This document shows, piece after piece, positions 1-64,000 of a stretch of DNA of 64,000 bases. The stretch is from Syntrophales bacterium (GTDB lineage Bacteria > Desulfobacterota > Syntrophia > Syntrophales > UBA2210): assembly GCA_963666365.2 (NCBI GenBank), contig CAXXNF010000001.1, positions 128,001-192,000 on the forward strand. The letters run 5' to 3'. The notes beneath the pieces were generated by a model, which made no database searches, was not told the DNA's origin, and saw only the letters and a list, made by a program, of their open reading frames with translations. Numbering within the stretch: position 1 is the first letter of the stretch; every line of letters starts with the position of its first letter. A program made the translations under genes and the position numbers.

Positions 1-307
1 TTGGGCCGGAATCTGCAGTATAAAAACAGCAACAGAAAAATCCCAAGAATTGATCTCATTGCAATTTTAGCATCAAGCAGGTTGGCGGCGGTTCCAATTC
101 CCTTTATACCTTCTGAAATGGCTAAGCCTCCAGGCGAGGAACCGTTTTTAGTATTGTCTTTCACTGGCTAATCTTTCCTGTAGTCCTTTTAAATCTGCTT
201 TTTGAATATATTCGGTATCATGGAACCTTTCATACCAAGCATACATCCAGTATGGTTGAGTTTTTAGGGCGGTCGGATACTTTCGAATACTGACAATAAG
301 CACAACT

Positions 308-3043
308 TTATCCATTAGCCTCATCCAGCACCTTTCGGACCGTTTTTGCTAAATCCGCCTTGACAACCGGCTTGTAGGCAAATGCTTTGATCCCAATTTG
401 TGCAGCTAAATCATCAGATATTTTTATACTGTAGCCCGTGCAAAGAATGACCGGGATATCTGGTCGAATTTTCATCAGTTCGATGGCCAGATCATCCCCT
501 GTCATGTTCGGCATCGTCATGTCAGTGATAACCAAGTCGAAATCATTGGGTTTGGTGCGAAACAGTTCCAAGGCTTCAACACTACTGGTGCGAACGGCAA
601 CCTGATATCCTAACCGTTCTAAAATCTGGCTGCCCATTTTTGATAGCGGTGCTTCATCGTCAACAAATAAAATACTTTCCGTGCCAGAAGGTAATTTTTC
701 TGATTCATATGGACGATCTGCTCTACGCTCTCCGGTTATGGGCAAATAAATTGTAAAGGTGGTTCCATTTTCCAGTTTGCTGTCCACTGTAATCTTGCCG
801 CCGCAACTCTCGACGATACCATGGACCACGGCGAGCCCCAGACCTGTTCCTTCCCCTGGGCCTTTAGTGGTGAAATAGGGTTCAAAAATTGAGTCAATAA
901 TCTCAGGGGCAATCCCCATACCGGTATCTGAAACCTTTATTTCAATGTAGTTTCCCTGTTTTAGATTCAATATTTTCCTGTGTGTGCTATTATCAATGGC
1001 GCTATCCTTCAGTGTCACCTCAAGGATGCCTCCCCCTTTTTCCATAGCGTGAGCAGCATTGGTGCAAAGATTCATCAATATCTGATGAATTTGAGTCGCA
1101 TTTCCCATAACCAGGGAATCGGTTTCAATGCGCTGTTTGATTTCAATCGTCGTGGGAATGGAGGCTCTGATAAATTTGAGCACCTCTTGGACAATAATAT
1201 CAACCTGAATAGGCTTAAGCTTCTCATCGGATTGCCGTGCAAATGTCAGTATCTGTTTTACAAGATCCTTCGCCCGGTTTCCGGCATGATAGACTTCCTG
1301 CAGATTGTCTTCGATGCTTGTGTCTTTTTCAACCTCATCAAGCGCCAGCTCGGTATAACCAATAACAGATGACAATATATTGTTAAAATCATGGGCGATA
1401 CCTCCGGCAAGGTTGCCGATGGACTCCATTTTCTGGGCCTGGTTAAGCTGTTCCTGCAGCTTCTCCCGTTCCTTCTCGGATTGTTTACGATCGGTGATGT
1501 CGGTGATAATGTGGACAGCGCTGGAAAACTGCCCGGCTGTATCCAAAATTGGGTCCACCGTAACATCAAACCAACCGGCACCGATTTGAAGCTCAATGGT
1601 TTCGCGATGCAGGCTCTCTTTTGCTCGCAGGAATGGACATCCGTCCATAGGCCGGTCCGTGCCATGCACGATTTCCCAACATTGTTTACCAACACTCTGG
1701 CCACTCGATTGCGGGAAAAACCGCCCGGCCACCTTGTTGGACCGCACCACCCGTTGATCACGATCCAGAATCCAGATGACACTGTTTGTGGCATCAAAGG
1801 TAGTCTGCCACTCGTGCGCCGCGCGGATTATGTCCTTCTCGGCCTGCTTGCGTTCGGTGATATCCGTAATGAATGCAAAAGAACCCTGTGCCACCCCCGA
1901 TTCATCCCTTATTGTTGTCGCATTAAAGAATGTGTGGATATCTTCGCCGTTCTTTTTCTTCAGGGTAATCTCATAACTGCGATGCTCTGTAGTAGATATT
2001 TTTGAAGTTTGCTCAATAAAAATCTTTCGATTCTCATCATCGACGAAGTCAAAAGGTTGCTTGCCAAACATTTCATCATGACTGTATCCAAGCATATTGC
2101 AAAGGGACTTGTTAATTTCGACGGTTTAGACTTCAGGATTTAACAGCCAGCAGCCTTCTGATGTGGTTTCAAGCAGGGTTCGGTATTTCTTCTCGCTTTC
2201 TCGCAATGCCATTTCCCCTTTAAATCTCTGTAACAATAACTTTGAAATCAGCAGGCCGGAAATAAGACAGATAAGGAGAGAGATGTTTCTTCCAAACAAA
2301 TCGCGTGGCGAAATATCTGATATCATGGCTTCAAGGAAATTCGCGCTACCTTCATAAAAAGCCAGATAACCAACCAGATAATCAATAAACCAGATAAAAA
2401 GCCCCACCAGAATAGAAGCGCTGACAATATATGTTGTGTTTTTCTGTTCCGGATTTGAATCCAATCCGAAGAATCGCCTTACCGGCACCATGCTGAGCAA
2501 GACATGACACAAGAGTAGCAGGATGTAGGCGGTTACTATGTGCTTGATGGCTACAAAGTGGACCCATGAGTAAGATACATGTGTCCATGTTATTTCAGGC
2601 GCCCAGGCTGGGGGGTTTAACGATACCAGCCATCTGAATACCGTGTAGAATCCCAGTTCACTGAATATCCTGAATAGCAGTTCCACCGCATACGTGTTGT
2701 GATACCATTTGGTTGATTTATGTCTTCTCCGGTAATCCGACCAGATCCCATGCCATACAATCCATAATGTGAATATAGGCACGGCATAAAGAAACCCATA
2801 ACCATCCGACTGCCACAACCACCACATGGATTGACATCCGCCGGCCAAAGCCGTCAAAAGTCCATATCTCCATCCCCAAGCGAGACTAACCAGTAGCGGG
2901 AAAAGCAACCCAATAAGGATGTTGGCTTTGAATTCAACAAATTGTGCAAAGTTTATGGCATAAAAATTGAGAATAAATCCGATGAGTCCAAATAGAATTG
3001 AAATCAGAACTTTAATTTTAAGCCTGGAATTTTCAGATTCCAT
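308..3043 (-). pseudogene. Membrane-bound hybrid sensor histidine kinase (TM-PAS-PAS-HisKA-HATPase-REC) split by one in-frame TAA at 2126-2128
   Basis: ORFs 2126..3043 (multi-TM) and 308..2095 are in the same frame and read ...NPEV*TVEINKSLCNMLGYS..., a continuous PAS motif; H-box AGGIAHDFNN, G-boxes, REC domain. Confidence 0.85.
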
Positions 3044-3367
3044 TTAGGACTCCTTATTATTCATGAAATAATTGAAGTGGTATTCGATGTAATTTTGAGA
3101 AGTTACACATTATTGCATTTAGAAAGTATTCTCTGCCAGATTCATTTTTGCCTATATTCCTGGTATCCTTAACAATAGCCGATCCGACCGGCGGACGTCA
3201 AAACATGTGCTAAACATCAAAATCAAGTGATCATAACATCCAGTATCTTTGAGTTCTTCAGAGACTCCAGATGTTATGCTTGGGATAATTCATACTTGAA
3301 TTCCGCAAAACAAGTTCCTCGTTTTTCGTTTCAACCAGTATCCAGTCACCGGCAACGAGTAACCTCT

Positions 3368-6271
3368 TCATTTGTTCAGCACCTCCCGCACTTTGCGAGC
3401 CAAACCTTCCGGTGAAAACGGCTTTTCGATAAAATTAAGTCCCGGGGCCAGAACACCGTGATGAACAATAGAGTCGTCCGTATATCCGGACATGTAAATT
3501 ATCTTCATTCGTGGATAGAGCGGTTGCAACCGTTCTGCTATTTCCTTACCGTTCATCTTGGGCATCACCACATCAGTGATCAGCAGATCAATCGGCCCAT
3601 CGTGTTCCTTGCTTATTCTCAAGGCATCTTCCCCATTTTCAGCCACAAGTATTCTGTATCCATGGGGCTGGAGAGACTTTTGCGAAAGTTTTCGAAGGCT
3701 ATCATCATCTTCTACAATCAAAACGGTCTCAGAACCGTCAAATTTGATTACAGGGGTTTGTTCTTTCTCCTCCCCCTTAACATCTCCCTTCACCTTGGGC
3801 AGATAAACCTTGAAGGTGGAACCCTGTCCAGGTTCACTGTAGACCCAAATAAAACCATTATTTTGTTTGACAATGCCGTAGATCGTGGACAAGCCCAATC
3901 CCGTGCCCTTGCCTTTCTCTTTGGTGGTATAGAAAGGATCAAAGGCATGTTTCTGGGTTTCTTTGTCCATCCCAATGCCGGTATCGCTTACACTCAGCAC
4001 CACATAAGAGCCAAGATGTTTTTCAACAATGCCGTGATCGGTAAAATAGTTCTCGTCCAGATCCATGTTGACCGTTTCAATGGTGAGCTTGCCTCCATTG
4101 GGCATGGCGTCCTTGGCATTGACCACCAGGTTCATGATCACCTGCTCCATCTGTCCGGGATCTATCTCTACCTTCCATAAGGCAGATTCCGGGATCATCA
4201 GAATCTCAATATCCTCTTCAATCAGGCGGACAAACATCTTTTCTATACCTGTCAATAATTTATTCAGATCGAGAATCTTAGGCTGGACAATCTGTTTGCG
4301 GCTGAAGGCCAGAAGCTGGCGGGTCAAAGCGGCTGCCCTTTCCCCGGCTAACTTGATCTCCTCTATCTCCTCAGTTAAGGGTTTATCAGTGTCGACAGTC
4401 ATTAACATAAGGTCAGCATACCCGATGATGGTGGTCAGTATATTGTTGAAATCATGGGCCACACCGCCTGCCAGGGTGCCGATGGCCTCCATTTTCTGAG
4501 ATTGAATAAGCTGTTTCTCAAGGCGCTTGGATTCCGTTATATCAATAAATGCCGCCCGGGTCCCTGTTACCTTGCCGGATTCATCTTTTTCAGGCACCGC
4601 ATGGAGCGTTGTATTGATGACCTGCCCGTTTTTTGCCACTATATCTCTTCGATCTTCAATGAAATTGCCATTTAGTGCCAGTTCATAGCCGCCTTCACTT
4701 GATTTTTGTCTCGATTCAGGAGCATAAAATTTATCAAGCGGCTGCCCGACAACTTCATCGCGGGAATAACCGGTTTTATACAGGAACAGCTTGTTAACGT
4801 CAGTAATTATCGATAACGAATTAAGATTTTCAGTTATCACGTACATAATCGGCGCATCATTAAAATGGTTAAAATATTTTATTCTATTCCTTCGCTTTAC
4901 CTCCTTGACCTGGTATCTTTCAGTGATGTGTCCTATTCTCTCGGCAATGGCGTTGATTAAACTTATTTCTTCTCCGAGAGAAGGTTCCTCATCTATTTCC
5001 GATTTTCCTTCTAAGCAATAGATTTCCAAAACCCCCATTCGTTTGTCATTTATAAAAATATCACTTGAAAGTTTCGGGTTAGTTTCTTTAAAATTTTTTG
5101 TTTTGTATTCTTTTCCATCAAGGAGGATGCGGGAACAAGTATTTTCCGGATACATCAGGGAGGAAGGAATTAAATCAACCGTACCCTGAATTAACTCATC
5201 CAAGGAAATATTAGGAGTTTCATCAAGTTTAGAGATACCATATAAGCAATTCAGTTCCTTAACACGTTCCCTAAGATCATGCGTTTTCTTTTTTAGTTCG
5301 TCCTCCATCCGCTTTCGTTCGGTGATATCTTGCAGGAATGCACAAATAAATCCTTGTTCCCCAGCTTGGTATTGTTGGTTTATTTCGATGTCAAAAATAC
5401 TTCCGTCCTTCCGACGATGCTTGCTCTCAAAGCGACTTTTGCCTTGAGCAATGACCATTTGAATTCGAGCGGCAATTGCCTCAGAGGTCTCAGACGATTC
5501 CAAATCGGAAATACTCATGGTCAGAAGTTCCTGTTCGCTATAGCCGCTCATCCGGCAATACTCTTCACTTACTTCCATTAAACGGCCATCCAAATCCACC
5601 AACCAGAATCCGTGCATGACCGTTTTGAGAATCATCGCGTGCAGTTTCTCGCTCTCCCGCATCTTCTCCCCTGATTGTTTTTGCTTAGAGCTTTCAATGA
5701 TTTCCCACCTATTTTCCCGTTTGACAAGAGCGAATTGATGATTGGCGATTACATCCATGATTTCGGTTGCCCCACATTTGTCAAGAGAGTAGGAACAAAC
5801 CGCAAGCATTTTATAGTTCCCAATGATATCATTTATCATTTCTTCATACTCAGTAAAGCCTCTCCAATCCTTATCTTCAAGCCAAAAAGTATTTTCTGAA
5901 AGGCGAAGACCATCAAATCCTCTTTCCAGAGCTTGTTTCTCTTTCTCAACCCAGCCGTCCAGAACGTCATTAGCATCGAACCTCCCCGATTTAGTATACC
6001 ACTGGCTATAACCCAGGATCTCTATCTGGCCTTTTTCAATATAGTCATCCAGATTCCTCACGACTTTTTTTAGGCTTGCCTTTGCTTTTTTTTCATTTAG
6101 AGGGTCAGCGGTAATCCACATACAGAATTCATTGCTTTCCAATCCTGCTTTGAAATAGGGAACCAGGATATCAATCAAATCCTCTGAGGTCTGGTAAAAT
6201 TGACAGAAATGTGTGCTCCAGGAAGCATTACCAATAAGATCGATTCCTGTTTTTCTAAGCTCTTTTTCCAT
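3368..6271 (-). CDS. MEDS-PAS-PAS hybrid histidine kinase with C-terminal receiver
   Basis: N-term 'KTGIDLIGNASWSTHFCQFYQT...GLRL' MEDS-like; AGGVAHDFNN; TGLGLST; DLLITDVVMP. Confidence 0.9.
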   Translation of the reverse strand: MEKELRKTGIDLIGNASWSTHFCQFYQTSEDLIDILVPYFKAGLESNEFCMWITADPLNEKKAKASLKKVVRNLDDYIEKGQIEILGYSQWYTKSGRFDANDVLDGWVEKEKQALERGFDGLRLSENTFWLEDKDWRGFTEYEEMINDIIGNYKMLAVCSYSLDKCGATEIMDVIANHQFALVKRENRWEIIESSKQKQSGEKMRESEKLHAMILKTVMHGFWLVDLDGRLMEVSEEYCRMSGYSEQELLTMSISDLESSETSEAIAARIQMVIAQGKSRFESKHRRKDGSIFDIEINQQYQAGEQGFICAFLQDITERKRMEDELKKKTHDLRERVKELNCLYGISKLDETPNISLDELIQGTVDLIPSSLMYPENTCSRILLDGKEYKTKNFKETNPKLSSDIFINDKRMGVLEIYCLEGKSEIDEEPSLGEEISLINAIAERIGHITERYQVKEVKRRNRIKYFNHFNDAPIMYVITENLNSLSIITDVNKLFLYKTGYSRDEVVGQPLDKFYAPESRQKSSEGGYELALNGNFIEDRRDIVAKNGQVINTTLHAVPEKDESGKVTGTRAAFIDITESKRLEKQLIQSQKMEAIGTLAGGVAHDFNNILTTIIGYADLMLMTVDTDKPLTEEIEEIKLAGERAAALTRQLLAFSRKQIVQPKILDLNKLLTGIEKMFVRLIEEDIEILMIPESALWKVEIDPGQMEQVIMNLVVNAKDAMPNGGKLTIETVNMDLDENYFTDHGIVEKHLGSYVVLSVSDTGIGMDKETQKHAFDPFYTTKEKGKGTGLGLSTIYGIVKQNNGFIWVYSEPGQGSTFKVYLPKVKGDVKGEEKEQTPVIKFDGSETVLIVEDDDSLRKLSQKSLQPHGYRILVAENGEDALRISKEHDGPIDLLITDVVMPKMNGKEIAERLQPLYPRMKIIYMSGYTDDSIVHHGVLAPGLNFIEKPFSPEGLARKVREVLNK

Positions 6272-6694
6272 TTTTGGTTCCTCCTACAGTGGGTCGATGA
6301 GATCACAGATTTTATACTCGTTTCCTTGCTAATACTTGCATTTATCTGATCGTGCCCATTACCGCAATTGCATTGATGCCTACATCCAGTATCCTTGAGA
6401 TTTTAGAACGGTCAGATTCTCAACCATGGCATAATTAATCATGAACGGAGCCTTTCGCTTCATCCAGCACTTTTCGAACTGTTTTGGCTAAATCAGATTT
6501 AACCATTGGCTTGTAGGCAAAGGCTTTGATCCCGAGTTCTGAGGCTTTTTCATCAGCAATCCTTTTGCTGTACCCTGTGCAGAGTATCACAGGGATATTG
6601 CGCCGTAACCGTACGACCAACTCATCTTTCGCTTGAACGCACATTGGATTATAGCTTCCCGTCATGAACACATTTCATGATTGGAGGATGCCCT

Positions 6695-7006
6695 ATGACA
6701 CAACAAGAACGCACCGCCCACTGGTCGGCCATCGTAGAGCGGCAGATCGCAAGCGGGATGAGCGGTCTGGCCTGGTGCCAGATGCATCAGATCAATACGG
6801 CAAGTTTCTACTCCTGGCGCCGGAAACTCACTGAACCGCAAGGACAACAGGGATTTATCGAACTTGCATCCTCGACGGCCGACTATGCCGGCATTCGCAT
6901 TTGCATGGGGCCGCTTCTTTCCATCGAAGTGGAACGCGGCTTCGATCCCGTTACCCTGCGCACCGTTATTGAAACGCTTCATAATGGTTCCCCATGTTCG
7001 GCCTGA
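6695..7006 (+). CDS. tnpA: IS66 accessory protein TnpA
   Basis: HTH 'SGMSGLAWCQMHQINTASFYSWRRKL'; GGAGG RBS before ATG 6695. Confidence 0.9.
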   Translation: MTQQERTAHWSAIVERQIASGMSGLAWCQMHQINTASFYSWRRKLTEPQGQQGFIELASSTADYAGIRICMGPLLSIEVERGFDPVTLRTVIETLHNGSPCSA

Positions 7007-7335
7007 CAGCATCGGCACGCATCTATCTTTATCGCAGCCCCTGCGACATGCGCAAGTCCTTCGACGGCCTGTGCGGCATTGTCCGCGCCGAACTTAGCGC
7101 CGATCCCCTTTCGGGATCACTCTTCGTCTTCGTCAACCGGCGGCGGAACATGGTGAAGCTCCTGTACTGGGACAGCGACGGCATGGCCATCTGGCTGAAA
7201 CGTCTGGAGCAGGGGTCCTTCGTGCTGCCTTCCCGGCAGTCCCGCGACGGTCATATCGAGCGCCGGGATCTGGCCATGCTCCTTGAGGGAATCGTGCCGA
7301 AAAAAGTGGGAAAACGGTACAAAATATGTGCATAA
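6994..7335 (+). CDS. tnpB: IS66 accessory protein TnpB
   Basis: DMRKSFDGL, FVFVNRRR, KLLYWD, KRLEQG motifs. Confidence 0.95.
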   Translation: MFGLTASARIYLYRSPCDMRKSFDGLCGIVRAELSADPLSGSLFVFVNRRRNMVKLLYWDSDGMAIWLKRLEQGSFVLPSRQSRDGHIERRDLAMLLEGIVPKKVGKRYKICA

Positions 7336-7351
7336 AAAATAATATAAACAC

Positions 7352-7380
7352 TTGACATTATTATAGTTATGTGCTATACG
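7352..7380 (+). promoter_or_regulatory. Sigma70-like promoter inside IS66, upstream of tnpC
   Basis: TTGACA-17 nt-TATACG with extended -10 TG, ending 7 nt before the tnpC ATG. Confidence 0.6.
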
Positions 7381-7387
7381 CCCGCTC

Positions 7388-8998
7388 ATGATATTGACGG
7401 AAGCACAAGAGATTATCGACCGAAAAGATGCTGCCTGGATTCTGGAATTTGCCGCCCAAAAGGATGCCCAGATCGAAGCGCTTACCCAGAAGCTCGAATC
7501 CGCCCAGCGCCAGTTGACCACCCTGCAGCATCAGATGGAACAGCTGCTGAAACGGCTCTACGGCCGCAAGTCCGAAAAGATCAACCCCGGTCAGCTGATG
7601 TTCGACGACATGGTGCTTCAATCATTAGAGCAGAATGCGGCGGTGAAAGCACAGTTCGAAGACGCTTCTGCCACAGAGACTGTCAAGAAGCCCCGCAAGG
7701 CCTCCCGGCATCACGGCCGGGTTCCCATTCCGGAGCATCTCGAACGGGTGGAGATTCTGCTGGACGTGCCCGAGGATGAAAAGATCGATGCGGACACGGG
7801 CGCACCCCTGAAGGTCATTTCCGTGGAAGTCTCGGAGAAGCTGGAATACCGGCCGGGGAGACTGATCGTCAACGTCTACAAGCGGCCCCAGTATGCGCTG
7901 CCGGAGGCATCGGAATCTACCGCCGGCGTCATCGCCGCCTCGCTGCCCGATCACCCCATCGCCAAGTGCAAAGCCGACGTGGGGCTGCTTTCTCATCTGA
8001 TCGTCAGCAAGTACGCCGATCATCTGCCTCTCTACCGACAGAACAGCATTCTGGAGCGGGAAGGAGTGGACATTCCCCGGGCCACCCAAACCAGCTGGCT
8101 CATGCAGGTCTATGAGAGCATTCGTCCCTTGGAAACAGTGCTTCAAAAGGCCGTCCTTGAGAGGGACGTGCTCTTTACCGACGATACGCCCGTTCCTCTG
8201 CAGGTCAAGGGAAACGGCAAGGTAAAGAAGGCCCGTCTCTGGGTCTATCTGCGGGGCGGTCCGGGACCGCCGCTGACGGCCTATGACTTCTCCATTGATC
8301 GGAGCAAGACGCGCCCACTGGAGTATCTCAATGATTACCAGGGGTACGTCCATGCCGACGCCTACGGCGGCTACGACGAACTTTTCAAAAAAGAAGAGAT
8401 TATCGAAGTGGGTTGCTGGGCCCATACCAGACGGAAGTTCGACGAGGCGGTTTCATCGCGTCCTCAAGAGGCCACGGACATCCTTGCCCGCATCGCCCGG
8501 CTCTATCACGAGGTGGAGACCCCCTGTGCCGAGATGACGCCCGAGGAGCGGCGCCGTTTCCGGCAGGCGCATGCAACGCCGCTGCTTGAGGGAATCTTTG
8601 CAAAGATTGAGGAACTGAGGCCCCGGACGACGCCCTCGGAGCCGTTGCGGACGGCCATCAACTACGCCCTGAATCAGCGGGAGGCGCTCTGCCGCTATCT
8701 GAAAGACGGACGGTTAAGACCCGACAACAACCTGGCGGAAAACGCCATTCGGCCCATAGCGGTAGGTCGAAAAAACTGGCTCTTCGTGGGCAGCGAACGG
8801 GGCGGCCGGGCGGCGGCCCTTTATATGGGTCTCGTTCAATCTTGCAAAAACTGCGACGTCAACCCCTGGGAGTACTTTGACGACATGCTTCGGCGGATCA
8901 TGAGCCATCCCGTAAACCGCCTGCGGGAACTGCTTCCCGATCAGTGGAAGCCTGTGCCCAGGGATGAACGGGGCCTGATCATCCAGGGAAAACAATAA
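7388..8998 (+). CDS. tnpC: IS66 DDE transposase TnpC
   Basis: KYADHLPLYRQ, DDTPV, CWAHTRRKF, DNNLAENAIR, GRKNWLF motifs. Confidence 0.97.
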   Translation: MILTEAQEIIDRKDAAWILEFAAQKDAQIEALTQKLESAQRQLTTLQHQMEQLLKRLYGRKSEKINPGQLMFDDMVLQSLEQNAAVKAQFEDASATETVKKPRKASRHHGRVPIPEHLERVEILLDVPEDEKIDADTGAPLKVISVEVSEKLEYRPGRLIVNVYKRPQYALPEASESTAGVIAASLPDHPIAKCKADVGLLSHLIVSKYADHLPLYRQNSILEREGVDIPRATQTSWLMQVYESIRPLETVLQKAVLERDVLFTDDTPVPLQVKGNGKVKKARLWVYLRGGPGPPLTAYDFSIDRSKTRPLEYLNDYQGYVHADAYGGYDELFKKEEIIEVGCWAHTRRKFDEAVSSRPQEATDILARIARLYHEVETPCAEMTPEERRRFRQAHATPLLEGIFAKIEELRPRTTPSEPLRTAINYALNQREALCRYLKDGRLRPDNNLAENAIRPIAVGRKNWLFVGSERGGRAAALYMGLVQSCKNCDVNPWEYFDDMLRRIMSHPVNRLRELLPDQWKPVPRDERGLIIQGKQ

Positions 8999-11461
8999 TC
9001 AGTGCACCGTATTCCGGCGGTTGAATCCCGTAATCATATTATCAAAGAGCACCGGCTGTACCGGTTTTAGGTACAGCGTACTTCATGTAAAATTCTTTTG
9101 CTATATGAGTTGGTCGTACGCTTACATTGCGCCGGACTTTCAATAATTCAATCGCCAATTGCTCACCGGTCAAGTTCGGCATGGTCATGTCAGTAATAAC
9201 AAGATCAAACTCATTGGGCTTTGCCTGGAAAAGTTCCAGCGCCTCAATACTGCTTGTCCTTGTCGTCACCTTATACCCCAAACGCTCGAGCGCCAGTTGG
9301 CCCATTTTGGCAATGGGCAGTTCGTCATCGACAAACAGGATTTTCTCGTTACCATGTGGTAACGCTCCAGGTTGATAGGGATGCATGACCTCCTGCCTTC
9401 GGGTGACCGGCAGCAGTATCGTAAAGGTCGATCCTTGCCCCGGCTGGCTTTCTGCTATTATGGTACCACCGTATTTCTTCACCGTGCCGTGCACTGAGGC
9501 GAGTCCCAAACCGGTGCCTCTTCCGGTTTGCTTGGTGGTGTAGTACGGTTCAAAGATGAATTTAATTTTCTCTGGATCAATACCGTCACCCGTATCGGAT
9601 ACAGTAATTTTCACATGATCACCCGGCCCGAGAAGCTTGTGATCCTCCGCAAAAGATTGATCGACGACAACACTGGATACGGCAATCTCCAATATCCCAC
9701 CATTCGTTTCCATCGCATCCATAGAATTGGTTGCAAGATTCATTAGCACTTGCTGCAACAGCGTCGCATTGCCGATAACGAGAGAATCACTGTTTATCAT
9801 TTTTCTGATTTCAATATCAGTAGGAGCGGACGATCGAATCAGCTTGAGCGTTTCTCTTACTATTTCCCCGATATTGACGGGTTTGACCTCCTCGTTGGTT
9901 TGCCTTGCAAATGCCAGTATCTGGCTTACCAACTCTTTGGCCCTTTTTCCGGCCGTGTAGACCTCTTGCAGATTGTCTTCCAAATTTGATCCCTTTGTCA
10001 CCTCGTCGAGCGATAGTTCCGTAAATCCGATGATGGACGATAAAATATTGTTGAAATCATGAGCAATACCCCCTGCAAGATTGCCGATGGATTCAAGTTT
10101 CTGTGCCTGGCGCAGTTGGTCTTCAAGCCTTAAACGCTCAGTAATGTCTTCTAACATCTCGATAGCGGCTGTCACTTCACCATCATCGCTGGTTATTGGT
10201 GAAGATATTATCCGGTAGCTCCGGGTTTCCCCCGCATGCGTTTTATCGATTATGGCCTCATGCGTTTTGCCGTCTCGCAGCGTCTGTGCCGTCGGGCAGG
10301 AATCGCAAATGCTGTCGCGCGGCGGATCGTTAAAAACGCTGTGACAGATCAGAAGATTGCCTGGATCAACGCCGTGAAACCATTGACGCATCTGGCGATT
10401 GAGTTCCAGTACCTCCATCTTGGGACTGATCAGCGCCACTCCGATCCCGATATTATCCACCATTGACTTAAATTTCTCCTGGCTATCCTTCAGCAGTTTT
10501 TCGGCTACGCTGCGGTCTGTTATGTCCACAATTGCACCAATCAGACCCGTGACAGATCCGATCTTGTCCGAAAATGCAGACTTATAGAAAATAACATCTC
10601 GCATTTCTTCTTGGGCAGTTTTAACTTGAGACTCGTATTGCTGTGAGCCGCCGTATTTAAGCAATTGCTCATCTTGAGCGTGATATCTTGCTGCAAGGTC
10701 TGGTGGATCGATATCGAAAACACTTTTTCCTATTAGTTCTTCCCTTGTTCTACCGAAAAATGTCTCGAAAGCTTTATTGAATCCGAGGTATCGCCCATCC
10801 CTGTCCTTGTAAAAAACGGGGATGGGTATCGCATCGATCAGTGTGCGGGAAAAAGCCTCTTGTTCCCGCAGTTTATTCTCCGTTTGCTTGAGCGCGGTGA
10901 TATCGCTGACAGCTACCCGGATCTCACCGATATCCTTGTCCTTGGTTTTTATGACCAAGCATTCCAAGCGGACGTAAAACTTATGCCCATCCTTTTTCAC
11001 AAACCGCAGTGCGCATACCTGGGGCGTTTCTGTTTTCAAGAGGCGCTGCTTATGTTTATAGTAAATGTCTTGATCATCCTTCAGGATAAATTGAGTAAGA
11101 GGCTTTCCGATCAAGACACTCCGATCCACTTTTAACATGGATGCGATAGTCAAGTTGGCCTCTTCGATAATCCCCTTTTCACTGATCGCAAAATACCCCA
11201 CCGGCGAAAAGTCATACAAATGCGAATAGCGGTTTCGCGTCTTTTCAAGCTCACCTTGAGTGCGACGGAGCTCCTCGTTTTGCATCTCAAGTTCGATCTG
11301 GTGTACGCGAAGCTCATGGATCAAGGACGCAATGTCTTCCGGGGATTTTTCTGAAAGATCGTCGTTGTCGTCGTCGTCGGTTTCTTTCAGGGTCTTTTCG
11401 GCAAGCCGCCTCAGTTTGGCTTTGTCGGCGGAAATTGTTTCTTTGTCCATCTTTAACCCCT

Positions 11462-14398
11462 CTATTCTTTCGACAGCCAGGCCAGATCACGCTCCGTGAC
11501 CGCAATCTCCACAGGACAACCGGTTTCATCGGTCAACACTGTTGCGGTCAGCCAGATGTTCAAAAGGTTTCCGTCTTTGGTCCGTCGTCGGCTCTTAAAT
11601 GATTTGATGATTTCACCTTTCCGCAACTTCGCGGTGATTTCATTGATCTCTTCGGGACAATCCTCTGGAATCAGTACCGCATAATTCATTTGCAGGGCCT
11701 CGGATTCGCTGTAGCCGTACATGGCCTCAGCCCCTTTGTTCCAGGCCCTGATCTGTCCCTTGAAATCCATTACTGCGATGGCGTCGTTGGTATCTTCCAA
11801 AACGACCGCTAACCGCTTGACGATGCCTGCCTTTTTTACATCATGGATGTTAATAAAGGTCATCACCACCCCTTCGATCACATTTTCAACCGTCCGGTAG
11901 GGCATCATCTTCAATGAATACCAGATGCCACCGTCCGACAAGATTTCAGTGCTGATGGTGTTGAGGTCTTTTAAAACCGTTTTCGCCTGGTCGGCCAGAT
12001 CAACCTCCGGAAAACTTGTTTTCAGGTCGCCGATCGGCCTGCCGATATCGGTTTGTATCAATTTGATGACCCCGGCTGCCGCAGGTGTAAATCGCTTGAT
12101 GTAAAGATGGCTATCCAAAAAGATCGAGGCGATCTCGGTAGCGGCCAGCAGATTGTTCATGTCATTGCTGGACTTTGACAGTTCATCCACCTTGTTTTGA
12201 AGCTCCGCATTGACCGTGGACAGCTCCTCGTTGGTGGATTGAAGCTCTTCCTTGGAGGTTTCAAGCTCCTCATTGGTGCTTTGAAGCTCCTCGTTGACCG
12301 ACTGAAGCTCTTCGTTAGTCGATTTGAGCTCCTCGTTGGAGGTTTCCAGTTCTTCGATGGTGGACTGAAGATATTCCCGGGTGGATTGAAGATCCTGTTC
12401 GAGCTGCTTGATTTCCGAAGTCTGCTTTTTATCTTTGGGTTTTTTATCCAATGCACCGTCGGCGACTTGCGCGGGGGTTGTGTCTTCAAACACGACCAGC
12501 ATCAACCCCTTGGAATCACCCTTATCGGATAAAGGTCCGACGGTGATGTCAACCACTGTGAAAGTGCCGTTCAGTTTGATCCGGACACCCTTCTGTGTCG
12601 TGTGGGTTTTATCTCGAAACGCTTTGTTCAGCGTGGTCGTCAATTTGTATTTGAGATCCTGACGGGCCATGGTTAAAATATTGAAACTGGGTTTGCCCGT
12701 GGGTGGCACCAGGTATTTTTCCGTCCGGCCGACAAAATGCAGAATCTCGTACTTGTCATTGACCAAAACACCGGAAGGGGCGTACCCGTCCAGTATCGCC
12801 TTTTCGGCCAGGGCCTGGATATCGCTTGGCGCTGGCAATTGCTGACCGGCCTCAGGCCCGGTGCCCTCTGATCTTTCGTCTGCGATTCCTTTTGAATAGT
12901 CGACAATGCCGCTCGAAAAGCCTTCTTTTCGCTGATAGACTTTCCATTTGGAGTCAATCGGCGCAAATAAATCCGTAAATTCGCCGATGGTCTCGGAAGT
13001 CCCCAGCAGCAAAGTCCCTCCCGGATTCAAGGTGTAATGAAATATCGGGATCATTTTTTTCTGAAGTGTAGTGTCCAGATAGATCATCAGGTTCCGGCAA
13101 CTCACCAAATCCAGCTTTGAAAAGGGCGGGTCCTTGGTGACGCTTTGCAGGGAAAAAACAACCATATCCCGGACCTGCTTCTTGATTTTGAATAAGCCCT
13201 CTTCTTTTATGAAAAACTGGCGCAGGCGCTGTTCGGAAACATCCCCGGCAATGCTGGCCGGATAAATCCCCTTTCGGGCATCTTCAATGGCTGCCTCGTC
13301 GATATCCGTGGCAAATATCTGGACATTGATATGCTTTTTGAGCTTCTCCATGGCCTCTGAGATGAGGATGGCAAAAGAATACGCCTCTTCGCCGGTGGAG
13401 CAGCCCACGACCCAGCAGCGCAGCGTGTCTTCCGGGTGCTTGGCTTCTATCACTTTTGCAAGCGCCTGCGTTTCGATCACCTCATAGGCTTTCGGGTCCC
13501 TGAAAAAGCTGGTCACGCCGATGACCAGGTTTTTGAACAAGGTTTCGATTTCAGAAGGGTTTTTTTGAATGAACAGGATGTAGTCGGGCAGTGAATTGAT
13601 CTGGTGAACCGCCAGGCGGCGCTCTAATCGGCGTTCGATAGTGCTGTGCTTGTAATGGGAAAAATCATGACCCGTTGCACTTCGGATCAGCGCGAAAATC
13701 TTCTGAAGCTGATGTTGGCCGCTGGTTTCACTAAAAACGATCTTGCCGGGTCTCTTGATAACCGGATGTTTCACATAACGGATCAGGTGTTCCGGCATCT
13801 TTTCCACTGGAAGAATGAAATCCACCAGACCGGTTTCAATGGCACTTTTGGGCATGCCTTCATACTTGGCCGTATCAGGGTCCTGAACCATGACCATGCC
13901 GCCTTCACCCTTGACGGCCTTGATGCCCAGGGTTCCATCTGAGGCCGTCCCCGATAGAACGATGGCTATGGCCTTTTCTTTCTGATTTTCGGAGAGAGCT
14001 CGGAAAAAATAATCGATCGGCATGTTGATCGCGCCGGTTTTAACAGGTTCCATCAGGTGAAGGATCTGGTTGAAAACAGCCACATTTTTATTTGGGGGAT
14101 TGAGGTACACGCAGTTGGGTTCAAGAGGGCTTGCGTCTTGGATTTCACCCACGGCCATCTGTGTGTGTTTGGCCAGCAACGACGCCATGACGCTTTTGTG
14201 CTTGGGACTCAGATGCTGGATGATCACAAAGGCCATACCGGAATCTGGCGGCATCTTGCGGAAAAAGGCTTCCAGGGTTTCCAGGCCACCGGCGGAAGCA
14301 CCAATACCGACAATTATAAGGTATTTTTTTACCAGCTTTTTCTTCTGGCTGGCTTTGGTGGGGGGTGCTTTTTTCTTATTTGTTGGCATGGTCACCAC
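11462..14398 (-). CDS. CheB/CheR fusion with coiled coil and PAS domains
   Basis: CheB GASAGG/IQHL/SGTASDG; CheR GCSTGEEAYS, DPPFSKLDLVSCRNLMIY; EELQSTNEEL heptads; C-terminal PAS. Confidence 0.93.
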   Translation of the reverse strand: MVTMPTNKKKAPPTKASQKKKLVKKYLIIVGIGASAGGLETLEAFFRKMPPDSGMAFVIIQHLSPKHKSVMASLLAKHTQMAVGEIQDASPLEPNCVYLNPPNKNVAVFNQILHLMEPVKTGAINMPIDYFFRALSENQKEKAIAIVLSGTASDGTLGIKAVKGEGGMVMVQDPDTAKYEGMPKSAIETGLVDFILPVEKMPEHLIRYVKHPVIKRPGKIVFSETSGQHQLQKIFALIRSATGHDFSHYKHSTIERRLERRLAVHQINSLPDYILFIQKNPSEIETLFKNLVIGVTSFFRDPKAYEVIETQALAKVIEAKHPEDTLRCWVVGCSTGEEAYSFAILISEAMEKLKKHINVQIFATDIDEAAIEDARKGIYPASIAGDVSEQRLRQFFIKEEGLFKIKKQVRDMVVFSLQSVTKDPPFSKLDLVSCRNLMIYLDTTLQKKMIPIFHYTLNPGGTLLLGTSETIGEFTDLFAPIDSKWKVYQRKEGFSSGIVDYSKGIADERSEGTGPEAGQQLPAPSDIQALAEKAILDGYAPSGVLVNDKYEILHFVGRTEKYLVPPTGKPSFNILTMARQDLKYKLTTTLNKAFRDKTHTTQKGVRIKLNGTFTVVDITVGPLSDKGDSKGLMLVVFEDTTPAQVADGALDKKPKDKKQTSEIKQLEQDLQSTREYLQSTIEELETSNEELKSTNEELQSVNEELQSTNEELETSKEELQSTNEELSTVNAELQNKVDELSKSSNDMNNLLAATEIASIFLDSHLYIKRFTPAAAGVIKLIQTDIGRPIGDLKTSFPEVDLADQAKTVLKDLNTISTEILSDGGIWYSLKMMPYRTVENVIEGVVMTFINIHDVKKAGIVKRLAVVLEDTNDAIAVMDFKGQIRAWNKGAEAMYGYSESEALQMNYAVLIPEDCPEEINEITAKLRKGEIIKSFKSRRRTKDGNLLNIWLTATVLTDETGCPVEIAVTERDLAWLSKE

Positions 14399-14645
14399 CT
14401 TTAAATGGGACGGTTGAAGATTTTACATGGTTGGTTAAAAGTTGCGATTATCTTGCATGACAGAAAGTATTTTCCGCCAGTTTCATTTTTGCCGATATTT
14501 TTGGTGTTCTCAACCATCCTGATAACATGCTTGTACAAGCTGAATTGTCCCATAATCTGTGTAATCGTTATGCCATCCCAATATATGTAGCCGGCCCTTG
14601 ATGGTCTCTATATTCGATCCCGGTGAACACTCCATTTTCGGATAA

Positions 14646-15254
14646 TTATTTAATAGATTCCTTTGATAGATCCCGCTCTCTCCACGCTTCAACGGCAGCT
14701 GTCAGTTCCTTGCTTACGTTGCTTATCTCACCGGCGGAGAGTTTACGTCCGATGAGCCGCTCGGACATCATCGAGAGGGTGCGCGTACTTACGCCGGCCA
14801 GGAACATAACGCTGAGGTCCTCCCTCAGAACATCTTCATATTGTTTGCTTCGTGGAATGACCTGGGTACTGAAAAGGCCATTTCGATCCCGCGGTACCTT
14901 AAGATCGACTTTGCCGATGCCTTTCAGTGTAAATTTGCGATGATAGGAACCATTGCGATGATTTGTATCCTCCTGACAGCGAACATAACGGTCTCTTCCC
15001 AGAAAATGGCTCAGTTCCTTATCCATAAGTATGGAAAGATATTGTCCTGTTTCTTGTATGTTCTCTCGAATCATGGCAAAAAGGTTCTGTTGTTCCTCAC
15101 AGATTCCGTTGATAATATCCGTCACTTCTGCTACTGTAATTTCCATCTTCATGGCGCTTCTCCTTTATCTATGGTTTCTTGGACAAAACCCTTATATTGG
15201 AAAAGCGCCTTTTTTACGACCTTTTATAATTTACACAAGATATTTTACACTACC
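14646..15254 (-). mobile_element. Truncated IS256-family element (left end plus N-terminal transposase 14646..15152)
   Basis: RNGSY, VPRDRNG, GVSTR motifs; DDE region missing; IS256-like end GGTAGTGTAAAATATCTTGTGTAAA starting at 15254. Confidence 0.85.
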
Positions 15255-15260
15255 ATACTA

Positions 15261-16483
15261 GTACCATGTAACCTTTATACCTTCGGATAAAGACGCTTCA
15301 ATTTAATCCGAGCGTCTGGGGTAGTAAATTGCCATACAATGTTCTTCGCACTGTTGTTTCGGTCTTTTTCCCATGCGGCTACTTCAGCCCGCATGGTTGT
15401 TATATCAGGAATCCGGCGATCAAGGCATTGTCCTTTCAGGGCGCTGAATTCGATCTCTGCCATATTGAGCCAACTGCCATGTTTGGGCGTGTAATGGATT
15501 TCTAGCCGTTCCGCCAAACGCCGGGCTTCACCGGGTTCGAATGTTTCGTAGAGTGAGGCAATCCTATGGGTATTCAGATTATCCATGACCAAGCGCACCT
15601 TGACAGCGCCGGAATAGCGTTCATCGAGCATCTGCTTGATCTGCATCGCCCAATCCTTTCCGGTGCGATGTTCCGTGATTGCCACATGTCGTCTGCCAGC
15701 GAGAGGCTCTACTTCCATAAATATTTCCACTACCCCGTTTCTGACATACTCGTCATCTGTGCGCGCCGGTCTTCCCGGCACGCACGGCATGGGCTCTCGC
15801 ACTTCGCCGACAAGCTGCTTGCAGGATTCATCCATGCATACTACCGGATACGCGGGATCATAAGGCATATGATATATCTCCAGCACATCTTCCATGCACG
15901 CTACAAAGGCTGCGTTCCCTTCGGGAGGGATTTTCCAGTACTTTCTGATGTGAGGCTTAAATTCGTTTTTTTTAACACCCGCTGCACCGTCATATGCGAT
16001 ACGGATTCGGCAATGCCAAGCTCAACGGCTTTGTCGGCAAGCAATCTGACCGTCCAGCGCCGACGCCCTTCCGGGGCATCCGAGCAGGCAAGTGCAACCA
16101 GTCGCGCCTCAAAGGCGCCGTCAAAGATGATGTCGCGCGGAGGTTTTTCCCGTGCTCTGCGTGCGAGTGCGGCTTCAAGCCCTTCTTCCACAAACCGCTT
16201 CTTGAGATGTTCAATCGAACGGCTCGACACCCCAAGCGCCTCTGCGACATCGGAAACGTTCCATGCAGAACCGTCAGCGCCGGCGTCGCACAACAGCAAC
16301 GCACGAGCATGGATGAATTTTCTGGCATGGGTCTTTCCTTTGTGTGTCATTGCCTCAAGCTCTCTACGCTCTTCTTTGGTAAGGGTTACTCGATATCTTG
16401 GCGACATAGCAACCTCCTTTGTTGGATTGCCGCCAGTATATCATATTTTCCATAAATACGAAATATATTATGTTACATGGTAC
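15261..16483 (-). mobile_element. Complete IS630-family element
   Basis: IRs GTACCATGTAAC / GTTACATGGTAC; TA duplication in a CTAG target (15259-60, 16484-85). Confidence 0.92.
15275..16407 (-). CDS. IS630 transposase (orfA HTH 15901..16407 plus orfB DDE), joined by a -1 frameshift
   Basis: A8 slippery run at 15966-15973 gives LKK-NEFKPHIRKYWKIPP; DDE motifs CMDE, VMDNLNTH, WLNMAEIE. Confidence 0.9.
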
Positions 16484-16494
16484 TAGCCCGACAA

Positions 16495-19188
16495 TCACTC
16501 TTTTTCTCCCTTGAGCACCTCATGCAACACCTTGCTCAATGACCTGGATTCAAATGGTTTGGGCATCATACCCTTAAAGCCATATTCCTGAAAATTCGCC
16601 AGGACCGGATCGTCGGAGTAACCACTGGAAACAATGGCTTTCATCTCAGGATCAATCTCAAGTAATTTGTTAATCGCTTCTTTGCCGCCCATCCCGCCGG
16701 GAATGGTCAAATCCAGAATGACAGCATCATAGGGCTTTTCAGCTTCTTTGGCGTCTTTAACCATCCGAATCGCTTCAGACCCGTCCTTTGCAAATTCTGA
16801 TTCATAACCCAGGCGCCCCAGCATTCTTCCGACCATCTTCCTTAACGGCGCTTCATCATCCATCACCAGAATCCTGCCATGGCCCTTAATTAGCTTAATT
16901 TCTTCTTTTTCAGGAATTGCCTTGTCGGAAGCGGGCAGATAGATATGAAATGTCGTACCAACCCCCAGTTGGGATTCCACCGCAATATGTCCATTGTGCT
17001 TTTTGATGATGGAATAGGTCGTGGCAAGCCCGAGGCCACTCCCGGCATGCCTGGTTGTAAAATAAGGATCAAATATGTTTGCAAGATGTTTTTCCGCTAT
17101 ACCCACTCCTTGATCTTTAATGGATATCTTGATGTATCTGCCGGGGTTAACCGGCAGACCATGCCTGTCCTCTATTATTAGATTCTCTGCCGCAACCTGA
17201 ATGATTCCTCCTCCCGGCATGGCTTGGTTCGCATTGATCACAATATTATTAATGACCTGACTGATCTGCCCGACGTCAACCTCAGCCGGCCAGAGATCTT
17301 CTGCTATCGATAACTTGCAACTGGATTTTGAGCCTCGAAGCACAAAGGAAGGCGATTCTTTGAGGATATCTTTGATTGAGGCGGGCTCTTTTACTGGCGC
17401 TCCTCCTTTGGCAAATGTCAATAACTGTTTTGTCAGTGTCTTCGCCCTTATTGAAGCCTTCTCGGCTTCGCTTAACATTTCAAATGTTTCCCCAGTAGGT
17501 GTCATCTGCATTTTGGCCAAGGAAACATTGCCGAGAATCGTGGTCAGGATGTTGTTAAAATCATGGGCGATGCCGCCCGCAAGCAGCCCCACGGATTCAA
17601 GCTTTTGAGCCCTTAAGAGCTCTTCTTCCAAGCTCTTGCGTTTGGTTATATCTTGAGCGGTTCCAAACATTCGGGTGACGCTACCATCTTCACTCTTAAC
17701 TGCTGAACCTCTTGCATGCATCCAGCGGGTTTCACCATTCGATCGTTTTATTCTAAATTCAATATCAAAAGGTGTCCCATTAGTACTTAGTTCTTGAATG
17801 GAATTATCCAGAAGACCCCAATCCTCATCATGGATAATGTTTACATGTGCTGCAAAAGAAGGTTCGCTCTTTTTTGGATCAAGCCCTAATATATGGAATA
17901 TTCCTTCTGACCACACCGGTGTTCCTGATGGTGAATTAAGCTCCCAATGCCCTATCTGAGCAACATGCTGCGCTTCCTTATGAAGCTCTTCACTTTTTTT
18001 AAGAGCTTCTTCGACTTGCTTGCGCTCGGTGATTTCTTTCCTTAATCCTATATTAGCCTTTTCCAGGTCCAATGTCGTATTAGCCAGAGCGATGGCTTGG
18101 TTACGCGATTGGGTTAAAGACAACACCATGCCAAATAACAGCAGACTGCTGATGATGCCAAGCAATAAGCTGAAGTTCGTTAAGCCGGTCTCGATGCCTT
18201 CTTCGAAATATTTTGAGGAAACGAAAGATAACAGCCACCGATGGCCGGCATATTCCAGGATGGATTGGTGAGTGGCAAAATGGCGGCCTTCAGAGTAGTT
18301 TTGGGATTCTTTCGCGGTATCGCTGTGATATAGCAGGGTTTCTTTAAGTGGCTTATCGCCATCAAAGATCTGAAGTTTAACGTAATCCTTATTTTCTACC
18401 AGAACACCCTTCATGAAATCATTCATACGAAAAGGGCTGTAAACATATCCCATTAACGCCTTACGCCTCTGTTCCGTGGTTTCTTTCAGTTCTCCTTTGC
18501 GGTAAATCGCCAGGTAGATGAGAAAGCCTGCCTGTATGTCTTCGTCCGTTTCCTGGACCAGGGTGACCTTGCCGCTCAAGGCTGCTGTTCCTGTGTCACG
18601 AGCTCTGATCATGGCTTCTTTACGGGTGGGTTCGGAAAACATGTCATAGCCAAAAGCCCGCTGATTTCGCCAATCGAAGGGCTCCAGGAAGATTATCGAG
18701 GTGTATTCCGGCCGATCCCCGTCTGGTTTGATAGAGTATTGAGGGAAACCCTCGCCGCGAATCTGACGAATGTGAGCCGCCTTTTCAGAAGAAAGAATTC
18801 GTTTAGAAAAGCCAACCCCTTGAACTCCCGGGTAATATTGATTAACCTGCAACGTCGTTACATAGGTCCGCCATTCCTCCCGGGTGACTTCGTCGGAAGC
18901 CGCAAAAAGACCGTCCCCCCCTCGGAGCAGAAATTCATAAGTCTGGAGGCGCTCGTAGATCCCTGTTTCTATTGTCTTAACCCGAAAATCAAAACGCGCT
19001 TGAGCTCTTTTTTTTGCTTCGCCTCCAGCCGAATACCAGGCGTTGAAAGTGATCAGAAGAGCCGCCAACAAAACAATCCAGGCACCCCATCTGCCCATAA
19101 GGCCAGGAAGGTGAAAAATCGAAAATATACCAGACGTCCGAGTGGAAATGTGATCAGGTAGTTCCGGTGTATTCTTATCTTGCATCAT
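16495..19188 (-). CDS. CHASE-PAS hybrid histidine kinase with receiver
   Basis: Two TM segments flanking CHASE (NQRAFGYDMFSEPTR..ARDTG); AGGIAHDFNN; DLTIPGGMGG receiver. Confidence 0.92.
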   Translation of the reverse strand: MMQDKNTPELPDHISTRTSGIFSIFHLPGLMGRWGAWIVLLAALLITFNAWYSAGGEAKKRAQARFDFRVKTIETGIYERLQTYEFLLRGGDGLFAASDEVTREEWRTYVTTLQVNQYYPGVQGVGFSKRILSSEKAAHIRQIRGEGFPQYSIKPDGDRPEYTSIIFLEPFDWRNQRAFGYDMFSEPTRKEAMIRARDTGTAALSGKVTLVQETDEDIQAGFLIYLAIYRKGELKETTEQRRKALMGYVYSPFRMNDFMKGVLVENKDYVKLQIFDGDKPLKETLLYHSDTAKESQNYSEGRHFATHQSILEYAGHRWLLSFVSSKYFEEGIETGLTNFSLLLGIISSLLLFGMVLSLTQSRNQAIALANTTLDLEKANIGLRKEITERKQVEEALKKSEELHKEAQHVAQIGHWELNSPSGTPVWSEGIFHILGLDPKKSEPSFAAHVNIIHDEDWGLLDNSIQELSTNGTPFDIEFRIKRSNGETRWMHARGSAVKSEDGSVTRMFGTAQDITKRKSLEEELLRAQKLESVGLLAGGIAHDFNNILTTILGNVSLAKMQMTPTGETFEMLSEAEKASIRAKTLTKQLLTFAKGGAPVKEPASIKDILKESPSFVLRGSKSSCKLSIAEDLWPAEVDVGQISQVINNIVINANQAMPGGGIIQVAAENLIIEDRHGLPVNPGRYIKISIKDQGVGIAEKHLANIFDPYFTTRHAGSGLGLATTYSIIKKHNGHIAVESQLGVGTTFHIYLPASDKAIPEKEEIKLIKGHGRILVMDDEAPLRKMVGRMLGRLGYESEFAKDGSEAIRMVKDAKEAEKPYDAVILDLTIPGGMGGKEAINKLLEIDPEMKAIVSSGYSDDPVLANFQEYGFKGMMPKPFESRSLSKVLHEVLKGEKE

Positions 19189-19284
19189 CGGGCCTCATTT
19201 TTTTCAATCTACAATTCGTAATCGAATAATTTCCCTTAACCTGGCCAGGATGGCTCTTTCTCTACTCTCCTTCTCGCAGCATTT

Positions 19285-19784
19285 TGACCCCTGATGTCAA
19301 TAGTGGACACCAATAAAAAATATTTAAGCTGCGTTCCTCCCTGCATAGAATTGCTGTTCATACCCAACAGGGGATACGTAGCCAAGCCTCTTCTGAAGTC
19401 GTTGTCGATTATAAAATATCTCAATATATTCCGTGATCTCTCTAATTGCATGTTCTCTTGTGGCATAACGACGATGATAGATAAGCTCGCTCTTCATGGT
19501 TCCCCAAAAACTTTCGATAGGCGCATTATCATAACAACAGCCCTTCCGGCTCATGGAAGCTTTCATATGAAAACTATCAAGGAGTTTCTGGTATTCAAAT
19601 GAACAGTACTGACTTCCACGGTCAGAATGATTGATGAGCCCGCGCTCAGGCCGTTTTCTTCTTACCGCCATCAATAAAGATGTAATGACAAGTTCTTGCG
19701 TCATCCTCGAGTCCAGTGCGTAGCCTACAATCTCACCGCTAAAAAGGTCTTTGTGGGCAGCACAGTAAAGCCATCCCTCATCTG
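19285..19784 (-). mobile_element. IS3-family 3' remnant (integrase core of OrfB plus right end)
   Basis: EGWLY..DLFSGEIVGY, HSDRGSQY, CYDNAPIESFW, YNRQR motifs; 5' part absent; TG-starting end near 19285. Confidence 0.85.
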
Positions 19785-19809
19785 AAATTTATAAGGGTCA
19801 GGCGTTGAC

Positions 19810-21522
19810 GGCCTGTTGCCCAAATGATTTTTTTAAAAATACAGACACTCCCGTATCCCTATAGAAGAGTCCGGGAGAAATTTTTGCACGTCCGTTAAGC
19901 AGGGCTCGGCAAAACATGGCCGATACCGAAAAGGTTCTTAAATATATTAACAATAACAACTATTTGTAAATATTTTGCATCGCCCCAATGCATTTCTCCT
20001 GTCCGAACATTGCTCTTTGACATCTTTCCCGTGGACTGCCGCATCAGGATGGCAATATTCTGGACGGCGGCAATAAGAAAGTCTTGAATCTCCATGCGCC
20101 AGAAATTTCGCCATCTCGCTCGCTTATACCCATATCTCGTTGACCAGGCAAACGACCTCTCGGATAAATCCTGACGGCGCTTCACATCCTTCCGCGCTTT
20201 TTTGCTTCCCGCTTCTCTCAGCGCTGCTTCGAGATCATCATGCCGTGCGTGTCGTTTAAGCGATCGTCCGTCCTTTGCCCGCGTACACTGTTTTCTCAGC
20301 GGACAGGCCGAGCAGATTGCCGATGAAGCTTTATATTCATAGTAGGTTCGTTTCTTGTTGTAATTCCGTCTTTGCAGCATGCGACCAGCAGGGCAGAGGA
20401 AGGCGTCCTTCACAGGGTCGTAGATGAACTCTTCCTTCGGGAAAATGCCTTTTTGTCTTCCCGACCCGCGGCCGGTCTTTTCAAGGGAAGGCATGTGCGC
20501 CTTTATCTTTCTGTCGCGGCAGAGAAGGAAATTGTCGATCGTCCCGTATTTGCTGTCGGCCACCGCCGTTTCCACCGTATGCTCCGTATTGCGCTCGTGA
20601 GCGTCAATCATATCTTCCAGAGCATGGCCGTCATCCACTGATCCGGCGGTCACTTTTGTGGCAGTGATGATCTCGTGCTTTTCATCGACGGCACGATGCG
20701 TTTTGTAGCGTACCTTTGATTTACTCCCCCGGTGACGGGTAACGGAAGCGTCGGGATCGGTCGTGGAGATATACCGTTTGTCTACGGGGGTCGTCTTCGA
20801 CGCCTCTATGTCATCCAATCGCTTTTCAAGACGCCGATAACTTTTATTTAAATGTTTCGTGAGTTTGTGTGTATCCACTACTGAATTATTAGATGCGTCC
20901 GCATCGATAAGACTCGCATCCACAAAAAGCTTGCCGCCCTCAATCAGTCCTGCTTCGACGCACTGCCACACAATCCGCTCAAAAAAGAGCTTAAAGGCCG
21001 CAGTCCCCCATCGATTGCGGGCTTTGCTCAAGACGCTGTGATTGGGAACTTCCTCGTCAACGTCGTACCCGAGAAACCATAACCAATCCAGGCGCAAAGG
21101 AATCGTCTTCATGAGTTCCCGCTCCGATCGAACATTATAGAAAATCAGCAGGAGCATCATTTTAAGGATTATCGGCGGGGGAACGGAAACATTGCCCCGC
21201 TCTCCATAGGTGTCCTTCACAGCATCGGATACGAAATCGAAATCAATGCGATCCCGCATCTTCCGCAGCACATGATCCTGTGGAATCCTGTCTTCAAAAT
21301 TGATGTGATAGTGAAAGAGCTTTGACTGAAAATCAGGTTGGCGACCCATCATGGCAAGACCCTCACTGTTGGAGAATATAACGGACCTTATATACCATAA
21401 TATGGCAATTAATACAATGTGTTAAATGCGTTTGTCGATCATCTGACGCAACAAAAATACAACGGAATACTTACTTAATCCTATTCGCGTCTATTCGGCA
21501 TAGGGGATTTGGGCAACAGGCC
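19810..21522 (-). mobile_element. IS1182-family element
   Basis: IRs GGCCTGTTGCCCAAAT (19810-19825) / ATTTGGGCAACAGGCC (21507-21522) around an intact transposase. Confidence 0.88.
19895..21352 (-). CDS. IS1182-family transposase
   Basis: SERELM, PNHSVLSKAR, VDASLIDADAS, STTDPDA, ADSKYG, CPAG and CSACPLRKQCT motifs. Confidence 0.92.
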   Translation of the reverse strand: MMGRQPDFQSKLFHYHINFEDRIPQDHVLRKMRDRIDFDFVSDAVKDTYGERGNVSVPPPIILKMMLLLIFYNVRSERELMKTIPLRLDWLWFLGYDVDEEVPNHSVLSKARNRWGTAAFKLFFERIVWQCVEAGLIEGGKLFVDASLIDADASNNSVVDTHKLTKHLNKSYRRLEKRLDDIEASKTTPVDKRYISTTDPDASVTRHRGSKSKVRYKTHRAVDEKHEIITATKVTAGSVDDGHALEDMIDAHERNTEHTVETAVADSKYGTIDNFLLCRDRKIKAHMPSLEKTGRGSGRQKGIFPKEEFIYDPVKDAFLCPAGRMLQRRNYNKKRTYYEYKASSAICSACPLRKQCTRAKDGRSLKRHARHDDLEAALREAGSKKARKDVKRRQDLSERSFAWSTRYGYKRARWRNFWRMEIQDFLIAAVQNIAILMRQSTGKMSKSNVRTGEMHWGDAKYLQIVVIVNIFKNLFGIGHVLPSPA

Positions 21523-21638
21523 GTCAACGACTGACCCCATTTTTGGCCGACCCCATTTTTGGCCCAATGCTTTCACACTGTATTTTCTACCGTCCCTACA
21601 GTGTTTCGAAGAGATCCTCTCGTTGCGCATCTACGTGT

Positions 21639-22085
21639 TCACTTCACCACCATTACCTGGCATTCGGCATTGCGCACGACCTTTTCGGCCACGCTTCCCA
21701 GCAGCAGTTTTTTCAGTCCCGTTCTTCCATGGGAGGCGATGACGATCAGATCGGCGCCGACCCTTTTCTGCTCGGCCAGAATAGTCTCCGACGGCACCCC
21801 TCTCTGAATATCGAACACGATCTCAATCCCCCGGGACGCGATGATGGCATTGACCGCCTTTTCCAGTCTTTGTCGCGAGGCCCTGATACTGTCCTCTTCA
21901 ATCTGCTGCATGAGATCGGCGCTCAGGCAGTAATGGTCGGCACACTGCACCATGTCGGAAGAAATCACATGCAGAAGGACAATGCTGGAACCGAACTTCT
22001 CGGCAATATCGACCGCCTCCTTGAGGGCATTGTCCGAAGATTCGGAAAAATCGGAAGGAACCAGAATTTTTTTGGGTGAAAACAT
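21639..22085 (-). CDS. Universal stress protein (UspA family)
   Basis: KILVPSDFSE, DLIVIASHGRTG, LLGSVAEKVVR. Confidence 0.95.
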   Translation of the reverse strand: MFSPKKILVPSDFSESSDNALKEAVDIAEKFGSSIVLLHVISSDMVQCADHYCLSADLMQQIEEDSIRASRQRLEKAVNAIIASRGIEIVFDIQRGVPSETILAEQKRVGADLIVIASHGRTGLKKLLLGSVAEKVVRNAECQVMVVK

Positions 22086-22200
22086 GGAACACCTCCTTAT
22101 TTTATATTTTTTTGCGGTTGTTCCGCTTTATCCATATCCCCCAAGTTTACCTGCCATTTTACAGTAAAATCGTTAACAAACAATCTTTTTCTATCATCGG

Positions 22201-22716
22201 TTATTGACCATATACTTCAGTTGCCACCACACGAATGATCTCTCCGTAATAGATTCGGTGATGGTCTTTTTGGGGATAGTGTTCGTCAATAGCCCGGTCA
22301 AGGAAATTTTCCGGGTTCATATCCTGCCAGTATGTTTTACGACATTCCATAATCAGCTCGGCTTCTTCAAAGGCAGGGGCCTCCACCATCTTCGACGGGA
22401 CAACAGAAAGCCCCGACTCGGCAATCTTGTCGCAATCCCTTCCCGATTTCGTCCCCAGCACCACAAGTGCCTTTTTATATTCCTCAGGGAACAAAGAAAG
22501 GGTAAACGTCCGGTATTTCTCCATATACTGGAAGGTGTATCTGCCCGGCCTTACCACCACCTGCACAAAAGGTTTCCCCCACATCCCCCCGATACTTCCC
22601 CATCCCACCGTCATGGCATTGAAGTCATCGATCGTTCCCGCCGCAAGCACCATCCACTGTTTCAGCCATAGAGCGGACACGTTGGCCTTCAGCTTCATGA
22701 TATCGAGATCCTGCAT
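22201..22716 (-). CDS. Flavin reductase-like (flavoredoxin family) protein
   Basis: NAMTVGWG, VRPGRYT, GTKSGRDCDK, HRIYYGEI. Confidence 0.9.
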   Translation of the reverse strand: MQDLDIMKLKANVSALWLKQWMVLAAGTIDDFNAMTVGWGSIGGMWGKPFVQVVVRPGRYTFQYMEKYRTFTLSLFPEEYKKALVVLGTKSGRDCDKIAESGLSVVPSKMVEAPAFEEAELIMECRKTYWQDMNPENFLDRAIDEHYPQKDHHRIYYGEIIRVVATEVYGQ

Positions 22717-22764
22717 ATCTTCCTTTTCTTTATAAAAATGCCTGTTTCTGCACAGGGAATCCTC

Positions 22765-25179
22765 TCAATTCCCCGGTCTTCGGTCCTCAGTCCGCACATC
22801 GGGCCAACGGTATGTACCCCCTGCGAATTCCACAGTCAGAATCTTCGCAGGATCATCCGTTTCCTCGATGTTGGGAAAATCCCGCGTCCCATAGCCCGGG
22901 GGCGCGTAAAAGGTAAATTCCATGGGACTCATGCGGCCTTCCCGTACGGCTTCCACATATTTCTGCGGCGCCCCGGGATCGGGCATGCCATGTACGTCTC
23001 CCAGGAATCTGCTCCCGTTCTGATGATAATCGGCAAATGCGCAGGCACTGCCGTAGAGGCTCGAAATGCCGATGCGTGCCGGGTATTTCCATCCGTAGAG
23101 AATCTGCGTAATATAGCGGTTATGGGCCAGTGAATAGCTGGGCCACTTCCCCTTCCCCCATATGAGTCCGGGGACAAAGGGATCTTCTTCCTCCTTGGGC
23201 GATTGAGACATGAGTTGTGCCACCACGCCCACCAGGCCGAAAACCTGCCCCAGGCTGAAGTCGTGCCCCTGGGCGTTCCATCGGGGATTGGAACATCGTA
23301 CGGTGGTCGCGAGCATTGCATAGAACGCCCGGAAACGTTCCGATTGATCCTCTTCTCCCTTGAGGCTCATATACAGACCCGCCAGGATATTGTTGGGTTC
23401 ATACAACCCCTTTTTCCCGTATTCTTCATAGGTGACGGCACCGTCACCCGTCTCGTCGAACGTTTCCAGAAAGGTACTTTTCAGGGAAGATCCCTCTACG
23501 GCATCGACGGCATCGAGCCAGCCGAAAAATGTCTTTTGAAGGTCCCAGGGCATTTTATAGGTATCGGAGTAAAGGGCGCCTGTGACGATTTCTCTGAATT
23601 CATCCCCTTCGATACGGCCCAACCGACCCTGGTATGAGGCGAGGGGGATTCCGGCAATACCGTCATGGCCGAGCACGTAATAGGCACGGTTCCCCAGTCC
23701 CCGCGCTTCCGCCCGCTTGAAGCAGACATCCCTGCTGATGGGTGAGTCGTACCCACTTTCGGTGACTATGGCCCTTCCGTCATAGCGGGGCGCCGGCACC
23801 GCCTGCGGGAAAAGGCCGCCCATTCCGTCATCGAGCCCTGTCCCGTAAGATTCTTCAAGGCCCACATTAGAGAACATATAGCGGGCGCAGAAAAGGTCCG
23901 TCGCCACCGGATCGATACCAGCCACAACAAGACCGTCCGGCACCTTGATACCCAGGCCGAATCCCTGATGGTCCCGGTTGATCCCTTCGATGGCGTCGAC
24001 GATATGCATCATGAACACATCCTGAGCCGCCACGGCGGCAACGATATCGAGCATGGTGCCCGTCAGGCCCCCCGTCTTTTTTACCGCATAGGTTCCATCG
24101 GGATTTCTCAGAGGCAGGCAGGTCTCGGGGTCCATCTCGGGAATCCATACCTGGTGAGGAATAGCGCCTTTCATCCCCGGAATTTTTCGATGCGGGGTGG
24201 CATATTCCCAGGCACACCCCTCAGATCGCGACGCCTGCATGGGATACAGACCGATGCCGAGATTCTTGATCACATTGGTAAAGAGGGCCTGCGCATGCAC
24301 CTTGAGCCGGGGGAGATTGACAAGAATGCAGCCCGGATACAGCGCACAATCACCCTTGTCGGCAGGATCGCCGCCGATAATGACCTTGTGCAGGATGAGG
24401 GAATTGAAATTTTCCCCCGCGGGAACGGGAATCTCTCTCCCCTTTGCGGGATTATCGCAGATGCGGTTCAGGTCATAGACCATGAGCTTGTCATAAACGC
24501 CCCCCGGCGGGATATAGTCGCCCGCTACGCTTTCTTCAAACCCACGCATGGGATCATCCCCCAGCGTGGGTTCGGAATTTTCCGCCAGATATCGGCGGAC
24601 GAAATAGAATCCCCAGCCGCCGTAAAAATCTTCGGAACGACCCTCAATGACCGACTCCGTGGTTACCGGCCTTCCCGACTTCTTTATATGCCGATACTGG
24701 GCCGCCACCGCCGTAAGCGCTGTCGCCGCTTCACCGACGCACATGTGGTAGTAGCTGATACCCGCCCTGTCGTGAAACCATCTCATTACGGCCGCCACAA
24801 AGGGCCATTCCGTATTGCCGGTGCTCCCCGGGGTGGGACCGAATGTGTAGGGATCGATGTTCTCCGATGAAACCAGATTGGGCTTGAAGAGGATCTTTTT
24901 CCCTTCTTTCAGCCGCTTCCACAGCACTGTTTTCAAGTCGGTTTCCTTCTCAAACGCCGAAAGGACCGCATCGAGATTATTATAGGTATAATCAATCTTC
25001 GCCTTGATTTCATTCCAGGCCGACTCATCGTTGTCGCGAATGAACTTCTGAAGCAGGTGGTCGACACCCTTGTACGATTTGTTCACATCCATCCTGGCCA
25101 CGGCCACCGGCGTTCCTTCGCCATCGAGCATGCCGTCGCCGAGAGCGGTACGTATTTTCTGTCCCTTCATTGCACTCAT
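22765..25179 (-). CDS. Large DUF362-domain protein
   Basis: KPNLV, LPRLKVH, KNLGIG, IVDAIEG, DPVATD motifs spread over 804 aa. Confidence 0.75.
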   Translation of the reverse strand: MSAMKGQKIRTALGDGMLDGEGTPVAVARMDVNKSYKGVDHLLQKFIRDNDESAWNEIKAKIDYTYNNLDAVLSAFEKETDLKTVLWKRLKEGKKILFKPNLVSSENIDPYTFGPTPGSTGNTEWPFVAAVMRWFHDRAGISYYHMCVGEAATALTAVAAQYRHIKKSGRPVTTESVIEGRSEDFYGGWGFYFVRRYLAENSEPTLGDDPMRGFEESVAGDYIPPGGVYDKLMVYDLNRICDNPAKGREIPVPAGENFNSLILHKVIIGGDPADKGDCALYPGCILVNLPRLKVHAQALFTNVIKNLGIGLYPMQASRSEGCAWEYATPHRKIPGMKGAIPHQVWIPEMDPETCLPLRNPDGTYAVKKTGGLTGTMLDIVAAVAAQDVFMMHIVDAIEGINRDHQGFGLGIKVPDGLVVAGIDPVATDLFCARYMFSNVGLEESYGTGLDDGMGGLFPQAVPAPRYDGRAIVTESGYDSPISRDVCFKRAEARGLGNRAYYVLGHDGIAGIPLASYQGRLGRIEGDEFREIVTGALYSDTYKMPWDLQKTFFGWLDAVDAVEGSSLKSTFLETFDETGDGAVTYEEYGKKGLYEPNNILAGLYMSLKGEEDQSERFRAFYAMLATTVRCSNPRWNAQGHDFSLGQVFGLVGVVAQLMSQSPKEEEDPFVPGLIWGKGKWPSYSLAHNRYITQILYGWKYPARIGISSLYGSACAFADYHQNGSRFLGDVHGMPDPGAPQKYVEAVREGRMSPMEFTFYAPPGYGTRDFPNIEETDDPAKILTVEFAGGTYRWPDVRTEDRRPGN

Positions 25180-25199
25180 ACCTTTCTAAATTATCAAAT

Positions 25200-25967
25200 T
25201 TATACCTTTATTCCGAATAGTTCCCTGGCATTCTGCGCCGTTGTGCTCGCCACCGCATCATAGAGTGTTCCCCGTATCTCGGCCACTCTGCGGGCAGTGT
25301 GAAAGACGAAGGCGGGCTCGTTTCGCTTGCCCCGTTTCGGTTCGGGTGCAAGAAACGGTGCATCGGTCTCCACCAGCAGCCGTTCCAGGGGAATATTTCG
25401 CACCACGTTGCGAAGCACATCAGATTTCTTATAGGTAATTGTTCCGGGAATCGAAATATAATACCCCAGATCGATACATTGACGGGCCATTTCGTAATCC
25501 CCCGAGAAACAATGGACTACCCCGTGCAACTTGCCCTTATGTATCTTGAGCATCTCCAGTGTTTCATTGTGGGCGTCACGGTCATGGATAATGACGGGAA
25601 GACCCAGTTCCACACTTAGATCAAGCTGTTCGCCGAATCTCTTTATTTGTACCTCCCGCGGGGAGCGATTTCTGAAAAAATCGAGGCCGATCTCTCCGTA
25701 GGCCACCACCTTGTCTTCACCGGCAAGCGTACGGAGTTCCTCATAGGTCTCCTGAGTCACGGCGGCAGCATCATGGGGATGCACCCCCACAGTGGCATAC
25801 ACCATGGGGTAGCGCCTGGCCAGTGCAACGGCCTTTTTACTGTCGGCAAGATCGATACCGACAACAACGATTGCGCCTACTCCTGCCTCCTTGGCCCGTT
25901 CGATCACCTCATCCCGATCCTTGTCGAATTCCTCCAGCTCGAGATGGGCATGTGAATCAATCAGCAT
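25200..25967 (-). CDS. tatD: TatD-family DNase
   Basis: IDSHAHL, GVHPH, GEIGLD, HCFSG, ETDAPFL. Confidence 0.96.
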   Translation of the reverse strand: MLIDSHAHLELEEFDKDRDEVIERAKEAGVGAIVVVGIDLADSKKAVALARRYPMVYATVGVHPHDAAAVTQETYEELRTLAGEDKVVAYGEIGLDFFRNRSPREVQIKRFGEQLDLSVELGLPVIIHDRDAHNETLEMLKIHKGKLHGVVHCFSGDYEMARQCIDLGYYISIPGTITYKKSDVLRNVVRNIPLERLLVETDAPFLAPEPKRGKRNEPAFVFHTARRVAEIRGTLYDAVASTTAQNARELFGIKV

Positions 25968-26103
25968 ATTCGCAATTACCTTACCTCTTTATTTTCTTCA
26001 GCAGCCCCCGCAGTTTCTCGACGGTAATTCAGCCTACCCGTTTGCCCCTCGAAACACAAGAGAAACCCTCGGAAGACGAACGCAGTAAAGAGCACGCCTT
26101 GGG

Positions 26104-26937
26104 TCAATCACGCAACCGGGGGTCGAGAGAGTCCCTGATTCCCTCGCCAAGGAGGTTGTAGCCCAGCACCGTAATCAGAATCGCCAGACCGGGATAGAGG
26201 GAAAGCCACCAGGCAATATCGATATTATCTTTTCCCGCCGTAAGGATATTTCCCCAGCTCGGCGTGGGCGGCTGCACGCCGATTCCAAGAAAAGAAAGGG
26301 CTGATTCTGTAAGAATGGCCCCCGCCACTCCCAGTGTCGCGGCCACCAGCATCGAGGCCATGGCATTGGGAAGTATGTGCCTGAAAATGATCCGCATATC
26401 GCTTGCCCCGACGGCACGGGCCGCCTGGACAAAATCGCGCTCCTTCAGAGATATAAAATCCGCGCGCACCAGACGGGTGATGCCCATCCATCCCGTAAGC
26501 CCGATCACGATCATTATATTCCAGATCGAGGGTTCCAAAATGGCAATAACCGCAAGAATAAGAAAAAAAGAGGGGAAGCAGAGCATAATATCGACAAAGC
26601 GCATGATCACCGAATCGGTCCATCGCCCGTAGTATCCCGCAATCGCTCCCAGCATCGCCCCGATGACGATGGCAATCCCCGTCGCGATAAATCCCACCTT
26701 GAGAGAGATCCGTGCTCCCCAGATCATGCGGCTCATCACATCCCGTCCCAGCTGATCCGTCCCGAAAGGGTGAAGCGTCGAAGGGGGTTCCAGCACATGG
26801 GCGAGATCGATAGCCTTCGGATCGAAGGGGGAAAGCCAGGGCGCCAGGAAGGATACCACAAAGAGACACACCACCACTACGCCTCCGGCAACGGCCATTT
26901 TGTTTTTGAAAAATCGACGCCGAAACTCACTTTTCAT
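26104..26937 (-). CDS. Oligopeptide/dipeptide ABC permease (OppC/DppC-like)
   Basis: HPFGTDQLGRD, EAA-like loop, ESALSFLG, LDPR terminus. Confidence 0.95.
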   Translation of the reverse strand: MKSEFRRRFFKNKMAVAGGVVVVCLFVVSFLAPWLSPFDPKAIDLAHVLEPPSTLHPFGTDQLGRDVMSRMIWGARISLKVGFIATGIAIVIGAMLGAIAGYYGRWTDSVIMRFVDIMLCFPSFFLILAVIAILEPSIWNIMIVIGLTGWMGITRLVRADFISLKERDFVQAARAVGASDMRIIFRHILPNAMASMLVAATLGVAGAILTESALSFLGIGVQPPTPSWGNILTAGKDNIDIAWWLSLYPGLAILITVLGYNLLGEGIRDSLDPRLRD

Positions 26938-27912
26938 CTACGACACCCTGATCCGCGGGTCGGCAACGGCATAGGACACATCGGCAATCAGGTTCCCTGC
27001 AAGCGTCAGAACCGCGCCGATGAAGAGAATCCCCATAACCACCGGATAATCCCTCGACATGACCGCCATATAGAAAAGCTGGCCCATGCCCGGAATGGCA
27101 AAAATAGTTTCGAAAATCACGCTGCCGCCGATGAGCCCCGGAATTGAAAGTCCCAGGATAGTAATGACCGGGAGCAATGCATTCCTGAGTGCGTGTTTGT
27201 AAATGACCACCCGCTCGCTCAAGCCCTTTGCTCTGGCCGTGGTGATGTAGTCCTGTCTGATCACTTCCAGCATATTTGCGCGCATATAGCGCGAAAGCCC
27301 GGCCAGGCCGCCGAAGGCCGAGAGCAGCACCGGCAGGATCAAGTGTGAGATCAGATCCCAAAAGGCCTGCCACGGAGGCAGGTATTCGTAATTGAGCGAC
27401 CGGATGCCTGAAATGGGCAGCCACCCCAGATCAACACCAAAAAGGATCATGAGAAGAAGTGCAAGCCAGAAGGTAGGCACCGCAAAGCCTATGAACACCA
27501 ACACCGCAGTAATCTTGTCGAAAAGTGAATCACGGTGCACCGCGGACAGCACCCCTATGGGAATGGCCACCAGGATGATCAGGATCATTGAAAGCACGTT
27601 GATGGCAATCGTAATGGGAAGCCTCTCGGCGATTTTGTCGATAACGGGCCGGTGATCAGTGGAAAATGATTCGCCGAGATCGAGTACAACAAGCTTTTTC
27701 AACCACAGAAAATACTGCACGTGGATCGGCTTGTCGAGATCATAGAGTGCGCGGAGACGTTCTTTTGCTTCTGCGGTGACCCGGGGATTGAGATCGGTCT
27801 GAAGATCGGTAGGGGACCCGGGGGCAAGGTGGATTACCACAAAGCAAATGATCGTAATCCCGAACAAAAGCGGGATCATCGTGAAAAGCCTTCGCACAAT
27901 ATACCGGATCAA
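26938..27912 (-). CDS. Oligopeptide/dipeptide ABC permease (OppB/DppB-like)
   Basis: [33 protein letters not shown]. Confidence 0.95.
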
Positions 27913-28027
27913 AGAAATCTCCCTTTTTTCATCTTCTGGTCACTATAGATAATATTTTTGCTTCCGAAAAGGTTTTTTTGCATGCACCGCTGGGTGTGTT
28001 TGATTGTGCAGGATTGAAATGTCGATT

Positions 28028-28936
28028 TTAATCCGGATGTCCCGATCTTCCCTCCAAAAGTCTGAGAGAAGCAACATTATGAAGGCTCTTCCAGAGATCC
28101 TCTTCCAGGTGGGGTTCCAGGGTTACGATAGGCCGCGTTCCCATGGCCTTGAGCTGCGCAAAAAAATCGGCAAAGGGAAACGTTCCTTCCCCCGGGGGCA
28201 GGTGCCCGTCGCCGGAACCGTCGTTATCATGAAGATGAAGCTGCCCGATGTAGGCGCCTATGCGATCCAGCCATCCGGAAAAGGAAATCTCCGAAAAGGC
28301 GTTGCAATGTCCTGTATCAAAACAGCACACCACCTGCGGATCATCTCTGAAGTGATCCATCAAACGCCCGAATGATTCAGGGGTATCCTCATAGGTGTTT
28401 TCAAGGGCTATCACTGTATCGACCCTGCGGGCCAGATCCGCCAGATATTCCCATGTCTCGATACTGTTTTCGAGCCATTCATCCTCATGGGACACATAAT
28501 AACGCCGGTCGAAGGCGGCATGACAGACCACCGATTTCGGACGGAACCAGGGAACCAGATCGAATACCGCCCGTAATCGGTCCATGGTAACCTGTCGAAT
28601 TCTCGGATCAAGGGCGCCCGGCCGCAGGTCATAAAAAGGTGCGTGAAAGGTAATCGAAAGCCCCGCCTCTGCGAGGATTTCGGCGGTTTTTCTGAAATCG
28701 TCCCCGTTGTAATGATCGAGGGAGAAACAGTCGAACCCGATTTCCGGATTAATCCTTTCCTTGAGAACCCAGGGAAGGTATTTTTCAACAAGGAACCGGT
28801 AGGGCATGTTGACCTGGACAAGGGGGAGTATCTCTTTGCCCCTTTTCTGGTAATCCGGCACCGCTCTTTCCTCCCGCATTGGAACCCTTTCACGCTGCAA
28901 TGTTCCTGCTTCCGCAGGTTCCACGCCATGTATCAC
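28028..28936 (-). CDS. Sugar phosphate isomerase/epimerase (AP endonuclease 2 TIM barrel); start uncertain
   Basis: HAPF, LEN, FDTGH, HLHDNDG, HLPPGEG metal-binding motifs. Confidence 0.88.
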   Translation of the reverse strand: MIHGVEPAEAGTLQRERVPMREERAVPDYQKRGKEILPLVQVNMPYRFLVEKYLPWVLKERINPEIGFDCFSLDHYNGDDFRKTAEILAEAGLSITFHAPFYDLRPGALDPRIRQVTMDRLRAVFDLVPWFRPKSVVCHAAFDRRYYVSHEDEWLENSIETWEYLADLARRVDTVIALENTYEDTPESFGRLMDHFRDDPQVVCCFDTGHCNAFSEISFSGWLDRIGAYIGQLHLHDNDGSGDGHLPPGEGTFPFADFFAQLKAMGTRPIVTLEPHLEEDLWKSLHNVASLRLLEGRSGHPD

Positions 28937-29141
28937 AATTTACGCCTTTTCACAACACCGTCTTCTTTGCAAAGAGCGCCCACATGTGTTCGCCGTCCTT
29001 TGCGCGCGCGGGCCGGAGTCGATGCAATACCGCAGAAAAGACGCCTCTTTTCTTAAAGTACCTTTACGAATAGACAGGCATTTTCTTCTTGACAATGAAA
29101 AAGGCTTCCTGTTAAGTAGAGCGTCTTTTAGAGGTGTACAG

Positions 29142-29217
29142 GGGCCGTTAGCTCAGTTGGTAGAGCAGCGGACTTTTAATCCGTTGGCCACCGGTTCAAG
29201 TCCGGTACGGCCCACCA
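29142..29217 (+). tRNA. tRNA-Lys(TTT)
   Basis: 76-nt cloverleaf GGGCCGTTAGCTCAG...CTTTTAA...GGTTCAAGTCC...CCCACCA; TTGACA at 29089. Confidence 0.98.
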
Positions 29218-29226
29218 AAAAGACAT

Positions 29227-29262
29227 GGGGGTTAGCAGCACTTGGTTAACCCCTTGTTTTTT
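29227..29262 (+). terminator. Rho-independent terminator after tRNA-Lys
   Basis: GGGGTTAGC...GGTTAACCCC hairpin followed by a T-run. Confidence 0.65.
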
Positions 29263-29323
29263 ACTGTCGCCCCGAACGGCCTTATGCATCAATAGGAAGG
29301 GTTGTAAGAAAGGATCGAAGACA

Positions 29324-29683
29324 ATGGGATCAAAGGACAGTGCGGTAAGAGAAATTCAGAAAACCGAATGGGAACAGAAGCTCGACGAGCGCATGGCACT
29401 GCTGAAAGAACAGGGGATCGACGGCAAAGCGATCGACAAGGACATGGCCGTCAAGATGTTGAAGGCGAAAATCAAAAGGACAAAGGCACGCCTTCGCGCA
29501 ATCGCGGCCCGGGAAAAACTTACTGAAGAAAAAGCCCGGATGAAAGCGGAAAAGCTGGCCGCTCCAAAGGCCGAAAAGGACAAAAAGAAAGCCTCTGCAA
29601 AAGACGAAGCGGAAGAAGAAAGCAAACGCCAGCAGAAGAAAAAACAGAAAAAAGAAAAGAAATCGACTGAAAAGGAATCGTAG
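29324..29683 (+). CDS. Lys/Glu-rich coiled-coil hypothetical protein
   Basis: 119-aa ORF with an upstream purine-rich RBS-like stretch; fills the gap between the tRNA and a convergent gene. Confidence 0.75.
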   Translation: MGSKDSAVREIQKTEWEQKLDERMALLKEQGIDGKAIDKDMAVKMLKAKIKRTKARLRAIAAREKLTEEKARMKAEKLAAPKAEKDKKKASAKDEAEEESKRQQKKKQKKEKKSTEKES

Positions 29684-29693
29684 CCGCTCCTTG

Positions 29694-30974
29694 TTATTCG
29701 TTCAGTCCTTTCACCAGATCGAACACCACCATGCTTCCCTTCTTGAGACTCTCGAGCGCGAGGCGTTCATCGTGTCCGTGCATAGTACGCAACACCTCGA
29801 TATCGCTCACGAAGGGCAGCAGACCATAGCTTGCGACCCCCCGCGATCTGAACCATCGTGAGTCGGTAAAACCCGTCGAAATCGTTGGCAGCACCGGCAC
29901 ACCGGGATAATGGCGGGCCAGAATATCTTCCATGAGGCGATACATGGGAGAGTCGGCTGATGATATCGACGAATCGTAGGCGGCACAAACCTCAAGCGAA
30001 ATGTCGTCATCATCGATGATCGCCCTCAGTTCATCCATAAACATCCCGGCGGAACGACCCGGTATAAGACGGCAGTCCAGGATCGCCTCCGCCGTTGAGG
30101 GAATCACGTTTTCTTTCCTGCCCGCATTCATGACGGTAAGACTGACGGTGTCACGAAACATGGCCCCGAAGTGTGGTATGGTCAAAAGATCGTGACGGGC
30201 CAGTTCACTTGCCTCAATCGACGGATCTATGCCGACCTTTTCCAGAAAGAGCCTCATCTCATCAATGATGCGAACGGGGAATTCATGATCCACGATACGG
30301 GCAAGGGCGCGCACCAGACGCACGGGAGCACTGTTGCGTATGGGAACGGACCCGTGCCCCGGGGCGCCTTCGGCGCTTATGCGCAGCCAGAGCGGCCCCT
30401 TTTCGCCGATGGCGAGATTGAACCCCGACATATTGCCCATGCGCCACCCGGCACCCCCTTCATTCAGCACATACTCGGCATCCAGATCAACTCCCGGCTG
30501 GGCGGTGAGCCACCCCGCGCCCCGGCTCCCCCCCGTTTCCTCGTCGGACACGGCCAGGAATACAAGATCGCGCTTCAAGGGGACTGAGAAGCGGTAAGCC
30601 AGCAGAAAGGCCATCAGCTCCATGATACCGAGCCCCTTCATGTCCAGGGCGCCACGCCCCCAGAGACAGCCGTCTTTTACCACGCCCTCAAAGGGATCGA
30701 CGGTCCACTTGTCGGGCTCCGCCATCACCACATCCATATGATGCAGAAGGATGAAGGGCCTTCTTGACCCATCCCCCTTAAGGCGGCAGATAATGTTGGG
30801 GCGCATCGGATCGTCGGCATATTCCTCCACCGACAGACCCTCAGCTTCGAGCGTACGCCTCAAAAAATCAGCGGCGGCCCGTTCCGCGCCGGGCGGATTC
30901 GTAGTGTCGATCCGTATGTAGTCCCTCAACAGATCAACAGCCTCCTCCAGCACCTGATCCCAGGAAATATTCAT
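29694..30974 (-). CDS. M20/M25/M40 metallopeptidase (ArgE/DapE/aminoacylase-like)
   Basis: HMDVV, GRGALDMKG, DEETGG, GHGS, HGHDER; GGAGG RBS before ATG 30974. Confidence 0.93.
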   Translation of the reverse strand: MNISWDQVLEEAVDLLRDYIRIDTTNPPGAERAAADFLRRTLEAEGLSVEEYADDPMRPNIICRLKGDGSRRPFILLHHMDVVMAEPDKWTVDPFEGVVKDGCLWGRGALDMKGLGIMELMAFLLAYRFSVPLKRDLVFLAVSDEETGGSRGAGWLTAQPGVDLDAEYVLNEGGAGWRMGNMSGFNLAIGEKGPLWLRISAEGAPGHGSVPIRNSAPVRLVRALARIVDHEFPVRIIDEMRLFLEKVGIDPSIEASELARHDLLTIPHFGAMFRDTVSLTVMNAGRKENVIPSTAEAILDCRLIPGRSAGMFMDELRAIIDDDDISLEVCAAYDSSISSADSPMYRLMEDILARHYPGVPVLPTISTGFTDSRWFRSRGVASYGLLPFVSDIEVLRTMHGHDERLALESLKKGSMVVFDLVKGLNE

Positions 30975-31008
30975 ATAGTACCCCTCCTCTCCAACCAACC
31001 AGCCCAGA

Positions 31009-31084
31009 GACCAAATGAACCAAACAAACCCAATAGACCAAACAGACCAAATGGACCAGAAAGACCAGACAGACCAGACAGACC
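31009..31084. repeat. Degenerate 9-bp tandem repeat (GACCARAYR-like, about 8 units)
   Basis: gaccaaatg aaccaaaca aacccaata gaccaaaca gaccaaatg gaccagaaa gaccagaca gaccagaca gacc. Confidence 0.9.
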
Positions 31085-31087
31085 CGT

Positions 31088-32767
31088 CTACGCCTCCACA
31101 ACCCCGCCCTTGTCCGCCGATTTCACCAGTCTTGCATAGGTATCAAGATATCCCCGGGGATGTGTGCGGGGAGGATGCACCAGCTTCTCCCGCCGGCGCG
31201 CCAGTTCCTCATCGGACACCTTCACTTCGAGGAGCCGCTTTTCGATATCGATCTCAATCATGTCGCCATCCTCGACAAGGGCGATCGTGCCGCCCTCAGC
31301 CGCCTCGGGCGACAGATAGCCGATGGAAGGACCCGCACTGTACCCGGAAAACCGGCCGTCGGTTACTATATAGTTGGTCTCGCCCATCCCCATCATTTCC
31401 AGTAATACGCGAAAGAGGGCCATCTCCCGCATTCCCGGACCACCCCTGGGCCCTTCATAGCGAATCACGATGACATCCCCCTTTGCGATTGTTCCATTTC
31501 CCAGCCCCTGGGCGGCCTCTTCTTCCGAATTAAAGACCCGCGCCTTTCCGACGCAGTGCCAGAAATCCCTGTCCACGGCCACCTGTTTAATCACGGCGCC
31601 CTGCTCGGCCAGGTTGCCCCTGAGCACAGCGATTCCCCCATAGGAAAAAACGGGATCTTCGATGGGCCGAATAACCTCGGGCGAAAAGACCACCGCTTTT
31701 TCGATATTCTCACCCATTGTTTTTCCCGTAACGGTTATAACGGACCGGTCGACCTTCTCCTCCAACGTCTTCATCACCGCCGGAATGCCGCCGGCATCAT
31801 CGAGATCGACGACGGAATAGGGACCCGCCGGCTCAATATTGGTGAGATAGGGCGTGGTTTTCGACAGACGGTCGAATTCATCATAGCCCAGGGTGATACC
31901 CAGTTCATGAGCCACGGCAGGCAGGTGCAACACTGTATTCAATGATCCTCCGATGGCAAGATCGACGGTCAATGCATTGGTAAGAGCCGCTTCACTCATA
32001 ATCATGGAAGGCGTGATTCCCCGCGCCAGCAGCTCCATTACCGCTTCTCCCGCTTCCTGGGCAAGCCGCTGTTTTTTTGACGACACCGCAGGCGCCGTGC
32101 TGTCGCCGGTGAGACTCATGCCCAGCGCCTCGCAGAGGCAGGCCATCGTATTGGCCGTGCCCATGCCCCAGCAGGCCCCCGCACAGGGATAGAAGGACGC
32201 AAGGCCTTCTTCCCGGATTTCTTCGGAAATATCCTGGATAAAGGTCTTTTTGAATGCACCGCCGGCACTGGAAACGGATACCTTGACCTTTTCCCGGGGC
32301 CAGAACCCGGGAGGCATGGGACCGCCGGTGACAATGACGGTCGGAATATCCACCCGGGCCGCCGCCATCAGAAAGGCCGGCAGAATCTTGTCACAGGACC
32401 CGACGAGCACTGCGGCATCGTAGGCATGGGCCCGAAGCCCCAGTTCAATTGAATCGGCGATGATCTGACGGCTGGGCAGAATGTATTTCATCCCCTCATG
32501 GCCGTTGGCAAGGCCATCACAGAGCGACAGCGTGAAGAACTCCGTAGGGGTGCCCCCTGCGCTGTTCACCCCCGCCTTCACCCGTGCCGCAAGGGTTTTC
32601 AGATGCATGTGCCCGGGATGCATCTCATTGTAGGTGTTGACGACGGCTACAAGCGGCTTTTTCATTTCCTTGTAGGTAAGGCCGCAGGCATAGAGCATGG
32701 AGCGGCGCACCATCGACATTGGATCATTTTCGGAATAGACTCGGCTGAATTTCTTTCCCTCCATCAT
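31088..32767 (-). CDS. ilvD: Dihydroxy-acid dehydratase (IlvD/Edd family)
   Basis: CDG, CDK, TANTM, GGSLNTVLHL, YEGPRGGPGMREM, TDGRFSG, SPEAA. Confidence 0.9.
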   Translation of the reverse strand: MMEGKKFSRVYSENDPMSMVRRSMLYACGLTYKEMKKPLVAVVNTYNEMHPGHMHLKTLAARVKAGVNSAGGTPTEFFTLSLCDGLANGHEGMKYILPSRQIIADSIELGLRAHAYDAAVLVGSCDKILPAFLMAAARVDIPTVIVTGGPMPPGFWPREKVKVSVSSAGGAFKKTFIQDISEEIREEGLASFYPCAGACWGMGTANTMACLCEALGMSLTGDSTAPAVSSKKQRLAQEAGEAVMELLARGITPSMIMSEAALTNALTVDLAIGGSLNTVLHLPAVAHELGITLGYDEFDRLSKTTPYLTNIEPAGPYSVVDLDDAGGIPAVMKTLEEKVDRSVITVTGKTMGENIEKAVVFSPEVIRPIEDPVFSYGGIAVLRGNLAEQGAVIKQVAVDRDFWHCVGKARVFNSEEEAAQGLGNGTIAKGDVIVIRYEGPRGGPGMREMALFRVLLEMMGMGETNYIVTDGRFSGYSAGPSIGYLSPEAAEGGTIALVEDGDMIEIDIEKRLLEVKVSDEELARRREKLVHPPRTHPRGYLDTYARLVKSADKGGVVEA

Positions 32768-32843
32768 ACTTCCTCCATCGTGAAATTTATCGGACTGAAT
32801 AGTAAAAAAATATAAGCAACCTCCTACCTATCCTACCCTTCCC

Positions 32844-32897
32844 TACTTTTCATACTTTTCATACTTTTCTTACTTTTCTTACTTTTCTTACTTTCCC
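32844..32897. repeat. 9-bp tandem repeat TACTTTTC(A/T) x6 overlapping the MFS stop codon
   Basis: Read directly from the sequence. Confidence 0.9.
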
Positions 32898-34177
32898 TCA
32901 TAGAGAGCGGGTTCCCGCGGTTTGAGAAACATCATGAGCACGGCGACTATAATCAGTATTACAAGGTTGATCCGCCATGCCGACGTGTAGGATCCCGTCG
33001 TGTCATAGATCAGACCTCCCAGCAGGGGTCCCAGGCTGCCGATGCCGGCCACAAAAAAGGAAAGCGTTCCGTAGGCGGAACCGAGTGTCTGTCTGCCGAA
33101 ACGGTCTGAAAGAATCACCGGCATGAGGGGCGCCATGCATCCATAGCCGAAACCGAATACGACAGCGAACAGATAAAGCATCCCCACCGTGGCAACCTTC
33201 AGCATGAGCGCCATTGCCGCCGCCATGATGCTGAACCCGATGACGGCTGCGTATTTGGGATCGCGAAGCCGGTCACTGACGAACCCGTGAAAGAACCTTC
33301 CGAAGATACTCGCCACGCCGATGATGCCCAGCGACGATGCAGCGGCGATCTTTTCGATATTGCAGTTTGTGGCATGGGCTACCAGGTGTACGAACATCAT
33401 CAGGGGAACAATCGCGGCAGCACTGAAACAGACGGCAAGAATCCAGAAGCGTGAATTCTTTAGAATTGATGTCATGGTAAGGGCGGTATCGTCCTTAAAC
33501 TGTTCAGTGCCCAAAGGTGCACCGGCACGAATCGACTCGCCATCGGGCAGAAGTCCGTGCGCCTCGGGATTTGATTTCCCCATGCAGATTTGGGCAACCA
33601 CTACGCCAAAGAGAACCATACACACACCGATGGACAAAAAGCCGGTGCGCCAGCCGAAATTCTTCACCGCCCATCCCGCATAGGGGGTCATAAGCATGGT
33701 GCCCAGGCCGATCCCCATGCTGGCAACTCCCACGGCAATCCCCTTTTTTCTGATGAACCATTTTCCCACGGAAGAACTGTTAATCACCACACCGAACCCG
33801 GCCGAGCCAAGTCCGCAGAGCACACCGAAAAACAGATAGATTTGATAGGGGTGCCGAGCAATCCCCATAAGACCGAACCCGAGGGCTGACAACACGACCC
33901 CGATGGTCATGATCCACCGGGGGGCCATACGATCCAGAAGCCTTCCCGCCACCACGCCGCTTGCGGCATACATGAGAAGATTCACGGTGGCTCCGAGCGA
34001 AATGGTCGACATGGACCACCCGTACTCGGAAAACATGGGTTTTACGAAAACACCAAAGCTGTACCGGGCGCCGTAATTGATCCCCAGCATAAAAAACGCT
34101 CCGATCACCACCACCCAGCCCCAGTAAATGCCGTTGTGCACCTCTACAGGACCGGTCCCGGACATGTCGGACCTCAT
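32888..34177 (-). CDS. MFS transporter (MCT/OFA-like)
   Basis: About 12 hydrophobic segments, YWGWVVV start, GRLLDRMAPR motif A; GGAGG RBS before ATG 34177. Confidence 0.92.
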   Translation of the reverse strand: MRSDMSGTGPVEVHNGIYWGWVVVIGAFFMLGINYGARYSFGVFVKPMFSEYGWSMSTISLGATVNLLMYAASGVVAGRLLDRMAPRWIMTIGVVLSALGFGLMGIARHPYQIYLFFGVLCGLGSAGFGVVINSSSVGKWFIRKKGIAVGVASMGIGLGTMLMTPYAGWAVKNFGWRTGFLSIGVCMVLFGVVVAQICMGKSNPEAHGLLPDGESIRAGAPLGTEQFKDDTALTMTSILKNSRFWILAVCFSAAAIVPLMMFVHLVAHATNCNIEKIAAASSLGIIGVASIFGRFFHGFVSDRLRDPKYAAVIGFSIMAAAMALMLKVATVGMLYLFAVVFGFGYGCMAPLMPVILSDRFGRQTLGSAYGTLSFFVAGIGSLGPLLGGLIYDTTGSYTSAWRINLVILIIVAVLMMFLKPREPALYEGK

Positions 34178-34305
34178 CGTCCCTCCTTCGTTATTTTTCT
34201 CGATGTTCTCCCATTTTTCTCCCCCCGGAAGGCTCGCCTTTACGGCAGCCAATAACTGTGATAGGCTGATCCGGCAAAGAAGAAAGTGAGAACACAATTA
34301 TTTCT

Positions 34306-36396
34306 ATGGCACAAGCGGACGAATTCCACAAGCCCGGAAAAAAATCACAAGGATATAGACGCCGGAGGAAAGGGCCTTCCCGCGGACAGGAGCAGGCGCA
34401 TGAACCCCGAAGAATGAAGGCCGAGGTCGAACCGGAGTTACAGGGAATTTTTTCCCGCATCGGCAAACCGGAGCAGGCCCCCTTTATTCCCGATCCCTTC
34501 CAGACCGAGGCGCTTGACGCCATCACCGGAACGGATTGTCTCGTTTCGGCCCCCACGGGGTCAGGAAAAACCTGGATCGCCCAGGAGGCTATCGCCCATA
34601 CCCTGGCCCGTGGTGGACGCTGCTGGTACGCCTCGCCCCTGAAGGCACTCTCCAATGCCAAGTGGGTCGAATTCAGCGAACTTTTCGGCAACAACCGTGT
34701 GGGAATCCTGACGGGAGACACGAAGGAAAACGCCGATGCCGAAGTAATCGTAGGCACGACGGAAATTCTACGAAATCAGCTTTATGACGCGATGCATACA
34801 GGAGAAATGCTGAACTGCGATCTGGTGATTCTCGACGAGGCCCATTTTCTGGGTGACGAAGACCGCGGCGTAGTCTGGGAAGAAATCATGATCTACCTGC
34901 CCACCCGCATCAATCTGCTTCTCCTTTCAGCAACCATCGGCAACGCCGAAGAAATCGCCGGATGGCTCCAGTCCATTCGGGACAAGCAATGCATCGTCAT
35001 AGAGGAAACAAAACGACCCGTTCCTCTCTATCCGCTCTTTCTTCACCCCTCGGGACGGGTGCTGCCCCTGCTTTCAAAACGGGCACTTCATGAGAAGGTG
35101 ACCGCCTTTCTCGAAAAGTCCCGCGGCGGGGGACGCTTCAGACGGGTAGAACCCTTTGACGACATACTGCATGTCCTGCGGGAGCTGAACCTGCTCCCGG
35201 CGCTTTTCTTTCTGAAATCACGCGAAGAATGCAACACCGCCGTCACCCTCTGCCGCAGCCGCGTAGGGCGGATTGATCAGGGAAACTTCGAACATGAACT
35301 TGACACCTATCTTGAACGATACCCTTTCCTCAAAAACCATAAACAGATCGGCGGTCTGAGAAAGCTTCGCGTGGGCGCCCACCATGGCGGCCAATTGCCG
35401 GCATGGAAGTTCCTGGTGGAACATATGATGAAAAGCGGTTACCTCGATGCCGTCTTTGCCACATCGACGGTGGCGGCGGGGGTCAATTTCCCGGCCCGCA
35501 CCGTGGTGATCTTCAATTCCGACCGGTACAACGGCCACGAGTTCCTCCCCCTGGACGCAACGGCCTTTCATCAGATGACGGGGCGGGCTGGACGGCGCGG
35601 TCTGGACAAGATCGGATTCATGGTGGCCGTTCCGGGGCGGTTTATGGATCTTCGGCACGTACGAACCCTGCTCGCCAAACGACCGGAAAAAATCGAAAGC
35701 CAGATAAAAAACGACTTTTCAATGGTCCTGAACCTTCTGCTTTCTCATCACCCCCATGAAATCAGGACCATTTTCGAATCATCCCTTGCCGATTTCCGGC
35801 CATCGCGAAAAAAACGCCCCATGAGCGGCGGCCTCTGGGAAGAATTCAACCGATACCTGGCATTCCTGAAGGAGGAAGGCTACGTGGACCAACGAAACTT
35901 CCTGACCGATAAGGGAATCTGGACCTCACAGCTTCGCCTCGATCAGCCGCTTCTCATCGCCCAGTGCGTCCAGGATAAGGCCTTTCCCGAAGATGATCCG
36001 GCGCTTCTGGCCGCAGTGGTGGCGCCTTTCGTCTATGACCGAAACCATGACATAACGCTCGCCAAGAGCAGCATTCCAAAGAAATTGAGGAAGGCCTACG
36101 GGGTGATGATCAACGCGGTGAATCCTGTATCCCTGAAAATGAACGGCGCAGGATTCGAGGTGACGCCCCTGCTTCCCTGGCCGGCCCTTGCCGTCTACCA
36201 CTGGTCGCGGGGACTGGACTGGAACCTGATCATAAGAACACTGCGCATCGCCGACGGCGACATGGCCATGCTGGTCACGAGAACCGCCGACAACCTCCAG
36301 CAGATCGCATCCCTCAGAGAAACCCACCCCAAAATAGCCGCCTGCGCCGTAGAGGCAAAAAAACTCATCATGAGAGAACCGGTGGTGTTTGAGTAA
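34306..36396 (+). CDS. Ski2/HelY-like DEAH-box helicase
   Basis: APTGSGKT, PLKALSN, TTEILRN, DEAH, SAT, QMTGRAGRRG. Confidence 0.93.
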   Translation: MAQADEFHKPGKKSQGYRRRRKGPSRGQEQAHEPRRMKAEVEPELQGIFSRIGKPEQAPFIPDPFQTEALDAITGTDCLVSAPTGSGKTWIAQEAIAHTLARGGRCWYASPLKALSNAKWVEFSELFGNNRVGILTGDTKENADAEVIVGTTEILRNQLYDAMHTGEMLNCDLVILDEAHFLGDEDRGVVWEEIMIYLPTRINLLLLSATIGNAEEIAGWLQSIRDKQCIVIEETKRPVPLYPLFLHPSGRVLPLLSKRALHEKVTAFLEKSRGGGRFRRVEPFDDILHVLRELNLLPALFFLKSREECNTAVTLCRSRVGRIDQGNFEHELDTYLERYPFLKNHKQIGGLRKLRVGAHHGGQLPAWKFLVEHMMKSGYLDAVFATSTVAAGVNFPARTVVIFNSDRYNGHEFLPLDATAFHQMTGRAGRRGLDKIGFMVAVPGRFMDLRHVRTLLAKRPEKIESQIKNDFSMVLNLLLSHHPHEIRTIFESSLADFRPSRKKRPMSGGLWEEFNRYLAFLKEEGYVDQRNFLTDKGIWTSQLRLDQPLLIAQCVQDKAFPEDDPALLAAVVAPFVYDRNHDITLAKSSIPKKLRKAYGVMINAVNPVSLKMNGAGFEVTPLLPWPALAVYHWSRGLDWNLIIRTLRIADGDMAMLVTRTADNLQQIASLRETHPKIAACAVEAKKLIMREPVVFE

Positions 36397-36611
36397 ACGT
36401 TCTATGTGCTACGTTCTATGTGCTATGTTGGCGGTTGAACTATATTTGTGTTCCCTGTTTTGCGTTCATCATCCTTTTTCCAGTACCTATCGCCCATAAC
36501 CTATAACCTTTTTTATTATATGCCGTCATTTGTTTCTTGACAGAAGGAGACCGATCGATATATAAGCCCGGTTTCTATCACGAAGCCTCAGCGATCGCGA
36601 TACAACCATGC

Positions 36612-36687
<76 letters not shown>

Positions 36688-36695
36688 ATAAATTC

Positions 36696-36726
36696 AGGCG
36701 GTTATTAACGTAACCGCCTTTTCTTA
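36696..36726 (+). terminator. Terminator after tRNA-Glu
   Basis: AGGCGGTTA-TTAACG-TAACCGCCT followed by TTTCTT. Confidence 0.75.
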
Positions 36727-37450
36727 TTTGTGGGCGGACACACATGTGGACACACCGTAAGCCTTTTTTCCGGTTATTTCGAAAAATTTACATATCATAA
36801 CTATCTGATATTAATTATATAATATTTTCTAGGCCACCGGCGTAACAGGTCGATCACCAAGCTGCGAATGTTCAGATATTCATTACGTGATCATACGTCT
36901 CCCTGACTGACAATAGATCTCTTAATTCTAGAGGCAACATGAATGACGCGTGCCATCGTCTTTTGTTTTCACTCCTCTTCCTTCCCTTCGCCGTTCAATA
37001 AATGTCTCATCCTATTTTTATAATGCTGTGAGTACACCACCCCTGAACAAACCGTAATCAAAAGGATTAAAGATTCTCTCCATCAAGGCATCCCTTCAAA
37101 AACGAGAAATACTTCCCTGGACGGACACGTTGCGGGGACTTCAATTTCAGGCCTCCATGCCCCTGATTCGATAAAGAATATTATGTGAATAAATAAAAAC
37201 GGCCATAGCGGAGGGGTTAAAAAAGATTGACCCAGTATGGCCGTTTTATGATGTTTATTCGGAATAGTAGCTACTTACCTTTTCGTTTCGCTTCCTCCTC
37301 TTCCCTTTTGAATATCATCAATTAAACATAGTAAGGCTCGAAACACTTTGGCGCTGTCGGCCACGCAGGTGGAAATCCGATAAAACAATCCCCACAGGCA
37401 GCATCGGTAAAAGCCGGCCTCCTCGGCTAAAAACAAATATATAATCAAGC

Positions 37451-38128
37451 TTATTGAGCCTTCAGCTTCTGATCGCCGCCGCGCACTAATAGCTTCAATT
37501 GTGGCAAGAACATAAACATCAGATTTTCCTTCACCCATTTCTTGTATTCAGGGCTGCCAGGGGCCATCCCGAGAATGCCGGCATGATAGGCGCCGGCACC
37601 CAAATAATTTATGGCGAGTGTGTTGAAATTGTGGGCGAATCGCTCAATTTCCTGATCTGTTGCGCGTACTGAAGACGCTTTTTTAAAGACTGGTATGGTT
37701 CGGGCAACAAAATTCTGCAATAAAAAATAATTGGGAATGATTTGAGATTTGTTGGCCTGAACCAGGTTGAGGAGCACAATCCTCAAGGCCGCGGGATGTG
37801 TGTGCGTAAATGCAATCAGACGATCAATGTATAGAGACAATCCCTCCGTTGCATTCATGCCCCCGGTCTCATTGAGCCACTTCGTATTAGCCTGGTAGTA
37901 TTCATTCAATACATCCGAAAGAACCGCTTCGAAGAGCGCCGCCTTTGAAGAAAAATAGTACATGACAAGCTGGTAATTAAGACCGGCGGCATCCCCAACC
38001 ATTCGTATGCTCGCCGTGTGATAGGGATATTCAGAAAATATTTTTTTTGCGGCAGCGAGTATTTTTGCCGCGGTATCGGTTTTTCTTGTTACGGTTGGAA
38101 CCTGTGTGTGGGCGCTGTCTTTCTTCAA
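37451..38128 (-). CDS. TetR/AcrR-family transcriptional regulator
   Basis: N-terminal HTH ILAAAKKIFSE..ASIRMVG..YYFSSKAALF; divergent from the catabolic cluster. Confidence 0.9.
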   Translation of the reverse strand: MKKDSAHTQVPTVTRKTDTAAKILAAAKKIFSEYPYHTASIRMVGDAAGLNYQLVMYYFSSKAALFEAVLSDVLNEYYQANTKWLNETGGMNATEGLSLYIDRLIAFTHTHPAALRIVLLNLVQANKSQIIPNYFLLQNFVARTIPVFKKASSVRATDQEIERFAHNFNTLAINYLGAGAYHAGILGMAPGSPEYKKWVKENLMFMFLPQLKLLVRGGDQKLKAQ

Positions 38129-38183
38129 TGAGGGCCATCCTGTTTCACGTATTCTTGGTATGTATTGATTAAACGAAAAGAAA

Positions 38184-38265
38184 TGTCAACATGTATTTTA
38201 CAGTCGTAAAATACATGTTGACAGGAAACGAGTCATAGGATAGGGGATATTTTACGATCGTAAAA
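38184..38265. promoter_or_regulatory. Two putative TetR operators (TTTTAC-N4-GTAAAA) with divergent -35 hexamers
   Basis: Perfect 18-bp-arm palindrome 38184-38223 and a second core TTTTACGATCGTAAAA at 38250-38265. Confidence 0.8.
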
Positions 38266-38333
38266 AGGGCAGGAGTCATTCTATAGGTATTGGTATAATC
38301 GGATGAAAAACAATCTTATAAGGAGGCAGATAC

Positions 38334-39239
38334 ATGAAAGTGTTGAGAACACCCGACGAACGGTTTGAGAATCTTCCGGGCTATCCCTTCGCGCCACATT
38401 ATGCAGAGGTTCCCGACGGTGAAGACGGAACCCTGAGGATCCATTACGTGGATGAGGGACCACGGGACGCTGAGCCAGTGCTGCTGATGCACGGCGAACC
38501 CAGTTGGTCCTACCTGTACCGCACAATGATTCCCGTTATTACCAATGCCGGGCACAGGGCCATCGCGCCTGACCTGGTGGGTTTCGGTCGCTCTGATAAA
38601 CCGGCGGAGAGGGACAACTACACGTACCAGCGCCATGTGGACTGGATGCAGACCTGGCTGAACAAGACGGATCTGCAGGATATCACCCTCGTCTGCCAGG
38701 ACTGGGGCGGTCTGATCGGACTGCGCCTTGTGGCCGCAAATCTCGAACGGTTTGCCAGGGTGGTTGTCGCCAACACCGGTCTGCCCACGGGCGACCATTC
38801 CATTACCGACGCTTTTTTGAACTGGCGCACGTTTTCCATCGAAACACCGGATTTTGATGCCGGCGCTATCGTCGCCATGTCCACCCAAAATAAGATGACG
38901 GATGAGGTTATCGCCGCATACAACGCACCTTTTCCGGACGACAGCTATAAAGCTGGCGCCCGTATCTTTCCCTCCCTCGTGCCCATTGCACCGGACGATC
39001 CCGCATCCCAGGCCAACCGTCAGGCATGGGAAGTGTTTTCCACCTTTTCAAAACCATTCCTGACGTCCTTCAGTGACGGCGATCCCATCACGCGCGGTGG
39101 CGACCTCATTTTTCAACAAAAGATTCCCGGCGCACAGGGCCAACCCCATACAACGATCAGAGGGGCGGGACATTTTCTTCAGGAAGACAAGGGGGAGGAA
39201 TTTGCTGAGGTCGTTGTCAATTTCATAAAGAACGGATGA
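38334..39239 (+). CDS. Haloalkane dehalogenase (HLD-I, DhmA/DhlA-like)
   Basis: HGEPSWSYLYR, nucleophile QDWGG, FSDGDP, GAGHFLQED. Confidence 0.92.
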   Translation: MKVLRTPDERFENLPGYPFAPHYAEVPDGEDGTLRIHYVDEGPRDAEPVLLMHGEPSWSYLYRTMIPVITNAGHRAIAPDLVGFGRSDKPAERDNYTYQRHVDWMQTWLNKTDLQDITLVCQDWGGLIGLRLVAANLERFARVVVANTGLPTGDHSITDAFLNWRTFSIETPDFDAGAIVAMSTQNKMTDEVIAAYNAPFPDDSYKAGARIFPSLVPIAPDDPASQANRQAWEVFSTFSKPFLTSFSDGDPITRGGDLIFQQKIPGAQGQPHTTIRGAGHFLQEDKGEEFAEVVVNFIKNG

Positions 39240-39521
39240 TAGGAGATATGGCCGAGCTGGAAGATAAGATCAAAGCGTTCGCAAAAAAAGCGGGGTCTGA
39301 ACGGCAGAATTACACGCGCATCAGGAGGCAGTATGACTGACAAAAATTCGTTTCCCGCCGACAATGGGTTCAAGGACCCGGCAGGCATTTAACAAACGCA
39401 TGGCCGAAGTGGATCAGCACCCCGACGGTGAAGACCTGCAAAAGGCGCGGGATTTCGCCAAAGGCATCCTGGCCAAATAGCAAAGAGAAAATAGGCACAT
39501 CGATTCAAAGGAGGGAAAGAC

Positions 39522-40628
39522 ATGGGTGAGCAGACTTACATTCAGATCGCAGAGAACGTGGACAAGAATTTTCAGACCGCCCCAAAGGCCGGCGATGAAC
39601 TTTCGCAGGCTTTTATCGCCTATCTGAAAATAGTGTATACCCCGGAAGAAGCCAAGGTGGTTCGGCATATGTTTATGTTCCCGATGACAAAGACCTTGGA
39701 GGAGTTGGCGGAGGCAACGGGGAAAAGCCCTGAGAAGGTGCAAAACATCCTCGCTCCGTTGATCGCAAAAGGCTTCATCAACGCTTCCAGGGCCGGGGTC
39801 TGCATCCCGGCTATGCCGGACCTGGTGAACCTGCACATGTTTTACCCTGACATCAAACCGGAGGACCAGGAGGCAGCCAGACTCTACCAGCAGTTTTTCA
39901 TCAAGGAGAAATACTATAAATACTACGCCACTTCGGGAAAGGGCACCCCCGCGCTTCGGGCGATTCCCATCGACAAGACCATTCATCCCGAGGAAAAAAT
40001 CTTTACGGCTGAAGAAGCCCACCAGTTCATCCATAATCTTCCGACCGAGGATTTTCAACTGGTTCCCTGCCCCTGCCGCACACGTACGGAAAAACTGGGT
40101 ATCCGTGAATGCCGGGACAGGTTCCCCATCGGAAGTTGTATTTTTATCGGCGGCACGGCAAGGCATTTCAAGAAACTGGGGTTGGGCGGCCGGGTCACCC
40201 GAGAACAAGCCGTCAAGTACCTGGACGACATGGTGGAACTCGGCCTGGTTCCCACCACCCAGAATCACATGGCCGGAAACTTCGGCCTGATGTGCCTGTG
40301 CTGCGGCTGCTGCTGCTCCAACTTGCGGGGCCGCACGGTCTGGGACAACCCCACGGCGGTACTGCCTTCCTCCTTCATCCCCATCGCCGGAGAAGATTGC
40401 GTGCAGTGCGGAATCTGCGTCGACCGCTGCATGCTCGGGGCACTTCACCTGGACGAGGGAGAAGAAAAGGTGGTGGTGGATGCTGAAAAATGCATCGGCT
40501 GCGGCGTCTGCGCCGTCGCCTGCCCTACGGAAGCCTTGAAGCTCCATCGCATCGATCGGCCGGAAAAGCCCTTCGATACCGGTATGGAGTGGTATATGAC
40601 CGTGGCACAGGAAAACAACCGGCTGTAG
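39522..40628 (+). CDS. Poly-Cys 4Fe-4S protein, paralog 1
   Basis: N-terminal wHTH-like region (YTPEEA), CPCR, CLCCGCCC, two CxxCxxCxxxC motifs. Confidence 0.88.
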   Translation: MGEQTYIQIAENVDKNFQTAPKAGDELSQAFIAYLKIVYTPEEAKVVRHMFMFPMTKTLEELAEATGKSPEKVQNILAPLIAKGFINASRAGVCIPAMPDLVNLHMFYPDIKPEDQEAARLYQQFFIKEKYYKYYATSGKGTPALRAIPIDKTIHPEEKIFTAEEAHQFIHNLPTEDFQLVPCPCRTRTEKLGIRECRDRFPIGSCIFIGGTARHFKKLGLGGRVTREQAVKYLDDMVELGLVPTTQNHMAGNFGLMCLCCGCCCSNLRGRTVWDNPTAVLPSSFIPIAGEDCVQCGICVDRCMLGALHLDEGEEKVVVDAEKCIGCGVCAVACPTEALKLHRIDRPEKPFDTGMEWYMTVAQENNRL

Positions 40629-40713
40629 CCGTCTACAATTTAAGGAGGACTAAACATGATAGATCCTGTGTACAAAGATATAGTTGATGTCATGAGCGAA
40701 AGAGGAGTGGCTT

Positions 40714-40850
40714 GGGGGCGATCTCATTTTTCAAAATAAGATCCCCGGCGCGGAGGACCAACCCCGTACAATGATCAAAGGGGCGGGACATTTTCTTCAG
40801 GAAGACAAGGGGGAGGAATTTGCCACGTCATCGTAGACTTCATCGCCAAA
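40714..40850 (+). pseudogene. 3' remnant of a second haloalkane dehalogenase
   Basis: GGDLIFQNKIPGAEDQPRTMIKGAGHFLQEDKGEEFA aligns with the C-terminus of 38334..39239. Confidence 0.9.
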
Positions 40851-41143
40851 ACGCCGGTGCGGCGTCGTATGCCCGGTACGCGAAGAAGGTGGACAGGTTT
40901 CTGAAAGATGTCGGGGGCACGGTAACGTACATGGGAAAAATGAATGAGTTGTTGATCGGTCATGAAACCTGGGATGCCATCATCCTCGTGCAGTATCCAT
41001 CCAGAAAAGCGTACCTGAAAATGGTCAACGATCCTGACTATCTGAAAATACATAAGTATCGAGCAGCGGCCATCGATCGTTCCGTTCTCTATGCCATCGA
41101 TGAGATGGATGCGCAAGAGCTCTTCTTTGGGGCGAAGTCATAG
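40851..41143 (+). pseudogene. 5'-truncated DUF1330-family gene
   Basis: GAASYARY..WDAIILVQYPSRKAYLKM resembles 44224..44601; no start codon or RBS of its own. Confidence 0.75.
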
Positions 41144-41207
41144 GGCAAGACAGCCATCTTGTTCATGCCGCACGTGTACATCTGTTATAGTAAGAAAGGG
41201 GGAAACA

Positions 41208-42272
41208 ATGAAGGACGTATATCAACGATTGGCCGAATTTCTCGATACCCTTCCCCAGCGGTATCCTCTGAACACCGAATCGGGAATCGAATTAAAAATC
41301 CTTAAACACATTTTCACCCCGGAGGATGCGGAATGGTTCATGCGACTCAAACCGGCGCCGGAAACGGCGGAGAAAATTGCCGAACGTATCGGAAAGGACC
41401 CGGAGGAAACCGAAAAGACGCTCTATGACATGTCGAAAAACGGGCTGATCTTCCGCACGGGAAAACCGCGAAACTACCGATACATGGCAACGGCCTTCCT
41501 GGTGGGAATCACCGAGTTTCAGATGAACCGTATGACTCCCGCTCTGGTGAAAGACCTGGAAAAATTCGCGCCGGCTTTGTATGAAGCCACCTGGATGAAG
41601 GGAAAAACGCGAGATCTGCGAACCATCCCTGTCGCCGAAAGCGTATCACCCGATTCCGAAATTATGCCCTATGAAAGTGCCGAGGAGGTGATAAAGTCCG
41701 CCCGACACGTATCCATTTCCGACTGTATGTGCCGCCGAATGAGCGCACTTCTCGACAAACCCTGCGACCGGCCCATGGAGACCTGTTTTCATTTCGGTAG
41801 TGGGACCCACTATTTTGTGGAAAACGGACTCGGTCGCTACATCTCTCAGGAGGAAGCCCTGGCTATCCTGAAAAAAGGCGTTGAGGCAGGTCTGGTCTGT
41901 CAGCTGGGTTCTTCTCAGAATCCCGCTGCTATGTGTATGTGCTGCGATTGCTGCTGCGGAGTTCTAATAGAGTTAAAAAATCATCACGCAAAACCGTCGG
42001 AGCTGGTCAACAGTAACTTCTATGCCGTGGTGGATAAAGACAAATGCACAGGTTGCGAGATCTGTATCGATCGATGCCAGATGGAAGCCATTACCGTCGA
42101 TGATATTGCCCAGGTAAACCTGGACCGCTGTATCGGATGCGGGCTCTGTTCCGTGACGTGCCCCACGGAGGCTATCAAGGTTTACCGCAAGGATAAGGAA
42201 AGGGAATTTATTCCGGAAAGAAATCTGATGGAATCCACCATGGCCATTTACCGGCAGCGGCGGGAAAACTGA
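41208..42272 (+). CDS. Poly-Cys 4Fe-4S protein, paralog 2
   Basis: FTPEDA, CMCR, CMCCDCCC, two ferredoxin motifs; RBS before ATG 41208. Confidence 0.88.
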   Translation: MKDVYQRLAEFLDTLPQRYPLNTESGIELKILKHIFTPEDAEWFMRLKPAPETAEKIAERIGKDPEETEKTLYDMSKNGLIFRTGKPRNYRYMATAFLVGITEFQMNRMTPALVKDLEKFAPALYEATWMKGKTRDLRTIPVAESVSPDSEIMPYESAEEVIKSARHVSISDCMCRRMSALLDKPCDRPMETCFHFGSGTHYFVENGLGRYISQEEALAILKKGVEAGLVCQLGSSQNPAAMCMCCDCCCGVLIELKNHHAKPSELVNSNFYAVVDKDKCTGCEICIDRCQMEAITVDDIAQVNLDRCIGCGLCSVTCPTEAIKVYRKDKEREFIPERNLMESTMAIYRQRREN

Positions 42273-42370
42273 ACTTTAACAATCGCTTCCAGAACACAAC
42301 ATAAACCGAAACACATGTGGTAAAAATAAAGCTTATCACGCATATAAACCTACAAAAGGAGAAAGTATTC

Positions 42371-43045
42371 ATGGAATTGAAAGAAGCTATAAACAAGCGG
42401 ATCAGCGTCAGAGGCTACAAGACAGACCCTGTTTCTAAAGAGGTATTGGCAGAAGTTATCGAAACCTCTCTTCGTGCACCGTCCGCTATGAACGTTCAAC
42501 CCTGGGAAATCACCATTCTTGCCGGTCAACCACTCGATGAGTTGCGCGCCGCAAATATTGAAAAGCTGAGTACGGGCACGGTGCCCGTTTCGGATTTCGG
42601 ACATTCGAAACCTTATGAAGGGGTCCATAAGGAACGCCAGCGTGCCTTGGGATTCGAACTGTACCGCCTCCTCGGGATCGCGCGGGACGACAAGGGGAAA
42701 CGGATGGAATGGACTATGAAGGGTTTTCGGGGGTTTGATGCTCCGGCCATGATCATCCTGTCGGCCGACGAAAGCCTAGAGTCCCGGCTGGCCAGCTCGG
42801 ATATCGGCGGTCTCATCCAGACCATCTGCCTGGTTGCCCTTGAACACGGCCTGGGCACCTGCATTAACGGGCAGGGAATTATCTTCCCCGATGCGGTCAG
42901 GAAGATTACCGGTATTCCCGATTCGGCAAAAATCTATATATGCATCGCCATCGGCTATCCCGATTGGGAACATCCCGCAAACAAGCTGGTAAGCGATCGA
43001 GAGTCTGTTGAAACCGTCACACGATGGGTTGGTTTTAACCAGTAA
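42371..43045 (+). CDS. Nitroreductase-family flavoprotein
   Basis: RISVRGY, APSAMNVQPW, HGLGTC, IAIGYP; AAGGAG RBS. Confidence 0.93.
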   Translation: MELKEAINKRISVRGYKTDPVSKEVLAEVIETSLRAPSAMNVQPWEITILAGQPLDELRAANIEKLSTGTVPVSDFGHSKPYEGVHKERQRALGFELYRLLGIARDDKGKRMEWTMKGFRGFDAPAMIILSADESLESRLASSDIGGLIQTICLVALEHGLGTCINGQGIIFPDAVRKITGIPDSAKIYICIAIGYPDWEHPANKLVSDRESVETVTRWVGFNQ

Positions 43046-43244
43046 TATACCGTTGAGTGAGGGGAATGTAACAGCGAGGTGGCGGCGATCCCACCTGTGG
43101 CGAGGAGTGTTACGGCAATTAGCCCCACAACAAAGGAAAGATTTGTTGATTCGGCTTAGCAGACATCGTTATTGAGATAACGAGTCTTTTCTTCTAGCAA
43201 TGTTTTTTAATCTTCACCAATAATACAAGCGAGAGGAGGAGCAC

Positions 43245-44210
43245 ATGGAGACAACCAACCGTATCATCGATACAAACGGTATCAAAATGCATATTACCGA
43301 GGCGGGTCAGGGACCGCTGGTTATCCTGTGTCACGGGTTCCCGGAGCTGGGATATTCCTGGAGGCATCAGCTCGTGGCACTCGCAGAAGCGGGATATCAC
43401 GGCGTCGCGCCCGACCAGCGGGGGTATGGTAAAACTGAGTGTCCCGAATCTATTGAATCCTACAAGATATTTGACCTGGTTGGCGACATTGTCGGCCTGG
43501 TGCACGCCCTCGGGGAAGACACGGCCGTCATTGCGGGGCATGACTGGGGTTCGCCGGTGGCCTGGAACTGCGCCCTGTTGAGGCCCGACATATTCCACGC
43601 CCTGATTCTTTTAAGCGTCCCCTATGCGCAACGAATCTGGACCGGTATCAAACCCACCGAAGGGATGCAAAAGATGGCGGGAGACAAAAACTTTTATATC
43701 CTCTACTTTCAGGAACCGGGAAAGGTCGAACAGGAGCTGGAAGCGGATGTCAGGAAATCTATCGTAAGCACATTTTATTCACTTTCGGGTGACGCGCCGC
43801 CGGAAGATCGATGGAAGTTTGCATTCGATAAAGAGCAACGCTTCATGGACACGGCATCGATACCTGCGGCGCTGCCGAACTGGCTCACCGAAAAGGACAT
43901 CGACATATTCACCGAGGCCTTTGAACGGACAGGTTTTCGGGGGGGCGTCAACTGGTACCGGAATATCGATAGAAACTGGGAGCTCTCACCCTTTCTCAGC
44001 GGGGCCATGATTCACCAACCCTCTCTGTTCATCGCCGGAGAGCTGGACGGTGTCATCGCCTTTTCCCGCGGGGCATTTGACCGTCTTGAACAATCCATGC
44101 CCAACCTGAAGGAGAAAGTGCTGATACCGGGGGCCGGGCACTGGATCCAGCAGGAGCGCCCCCAGGAGGTGAACGAACGGATGATACATTTTTTAAAAGA
44201 CATCACATAG
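43245..44210 (+). CDS. Alpha/beta-fold epoxide hydrolase (EphA/sEH-like)
   Basis: HGFPE, GHDWG, lid tyrosines in YILYFQ and NWYRN, GHWIQQE. Confidence 0.9.
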   Translation: METTNRIIDTNGIKMHITEAGQGPLVILCHGFPELGYSWRHQLVALAEAGYHGVAPDQRGYGKTECPESIESYKIFDLVGDIVGLVHALGEDTAVIAGHDWGSPVAWNCALLRPDIFHALILLSVPYAQRIWTGIKPTEGMQKMAGDKNFYILYFQEPGKVEQELEADVRKSIVSTFYSLSGDAPPEDRWKFAFDKEQRFMDTASIPAALPNWLTEKDIDIFTEAFERTGFRGGVNWYRNIDRNWELSPFLSGAMIHQPSLFIAGELDGVIAFSRGAFDRLEQSMPNLKEKVLIPGAGHWIQQERPQEVNERMIHFLKDIT

Positions 44211-44223
44211 AAAGGGGACGACA

Positions 44224-44601
44224 ATGCCTTTTATCATGCCAACTCAGGATCAATTCAAAAAGCTCATGTCCCAGGATTATAAAGGACCGATCGTCATGGT
44301 CAACCTGCTCAAATTCAAGCCCGACGGAGGAGCGGAATCATACCGGAAGTATCAGGAAAACGTTTTGAAGTTGGTGTCGACGAAAGCGATACGGATCACG
44401 CGCATCGTATATCGCGGCACCGGTCTGATGCCGGTCATCGGCGACGAAGAATGGGACGAGATAGCCCTGTATGAGTATCCTTCCATCGACGCCTTTATGG
44501 AAATGAACAGGAACAAGGCCTATCAGGATTCTGTTCACTACCGTACCGAGGCCCTCCTGGATTCGCGACTCTATTGCACTATTCCGGAAGCGGTCGAATA
44601 A
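44224..44601 (+). CDS. DUF1330-family protein, copy A
   Basis: GPIVMVNLLKFK, WDEIALYEYPS, RTEALLDSRL. Confidence 0.8.
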   Translation: MPFIMPTQDQFKKLMSQDYKGPIVMVNLLKFKPDGGAESYRKYQENVLKLVSTKAIRITRIVYRGTGLMPVIGDEEWDEIALYEYPSIDAFMEMNRNKAYQDSVHYRTEALLDSRLYCTIPEAVE

Positions 44602-44624
44602 ATACAAATTACAAGGGAGGAACC

Positions 44625-45686
44625 ATGAACAATTTGGAACTGTACACGAAGTTGGCCGAGCGCCATGACAAGGGGCAACTGGTCGGCGCCCCCATGACCA
44701 AGACGCTCCTGAAGATCTTCATGCACCTGTATACCCCGGAAGAGGCCGAGGTGGCCCTGACGCTTCCCTTCGAGAAGAACCTGTCTCTTAGCGAAGTCAA
44801 CGCCTTGTATCCGGACAAGATCGATCAAATCGAAGCAATACTGGACGGCATGGCAGTGAAAGGCACCGTCTATCGTGACATGAAGCCGGGGAGCGAGAAG
44901 CGGTACCGGCTGCTTCCCTCTCTGGTCGGGTGGCAGGAAACGCCCTTCTGGGGCGGGCAGGAAACCGAACGGACCAAGGCGCTGAGTCCGCTCTACAAGG
45001 AATATCATAAAGAGGCCTTTGCCGCCGAGATGGCCCGGGGCGTGCCGCTGATGCGGGTGATCCCCGTTGATACGTCACTCAAGGAAATTTCCACGATCCT
45101 CCCCTTCGATGTAATCAGGCCCATGGTCGATGCGTCTTCGTATCAGGCGGTAGGTCACTGCCCGTGCCGCGTTATGGCCAGATCCCGAGGCGAAGGCTGT
45201 GACTACTCAACGGAGAACTGCCTCCATTTCGGTAATATGGGGCGGTATATGGTGGCGCATGGCATGGCCAGGGAGATCACAAAAGAAGAAACCATGCAGA
45301 TCGTAAAAGCGGCGGACGACGAAGGGCTGGTCCATATCATCGATAACGTTGACGGGTTCATGCACACCATCTGCAACTGCTGCCCTTGCTGCTGTGCATT
45401 CCTGCGTCCCATCAACGGCAACTGGGGCCTGGACATGCTCTCCTATTCCAATTACCTGGCCGGGGTCGACGGCGATGAGTGTATCGGGTGCGGTGTCTGC
45501 GAGGATCGCTGCCCTATGAGCGCCATCGAGGTCGTCGACGAGGTGGCGCAGGTGAATGAAGCCGTCTGCATCGGCTGCGGGGTCTGTACGGCCACCTGCC
45601 CCACGGAGGCGATCCGTCTCAACCTGAGGAAGGAGGTCAAACCGCCGCCGCAGGTCCATGAATTCGCCGCGGCCAGGTTGAAATAA
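44625..45686 (+). CDS. Poly-Cys 4Fe-4S protein, paralog 3
   Basis: YTPEEA, CPCR, CNCCPCCC, two ferredoxin motifs; GGAGG RBS. Confidence 0.88.
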   Translation: MNNLELYTKLAERHDKGQLVGAPMTKTLLKIFMHLYTPEEAEVALTLPFEKNLSLSEVNALYPDKIDQIEAILDGMAVKGTVYRDMKPGSEKRYRLLPSLVGWQETPFWGGQETERTKALSPLYKEYHKEAFAAEMARGVPLMRVIPVDTSLKEISTILPFDVIRPMVDASSYQAVGHCPCRVMARSRGEGCDYSTENCLHFGNMGRYMVAHGMAREITKEETMQIVKAADDEGLVHIIDNVDGFMHTICNCCPCCCAFLRPINGNWGLDMLSYSNYLAGVDGDECIGCGVCEDRCPMSAIEVVDEVAQVNEAVCIGCGVCTATCPTEAIRLNLRKEVKPPPQVHEFAAARLK

Positions 45687-46138
45687 GCACCCATTGATTC
45701 TTCCGGCACGAGGACAGACCATGCTTTCCGGAAAAGAGCACCATATAATGGAAGGACACGAGTGGAGAACATCATTTAGCCTTAAGACCTGAATGTACAT
45801 TCTCCAATATGAATGGGTGATGGCAAAAAGCATGAATTCTAATGATTTCATGGAAGCGGTAGGGGCATTTATGGAGAAATGCGCTCCGAATTTCACCGAG
45901 ACCTGTTCACCTATCTTTTGTGAAAATGATCAAGAAGAGTCAAAACATGCCGGATGAACAGCGTGAGGCACAGATCAGGGTCGTGACCGGCCATCCCAAC
46001 ACCGAAGAGGAAACCAGGGCCAGGACCTGATATTCTCAATCGCCACCTGGCAGCAGGGACCGCTGGTGATCCTGGTTCACGGGTTTCCCGACCTGATGGT
46101 ACGGTTTTTAACGAATCTTAAATAAAGGAGGAATAACG

Positions 46139-46519
46139 ATGGCTTTTATCATGCCAACTCAGGATCAATTCAAACAGCTCATGTCCCAGGATTATAAAGG
46201 ACCGATCGTCATGGTCAACCTGCTCAAATTCAAGCCCGACGGAGGGGCGGAATCATACCGGAAGTATCAGGAAAACGTTTTGAAGTTGGTGTCGACGAAA
46301 GCGATAAAGCTAACCCGCATCGTGTATCGCGGCAACGGTCTGATGCCGGTCATCGGCGACGAGGAATGGGACGAGATAGCCCTGTATGAGTATCCGTCCA
46401 TCGACGCCTTTATGGAAATGAACAGGAGCAAGGCCTATCAGGATGCCCTTCACTACCGCACCGAGGCCCTCCTGGATTCGCGGCTCTACTGCACCATTCC
46501 CGAAGGGAGTAATACGTGA
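46139..46519 (+). CDS. DUF1330-family protein, copy B (near-identical to copy A)
   Basis: Only a few amino-acid differences from 44224..44601. Confidence 0.8.
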   Translation: MAFIMPTQDQFKQLMSQDYKGPIVMVNLLKFKPDGGAESYRKYQENVLKLVSTKAIKLTRIVYRGNGLMPVIGDEEWDEIALYEYPSIDAFMEMNRSKAYQDALHYRTEALLDSRLYCTIPEGSNT

Positions 46520-46530
46520 ATCCAACTTTT

Positions 46531-46662
46531 GACAGCCTCGTAAAAAGTCAAATTTCGCCTCTTTTGTCATTCCGTGCTTGACACGGAATCCATTTTTTCA
46601 AGAACTTCTGGATACCGACTTTCGCCGGTATGACGACTTGGGGGACTTTTTACGAAACCATC
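46531..46662. mobile_element. MITE-like palindromic element with target duplication
   Basis: IRs (GACAGCC)TCGTAAAAAGTC / GACTTTTTACGA(AACCATC); internal GTCATTCCG..GGAATCCA..TGGATACCG..ATGAC; flanking direct repeat AACTTTT. Confidence 0.75.
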
Positions 46663-46719
46663 AACTTTTTGTTGATACCACATACCATTTGAAGAAAATA
46701 CCATTCGAGGAGGTTTAGT

Positions 46720-47535
46720 ATGTCAAACATGAAAGAATTTCAGGAGGCCGGGCAGACGCTGTATGACAAGATTCACCTGTCCAGTATGCCAATTGCCATC
46801 AAGTACATCAAAGATGTATCGGAGATAGAGGGTGAAAAAATCATGCGCCCCTCGGCCATAGGCGAGGAATGGTCTTTGTGCCAGGGTTTTACCTATGCCC
46901 GCCGCTGGGGTTGGAATGTGGCCATGACCGCTCAGGATAACTTCTGTGTCCCCGGCTCCGCCGGTCTCGGCTGGACGGATATATCCGAAGAGGACCGGTT
47001 TGAGAGTCAGATAAGACAGGGATGGCATAAGGACGCCGATGCGGAACGGCGGGTTTTTGATTTCACCCTGAGATTGTTCGGAGATCAGGTTGAAAAAAGA
47101 AAGGAATATAAAGGGTTCATACTGTCACCCCTACCCAGGACTATCATCGTTCCCGATACGGTTTTGATTTACGGCAATGCGGAACAGATAACCCACATCG
47201 TTCAGGCCCTGGTCTACGAAGGCCGTAATTTCCCGCAATCAGGATACTGGGGCTTTGGGGAATCCTGCATGAAGGGCGGGCTGGCCCCCTTCCTGACCCA
47301 GGTACCCCAGATTGTCATGCCCGGTACGGGAGACCGGACCTTTTCCGGTGTTTTCGACTACGAGATCGCCATCGGCCTGCCGGGGGCGATGATATGTGAC
47401 GCCGTCTCCAACCTGTTTAAAACGGGCGGCCGTTTAAATATGGGGATGCCGGTCAAGACCCTTCTGGCAAGGGGCATCAAGGCCAAGCTGACGCCGGGTT
47501 TTGATTTTTTACGGAAGAAATATGGGAAGGATTGA
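46720..47535 (+). CDS. DUF169 (COG2043)-family protein, paralog 1
   Basis: LCQGFTYARR, DNFCVP, YGNAEQ, GESC, PGTGDR. Confidence 0.8.
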   Translation: MSNMKEFQEAGQTLYDKIHLSSMPIAIKYIKDVSEIEGEKIMRPSAIGEEWSLCQGFTYARRWGWNVAMTAQDNFCVPGSAGLGWTDISEEDRFESQIRQGWHKDADAERRVFDFTLRLFGDQVEKRKEYKGFILSPLPRTIIVPDTVLIYGNAEQITHIVQALVYEGRNFPQSGYWGFGESCMKGGLAPFLTQVPQIVMPGTGDRTFSGVFDYEIAIGLPGAMICDAVSNLFKTGGRLNMGMPVKTLLARGIKAKLTPGFDFLRKKYGKD

Positions 47536-47662
47536 ACACGTTAAACCGATGGCCAGCCGGAGTAGTTATTCCGTGCAAATCCGGACTGTTACACGGAAAA
47601 GCGGAAGGGGGAACGCACGGACGCCCCTCGCTCATACGATATGACATAAGAAGGAGGAAGAC

Positions 47663-48502
47663 ATGGAATTGGAACAATATCGTGAAGTGGGAAATGATTT
47701 GTATCACCGGCTGCATCTGCCTACATACCCGGTGGCGGTCAAGTTCATACAGAGTGAGGATGAGATACCCCCGGAGGCCATCCGGCCCTCAGCAGGCGGT
47801 CAGAAATGGGCGCTCTGCCAGGCCTTCACCTATGCCCGGCGCCATGGCATGCATTCAGCCATGACGGATAAAGACAACTTTTGCGTTCCTTCGTCCGTTT
47901 CAATGGGGTGGGTCGAGGTGCCGATGAAGGGACTGTTCGAGAGTCAGATCCGGCAGGGATGGCATAAGGATCGAGCCGCCGAGAAGCGGAAATTCGATTT
48001 CATCGCGAATACCCTGTACGGCGGCCCGGAAGGTCAGGAGCGCTTATATAAGATGAGTCAGTATATGGGATTCATCTGCTCCCCACTGAACACAACCATC
48101 GTGATACCGGACAGTGTGCTTATCTACGGCGACAACGGACACATCTCCCATCTGATCCAGGCCCTGGTCTACGACTACACCGAACCGGTCACCTCATCAT
48201 TCGAGGGTTTTGGTGAATCCTGCATGAAAGGCGCCCTTCTCCCCTTCATTACCGGAAAGCCGCAGGTCGTCACCCCCGGCATGGGAGACATGGCATTTTC
48301 CGGAACAACGGTCAATGAACTGGCTGTCGGGATCCCCGGCCCGGCTGTGGGTCAGGTGAATGAATATTTGTTCAAGACCGGCGGTCGTCAGAACATGGGA
48401 TTCCCGTTGAAAAGCATGCTGGCCATGGGAGTAACGGAGTCCATAACCCCCGGGTTCAAGTATCTGAGAGAGATTGTGGAGAAGCAGCAGGATAAATCTT
48501 GA
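47663..48502 (+). CDS. DUF169-family protein, paralog 2
   Basis: LCQAFTYARR, DNFCVP, GESC, PGMGD. Confidence 0.8.
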   Translation: MELEQYREVGNDLYHRLHLPTYPVAVKFIQSEDEIPPEAIRPSAGGQKWALCQAFTYARRHGMHSAMTDKDNFCVPSSVSMGWVEVPMKGLFESQIRQGWHKDRAAEKRKFDFIANTLYGGPEGQERLYKMSQYMGFICSPLNTTIVIPDSVLIYGDNGHISHLIQALVYDYTEPVTSSFEGFGESCMKGALLPFITGKPQVVTPGMGDMAFSGTTVNELAVGIPGPAVGQVNEYLFKTGGRQNMGFPLKSMLAMGVTESITPGFKYLREIVEKQQDKS

Positions 48503-48553
48503 AGACAAACGGGCAGCTGTTCCTGTTTTACGCTGGTGCCCAAGGAGACAACC

Positions 48554-49366
48554 ATGAAATCTATTGAGAGTTATCAGGAGGCAGGCCGGGAGATTTGGAA
48601 CGACCTGAGGCTCGCGACCCATCCGGTGACGATAACATATATCAAAGATGAATCTGAAATTCCTGACGACTTTATCCGGCCATCCAAAACAGGAGAGAGC
48701 TGGGCTCTGTGCCAGGCCATCACCTTTGCCCGAAGCAACCGGTTACAAAGCGCCATGACGAAGGAGGATAATTTCTGTGTCCCCAGTTCGTATGGGCAGG
48801 GTTGGTTAAAACTGCCTTATAAGGAATTTGTCGAAAGTCAGATATTAAATCAATGGCGCAAGGACTACGAATCCGAGATGCGCTGTCACTTGGCATCCGG
48901 TGCTGATTATGCCTCCACGGCAAACCTGAAGAAGGCAATGGAACATGTTGGTTTTCTGGTGGCGCCACTTACCAGCACCCCTTTCATACCCGACTCAATC
49001 ATCTTTTACGGTAATCCCGGACAGGTTTCACATATTGTTCAGGCCTTGAGTTATGAGGGAAAACATGTGATCACATCCATCTTCAACGGATTTGGTGAAT
49101 CCTGTTGCAAAGGGGCATTAAAACCGTTTTTAACCGGAACACCTGAAGTTATCCTCCCCGGGGTCGGCGACAAATATGTCTCCGGGACCCAGGATGATGA
49201 AATGGCCGTGAGCATACCCGGCACCCTCTTGTCCGATCTCAAAGAAAACCTGTTTAAGACCGGGGGCGAAGCACTGGAGCAGGGCTATCCTTATAAGAAA
49301 ATCCGAAAGCCCCTTGATCACACCTGGTTGCCCGGGTGGGACTATCTGAAAAAGAAATTCTTTTAG
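48554..49366 (+). CDS. DUF169-family protein, paralog 3
   Basis: LCQAITFAR, DNFCVP, YGNPGQ, GESC, PGVGD. Confidence 0.8.
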   Translation: MKSIESYQEAGREIWNDLRLATHPVTITYIKDESEIPDDFIRPSKTGESWALCQAITFARSNRLQSAMTKEDNFCVPSSYGQGWLKLPYKEFVESQILNQWRKDYESEMRCHLASGADYASTANLKKAMEHVGFLVAPLTSTPFIPDSIIFYGNPGQVSHIVQALSYEGKHVITSIFNGFGESCCKGALKPFLTGTPEVILPGVGDKYVSGTQDDEMAVSIPGTLLSDLKENLFKTGGEALEQGYPYKKIRKPLDHTWLPGWDYLKKKFF

Positions 49367-49446
49367 GGATGGATACAGGGAATGTCAATGGGCTCTGGAG
49401 ATCAGAGCCAGTCGAAAAGGATCATATGTTTGAGGGAGGGATTTTC

Positions 49447-49692
49447 ATGAGAAATTATATTATCGGGCTGTTAACCGGTATCGCTGCAGGGCTCATGTGT
49501 GGTGCCACTCCCCCGCCTGCCTGGTACCTGTCGCTGTTCTTTGTGGCGGGAAGTGGTCTGGTGGCCTTCGGGCTCGATGTCTTTTTCGGATCACGTGAGG
49601 AACATCAATCACGGGCCGCATGGATGGGGTTGACTCTGTTCGGCGTGCCCGGTTTTGTTTTTCTCTCGATTGTGTGGAGATTCGGGTTTTAG
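49447..49692 (+). CDS. rdhB: RdhB-like 3-TM reductive dehalogenase membrane anchor (81 aa)
   Basis: Three hydrophobic segments with a WY...G..L..F...GS.EE...AAWM.L...G.P pattern recalling RdhB anchors; adjacent to rdhA. Confidence 0.7.
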   Translation: MRNYIIGLLTGIAAGLMCGATPPPAWYLSLFFVAGSGLVAFGLDVFFGSREEHQSRAAWMGLTLFGVPGFVFLSIVWRFGF

Positions 49693-49841
49693 GTTTTTCT
49701 TGCCCCTTTTTCCGGGCTGGCGCAGCGTGAAGTTGCCAGCCCCGCGCACATGCCCGTATGCGGGTATTCAAAGTTTGCACTGTAAGGTGACCTGAAAACC
49801 GGGAATGTAGATTCAACAGATCACAAGCAGGAGATATTCAA

Positions 49842-51185
49842 ATGGAAAAAATGACAAGCGATGTGAATAACGGATTCAACGATCCGGCAACCATACCCCA
49901 CGGGTATGTCTATCGAAGTCAAAAGGGGCGCTATCCCTGGTGGGTTAATTCTGTGGATAAAATCACAACGCCGGTGGATGTTTCGACATGGGAGCGCAAG
50001 ACCACCGACATGATTCTGATGACGCAAGTGATGCAGGGCCCCTTGCGTGAGGAAGGTCTTACCAGGCTCGAAAAGGGGCGTGCCCGGATGCTTGAAAAAA
50101 TGCGGAGCAATGCACCGGGCTCAAGAATCCAGGATTTTGCATTGCATTACGCATCGGAAACCTATTTTGCAGCAGGGACCGATATGTTTACATTGAGTCT
50201 TATCATGAAGTTTCTGAAGATTAATGAGATTGTCGGTACGCTGATTCATCCGCCGGATGAGCTCGGCGTTCCCCGCTGGGAGGGATCGGAGAAGGAAGCT
50301 TCAGCGATGGTCGAGGCCGCGGGGATTCACCTGGGGGCATCACAGGTGGGCTTTACGGGTCTCAACCCCTGGTGTCTTGAAGCAAACGTTCACATCAGCA
50401 GTTCCGTTGAAAAGATCAAGACCACCGAAGATGGTCAGGTATTGGTGCCGGAGGATATGAAATACGTAATCGTCCTGGCCGCCCAGGTCCCTATGGAAGC
50501 CCAGTACAGGGCCCCAAGTCAGATCGGTGATGCCGCTGACAGAAGCGGGTATGAAAACCGCCAAATGGCGATGGAGAGAATGATCAATTTTATCCGCGGC
50601 CTGGGCTACAAGGCCAAACCGATACCGGGAATGATACCTCCGGTCATCCCCCTCGCACTTATGGCGGGCCTGGGGGAAATGGGTCGCATGAACCGCCTGA
50701 TTTCACCGCTATATGGGGGCGCTATCCGTCTGGAAGCGCTCGTGACGGACCTGCCTTTGGCTCTGGATAAACCCATAGATTTTGGGTTACAGGAGTTTTG
50801 CAGAGGATGTAAAAAGTGCGCCAGGGCCTGCCCGGCTAATGCTCTCAGCATGGATGATGACCCTTCCTGGGAACCAAAAGGCGTGTATTCCACTCCTGGC
50901 AAGAAGGTCTGGTATGATGACGGTGAGCGCTGTTCAAGCTACAGCGCCAGTACGCATATCTACTGCGGGGCCTGTCTGGGGGCCTGCCCATGGAATAAAG
51001 ACAACAAGACGGCTCTTCACTCGGTGTCCAGGGCAATGGGGGCAACAATGCCGTCTCTGTCCCCGTTTATGGTTTTCATGGATGATCTGTTCGGGTACGG
51101 TCTCGTCCCGGAACAGAGGATGAACGAATGGTGGGACCTGAAACTTCCGAACAAGGGATTCGACAGTAGCAGAACCCGGTCGTGA
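49842..51185 (+). CDS. rdhA: Corrinoid-dependent reductive dehalogenase-family protein lacking a TAT signal
   Basis: PWWV..VD, FIRGLGY, AGLGEMGR, VTDLPL..DKPIDFG, FCRGCKKCARACP, C-x10-CGACLGACPW. Confidence 0.9.
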   Translation: MEKMTSDVNNGFNDPATIPHGYVYRSQKGRYPWWVNSVDKITTPVDVSTWERKTTDMILMTQVMQGPLREEGLTRLEKGRARMLEKMRSNAPGSRIQDFALHYASETYFAAGTDMFTLSLIMKFLKINEIVGTLIHPPDELGVPRWEGSEKEASAMVEAAGIHLGASQVGFTGLNPWCLEANVHISSSVEKIKTTEDGQVLVPEDMKYVIVLAAQVPMEAQYRAPSQIGDAADRSGYENRQMAMERMINFIRGLGYKAKPIPGMIPPVIPLALMAGLGEMGRMNRLISPLYGGAIRLEALVTDLPLALDKPIDFGLQEFCRGCKKCARACPANALSMDDDPSWEPKGVYSTPGKKVWYDDGERCSSYSASTHIYCGACLGACPWNKDNKTALHSVSRAMGATMPSLSPFMVFMDDLFGYGLVPEQRMNEWWDLKLPNKGFDSSRTRS

Positions 51186-51354
51186 TTTCGCTCAGGCCAT
51201 CATCTTTAACTCTACAAAAATTTGATAGTGGCGTTGAACTAAGAATTGAACCAAAAGAGGATCAAAATAGGGAAACGTCAGTGCATTAGCCGTCTCAGGA
51301 AGAGGTGTTTATAAGAAATTACCGATAAAAAAATACGAAATAGGAGGGACTTTT

Positions 51355-52905
51355 ATGAACCTTTCGACGCTTCTCGATCAGAACTGTGAACAATTTGGAG
51401 AGTATGTAGCCACGATTTGGCTCCCCGAGCCGGATAAGGAAGTGCAAATCACCAACCTCGATGCATTCAGGGAAGTAAAACGCCTCGGAAACGCCCTGAG
51501 AAATCTCGACGTGAAACGGGGAGATAAAATCGCCGTTTTTCTTCCCAATTCTCCCGAAGTCATAGCTACGTACCGGGCCGCCTGGAGAATCGGCGCGGCC
51601 GTTGTTCCCATCCTCTTTCTTTTGAGTGAGCAGGAAGTGCGATATATTTTGGAGAACTCTGAATCCGTCGCCGTCGTCACTCATTCCGATTTGTATGATA
51701 CGGTCGCCGGGGCGGCACGGGGCCTTGATCACGTCAAAAACATTATTTTGATCGATAAAGAACGAGAAGGGGCGCGTTTCTACGGAGATCTCATCGCTGA
51801 AAGCAGTGAAACGCTCGAAGCCGTTGAAACCGCCGATGACGAGATAGCGGTAATTCTCTACACGGCCGGGACCACGGGCAGACCGAAAGGGGTGATGCTG
51901 TCCCACCTGAATCTCTACAGTAATGCACAGAGCAGCTTCGAGCACAGCTTTCCTCCGGAGAAACAGGAGGAGGCACGAGCGTTCACCGGCCTTTTTGTGC
52001 TGCCGCTCTGTCATTCTTACGGTCTGATGGTTTCCAATGTCGGTGCCCTGAGCGGTGCAACGAACATTATGGTTCCCCGCTTTGATCCCGAAATGATCTT
52101 CCGCGCTATTGAAAAATATAAGATCAAAATCATGGCGGCCGTTCCGGCAATGTTTTCCTATTTCCTGATTGCCCCGGAGGCCGAAAAGTATGATACCGGT
52201 TCTATGGAAATGTGGTCTTCCGCTTCGGCGCCTCTTTCAACCGACGTCATCGAAAATTTTGAAAACAAATTCAGCGGTATCATCTATGAAGGTTACGGTC
52301 TTTCGGAGGCCTCTCCGACCGTTGCATCCCACAAGCTTGGGATGCCGACGAAACCGGGATCGGTCGGCATTCCCATCCCGGGGGTAGAAGTCAAAATATT
52401 CGATGAAAACGATCGGGAACAGAAGGCACATGAAATGGGGGAATTGGTCGTGCGGGGCGATAATGTCATGAAGGGATATTATAAGATGCCCGACAAAACC
52501 GCCGATGCAATCAAAAACGGGTGGCTGCATACGGGTGACATCGCCTATATTGATGATGACGGATATATCTTCATAATGGAACGAAAGGATGACATGATCA
52601 TACGAGGCGGCGAGAATATCTATCCGCGGGAGCTTGAGGAGGTGATCTGGTCTCATCCGGAGGTAGCGGAAGTTGCCGTTGTCAGTATCCCCGATCCGGT
52701 GAGGGGAGAGGAAGTGGTCGCCGTGGTTGTGCCTCACCAGGGAGCAACATTGACGGAAGCGGATGTCAAGGAATTCTGCACCGGTAAAATAGCCAAATTT
52801 AAACTCCCCAAGATGGTTGTATTTATGGACGTCCTGCCGAGAAGCTCGATCGGAAAAATACTAAAAAGGGAATTGAAAGAGAAGATGCGAGAACTGGTGA
52901 AGTAG
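51355..52905 (+). CDS. Long-chain acyl-CoA synthetase (FadD-like)
   Basis: YTAGTTGRPKG, GYGLSE, WLHTGD, GGENIYP, GKILK. Confidence 0.93.
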   Translation: MNLSTLLDQNCEQFGEYVATIWLPEPDKEVQITNLDAFREVKRLGNALRNLDVKRGDKIAVFLPNSPEVIATYRAAWRIGAAVVPILFLLSEQEVRYILENSESVAVVTHSDLYDTVAGAARGLDHVKNIILIDKEREGARFYGDLIAESSETLEAVETADDEIAVILYTAGTTGRPKGVMLSHLNLYSNAQSSFEHSFPPEKQEEARAFTGLFVLPLCHSYGLMVSNVGALSGATNIMVPRFDPEMIFRAIEKYKIKIMAAVPAMFSYFLIAPEAEKYDTGSMEMWSSASAPLSTDVIENFENKFSGIIYEGYGLSEASPTVASHKLGMPTKPGSVGIPIPGVEVKIFDENDREQKAHEMGELVVRGDNVMKGYYKMPDKTADAIKNGWLHTGDIAYIDDDGYIFIMERKDDMIIRGGENIYPRELEEVIWSHPEVAEVAVVSIPDPVRGEEVVAVVVPHQGATLTEADVKEFCTGKIAKFKLPKMVVFMDVLPRSSIGKILKRELKEKMRELVK

Positions 52906-52929
52906 AAAAAACAATTGCGATTTTGTAGG

Positions 52930-53694
52930 AAATTCCGGGGACACGATACTAAATTATTGACAATTTGTGCAAATATTTACAGTAGCTGTTTATGGCACGT
53001 ATCGCACGAATAGTAGTCCCCGGATATCCGCATCATATAACGCAGCGGGGGGAATCGCAGACAGGAAACTTTTTTTTGTGATGATGACTACCGGCAATAC
53101 ATCGACTTGATGGCACAGTGGTGCAATCGATGTGGCGTTGAAATCTGGGCCTATTGCTTGATGCCCAACCACACACACCTCGTAGCAGTCCCGCAGACAG
53201 AGGAAGGTATGCGCAAAGCCATCGGTGAAGCGCATCGCCGATACGCCCGGATGATTAATTTTCGTGAGGGTTGGCGAGGCTATCTGTGACAGGGACGGTT
53301 TCACTCATTCGTGATGGATGAGCGGTATTTGCTGACAGCAGTCAGACACATAGAGTTAAATCCCGTAAGGGCACGATTGATCACCGATCCGATAGCATGC
53401 CCCTGGAGCAGTGCGAGAGCCCATATTGAGAAACGAGATGATGCGTTTGTGAAGATATCGCCGCTGTTAGAGTTGATTCCTGACTGGAATAAATTTTTGG
53501 AGGACAAAGTTCAGGAGGAGGAATATAAGGAACTTCGTCAGCATGAACGAACAGGCAGACCGCTTGGCAGTGATTTGCTCATTGATACGCTTGAGGCGCT
53601 GTTAGAAAAACAACTGCAGAAGAAAAAAACCGGGCCAAAAGGTCCATGGAAACACAGGAACAGTAAATAATTTAGTATTGTGTCCCCGGAATTT
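52930..53694 (+). mobile_element. RAYT (Y1 HUH transposase) element bounded by 29-bp inverted repeats
   Basis: AAATTCCGGGGACACGATACTAAATTATT (52930-52958) and its inverse (53666-53694), 28/29 match. Confidence 0.88.
52992..53670 (+). pseudogene. Inactivated REP-associated tyrosine transposase
   Basis: MARIARIVVPGYPHHITQRG, then an extra G near 53050; CLMPNHTHL; GYL*QGRF (TGA 53287-53289); HIELNPVRA. Confidence 0.9.
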
Positions 53695-54741
53695 GGGCAT
53701 AGAGACCCTCTGCGACGCTGCTTGGATTGCCCGGTTCCAGAGCAGCGGCCGTGAATGTCCCGGTTGTCGTCGCTAAAAAGAAAACCATCAGGGATAGGAG
53801 AAAACGTTTCATGGCCAGTTTCCATATGTGAGTTGACGTATGTCTTAGAAGTATAATTCATTCATCACGTCTTCGGATATTCACCGCACCCAATAGAGGC
53901 GCGCCATCGGGGACTTATTCAACACCAGTTCAAAACATTCGCATAATCCGCTGGATTGTCCAGCAGCATCTGACCATCATCAAATCAAAAATGGTACGAT
54001 CCATCAAGCCAAGGTTCATTGGACCGGCCGATTTGGACCGCACAGAGGCCGCTGCCGTTTCGCCCTTTCCCCTCATGTCATCAGCAGGGAGTTGACGGTG
54101 ATCTTCTTTCCCGATTCCAGGTGCAGCGTGCCGGGTTGCGGGTCCGCTATGAACCGGTCAGGCAAGCGCTCCAGACGCGCAGAATGGCCTTTTCCGCTCT
54201 GCAGATTCCAGGCGCCGAAGCCGGCAATCCAAGCCACCATAACGTGATACGCCGGCCCGCCGTTCGTAACCTTTTAGCTGTCTTTCATCAGCCGCTTTTT
54301 GCCCGCCGATTCAGATTGGCTTCGGCGAAAACCAGTTCCACGCTTCAGAGGGGCAAGACAAGATGAAAATTTCATTGTACAGCCCATATGGCGGCCCCTT
54401 CGGCACTCTTCACGGCGAAGGTCAGCGGCATGACTGGAACGGTGTTCATGACCTTTATGCATCTGGACACACCTCCGGACACACAACCTGGTGTTTTATG
54501 ATGCCTCTGAAGACTCTCCTGCAAAAGATTAGTTAATAAATTTAACCGAAAATGAGCAAATATCGGCCTACTGATCCCAAATGCAAGTGATCCCAAACGC
54601 AAGTATGAGGGTTATAGCTCCTTGATTTTTTGTTTTTCAAGCCCTCCGCAATAGTATTCCCCACAGTCAGCCATTATCCGGACACAGGCGTCTCCGGCCA
54701 AAAAACAAAGTGTTGGGAAAATAACTGCTTTAAAAGAACAA

Positions 54742-54770
54742 TCCGCTGTACCTGAAAATGGTACAGCGGA
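54742..54770 (-). terminator. Terminator downstream of the ABC binding protein gene
   Basis: TCCGCTGTACC-7nt-GGTACAGCGGA followed by a T-rich tail on the minus strand. Confidence 0.75.
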
Positions 54771-54845
54771 CTGCCTGTAAAAAATTCTATTATAGGGGTT
54801 GGTCGCACACGTACTCTTCAGGAATCATCAGTGTGTCCGATTCTC

Positions 54846-56171
54846 TTATTTACGGCCGTTTATAATAGGCGGTGTGCAGAACTGCATCGGCACAGGAAAA
54901 GCCTGCGTGTATCCTGCACTAGTGGGATACCATTTATTGGGATAGGTCAGTACGGAAACGTGGATGTTTCTGAGCAACAGATGATCCTGCGGTCTCATAT
55001 AAAGCGTTCCACTCGGAGATTCATAGGTATCTCCTTCCCACTCCTGGATAATTTTTTCTGCATCGGTGCTCCCAACACGCTGTACGATATCTAATAACCA
55101 ATACATGCTTATGGCGCACCGTCCCATAAAACCGGATGGCCATCTATAAAAATTGGTGTTATAGGGTTTCTCCCACTTTTTCCACTGGGCATGCCACAAT
55201 TCGTTGAATTTATTGTTCGAGGGAGTATTAACGCTGGGGATATGATCCCCTAACACCACCAGTCCCGCTCCTGCCGGGCCGCCGATTATCTCAAGCGGTC
55301 GCAAATCGTCAACATACAAACTGGCAATAGGAATCTTCATTCCAAGTTCCCTCGATTGTCTGACCATATTTTCGTTATCCACACCCCAGTCCTGGCTGAT
55401 GATCACTTCGGCGCCCAATCCCTGGATCTTGGTAAGGTAGGGGGCAAAATCTTTCGTAAAGAGCGGATGGAATTGCTCGCCCACAATAGTCGACTCGGGT
55501 CTGTATTTTGCCAACGCCAACTTAAAGGTTTCTGCGAAGGCATGGCCATAGGCATAGTCCTGGCACAAAAGAAAAAATTTCCTTTCCGGCCGGGCGGAAT
55601 AGAAATAGGCAAGCGCCGATGACCACTGAGTAGTATTGGGGGCGGTCTGGAAATAATAGGGATTCCAGTGCTTGTCATCAACGAGCAGATCTGAAAAGGA
55701 ACAGTAATTTACAAATATTTTTTTGTACTTGGCCGCAACTTGCTGGCACACAATGGTAAGATGAGTTCCTGAGGTGCCGACCAGGATGTCAACATTATCT
55801 TCCAGGGCAAGTCTTTCCGCCGCTTTTTTGGTGATTGCCGGTTTCACCTGTGTATCGCCCTTTAAAATCTGAATCTTTTTCTTTTTTCCATCGACCATAA
55901 TGCCGCCCTGCGAATTTACATCATGGGCAACCCAGGACAATGCAAGCCAGTAGAGTTCACCGGCAAAAGATGCGGATCCGCTGAAGGGCTCTAGCATTCC
56001 TATCTTAATGGTATCACCCGATGTCGGATAGGTCGGCTTCATAGTGTCAAAGCTGGCGATATCTCCTTTAAACGGTTCGAACGCATAGACCTGCGAAAGA
56101 CCTATACAAAGCATACATAGAACTACAAAACACACGCCGGTAATGTGAGCTTTCCTGCTACTGCAATTCAT
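54846..56171 (-). CDS. Orphan ABC substrate-binding protein (LivK/PBP1 family)
   Basis: Signal peptide, IKIGMLEPFSG, QDYAYGH, DFAPYLTKI; no cognate permease nearby. Confidence 0.88.
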   Translation of the reverse strand: MNCSSRKAHITGVCFVVLCMLCIGLSQVYAFEPFKGDIASFDTMKPTYPTSGDTIKIGMLEPFSGSASFAGELYWLALSWVAHDVNSQGGIMVDGKKKKIQILKGDTQVKPAITKKAAERLALEDNVDILVGTSGTHLTIVCQQVAAKYKKIFVNYCSFSDLLVDDKHWNPYYFQTAPNTTQWSSALAYFYSARPERKFFLLCQDYAYGHAFAETFKLALAKYRPESTIVGEQFHPLFTKDFAPYLTKIQGLGAEVIISQDWGVDNENMVRQSRELGMKIPIASLYVDDLRPLEIIGGPAGAGLVVLGDHIPSVNTPSNNKFNELWHAQWKKWEKPYNTNFYRWPSGFMGRCAISMYWLLDIVQRVGSTDAEKIIQEWEGDTYESPSGTLYMRPQDHLLLRNIHVSVLTYPNKWYPTSAGYTQAFPVPMQFCTPPIINGRK

Positions 56172-56623
56172 ACATTTCCTCCTTTTTTCCTATGCTCTCA
56201 AAATGAAAAGCCTCGGTTCCCTTTTCATACCGATTGAGAATGTCCAAAATCGGCACATGAAATTACGGTCCTATTTCCCCATCAACACCTCCTTTCCTGT
56301 AGTGACTACTTGCCATGATCTTTTCCAAAGATCTTATTTACAATCCTTTGAAGTACGTGTGGGGAGCAGTGGTGATTTCTTTCAGCCGGTCGAGCCCGGT
56401 CTTTCATTGATCAATCTAAAGGGAATACTCTTTCTGAAGAGCCTGTCTCTAAGTTTTCATCAGACTACCATACAACCTATTGCCTTGTCCAGTTTTTGGG
56501 GGGTAAGCATACTCAATGCAGTCTGCTTCATCGAACACCATGACCATGCAGTCAGCGCACTCTCCTGGAAAGTCGCGCGGGAAAGGGGGTTCCCCATATC
56601 CCGCGTCCAGGCTGCTGCCATGC

Positions 56624-57768
56624 CTATCCTTTATTCGCTCGTACGGCTTCGTCACGGAGAACAGTCTTAAGCACCTTTTGCATCGCATTCTTGGGAAGCG
56701 ATTCCCGGAATTCAAGCACCGTTGGTTTCTTATAACTGGCCATTCGCTCACGGCAGTATTCTACGATTTCCTCTTCCGTGGCGTGTTCCCCTTTCTTGAG
56801 GACAATGACCGCCTTCACAATCTCCCCCCAGTATTCATCGGGAACTCCTATAACTGCGGCCTCTTCGATTTTCGGGTGCCTGTGCAGCACCGCTTCTATT
56901 TCGACGGGATAGATATTTTCACCGCCACGTATGATCATGTCTTTTTTCCTGCCGCTCAGGTACATGTACCCGTCTTCGTCCATACTGGCAAGATCTCCGG
57001 TATGAAGCCATCCCCCTTTCATCGTTTCTTCGGTGGCCTTTTCATTTCTCCAATAGCCCTTCATCACCTTGGGACTGCGGGAAACAATTTCTCCGACCTC
57101 GCCGCGGGGAAGTTCCCGATCGTTGTCGTCGAAGATGCGCGCCTCCCCTTCCGGAATAGAACGACCGATACCTGAAAGCCGGTGGATCTTTTTGTCCACT
57201 GTTTCCTTGTCCCCTTCGAGATAATGATCTTCAGGTCCCAGCACGGCGACAATGCCCGTCGTCTCGGTCATGCCGAAGAAATTGGTAAAGTCGGCTTTGA
57301 GGACTTCCTTGGCCCGCAAGAGCAGAGTGACCGGCATCGGTGAGGCGCCATAGCCGATATGGGTAAGGGAATCGGTATTCCGTGTTGCGAAATCGGGATG
57401 GTCAAGCACGGCCTGGAGCATGGTGGGAACAAGATAGGTGGTGTTCACCCGCTCCTTTTCAACGATCTCCAGGAAGACACCGGCATCGAAGGCCGGGAGA
57501 ATAATCATGGTATCGCCGCGATATAGAGGGAGCGAGATACAGACGATGCCGGCGATATGGTACATGGGCACATTGATCAGGAGCGTGCCGGGACCGAATG
57601 TGTGGGTGTCGGTCAGCGGGGTCAGCATGTTTGCATGGGTAATCATCGCCCCCTTGGGCAGTCCCGTGGTACCGCTCGTATAAATGATGCAGGCCGTATC
57701 GTCGTCCGCCATGGGAAGGGGTGAAAACACTTCCGGTGATTGCGAGGACAATGCCTTTTCGTAGGGTT
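56624..57768 (-). pseudogene. 5'-truncated acyl-CoA ligase
   Basis: YTSGTTGLPKG, FGMTE, WLHTGD, GGENIYP present; N-terminal region replaced by unrelated sequence. Confidence 0.85.
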
Positions 57769-57884
57769 CCGTGCCGGCCTTCTCAATGTATCGCGTCAGG
57801 GAAAGCGACTCAGCAATAAAGGGGTTGTTGGGCACCGAAGGGTGGTCCTTGCGCAGGTCTTCGAGTGTCAGCATCCCCGGGATC

Positions 57885-58271
57885 CTGGCAAAAGAAGGGA
57901 CGGAAACTGCCGAATTGGTGGTGGCGCCAGTGCTGAAGCAGGCGTGCGGTTTCGGGCGTAACGCCCCAGTCGCTCGGGTGTGGAATGGCCCTCCATCGAT
58001 CTATGTGTTGGCGGAGTTCATTAATGATGGGCGTCGGATCGTATTCCTGCTCCTGAGTCGAAAGGCCTTTGCCTTCGTCGAAGATTAATTGCTGCTGGTC
58101 GCTCGATTCCTTCCGCTTTCTGGGCTTGGGAATCGGTGTGATGTACTCTGCACGGCGGCGATGTTGAAGGATTTGCTGTGTCGGCTGGCCCTGATCGTCG
58201 AGTTCCCAGTGCTGCATCGGATACTCGTATGGAGAATTAATAACGGGATGTTCGAAGAATCGATTATCCAT
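57885..58271 (-). pseudogene. N-terminal remnant of a type III restriction (Res-like) helicase/endonuclease
   Basis: FFEHPVINSPYEYP..HWELD..GQPT..TPETARLLQHWR..RPFFCQ, then an abrupt break before the helicase motifs. Confidence 0.75.
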
Positions 58272-58388
58272 GGGAACTGTTTCTCCTGCTATATGGCATA
58301 AAGAATAGCTGCAACTCGTAGGGTGTAATAAAGGATCAGATCTTTTGCACCCATACTTGCCACATTTTTCACGTTGACTTGTTTCAAT

Positions 58389-58422
58389 AAAAAAACCCTG
58401 TTTCTCGTCATGAAAAACAGGG
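58389..58422 (-). terminator. Probable terminator downstream of the large BNR gene
   Basis: CCCTGTTT..AAACAGGG hairpin followed by T7 on the minus strand. Confidence 0.6.
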
Positions 58423-58618
58423 CATCAACATGTACATACTTCCCCCCTTTGATTTCGGGCAATCAAAGTATATAAGAGCATTTAACCGACAACAAAAGAA
58501 AAACAAGGAAGTCCTTAACTCCATTAACATTTCCTGTCAAGTCATTTATGTAGTGAAAGATTCCATCAATTCATTCAAGTTATCAGTTCGTGGTGAAATT
58601 AACGAATGTAGTGCGGAT

Positions 58619-61600
58619 CTATCTCAGACCGGAAATTCCCTGCAGTATATATATCATCTCCTCAGCCCTGATCGTGGAATTACCTGATATGTTTATTATT
58701 TTCTTGATGCCGTCAGGGCTTTCGCCTGTGAGGATGCGGCCTGCCAGTATGGCGTCGGCCAGATCCACACTCCCGGATCCGTCTATGTCGCCGACAATGG
58801 GCTTTGATTCGGGATCATGAGGGTCCGTTCCGTAGAAATACTCCTCGAGATTGGTATAGCTATCCTCGTCCCAATCCATTGATCCGTCATCCAGTAACGG
58901 ATTGAGTGTAGTGTCTACCTCCCAGGCGTCGGACATGCCGTCGCCGTCAGTATCGCCGTTGGTAGGATCTGTCGCATATCGGTATTCATACCTGTCGGTC
59001 AGCCGGTCCTTATCCTGATCTCCCGTGCCTTCGGTGGTGGTGAGATCTTTGAAAAAGGCACGTTCCCAGCTGTCGGCAAGTCCATCACCGTCAGTGTCCT
59101 CGTGCAGGGCCCGCCTGAAGACACCCGAGCCCGCGCTGCCGAAATACAGATAATTTCCGTCGGCCGACATGACCATGGTGTTGGTGACATTGTTGCCGTT
59201 CGTCCCCGGTTTCAGGTTGGTCAGGCCCTCATTCCAGCTCGACCAGCCGGCGCCGCCGTCATGGCTTATAAAGACACCTTCACACTGAGAGGCCAGGTAC
59301 AGTGTGTTCGGGTCATGCCTGTCCACAATGATCTTATAGAATTCATTGTCAAGCTGCAGACCATTTGTGATAGGAAACCAGTTCGCGCCGCCATCCATAC
59401 TCTTCATAACCGTGCCGTGGAATTCTTCCCTGCCCCTCCCTTCGTTTTCACCGTTCTTTGAGCAGGCATACATTATGTCGGGATTTCCCTGGTCAAAATC
59501 GATTGAAAACACCCACTGCTCGTCAGGCCAGCCTTTATCCCACATCTCCCAGTGTTCGCCGGCATCCAGGGACCGATTGACGCCATTATATGTTCCCGCG
59601 TAAATTATTTTGGTGTTGCCGGGCCTGAAGACAAGAGAGAATACGCCATCGTTGGTCCATCCGACATTACGTTCTCTCCAGCTCTGCCCGCCGTCGGTAC
59701 TCTTGTAGATACCTGCGGGAAATGTCCCGACATATATATTTTCTGCATGGACAGGGTCAAAAAGCAGAGTGGTGTATTGATACAGGGGACGATCATCCCA
59801 TAGAGGCCAAAATGTTCCGTAATTTCCGAAGCCAGGCATCTGGCGCCACGTCTTTTCCGGGGGATCATAATAATAGAGTTCATATCCCAGAGTGCCGCAC
59901 ACCAGGGTACCGTCGGACAGCATATCCAGTGTTCTGACCTGCGTGTTATCAAGCCCCGTGCTGAAATCACTCCACGTAACCCCTTCATCGGTTGTTTTAT
60001 ACACGCCCTCTTCCGTTGCGGCGTACACGACGGGAGCGTCGTTGTGGGGATCGACAACCACTTCATAGATGTGTTTCCCATACATTTTCCTGTCCGCGCC
60101 GCTGGCGCCTATATCGAAATCCATTCCATCGTACGATTTGTATATCCCCTTGCCCCAGGTGCCCAGCCATACCTGGCTGCTCTTTTTCGGATTTATGGCA
60201 AAGTTGTAATAGCCCTGACGGTAGGGATCCTCCACCACCACGCTGGGAGTGAGAAAGTTTTTGTCATAGAATGTCGCTCCGCCGTCATCGGACCGGTACA
60301 ATCCCCCCGGATTTGCACCCACGAAGATCCGCTCGGGATTCGCGGGATCGATCTCGATCTGCAGGCTGTAGACCTGAGGCGACGGCTTGTTGCTTCGATC
60401 CGGCTGCCACGTGACGGACATCCCGCCTGTCGAAACCAGGTCGCCCGAATAGACACCGAATCCCTGAGTTCCCACGTATATGGTACTTCCCCCCACCGTG
60501 CATGAAGTGAGAACTTTGGTATCCAGGCCTTCGTTACAGGCTCTCCATGTCTTCCCGGCGTCCGTACTTACCTGCAGGCCATCGTCCATGGCAGAGGCAA
60601 AGAGTGTGGTGTGATCATCCGGGTGCAGTCTTATTGCCCGGCATTCGTTGTCGGTACGCAGAAGCTGTTCCCATGTGGCGCCGGAATCGGTTGACCGATA
60701 GACCCCCGAATCGTCGCTGAATGTATAGCCGTCCGGCGCCATGCACCAGTCCGGAACCGTTCCCCCGCCCATACCGCATGTATATACGATGTGCGGATCA
60801 ACCTGGTCCACTTCGATATCATAGGCGCCTATATCGGGAAAGTTCTGCATCTCTGTCCAGTCTGCGCCCCCGTTTACCGATTTGTACGCGCCGTAGATAT
60901 GCGTCGTTACGTAGACAATGTCGGGGTTGTCTGGATTGACGGCTATGTCCAGCACACTGCGCGGCAAACCTCCTGTGATATCAATCCATTCCTTACCCGC
61001 ATCGGTTGATTTGTAGAGTTTTCCGCCATGCATCCCCGGACCGAATGTGGCTGCGTAAATCCTATCGCCATCAGCCAGCACGCGGTTTACCAGAAACGCC
61101 CCGTTAGACGAGAAGTCTCCAATAACTTCCCATGTAGCGCCCCCATCGATGGATTTCCAGACTTTCGGTGCGGTGCGATCCGAAAGATATATCACATTGC
61201 TGTTAGAGGGGGTCAGACTCAGGGACGTGGCGGAGACAGGCGCATTCTTGAGCAGGGTCCAGTGTGCTCCCGCATTTGTTGTCTTCCATGTGCCGGCGAG
61301 CCAGGTGCCTGCATAGGCGATGGAAGGATCATTGGGATCCACTATGAGCTGGGGCTGCCCCCAGACCGTGTTCATAATGAAGTGTTCATTGAGATTGGAC
61401 CAGTTGTTTCCGCCGTCGGCACTCTTGAATATTTTTCCGCCTGTGCTCCCCGTGCTGCCGGCATAGAGGGTATTGTGATCTGAAGGATCGAACACAACGG
61501 ATGTGATTGCCTCAGCGCCATCCACATGGAGCGAAGTATCCCATGTATTCCCCCCGTCGGTTGTCCTTCGCACCATGGCCCAGTTCTGAAAGGGCTTGGA

Positions 61601-63148
61601 GTTATAGCCGCTGAACACGATATTCGGGTTTTCAGGGTGAACCACCATCGAATAGGAATAGTCGATCTCCGACTGGTGCAGAAAACGCCAGCTTATACCT
61701 CTGTTTTCAGTCTTGAATATCCCGAAACCGCTCTTGAGCGCGTATAGTATATCGGGATTCGACGGGGCGGGAGCCACGGCATGAATTGAACCGTATCTGA
61801 ATCCGGCACCATAGGTATCGATTATCTTTTTCCAGGTTGTGCCGCCGTTCTCCGTCATAAAAACTTCGCCCACATCCGCCACTTCCCATACGGTTTCAGG
61901 ATCATGGGGACTGATCACCAGTTCGTCGGTCCAGGGATGGGTTATCCCTCCCCCTACAACGTTGGTCCATGAATCACCATTATCTTCTGTCACAAAAGTT
62001 CCTTCGCCGTTTACTGTTGCCGCATATACGGTCCCGCTACCTGGAGTGTCTGGAAGCGCAAGAAGGGATATGCTTGTGTTGAGCAGCCCCTGATTGATGG
62101 GAGTCCATGAATCTCCTCTGTCTTCTGTCTTGACTATTCCATGGGCGCGCCGGGGTAGATACAGGACGTCAGTATTGCGGGGATCTACCGCTATATCACA
62201 CATATCCCCGCTTCTTCCGGGCGGAGTAATGTTTGACCAGCTGCTTCCATTATCAGTGGATCTGTATACTCTGTCTCCCGTACCCACATACAGCGCATCA
62301 TCTTCCCGGGCCCTGCCCATAATATTTACCATACCATCAGTACCGGGCAGTCTGAGTGATATCCATGTATTACCGCCATCCACACTTTTCAGGAGGTAAT
62401 TGTCTTTCTCACTGTCAAACACTTCGTTATACACGTCAAATAGCCCCACATAGATACTATTGGTATCCGACGGGTCAACAAAAATGGTATTAACATCCGA
62501 AGCTTCACCTTTATCCAGATCGATCTGATTCCAGGACTTTCCCCCATCGATAGTGTGATACAATCCTCCTTTACCTTGATTGACTGTCCCAACCCAGATT
62601 TCATCTACTGCTCCCATGGAGATTTCCCAGATTTTTTCATCCGGCAGACTGCCTGAAATATCATCCGACCATGTCTCTCCCGAATCTTTGCTGTAATACA
62701 CCTCACCGCTGTGGAGTCCCGCGGCCAGGACGGAGGAATCGGATACTGACATTGAAATGCATTCTATTCCCCCGAAAAAATCCAATTTCAGCCAGTTGAC
62801 GCCTCCGTCGTCACTCTTATATATCAGGCCACCTGCCAGCGCATATATTTGCTGGCTGTTCTCCCATGAGACAATGATGTCGATAGTGTACATGGTCGGA
62901 TCCCCAAACTCTTTTGTCATGAACCATGTTTCGCCCCCGTCAACCGTCTTGTATATTCCTCCGCCGGCGCCACCGGCATAGAGAATATCAGGATTCTGAG
63001 AATCGATTTCCACGACGTTTATCCACCCGCCGGCAGGACCATTGGTCTGAACCCATTGGGATGCCTGTACCGTATTGAAATCCGGGATTATAAGTGTGAG
63101 GAGAGCGAGCAGGGATATCGCTGCGGTTTTTCCAAAGGCGGACATCAT
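58619..63148 (-). CDS. Large secreted BNR/Asp-box (VPS10/sortilin-like) beta-propeller protein with DxDxDG Ca-binding repeats and a C-terminal dockerin-like domain
   Basis: Signal peptide; many S/T-x-D-G-G-x-x-W boxes; DTDGDG repeats; GDIDGSGSVDLADAI. Confidence 0.88.
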   Translation of the reverse strand: MMSAFGKTAAISLLALLTLIIPDFNTVQASQWVQTNGPAGGWINVVEIDSQNPDILYAGGAGGGIYKTVDGGETWFMTKEFGDPTMYTIDIIVSWENSQQIYALAGGLIYKSDDGGVNWLKLDFFGGIECISMSVSDSSVLAAGLHSGEVYYSKDSGETWSDDISGSLPDEKIWEISMGAVDEIWVGTVNQGKGGLYHTIDGGKSWNQIDLDKGEASDVNTIFVDPSDTNSIYVGLFDVYNEVFDSEKDNYLLKSVDGGNTWISLRLPGTDGMVNIMGRAREDDALYVGTGDRVYRSTDNGSSWSNITPPGRSGDMCDIAVDPRNTDVLYLPRRAHGIVKTEDRGDSWTPINQGLLNTSISLLALPDTPGSGTVYAATVNGEGTFVTEDNGDSWTNVVGGGITHPWTDELVISPHDPETVWEVADVGEVFMTENGGTTWKKIIDTYGAGFRYGSIHAVAPAPSNPDILYALKSGFGIFKTENRGISWRFLHQSEIDYSYSMVVHPENPNIVFSGYNSKPFQNWAMVRRTTDGGNTWDTSLHVDGAEAITSVVFDPSDHNTLYAGSTGSTGGKIFKSADGGNNWSNLNEHFIMNTVWGQPQLIVDPNDPSIAYAGTWLAGTWKTTNAGAHWTLLKNAPVSATSLSLTPSNSNVIYLSDRTAPKVWKSIDGGATWEVIGDFSSNGAFLVNRVLADGDRIYAATFGPGMHGGKLYKSTDAGKEWIDITGGLPRSVLDIAVNPDNPDIVYVTTHIYGAYKSVNGGADWTEMQNFPDIGAYDIEVDQVDPHIVYTCGMGGGTVPDWCMAPDGYTFSDDSGVYRSTDSGATWEQLLRTDNECRAIRLHPDDHTTLFASAMDDGLQVSTDAGKTWRACNEGLDTKVLTSCTVGGSTIYVGTQGFGVYSGDLVSTGGMSVTWQPDRSNKPSPQVYSLQIEIDPANPERIFVGANPGGLYRSDDGGATFYDKNFLTPSVVVEDPYRQGYYNFAINPKKSSQVWLGTWGKGIYKSYDGMDFDIGASGADRKMYGKHIYEVVVDPHNDAPVVYAATEEGVYKTTDEGVTWSDFSTGLDNTQVRTLDMLSDGTLVCGTLGYELYYYDPPEKTWRQMPGFGNYGTFWPLWDDRPLYQYTTLLFDPVHAENIYVGTFPAGIYKSTDGGQSWRERNVGWTNDGVFSLVFRPGNTKIIYAGTYNGVNRSLDAGEHWEMWDKGWPDEQWVFSIDFDQGNPDIMYACSKNGENEGRGREEFHGTVMKSMDGGANWFPITNGLQLDNEFYKIIVDRHDPNTLYLASQCEGVFISHDGGAGWSSWNEGLTNLKPGTNGNNVTNTMVMSADGNYLYFGSAGSGVFRRALHEDTDGDGLADSWERAFFKDLTTTEGTGDQDKDRLTDRYEYRYATDPTNGDTDGDGMSDAWEVDTTLNPLLDDGSMDWDEDSYTNLEEYFYGTDPHDPESKPIVGDIDGSGSVDLADAILAGRILTGESPDGIKKIINISGNSTIRAEEMIYILQGISGLR

Positions 63149-63326
63149 ACCACCTCCTGTGAGTATTCACTCGATTTTAATTAAAAATAGCCTATCACAG
63201 TCGCCTGTCTTGACCTACATAATAATTCCATAGAAATGAAGCTGTCGGCATTTTTCCAACTCAACTATTCTCCTGATAATTTTCGGAGACGATGTAGTTT
63301 CTTCAACAGGATTCGGTAAAAACAAC

Positions 63327-63360
63327 AAATACCCGCACCCTCGAAAGGATGCGGGTATTT
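63327..63360 (-). terminator. Terminator between the two dockerin-like genes
   Basis: AAATACCCGCA..TGCGGGTATTT hairpin. Confidence 0.75.
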
Positions 63361-63384
63361 ATTCATGTATGTCGTTCTTCCCCG

Positions 63385-63999
63385 CTATTCCGTCGACAGG
63401 TTCCTCAGAATAGACAGTGCATCTCCCATATCGATCGCGCCGTTTCGCGTAATGTCGGCTTTTATTTTCCCGATAGTTTCCAGCGTGCCTTCATGTGCGA
63501 GAATATGAAGGATGCAGATAAAATCACCAAGATCAACGACGCCGTCGCCATTTATATCGCCGTAGTTGATGAGTCCCGTCAACGGATAATCGTGGAGCTG
63601 ATTGACTCCCGCGGCTGATTCACACAGGCTCATCACGTGCACGGCGCCGTCGGAACCGCATACCTGCAGGAGAGGCGCGCGAAAATCACCCTCTTTGTCG
63701 GTCACTCTTGACAACAGCAGGATCTCACCTTCTGAGACGTCTATTGTGCCGAAATAAAGGCCGATTCCAGTCCCGTCCCCCTGCGTCCATGTGACGGCCG
63801 ACAGGTCTCTGTCCCCATCCTCGATAACGGCAAGGGACAGCTCGCGAGGGACCGCTTCCGGAAACAGCAGTCCAAGATTCGACCATTCTTTGGTTTCTCC
63901 TTCATATTTACAAAGTCCGATTCCGGCGTTGTCCCCACTGTAGCCAAGATAGGCGCGGCGCTCATCTCCGCAAAGCGCGAAGGCGCTCCCTGCAGCTTC
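63385..63999 (-). CDS. C-terminal part of a dockerin-like domain protein (runs off the window)
   Basis: Frame open to the window edge; GDINGDGVVDLGD and ADITRNGAIDMGD duplicated Ca-loops. Confidence 0.8.
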   Translation of the reverse strand, partial: EAAGSAFALCGDERRAYLGYSGDNAGIGLCKYEGETKEWSNLGLLFPEAVPRELSLAVIEDGDRDLSAVTWTQGDGTGIGLYFGTIDVSEGEILLLSRVTDKEGDFRAPLLQVCGSDGAVHVMSLCESAAGVNQLHDYPLTGLINYGDINGDGVVDLGDFICILHILAHEGTLETIGKIKADITRNGAIDMGDALSILRNLSTE

Positions 64000-64000
64000 C

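Follow-up and report, generated by a model that had tools for sequence, protein, structure and literature searches.

Does a single locus in the genome of an anaerobe bring hydrolytic and reductive dehalogenation together as one functional unit, or do the genes for the two only stand side by side? The locus that raises this question spans positions 37451-52905 of the window (the whole 64,000-nt stretch of a Syntrophales bacterium contig that was analysed) and comprises a divergent TetR gene and a 14.6-kb co-directional run; genes and remnants given below are on the forward strand unless stated otherwise. ORF calls together with Pfam and NCBIfam profiles recovered every gene named in a preliminary description of this DNA where it had been placed, with the family identities claimed for it. 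That description had spoken of one co-directional run; the common direction and the divergence from the TetR gene hold, but the run is a mosaic with gene remnants and has a shorter variant in a close strain. We consider it somewhat better than even, at roughly 55%, that the locus is an accessory, horizontally assembled island, in an anaerobe host, pooling enzymes for the intracellular dehalogenation of aliphatics and for the follow-up steps. The host derives from marine sediment, and neither dsrA nor a haem-copper oxidase (COX1) was found in its genome, features that together fit an anaerobe; cobS, bearing on corrinoid supply, was found. The accessory nature of the island is suggested by its reductive dehalogenase (RdhA), not found in 40 relatives (best match 30% identity over 175 aa) and the only one above cut-off in the 4.0-Mb host genome, as well as by an adjoining tRNA-Glu(UUC) gene (36612..36687, ARAGORN) about 760 nt upstream. 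This tRNA gene is a possible integration landmark; in a same-genus genome (G001), a helicase gene is followed by tRNA-Glu, where the contig stops.

For the hydrolases, the nitroreductase and the ligase, profile and PDB matches agree with the motifs and with what had been proposed. The HLD-I haloalkane dehalogenase (HLD; 301 aa, 38334..39239; NF002043 500 bits, cut-off 265; PDB 6f9o 7e-134, about 67% identity by hand count from the alignment) carries the motifs QDWGG, GHF and SDGDP, and aligns end to end with HLD-I enzymes (DhlA 1b6g; 6f9o, 4mj3, 5esr), keeping their Asp-Trp, His and Asp motifs; unlike them, it resides in an anaerobe host and is linked to rdhA. The HLD-I enzymes characterised so far are generally known from aerobes, where the pathway also includes alcohol or aldehyde dehydrogenases along with a haloacid dehalogenase; the island encodes none of these partner enzymes. 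The alpha/beta-fold epoxide hydrolase (EH) of sEH/EphA type (321 aa, 43245..44210; PDB 5cw2 EphA 3.5e-94) displays HGFP, HDWG, GHW and NWYR motifs. A nitroreductase-family flavoprotein (42371..43045, with the ORF opening at 42317; PF00881 90 bits) has orthologues of 71-77% identity in rdhA loci L044 and L010, with the L010 copy adjoining the RdhB-like/rdhA genes, and an AMP-dependent acyl-CoA ligase (516 aa, 51355..52905; PF00501 294 bits; NF004837 479 bits, cut-off 476) closes the run. We postulate that the cofactor-free HLD would hydrolyse C-X bonds to alcohols, that EH would open epoxides, such as those from halohydrins, that the flavoprotein would belong to the same enzyme pool, and that the ligase would pass acid products to beta-oxidation. 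The substrates may be natural halogenated aliphatics, sulfated in relatives.

Besides these enzymes, the run had been credited with three families of three copies each, and all nine genes are present, but one DUF1330 copy is truncated and another falls below the Pfam cut-off. DUF1330a (40820..41143; PF07045 40.6 bits) misses about 25 N-terminal residues in the alignment, DUF1330b (44224..44601) scores 19.7 bits against a Pfam cut-off of 23 while matching PDB 3hhl at 2e-14, and DUF1330c (46139..46519) scores 26.1 bits, with a 300-nt repeat of 90% identity marking DUF1330b and DUF1330c as recent duplicates. DUF1330 genes lie directly 3' of alpha/beta-hydrolase genes at several sites. The DUF169 copies (DUF169a, 46720..47535, PF02596 136 bits; DUF169b, 47663..48502, 126 bits; DUF169c, 48536..49366, 130 bits) are 43-49% identical to one another and share three near-invariant Cys residues; a structure model of DUF169a (pLDDT 95) matched no clear known fold. 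We surmise that DUF169 and DUF1330 may act as accessory enzymes. Two remnants interrupt the run, one comprising the HLD 3' end (40714..40819, aa 255-289; 83% aa and 90% nt identity to 39096-39201) and the other an internally deleted EH (46054..46138), in which aa 22-35 (46054-46095) are fused to duplicated 3'-end sequence of EH. The shorter variant in the close strain is without the second and third Fe-S paralogues and the nitroreductase, its middle section being 84-92% identical vs. 98.6-99.5% in the flanks. These remnants and the strain variant show that duplication and recombination have shaped the island; given also the truncated DUF1330, not every gene in it is needed.

The same features can be read differently, with the locus as a plasticity zone, i.e. 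a recombination hot spot that collects unrelated xenobiotic and catabolic genes without a shared pathway; rdhBA, HLD/EH and the Fe-S/DUF genes would then function independently of one another. Remnants, truncated DUF1330, near-identical duplicated segments and the divergent middle of the strain variant are all in keeping with this, as are IS elements 16-30 kb upstream and the finding that the best relatives of the separate modules sit in different MAGs. Furthermore, relatives without RdhA commonly carry DUF169, DUF1330 and Fe-S family genes, which also group with beta-oxidation genes elsewhere in the host genome and are found together without RdhA in locus L092, indicating that they are not RdhA-specific. 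Against this reading, the same families accompany the RdhA clade in independent genomes and in operon-tight arrangements (L015, L011, L100); the search for conserved co-occurrence of RdhA, HLD, DUF169 and DUF1330 in other genomes, which the preliminary description had proposed as a check, gave a positive result. We compared 25 loci (median 5.6 kb) with RdhA of at least 40% identity, after removal of duplicates and the self-like L032, with 31 loci (median 9.5 kb) with RdhA below 40%; an accessory family lay beside RdhA in 11/25 of the former (9 of the 13 loci of at least 5 kb) vs. 1/31 of the latter. Among the 25 clade loci, the Fe-S family was present in 7, DUF169 and DUF1330 in 3 each, and HLD and nitroreductase in 2 each. 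In two other MAGs, rdhA and HLD genes form tight operons, one (L015) with the order HLD (465 bits)-abhydrolase-DUF1330-RdhA (68%) and short gaps, the other (L011) with RdhA-HLD (398 bits)-RdhB-like, and in a third MAG one 20-kb contig (L100) holds Fe-S, RdhA (51%), Fe-S (74%), EH (75%) and DUF1330 (76%) genes, continuing with HLD (73%), sulfatase, DUF169 and ECH. HLD scored above cut-off in 7/8 MAGs with the RdhA clade vs. 0/7 with other clades, a small comparison confounded by taxonomy, and also in 5/40 relatives where RdhA was not found. The 11/25 vs. 1/31 enrichment, the two operons and the L100 contig show that the co-occurrence is not due to chance; HLD/EH, RdhA and three little-studied families recur together in unrelated sediment bacteria, and we regard an unrelated collection as unlikely.

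The RdhA catalytic subunit (447 aa, 49842..51185; TIGR02486 224 bits, cut-off 160; PceA 4uqu 2.6e-42) harbors two Fe-S motifs, C320xxCxxCxxxCP and C364...C375xxCxxxCP, with Tyr237 and Arg296 aligning with Tyr246 and Arg305 of PceA, and its sequence shows neither an RR/Tat motif nor a hydrophobic N-terminus. Of the pair announced as rdhB-rdhA, the second gene is secure at the TIGR02486 level, but the first encodes an 81-aa protein with three hydrophobic helices (49447..49692) and a conserved FDVxxGSxxEHxxRAA loop, for which no sequence match to solved PceB or any NCBIfam model was obtained; such an RdhB-like gene lies beside RdhA of at least 40% identity in 12/25 loci. In common with pceAB/cprBA-type operons (PceA 4uqu; PceA2B2 8q4h), the island has the RdhA fold family, two Fe-S motifs and a small three-helix membrane protein encoded beside rdhA; it differs in the lack of a Tat signal, in a membrane partner without detectable similarity to known RdhB, in the absence of RdhC, RdhK and RdhT matches among its genes (Pfam, NCBIfam), and in a context that is catabolic rather than respiratory. 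With the catabolic cytoplasmic RdhAs (NpRdhA 4ras/6zy1, BhbA) it shares the lack of an export signal and a setting among catabolic genes; in contrast to these, no NAD(P)H reductase domain is fused to it, a membrane partner is encoded with it, and it matches PceA more closely than NpRdhA (7.5e-31). The latter feature, along with the conserved small membrane partner and an anaerobe host without dsrA or COX1, would suit organohalide respiration, with rdhB-rdhA as an energy-conserving, membrane-bound terminal reductase and the hydrolases detoxifying side products only. However, the Tat motif is found in 0/27 aligned members of the clade, the genome holds a single rdhA, the RdhC/RdhK/RdhT families are unmatched among the island genes, and related loci have neighbour genes of a catabolic kind (sulfatases, ECH, ACAD, thiolase, ligases), making respiration quite improbable. 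In the favored reading of an intracellular pool, this corrinoid/Fe-S enzyme would be cytoplasmic, probably kept at the cytoplasmic membrane face by the RdhB-like protein. A "simplified cytosolic" RdhA type from Desulfobacterota and Chloroflexota is described in one report (PMC12219181).

The poly-Cys Fe-S family had been put forward as electron donors, a role that now seems doubtful. Its three paralogues (FeS1, 39522..40628, with a winged helix, a poly-Cys domain and 2x[4Fe-4S]; FeS2, 41208..42272, the start inferred from homologues in an ORF opening at 41091; FeS3, 44625..45686, in an ORF opening at 44574, with a 74% orthologue in L013/L100) are 353-368 aa long, only 24-32% identical pairwise, and have about 16 conserved Cys residues, leaving room for 3-4 clusters; FeS1 orthologues directly adjoin RdhA in L039, L038 and L031. 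In the published account (PMC10134865), the isr operon of Acetobacterium wieringae encodes IsrA, two HypA, HypB and a 350-aa 4Fe-4S ferredoxin related to the N-terminal module of IsrA, with CxC at Cys180/182 and Cys254/256, this Cys-cluster module being the proposed substrate-side module of IsrA, a putative isoprene reductase. The island paralogues share that length and two CxC pairs at the IsrA Cys6-site positions (invariant C179/C181 and C250/C252 in FeS3), as matched via the published residue positions; the island differs in that it encodes neither a fused reductase of the IsrA type nor HypA/HypB, its partner genes being dehalogenases and hydrolases. In relatives, IsrA-like fusions of 836-908 aa join the Fe-S module to FAD/NAD(P)H oxidoreductase domains, and the N-terminus of a 908-aa example aligns with FeS3 (28% identity over 293 aa, E 2e-26) before continuing into Fer4_20, Pyr_redox_2 and Fer4. 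Judged by this homology, the island family appears to be the free-standing form of an IsrA-like N-terminal Cys-cluster module; this relationship, the copy number of up to 26-29 per genome in relatives without RdhA, and the frequent adjacency to non-redox enzymes argue against a donor role. For these proteins we favor a role as small-molecule reductases, or as the final relay to such an enzyme, over one as plain ferredoxins. That they are instead redox- or ligand-sensing regulators, one per neighbouring enzyme gene and with no part in the chemistry, is very unlikely, since the likeness of residues 23-126 to ArsR/MarR-type winged helices (VIA Z 6-6.7) lies in a range (Z 6-7) common for the tool, and although single copies beside diverse enzyme genes, non-redox included, and many paralogues recall one-component regulators, the fusion to oxidoreductase domains and the substrate side proposed in the IsrA account (PMC10134865) speak against such a role, and so many conserved Cys would be unusual in a regulator.

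Control of the island probably lies with the TetR-family regulator (37451..38128, reverse strand; TetR_N PF00440 46.2 bits), for which the twin operators reported earlier are borne out by two palindromes in the intergenic region. Candidate operator 1 (38184..38223) is a perfect 18-nt inverted repeat (38184-38201/38206-38223) with a 4-nt spacer, overlapping promoter-like hexamers on both strands, and candidate operator 2 (38248..38266) has the same ATTTTAC-N4-GTAAAA core. A TetR repressor on these palindromes would gate the first island promoter, and the island genes may be co-regulated. RdhA may, however, fall outside the TetR unit: DUF169a is preceded by a promoter-like site (46672-46699) and, ahead of that, a terminator-like hairpin (46569-46589), features as frequent in this region as in shuffled sequence, and between DUF1330c and DUF169a there is no further copy of the operator motif. 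Across the window, the core ATTTTAC-N4-GTAAAAT has 3 matches vs. 0.28 expected, one at 38195 (0 mismatches), one at 38249 (1 mismatch) and one, with 2 mismatches, within the ligase gene; 0/100 shuffles reached this count.

The rdhA gene of the Syntrophales host lies in a co-directional run of plus-strand genes (38334-52905), divergent from a minus-strand TetR gene (37451-38128), and no large minus-strand gene with a family match occurs inside it, in agreement with the preliminary description. The gene families named there were recovered with Pfam and NCBIfam profiles, and its twin operators are likewise present: the spacer between TetR and the haloalkane dehalogenase (HLD) gene holds two palindromic elements with a common core, one of them a perfect 18-nt inverted repeat, and this core has 3 matches in the window vs. 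0.28 expected, 2 of the 3 within this spacer. A promoter and terminator scan of the region returned site counts equal to those of shuffled sequence. The HLD belongs to the HLD-I subfamily (NF002043, 500.1 bits vs. cut-off 265) and aligns end to end with a solved HLD-I enzyme (6f9o, 7.3e-134 over residues 1-299), and it also matches DhlA (1b6g, 8e-57); its D123-W124 in QDWGG, H280 in GHF, D248/D250 in SDGDP and W164 include, by analogy with DhlA, the putative Asp-His-Asp triad and two halide-binding Trp. The best solved relatives of the alpha/beta hydrolase are epoxide hydrolases (EphA 5cw2, 3.5e-94; 6unw, 5.7e-93), and HGFP30, D100 in HDWG, H299 in GHW, Y151/Y154 and Y238 presumably provide, as in sEH, the HGXP oxyanion motif, the nucleophilic Asp, the His and the two cap Tyr; we refer to this hydrolase as EH. 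The nitroreductase was considered as an iodotyrosine deiodinase (IYD)-type dehalogenase and rejected, matching IYD at 1.5e-5 vs. 4e-30 for generic nitroreductases. For the acyl-CoA ligase, the family was confirmed by Pfam and NCBIfam; used as a tblastn query, it detects ~55 AMP-dependent acyl-CoA ligase paralogues in the host genome.

RdhA, the reductive dehalogenase catalytic subunit, scores above the cut-offs of both TIGR02486 (224.1 vs. 160.35 bits) and PF13486 (62.6 vs. 24.3 bits), matches PceA (4uqu) at 2.6e-42 and carries two Fe-S motifs, both C-terminal (C320RGCKKCARACP and C364...C375GACLGACP), the eight Cys of which are invariant across 27 aligned members of its clade. Within a gapless alignment block, Y237 and R296 fall on PceA Y246 and R305, the active-site Tyr and Arg, and are their presumed counterparts; R296 is invariant among the 27 sequences, and the Y237 position is Tyr in most rows, Gly in one and Phe in two. 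A Tat signal is absent from RdhA, as evidenced by: 1) no RR in its first 80 residues; 2) a maximum 19-residue hydropathy of 1.44, with no hydrophobic N-terminus. The Tat motif is also absent from all 27 clade members, and these share a conserved RYPWWV N-terminal motif. The preliminary description had read the neighboring genes as an rdhB-rdhA pair, of which RdhA stands by profile and the small membrane protein gene is indeed present (49447-49692, plus strand; 81 aa that include three hydrophobic helices and the conserved loop FDVxxGSxxEHxxRAA); the 81-aa sequence gave no match to PDB chains including solved PceB (phmmer) or to NCBIfam models (hmmscan), and "RdhB-like" is as far as the sequence of the 81-aa protein can be taken. 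Among the 17 island ORFs, no Pfam or NCBIfam match to RdhC, RdhK or RdhT was found, and the HTH_Crp_2 match of FeS1, the first of three poly-Cys Fe-S paralogues, is sub-threshold (18.3 bits vs. cut-off 27).

RdhA has at least 555 relatives at E<=1e-20, the closest being metagenomic and 68-77% identical. A scan of genome contigs with the single RdhA sequence found no locus, and one based on the alignment of 27 relatives found 24 genome loci and 57 metagenome loci, all of which were compared with the island proteins (tblastn, E<=1e-6, coverage of at least 50%). After leaving out loci with an RdhA match shorter than half of the query, the self-like locus L032 from a close strain and all but the longest locus in eight duplicate groups, we grouped the loci on RdhA identity alone, giving 25 distinct loci at 40% or above (median length 5.6 kb) vs. 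31 below 40% (median 9.5 kb). The conserved co-occurrence that the preliminary description had set as a check is evident here, with accessory families following the RdhA clade: any such family occurs in 11/25 loci (9/13 of those of at least 5 kb) vs. 1/31, the single exception (L031) having an RdhA of 39% identity. By family, the counts were 7/25 vs. 1/31 (L031) for the Fe-S family, 3/25 vs. 0/31 for DUF169 and also for DUF1330, and 2/25 vs. 0/31 for HLD and also for nitroreductase, and the RdhB-like gene, conserved beside rdhA, was found in 12/25 vs. 1/31 (again L031). In five distinct loci an Fe-S gene lies within 400 nt of rdhA. One Tat-less RdhA clade now has a defined recurrent gene set, in which a small, conserved membrane partner is joined by three uncharacterised candidate-partner families. 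Tat-less marine RdhAs are already known, the available text of PMC12660952 reporting that 95.2% of marine reductive dehalogenases are without both Tat signal and RdhB, and RdhA types are classified in the part of PMC12219181 available to us.

The main rival to a functional set sees in the run a recombination hot spot gathering independent functions, and three of the related loci weigh against it. In L015 (RdhA 68%), HLD (465 bits), an alpha/beta hydrolase, DUF1330 and RdhA follow one another with gaps of ~15-95 nt; in L011 (RdhA 51%), the order is RdhA-HLD (398 bits)-RdhB-like; and L100, a longer view of the L013 contig from a Thermodesulfobacteriota MAG, encodes Fe-S, RdhA (51%), Fe-S (74% to FeS3), DJ-1, a metallo-beta-lactamase-fold protein and EH (75%), then DUF1330 (76%), a ThiS-like ORF, HLD (73%), a sulfatase, DUF169 and an enoyl-CoA hydratase. 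Operon-tight repeats of this kind argue for more than chance gathering. On the other hand, the island itself is a mosaic, and its gene remnants fit the rival well: an HLD 3'-end remnant (40714-40819) adjoins DUF1330a, which has lost ~25 N-terminal residues at the junction, an EH 5'-region remnant (46054-46095) runs directly into a duplicated EH 3' end, and DUF1330b and DUF1330c lie within a 300-nt repeat that is 90% identical. A shorter strain variant points the same way, in that L032, a close-strain metagenome contig with flanks 99.5% and 98.6% identical to the island, is without FeS2, the nitroreductase, FeS3 and the EH-remnant/DUF1330c unit, and its EH/DUF1330 allele is only 84-92% identical to that of the island. 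The short-variant junction (41111 joined to 43200) also occurs in contigs of an independent marine-sediment run, and the version of the island found in the window is covered, with 0-1 differences, by contigs from the probable source sample. The rival further draws on the occurrence of accessory families apart from RdhA.

At the level of whole genomes, an HLD over the cut-off was found in 7/8 MAGs with the host-type RdhA clade vs. 0/7 MAGs with other RdhA clades, a comparison of small size, with MAG completeness unknown, and confounded by taxonomy. Five of 40 relatives of the host (same genus, family or order) also have an HLD over the cut-off, and RdhA, sought in all 40, was found in none, the best match being 30% over 175 residues. 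In one genus among the relatives (G022:C23, G004:C176 and G019:C1; L098, L099), a ~490-bit HLD gene lies ~1 kb from an ORF of 236-301 aa whose sole match is to the Fe-S region of RdhA/QueG-like proteins. Genes for hydrolytic (HLD-I) and for reductive (RdhA) dehalogenation are linked in anaerobes, even in one operon (rdhA-HLD-rdhB-like, L011); the available text of PMC12090745 mentions "hydrolases" among the neighbors of reductive dehalogenases, and our search of titles and abstracts, with subscription journals outside its coverage, found no report of a haloalkane dehalogenase linked to rdhA or rdhB. Sulfatases recur in the neighborhoods of the RdhA clade (L034, L039, L040, L013, L044, L100), as do TetR regulators, flavodoxins, GST-like proteins and beta-oxidation enzymes. 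In L013/L100 and L044, the sulfatases are accompanied by a trio made up of a ~345-aa protein without a family, DJ-1/PfpI and a 504-aa metallo-beta-lactamase-fold protein.

FeS1-3 (353-368 aa) each comprise an N-terminal region without a family match and a C-terminal 2x[4Fe-4S] domain, and belong to a family of at least 3011 members at E<=1e-30 labeled only "4Fe-4S binding protein" or with similar generic ferredoxin-type names. In FeS3 numbering, the invariant Cys are C179/C181, C192, C199 and C250/C252/C253/C257 in addition to eight ferredoxin Cys. A model of FeS3 (pLDDT 78) predicts an N-terminal winged helix, a central domain and a ferredoxin domain (Z 8.8); the winged helix resembles ArsR/MarR proteins at Z 6-6.7, a level common for VIA-align, and the central domain, which carries the eight invariant non-ferredoxin Cys, has no fold match by Foldseek or VIA-align. 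According to the available text of PMC10134865, IsrA, the putative isoprene reductase of the Acetobacterium wieringae isr operon, is a 901-aa NfnB-like protein whose first ~270 residues align with the 350-aa ferredoxin of that operon, and six of its Cys, with CxC at 180/182 and 254/256 among them, make up a putative fifth cluster by the substrate tunnel. The CxC positions of our Fe-S proteins (C179/C181 and C250/C252), followed by 2x[4Fe-4S], are as the IsrA positions in that portion of PMC10134865. In L101, from a relative of the same order, the N-terminal part of a 908-aa protein is homologous to FeS3 (28% over 293 aa, E 2e-26) and precedes the Fer4_20, Pyr_redox_2 and Fer4 domains of an NfnB-like FAD/NAD(P)H oxidoreductase; an 836-aa protein in L102 has the same three domains and an N-terminus matching FeS3 at 35% identity. 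By its domain order, the L101 protein is of IsrA-type architecture. The part of PMC10134865 available to us finds no link to the nickel chaperone HypA/HypB for the stand-alone ferredoxin; Pfam and NCBIfam detected no HypA or HypB gene among the island ORFs, and a single CobW/HypB/UreG-type GTPase is flanked by Fe-S genes in L096.

The Fe-S family was found in 32/41 genomes (the relatives and the host), two of which have as many as 26 and 29 matches, and free-standing Fe-S genes in RdhA-less relatives alternate with genes for FAD oxidoreductases, CoA-transferase, SDR, thiolase-like, hydratase and metallo-beta-lactamase proteins. Given the IsrA-type fusions and the Fe-S genes beside varied enzymes in the absence of RdhA, the family is not specific to RdhA and probably has a role beyond electron transfer. 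These findings connect dehalogenase loci to an IsrA-type Cys-cluster module found in thousands of proteins.

The three DUF169 proteins are well above the PF02596 cut-off of 27 (136, 126 and 130 bits for a, b and c) and have three near-invariant Cys. A model of DUF169a (pLDDT 95) gave no Foldseek match (best E 0.45); VIA-align returned a best Z of 5.5 and then many thiolase/ketosynthase-fold chains at Z 4-4.7, values too weak for fold assignment, and an ESM Atlas feature search returned only the uncharacterised GGGtGRT family (0.90-0.91), a match of low recognition value. DUF169 is present in 35/41 genomes (the relatives and the host). With PF07045 (cut-off 23), DUF1330a and DUF1330c score 40.6 and 26.1 bits, and DUF1330b, at 19.7 bits, is below the cut-off and matches the structural-genomics protein RPA0582 (PDB 3hhl) at 2e-14. 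DUF1330 lies directly 3' of an alpha/beta hydrolase gene or remnant at 3/3 island sites, an order also seen in L015, L024 and a second locus of the host genome; it is reversed in L014, with the hydrolase after DUF1330, and in L092, a second host cluster, the two are ~2 kb apart. L092 (G000:C1:417000-430000) is without RdhA and holds genes for thiolase, acyl-CoA dehydrogenase, a 440-aa member of the Fe-S family, alpha/beta hydrolase, DUF1330, DUF169 and MgtC/DUF4010. Literature searches on DUF169 and DUF1330 returned nothing informative, and no paper joining "reductive dehalogenase" with DUF169 was found.

The analysis establishes which genes are present and that they recur together, and from this we infer the topology, the substrates, a joint regulation and what the three uncharacterised families do. 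Most likely, the island is an acquired set of cytoplasmic enzymes that is gated by TetR and acts on halogenated aliphatics, in which HLD would remove halide hydrolytically, EH would open epoxides, the predicted corrinoid enzyme RdhA, probably anchored on the cytoplasmic side of the membrane by the 81-aa protein, would remove halide reductively, and the ligase would activate acid products; the IsrA-module Fe-S proteins, DUF169 and DUF1330 could be further catalysts or electron relays. It is a long shot that the recurring set (Tat-less RdhA, RdhB-like anchor, HLD-I, EH, IsrA-module Fe-S proteins, DUF169 and DUF1330, joined in relatives by sulfatases) constitutes an undescribed anaerobic pathway mineralising natural polyhalogenated, often sulfated, marine aliphatics, e.g. 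chlorosulfolipid-like lipids and halogenated alkyl sulfates, with the IsrA-type Cys-cluster proteins and/or DUF169 as new reductases. Such reductases would supply electrons to the cytoplasm-facing RdhA, or reduce alkenes or epoxides remaining after dehalogenation, and if this were true they would be the first candidates to provide electrons to RdhAs of the Tat-less type, which prevails in marine data sets.

The host genome (4.0 Mb in 2 contigs, 94% complete) encodes a single RdhA over the cut-off; neither dsrA nor COX1 was found in it, and cobS, which bears on corrinoid supply, is present. The island starts ~760 nt past a tRNA-Glu gene, and the same-genus relative G001 keeps the helicase-tRNA-Glu synteny on a contig that stops just past tRNA-Glu. 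Between tRNA-Lys and the helicase (29694-34297) lie genes for an M20 peptidase, a dihydroxy-acid dehydratase and an MFS transporter that are missing from the syntenic stretch of G001 (L089), and thus represent a second insertion in the neighborhood of the island. Mobile-element genes are found 16-30 kb upstream of the island (6994-8998, 14646-15152 and 19324-21352), comprising IS66 TnpB and transposase, a Mutator-family transposase fragment, an rve integrase fragment and a DDE_Tnp_1 transposase. The minus strand at 308-19188 encodes four large hybrid histidine kinases (308-2095; 3368-6271, with a MEDS/DcmR-type sensory domain; 9042-11450; and 16495-19188, with a CHASE domain), together with a CheB-CheR-PAS fusion (11462-14398, minus strand). 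Toward the other end of the window, 58619-63714 encodes a Sortilin/BNR-repeat protein of 1509 aa that also has TSP3 repeats; a small ORF with a dockerin domain comes next.

Follow-up and report, generated by a model that had tools for sequence, protein, structure and literature searches.

A Tat-Less RdhA and a Charge-Reversed RdhB Homologue in a Syntrophales Bacterium: Candidate Subunits of a Cytoplasm-Facing Reductive Dehalogenase

The stretch of DNA considered here, hereafter the window, is 64,000 nucleotides long and comes from a Syntrophales bacterium (assembly GCA_963666365.2, contig CAXXNF010000001.1, positions 128,001 to 192,000). Its + strand carries two neighboring genes that resemble those of a reductive dehalogenase and its membrane anchor. 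The first, an rdhB-like gene (49447..49692, +, with its stop codon at 49690-49692), encodes an 81-aa membrane protein with three predicted helices. The second, rdhA (49842..51185, +), encodes a protein of 447 aa, predicted to be the corrinoid/Fe-S catalytic subunit RdhA and devoid of a Tat leader. The two are separated by a gap of 149 bp (49693..49841, +). Ribosome-binding sites can be read in the sequence in front of both: GGAGG (49435..49439, +), 7 nt 5' of the ATG at 49447, and AGGAG (49829..49833, +), 8 nt 5' of the ATG at 49842, where the initial annotation had already placed one. Three tandem DUF169 paralogues (46720..49366, +; PF02596, E 1e-37 to 2e-40) lie directly upstream of rdhB, and an acyl-CoA synthetase of the AMP-binding type (51355..52905, +; PF00501, E 2e-87) directly downstream of rdhA.

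With regard to RdhA, its family membership is well founded. It matches TIGR02486 of NCBIfam with 224.1 bits (cut-off 160.35) and PF13486 of Pfam with 62.6 bits (cut-off 24.3), and the Pfam models Fer4_16 and Fer4_7 fall on residues 320-385. The two [4Fe-4S] motifs (50799..50990, +) are formed by C320, C323, C326, and C330 and by C364, C375, C378, and C382, all eight being invariant in the 118 homologues compared. Y237 (SGYE; codon 50550..50552, +) and R296 (AIRL; codon 50727..50729, +) stand, in a gap-free alignment, opposite the catalytic Y246 and R305 of Sulfurospirillum multivorans PceA (4uqu_A). The Fe-S motifs and the conserved Tyr and Arg had first been noticed in the bare sequence, and both are confirmed. 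Among the same 118 homologues, the position of Y237 is occupied by Tyr in 84 and by Phe in 28, and that of R296 by Arg in 107. In the PDB, the sequence matches PceA (2.6e-42), the PceA of the PceA2B2 complex (8q4h_A, 2.5e-37), and NpRdhA (7.5e-31). The AF2 model (pLDDT 89.9) places the protein in the same order: Foldseek pairs it with PceA at E 1.5e-24 and TMq 0.68, while TMq is 0.56-0.59 for NpRdhA and 0.28-0.34 for QueG. The initial annotation had named a grouping with epoxyqueuosine reductases as an outcome that would overturn its reading; this identity is ruled out both by the fold (TM-score 0.28-0.34 versus 0.68 for PceA) and by TIGR00276, the QueG model, whose score of 47.6 bits stays below its cut-off of 200. 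The description of RdhA as short in that annotation was misleading, since mature respiratory RdhAs are of much the same size as its 447 aa (464 aa in the PceA chain 4uqu_A). By sequence and predicted fold, RdhA is a respiratory-type catalytic subunit, with dehalogenation as its predicted activity.

What, then, of the missing Tat leader? The initial annotation saw neither an RRxFxK leader on RdhA nor one in the gap upstream, and on both points it was right. In the rdhA frame there is a TGA at 49788, 18 codons 5' of the ATG; RRxF is absent from 49690-49850 in all three forward frames, and the 149-bp gap has no Tat-leader coding potential. No Tat-signal model of NCBIfam or Pfam matches RdhA at E <= 0.01, in a search whose control, TIGR01409, was found in four of the seven relatives with a Tat-like motif (RRxF or RKxF) on which it was tried. 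The N-terminus is hydrophilic, its first 40 residues averaging -1.03 on the Kyte-Doolittle scale, and the most hydrophobic stretch of 19 residues, at 1.44, is in the protein core. A single candidate, RMRVFK, lies in the rdhA frame 5' of the stop at 49788, about where relatives have RRxF. It was treated as a chance occurrence because Met breaks the Arg pair, no hydrophobic stretch follows, and the stop intervenes before the gene.

The truncated-copy explanation, which would require close homologues with intact leaders, was tested and found wanting: the leader is missing in 113 of 118 full-length homologues, and the window RdhA nests in a 65-row tree clade with zero Tat leaders (SH-aLRT 97). The in-frame stop 18 codons upstream and these homologues together indicate that the window RdhA is not a truncated form. 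On the tree, loss of the Tat leader appears to be ancestral to this clade, and thus clade-wide and old. Promoter and terminator consensus scans of 49200-51500 yielded no more matches than expected by chance, with none on the + strand in the 149 bp. For the sigma-54 consensus used for deltaproteobacterial rdh operons (the part of PMC6299228 on such operons), 24 matches with <=2 mismatches were obtained against 29 expected, none of them upstream of rdhB or rdhA. At the gathering score, Rfam returned two tRNAs elsewhere in the window and neither a cobalamin riboswitch nor another RNA element around the genes.

The identity of the small ORF was harder to establish. The ORF listing also offers a longer form that starts with GTG at 49336; 49447 was taken as the start because the 21 other clusters that align full-length to the small ORF have 81-82 aa and begin M/V-R-N. 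Its family consists of 22 clusters, 21 of them of 81-82 aa. The initial annotation had called the product RdhB-like and would have withdrawn the name had it failed RdhB profiles. Taken literally, it does fail: the local Pfam and NCBIfam libraries give no match even at E 10, and a profile search of PDB sequences returned nothing. The more sensitive comparisons are passed. When the family is aligned with hhalign to 12 RdhBs encoded beside Tat-bearing RdhAs (including Dehalobacter), the probability is 97.2% and E 3.6e-11. The AF2 model (pLDDT 86.4; helices 2-19, 26-51, and 55-80), searched against 350,542 PDB chains with Foldseek, has PceB (8q4h_C) as its top match, with E 0.036 and TMq 0.62, and the runner-up is at E 2.9. 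A protein-atlas look-up led to unnamed clusters with scores all <0.9, and the precomputed label that the database attaches to the family is PF27193. The profile of the 22-cluster alignment (A1) collects 72 representatives, mostly of 80-108 aa and canonical RdhBs in appearance; a fused anchor-RdhA form was not found with it, the three of 72 matches longer than 140 aa being weak and partial. By profile comparison and modeled fold, the product of the small ORF is a genuine homologue of RdhB.

Given an anchor of this kind, on which side of the membrane would it hold its partner? The distribution of charges offers an answer. In all 26 window-type RdhBs, Lys and Arg lean to the side of the N-tail and of the loop between helices 2 and 3 (median +2), while they lean the opposite way in 53 of 58 other three-helix RdhB-like proteins (median -4) and in nine of nine two-helix RdhBs beside Tat-bearing RdhAs (median -7). 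The N-tail contains K or R in 25 of 26 window-type RdhBs versus nine of 58 others, and a basic C-tail (>=2 K/R) is found in none of the 26 as against 50 of the 58. Thus, the ordinary pattern, in which a basic first loop and a basic C-tail on the cytoplasmic side place the ExE loop outside, is not seen in the charges of the window-type proteins.

The loop differs as well. In the window RdhB it spans residues 48-57 (GSREEHQSRA; 49588..49617, +) and, as the counterpart of the ExE loop, reads E52-H53-Q54: the first Glu is kept, while Gln stands where ExE has its second. This ExQ motif occurs in 24 of 26 window-type RdhBs, whereas 52 of 67 others have ExE. According to the structural description in PMC10624902, the ExE loop of PceB contacts the C-terminus of PceA on the outer side of the membrane. 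The reversed bias suggests, independently of the missing leader, a tether that faces the cytoplasm. These counts are to be read with the relatedness of the proteins in mind: the 26 are close kin and may amount to just one or two independent evolutionary events, and for just two of them is it established whether the partner RdhA carries a Tat leader. The bias is also small in absolute terms (+1 to +4), so that a weakly determined or dual topology could fit these sequences too.

The C-terminal part of RdhA is where contact with such an anchor would be expected. Its helical region (residues 384-432; 50991..51137, +), for which AF2 predicts helices at 391-402, 404-416, and 424-432, aligns to the part of Desulfitobacterium hafniense PceA that binds PceB and menaquinone. 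W384, K386, H393, R397, D414, and Y419 correspond to W487, K489, H495, R499, D515, and Y520 of that protein, whose roles in PceB and menaquinone binding are taken from the structural section of PMC10624902. These positions are strongly conserved in the 118 homologues: W384 and K386 in all, H393 and a basic residue at 397 in 117 each, D or E at 414 in all, and Y419 in 114. Use of quinol is not proven by these residues, since several of them are also frequent where no RdhB is present (of 72 such RdhAs, 53 have the H and 67 the D) and, as the same section of PMC10624902 reports, they are conserved in quinone-independent organisms too.

The genomic pairing points in the same direction. Both Tat-less RdhAs whose DNA context is readable, those of the window and of L001, the sole close relative in the genome collection, are accompanied by a window-type RdhB, while each of the remaining RdhB-like ORFs in the 80 loci compared, 14 in number, adjoins a Tat-bearing RdhA. 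When the adjacency was sought in further relatives through their accessions, two NCBI records were obtained, on different contigs.

Collectively, these data favor, with moderate confidence, a reading in which the gene pair specifies a reductive dehalogenase of the PceAB kind that assembles at the cytoplasmic side of the membrane, both the location and the complex being predicted. The initial annotation had likewise proposed a membrane-tethered enzyme facing the cytoplasm, a proposal that now gains support from the reversed anchor charges and from the failure of the three refutations it had named. RdhB would insert in the orientation opposite to that of ordinary RdhBs, with its N-terminus and helix 2-3 loop inside and its C-terminus outside; as a consequence, the loop and the surface of helices 2 and 3 that bind the C-terminal helices of RdhA would face the cytoplasm. 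RdhA, not being exported, would fold and receive its corrinoid and Fe-S clusters there. Menaquinol is the most likely source of electrons, and its pocket would be formed by RdhA residues 384-419 and by helices 2 and 3 of RdhB, as in PceA2B2, from where electrons would travel to the corrinoid by way of the two [4Fe-4S] clusters. The protons of the quinol would be released inside the cell, and the enzyme would therefore not itself contribute to the proton gradient. Replacement of the second loop Glu by Gln would fit such an inward release. As for substrates, the nearby CoA ligase, hydrolases, and nitroreductase suggest halogenated aromatic acids, dehalogenated inside the cell.

An evolutionary reading can be added, more tentatively. 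The complex may be a quinol:organohalide oxidoreductase of the respiratory type turned inside out: after RdhA had lost its Tat leader, the anchor would have flipped, and the enzyme would now work on the cytoplasmic face in an orientation like that of fumarate reductase. The route of the flip might have been the gain of Arg2, the loss of the basic first loop and C-tail, and the change of Glu to Gln in the proton-release loop.

The alternative that survives best, although we consider it rather unlikely, is that RdhA is a soluble, cytoplasmic, catabolic enzyme fed by donors of the ferredoxin or flavodoxin type, and that the RdhB-like gene is a leftover or has another purpose, with no role in anchoring. 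Besides the absence of a Tat leader, this explanation can call on the gene neighborhood, which looks catabolic: besides the CoA ligase, it includes a nitroreductase, a pair of alpha/beta hydrolases, a TetR regulator, and two proteins of 370-393 aa with ferredoxin domains. Comparable CoA ligases were found in the fetched flanks of rdhA in four other loci (L055, L065, L069, L078); among the 80 loci they are the sole neighbor genes to recur near RdhA, and DUF169 was not found there. Electrons could come from the two ferredoxin-domain proteins or, in L001, from the flavodoxin encoded directly after rdhB. Small cytosolic RdhAs of ~395 aa are, moreover, described for Desulfobacterota in the relevant part of PMC12219181. 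The spacing of the genes may be added: the rdhB-rdhA gap is 149 nt in the window and 191 nt in L001, whereas 13 of the 14 Tat-linked pairs lie 2-31 nt apart and in the remaining one the rdhB ORF, called too long, runs into its rdhA. The longer gaps imply a looser coupling of the two genes. Against a soluble enzyme, however, stands an RdhB family too well conserved for a leftover, with a mean column identity of 66% over its 22 clusters, nearly uniform length, and E52 and Q54 invariant. The adjacency has also survived rearrangement, the order being B-then-A in the window and A-then-B in L001. At the position equivalent to Arg305, RdhA has the Arg of the RdhB-linked enzymes (15 of 15 locus RdhAs adjoining an RdhB) instead of the Lys found in 67 of 72 without one, and its C-terminal interface residues are kept. 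Finally, a coherent reversed charge pattern is not what one expects of a decaying anchor.

Could the pair be membrane-bound and yet not a dehalogenase in vivo, but a corrinoid/Fe-S reductase acting on another class of substrate? This is improbable. No characterized member of the RdhA clade was met in the literature, 28 of the 118 relatives have Phe for the catalytic Tyr, and the three DUF169 and two DUF1330 neighbors represent domains without known function; the window RdhA, on the other hand, retains Tyr237 and Arg296, exceeds the curated RDH cut-off, and has its nearest folds among proven dehalogenases. Very improbable is an outward-facing complex as in ordinary organohalide respiration, with RdhA exported signal-less, for example together with a Tat-bearing partner: the discussion of Tat-less rdhA homologues by Kawai et al. 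(PMC3939436) raises this possibility and RdhA is otherwise of the respiratory type, but the charge pattern of RdhB speaks against the ordinary orientation, the Tat loss appears clade-wide and old, and no twin-arginine motif was seen by eye in the N-termini of the ORFs at 44-56 kb, where the lone signal-like N-terminus, also read by eye, is Sec-type and belongs to a binding protein (54846-56171).

Marine sediments contain Tat-less rdhA genes in abundance, and these are usually taken to be soluble and non-respiratory. The clade of the window RdhA alone counts at least 113 clusters at 90% identity. If a re-oriented RdhB keeps its members at the inner surface of the membrane, a link to quinones stays possible; the numerous rdhA genes of marine Desulfobacterota that lack a Tat leader could in that case retain a connection to the quinone pool and not be merely "catabolic", and such genes would need to be scored differently in surveys of organohalide respiration. 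Three markers in the anchor sequence would predict the side: Arg2, the lack of a basic C-tail, and ExQ. The pair would also illustrate how, in nature, a redox enzyme can invert together with its anchor, the positive-inside rule being put to use in evolution.

As for known systems, respiratory RdhAB loci commonly, although not obligatorily, include rdhC, rdhT, and rdhK. Of the 50 window ORFs selected (>=80 aa), 46 were scanned with Pfam, and neither an FMN-binding membrane protein nor a trigger-factor chaperone nor a CRP/FNR regulator turned up, a lack that counts against the PceAB-like reading. The closest counterpart is PceA2B2, the menaquinol:organohalide oxidoreductase of D. hafniense TCE1 (PDB 8q4h; PMC10624902), which both subunits of the window pair match. 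Common to the two are the catalytic Tyr and Arg, two Fe-S clusters, the aligned quinone-pocket residues, and a three-helix anchor. The window pair differs in that it has no Tat leader, has ExQ in place of ExE, and is not accompanied by pceC- or pceT-like genes. Its anchor, of 81 aa, has neither a basic C-tail nor a basic first loop but does have an invariant Arg2, and for these reasons its predicted orientation is the reverse of that of PceB.

NpRdhA (PDB 4ras/6zy1) and BhbA are Tat-less and cytoplasmic and have the same catalytic core as the window RdhA. They differ in their ~700 aa, in an extra N-terminal domain, in the absence of an RdhB, and in a Lys (K488 in NpRdhA, according to the title of PDB entry 6zy0) where the window RdhA has Arg296. 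In its other features the window RdhA departs from this type: an RdhB is present, the length is 447 aa, and the alignment to PceA is full-length. The hybrid RdhAs with N-terminal transmembrane helices, as described in the relevant part of Atashgahi 2019 (PMC6797604), are Tat-less and have an RdhB-like three-helix anchor with EXE and, in many cases, a catalytic domain predicted to be cytoplasmic. In these proteins the anchor is fused and there is no rdhB gene, whereas the window has a separate rdhB and an RdhA without a hydrophobic segment.

At the gene level, the combination of a Tat-less RdhA with an RdhB is not new, as the gene inventories in PMC6299228 and PMC3939436 document. In the marine Deltaproteobacteria surveyed by Liu and Haggblom 2018 (PMC6299228), the RDase tabulation covers 35 RDase A genes, 16 of them with a Tat signal and 26 with an RDase B nearby; it follows that at least 10 of the 35 are Tat-less with a B gene. 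Two of the RDase loci presented there have B upstream, like the window. The portions of that paper on RDase genes do not take up which way RDase B is oriented, and they leave the paradox of a Tat-less RdhA with an RdhB standing. Among the Smkt1 subseafloor rdhA homologues (Kawai et al. 2014), the sections on gene features in PMC3939436 list a Tat signal in none of 12 and an adjacent putative rdhB for one. That rdhB was defined by size and helices rather than by homology; being 91 aa long and listed as VcrB-like, it falls outside the 81-aa family. The same sections ask whether Tat-less RdhAs reach the membrane, and the window pair bears on this 2014 question of whether those having an rdhB are targeted to it. 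What is new here are the reversed charges of the anchor, the ExQ motif, and an RdhA that keeps the quinone-pocket residues of PceA.

The story of this locus starts with two adjacent genes on the forward strand: rdhB, an 81-aa ORF at 49447-49692 with GGAGG 7 nt 5' of its ATG, and, after a spacer of 149 bp, rdhA, a 447-aa ORF at 49842-51185 with AGGAG 8 nt 5' of its ATG. RdhA scores 224.1 bits against TIGR02486, above the curated reductive-dehalogenase cut-off of 160.35, and 47.6 bits against the QueG model, far under the cut-off of 200; its Pfam domains are Dehalogenase and a double 4Fe-4S. The top solved sequence relative is S. multivorans PceA (E 2.6e-42), and the values are 2.5e-37 for PceA from the D. 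hafniense PceA2B2 complex, 7.5e-31 for the catabolic NpRdhA and 6.9e-09 for the sequence of the QueG structure. The catalytic Y246/R305 of PceA correspond to Y237 (SGYE) and R296 (AIRL) of RdhA, in an alignment block without gaps. An AlphaFold model built from 39 homologues (pLDDT 89.9, pTM 0.91) gives a full-length fold match to PceA (E 1.5e-24, TMq 0.68), a weaker one to NpRdhA (TMq 0.56-0.59) and a poor one to QueG (TMq 0.28-0.34).

The lack of a Tat leader on RdhA is genuine and old. The initial annotation had found no RRxFxK leader, and this holds: an in-frame TGA lies 18 codons 5' of the rdhA ATG, RRxF is absent from all forward frames of 49690-49850, and RdhA has a hydrophilic N-terminus and lacks any membrane-like segment. 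The lack is also clade-wide. Among the best 120 homologues, reduced to 118 by removal of two 279-aa fragments, 113 have no twin-arginine motif with hydrophobic stretch; the Tat-less proteins begin near the mature N-terminus of their Tat-bearing relatives, just ahead of the conserved RYPWWVKxVD. The NCBIfam Tat model, run as a control, picked up 4 of the 7 tested relatives whose N-terminus bears RRxF or RKxF as a Tat-like motif, and not one of the tested relatives without Tat.

A quick maximum-likelihood tree (LG+G4; 118 homologues plus 15 genome-locus RdhAs), with SH-aLRT as its only support measure and with long branches flagged, places the window RdhA in three Tat-less clades, one inside the other, of 13, 23 and 65 rows (SH-aLRT 99, 99 and 97). 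Of the 119 rows in the enclosing clade (support 100), 114 are Tat-less and 5 Tat-bearing, and the outgroups (Aminicenantes, Eubacteriales, Anaerolineae, Dehalobacter) are all Tat-bearing. Two basal "Tat-less" homologues, P0093 and P0120, may be truncated gene calls. The Tat-bearing homologues P0087, P0102, P0108, P0115 and P0119, two of which carry RK in place of RR, form a five-member subclade within this otherwise Tat-less clade, a nesting that requires the leader to have been lost several times independently or else regained once.

The small ORF, called RdhB-like in the initial annotation, is an RdhB. It has no match in local copies of Pfam or NCBIfam, even at E 10, and its sequence profile has none in the PDB. 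Its family is conserved, with 22 clusters, 21 of them of 81-82 aa, and R2, N3, Y4, G7, G11, E52 and Q54 are invariant. Compared with 12 RdhBs beside Tat-bearing rdhA genes, the family gives a profile-profile probability of 97.2% (E 3.6e-11), the match spanning helices 2 and 3 with the loop between them. On the 80 genome loci compared, the family profile retrieves small ORFs directly 3' of Tat-bearing rdhA, including Dehalobacter rdhB; in 1.84 billion representatives it finds 72 proteins at E <= 0.001, mostly of 80-108 aa and with the look of canonical RdhBs. The AlphaFold model has three helices (pLDDT 86.4), and its best fold match among 350,542 PDB chains is PceB of PceA2B2 (8q4h_C; E 0.036, TMq 0.62), the second-best having E 2.9.

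How does this anchor sit in the membrane? In the cryo-EM structure of the D. hafniense complex, the helix 2-3 loop of PceB carries ExE glutamates, sits on the membrane's outer face and touches the PceA C-terminus, and menaquinone is enclosed by PceB helices 2 and 3 and two PceA C-terminal helices (PMC10624902). For a charge count, RdhB-like proteins were aligned to the family profile and Lys+Arg tallied per membrane side; eight aberrant or truncated sequences appear in the list but not in the tally. The window-type set (21 family clusters, 4 best full-length representatives and that of L001, a Thermodesulfobacteriota MAG locus) is richer on the side of the N-tail and helix 2-3 loop in 26/26 cases (median bias +2), and the opposite side is richer in 53 of 58 other three-helix RdhB-like proteins (median −4) and in 9/9 two-helix RdhBs beside Tat-bearing RdhAs (median −7). 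This reversal arises from a K/R-bearing N-tail (25/26 vs 9/58 others; Arg2 is invariant in the family alignment) together with loss of the basic first loop and of the basic C-tail (>= 2 K/R in 0/26 vs 50/58). At the ExE position, 24 of the 26 have ExQ, whereas 52 of 67 others have ExE. The Lys+Arg reversal, read by the positive-inside rule, predicts a helix 2-3 loop that faces the cytoplasm. Among more distant RdhB-like representatives, P0155, P0161, P0173, P0184 and P0212 are also without a basic C-tail and show the same +2 bias.

The other half of the interface is retained. The PceA residues described as lining the quinone site (W487, K489, H495, R499, D515 and Y520; PMC10624902) align with RdhA W384, K386, H393, R397, D414 and Y419. 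Across the 118 homologues, W384 and K386 are invariant, H393 occurs in 117, position 397 is basic in 117, position 414 is D or E in all, and Y419 is kept in 114. Position 397 is basic in 15/15 locus RdhAs with an adjacent RdhB vs 18/72 without, and position 296 is Arg in 15/15 vs 5/72, Lys taking its place in 67 of the 72. H393 and D414 count as weak evidence because they are common in both groups.

The 80 loci contain 15 RdhB-like ORFs, 14 of them directly 3' of a Tat-bearing rdhA; the gap is 2-31 nt in 13 of these pairs, and in the 14th, L003, an over-long ORF call overlaps its rdhA. In L001, a Tat-less rdhA is followed after 191 nt by a window-type RdhB gene (identity to the window 49% for RdhA, 38% for RdhB). 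The order is B-A in the window and A-B in L001, with adjacency kept, and both inspected Tat-less pairs have the reversed anchor.

The forward-strand run encodes, in order, an alpha/beta hydrolase, a 393-aa Fe-S protein, a nitroreductase, a second hydrolase, DUF1330, a 370-aa paralogue of the Fe-S protein, a second DUF1330, three DUF169 paralogues, rdhB, rdhA and an acyl-CoA synthetase, with a TetR gene on the opposite strand at the far end. No rdhC, rdhT or rdhK-like genes were found around rdhBA. In L001, flavodoxin lies directly 3' of rdhB, and a metallo-beta-lactamase-fold protein and a sulfatase are also present. The two contexts suggest a role in catabolism or detoxification and offer alternative cytoplasmic electron donors.

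Part of the run (41091-46519, +) is a local duplication: the DUF1330 genes are nearly identical (mutual E 1e-80), and the 370- and 393-aa proteins share a Cys-rich N-terminal part, itself without a family match, and a C-terminal 2x[4Fe-4S] ferredoxin domain (mutual E 4e-53). The tandem DUF169 paralogues (271-279 aa; 46720-49366, +) lie directly 5' of rdhB; the surroundings of RdhA genes in the 80 loci yielded no DUF169. The L001 sulfatase (4775-6310, +) consists of two adjoining ORFs that match positions 2-195 and 210-301 of the profile, a split possibly due to a frameshift or MAG assembly error.

Elsewhere, the window encodes a 966-aa hybrid histidine kinase (3368-6271, −) with N-terminal MEDS (DcmR-type sensory, E 4e-44), PAS and receiver domains, three further PAS-rich hybrid kinases (308-2095, 9042-11450 and, with an additional CHASE domain, 16495-19188), and a 977-aa fusion of CheB methylesterase, CheR methyltransferase and PAS domains (11462-14398, −). 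Transposase genes or fragments (7388-8998, 14646-15152, 19324-19704, 19895-21352, 53107-53670) include IS66, a Mutator-family piece, an integrase-core piece, a DDE transposase and an IS200-like Y1 piece, the latter (53107-53670) about 200 nt 3' of the CoA ligase that follows rdhA. A 1508-aa protein with Sortilin/BNR repeats and a bacterial TSP3 repeat (58619-63148, −) adjoins a 108-aa dockerin-domain ORF (63385-63714, −).

Collectively, the gene-level observation of a Tat-less RdhA with an RdhB-like anchor is confirmed, and the suggestion of a membrane-tethered, cytoplasm-facing enzyme gains support from RdhB homology, the missing leader and the anchor charge pattern. The best explanation, one that we favour by a small degree, puts a PceAB-like complex at the cytoplasmic side of the membrane. 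No discussion of reversed RdhB orientation was found among the matches listed from the searchable literature, which excludes bioRxiv supplements and subscription journals.

Parts of this picture have precedents. Tat-less hybrid RdhAs with fused RdhB-like helices have been described (PMC6797604), and four RdhA classes are distinguished: prototypical, transmembrane, cytosolic, and a clade with helices plus RdhB (PMC12219181). For deltaproteobacterial RDase A genes, Liu and Haggblom give Tat in 16/35, RDase B in 26/35 and B upstream in two (PMC6299228), from which it follows that no fewer than 10 of the genes lack Tat yet have an RDase B gene. Kawai et al. report one rdhB beside a Tat-less cluster and leave membrane targeting open (PMC3939436), and Thomas et al. 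describe non-Tat signals in Anaeromyxobacter (PMC2330069). The window locus belongs to a large, uncharacterised clade of Tat-less RdhAs, and what sets it apart from the known kind is the co-ordinated change of its anchor.
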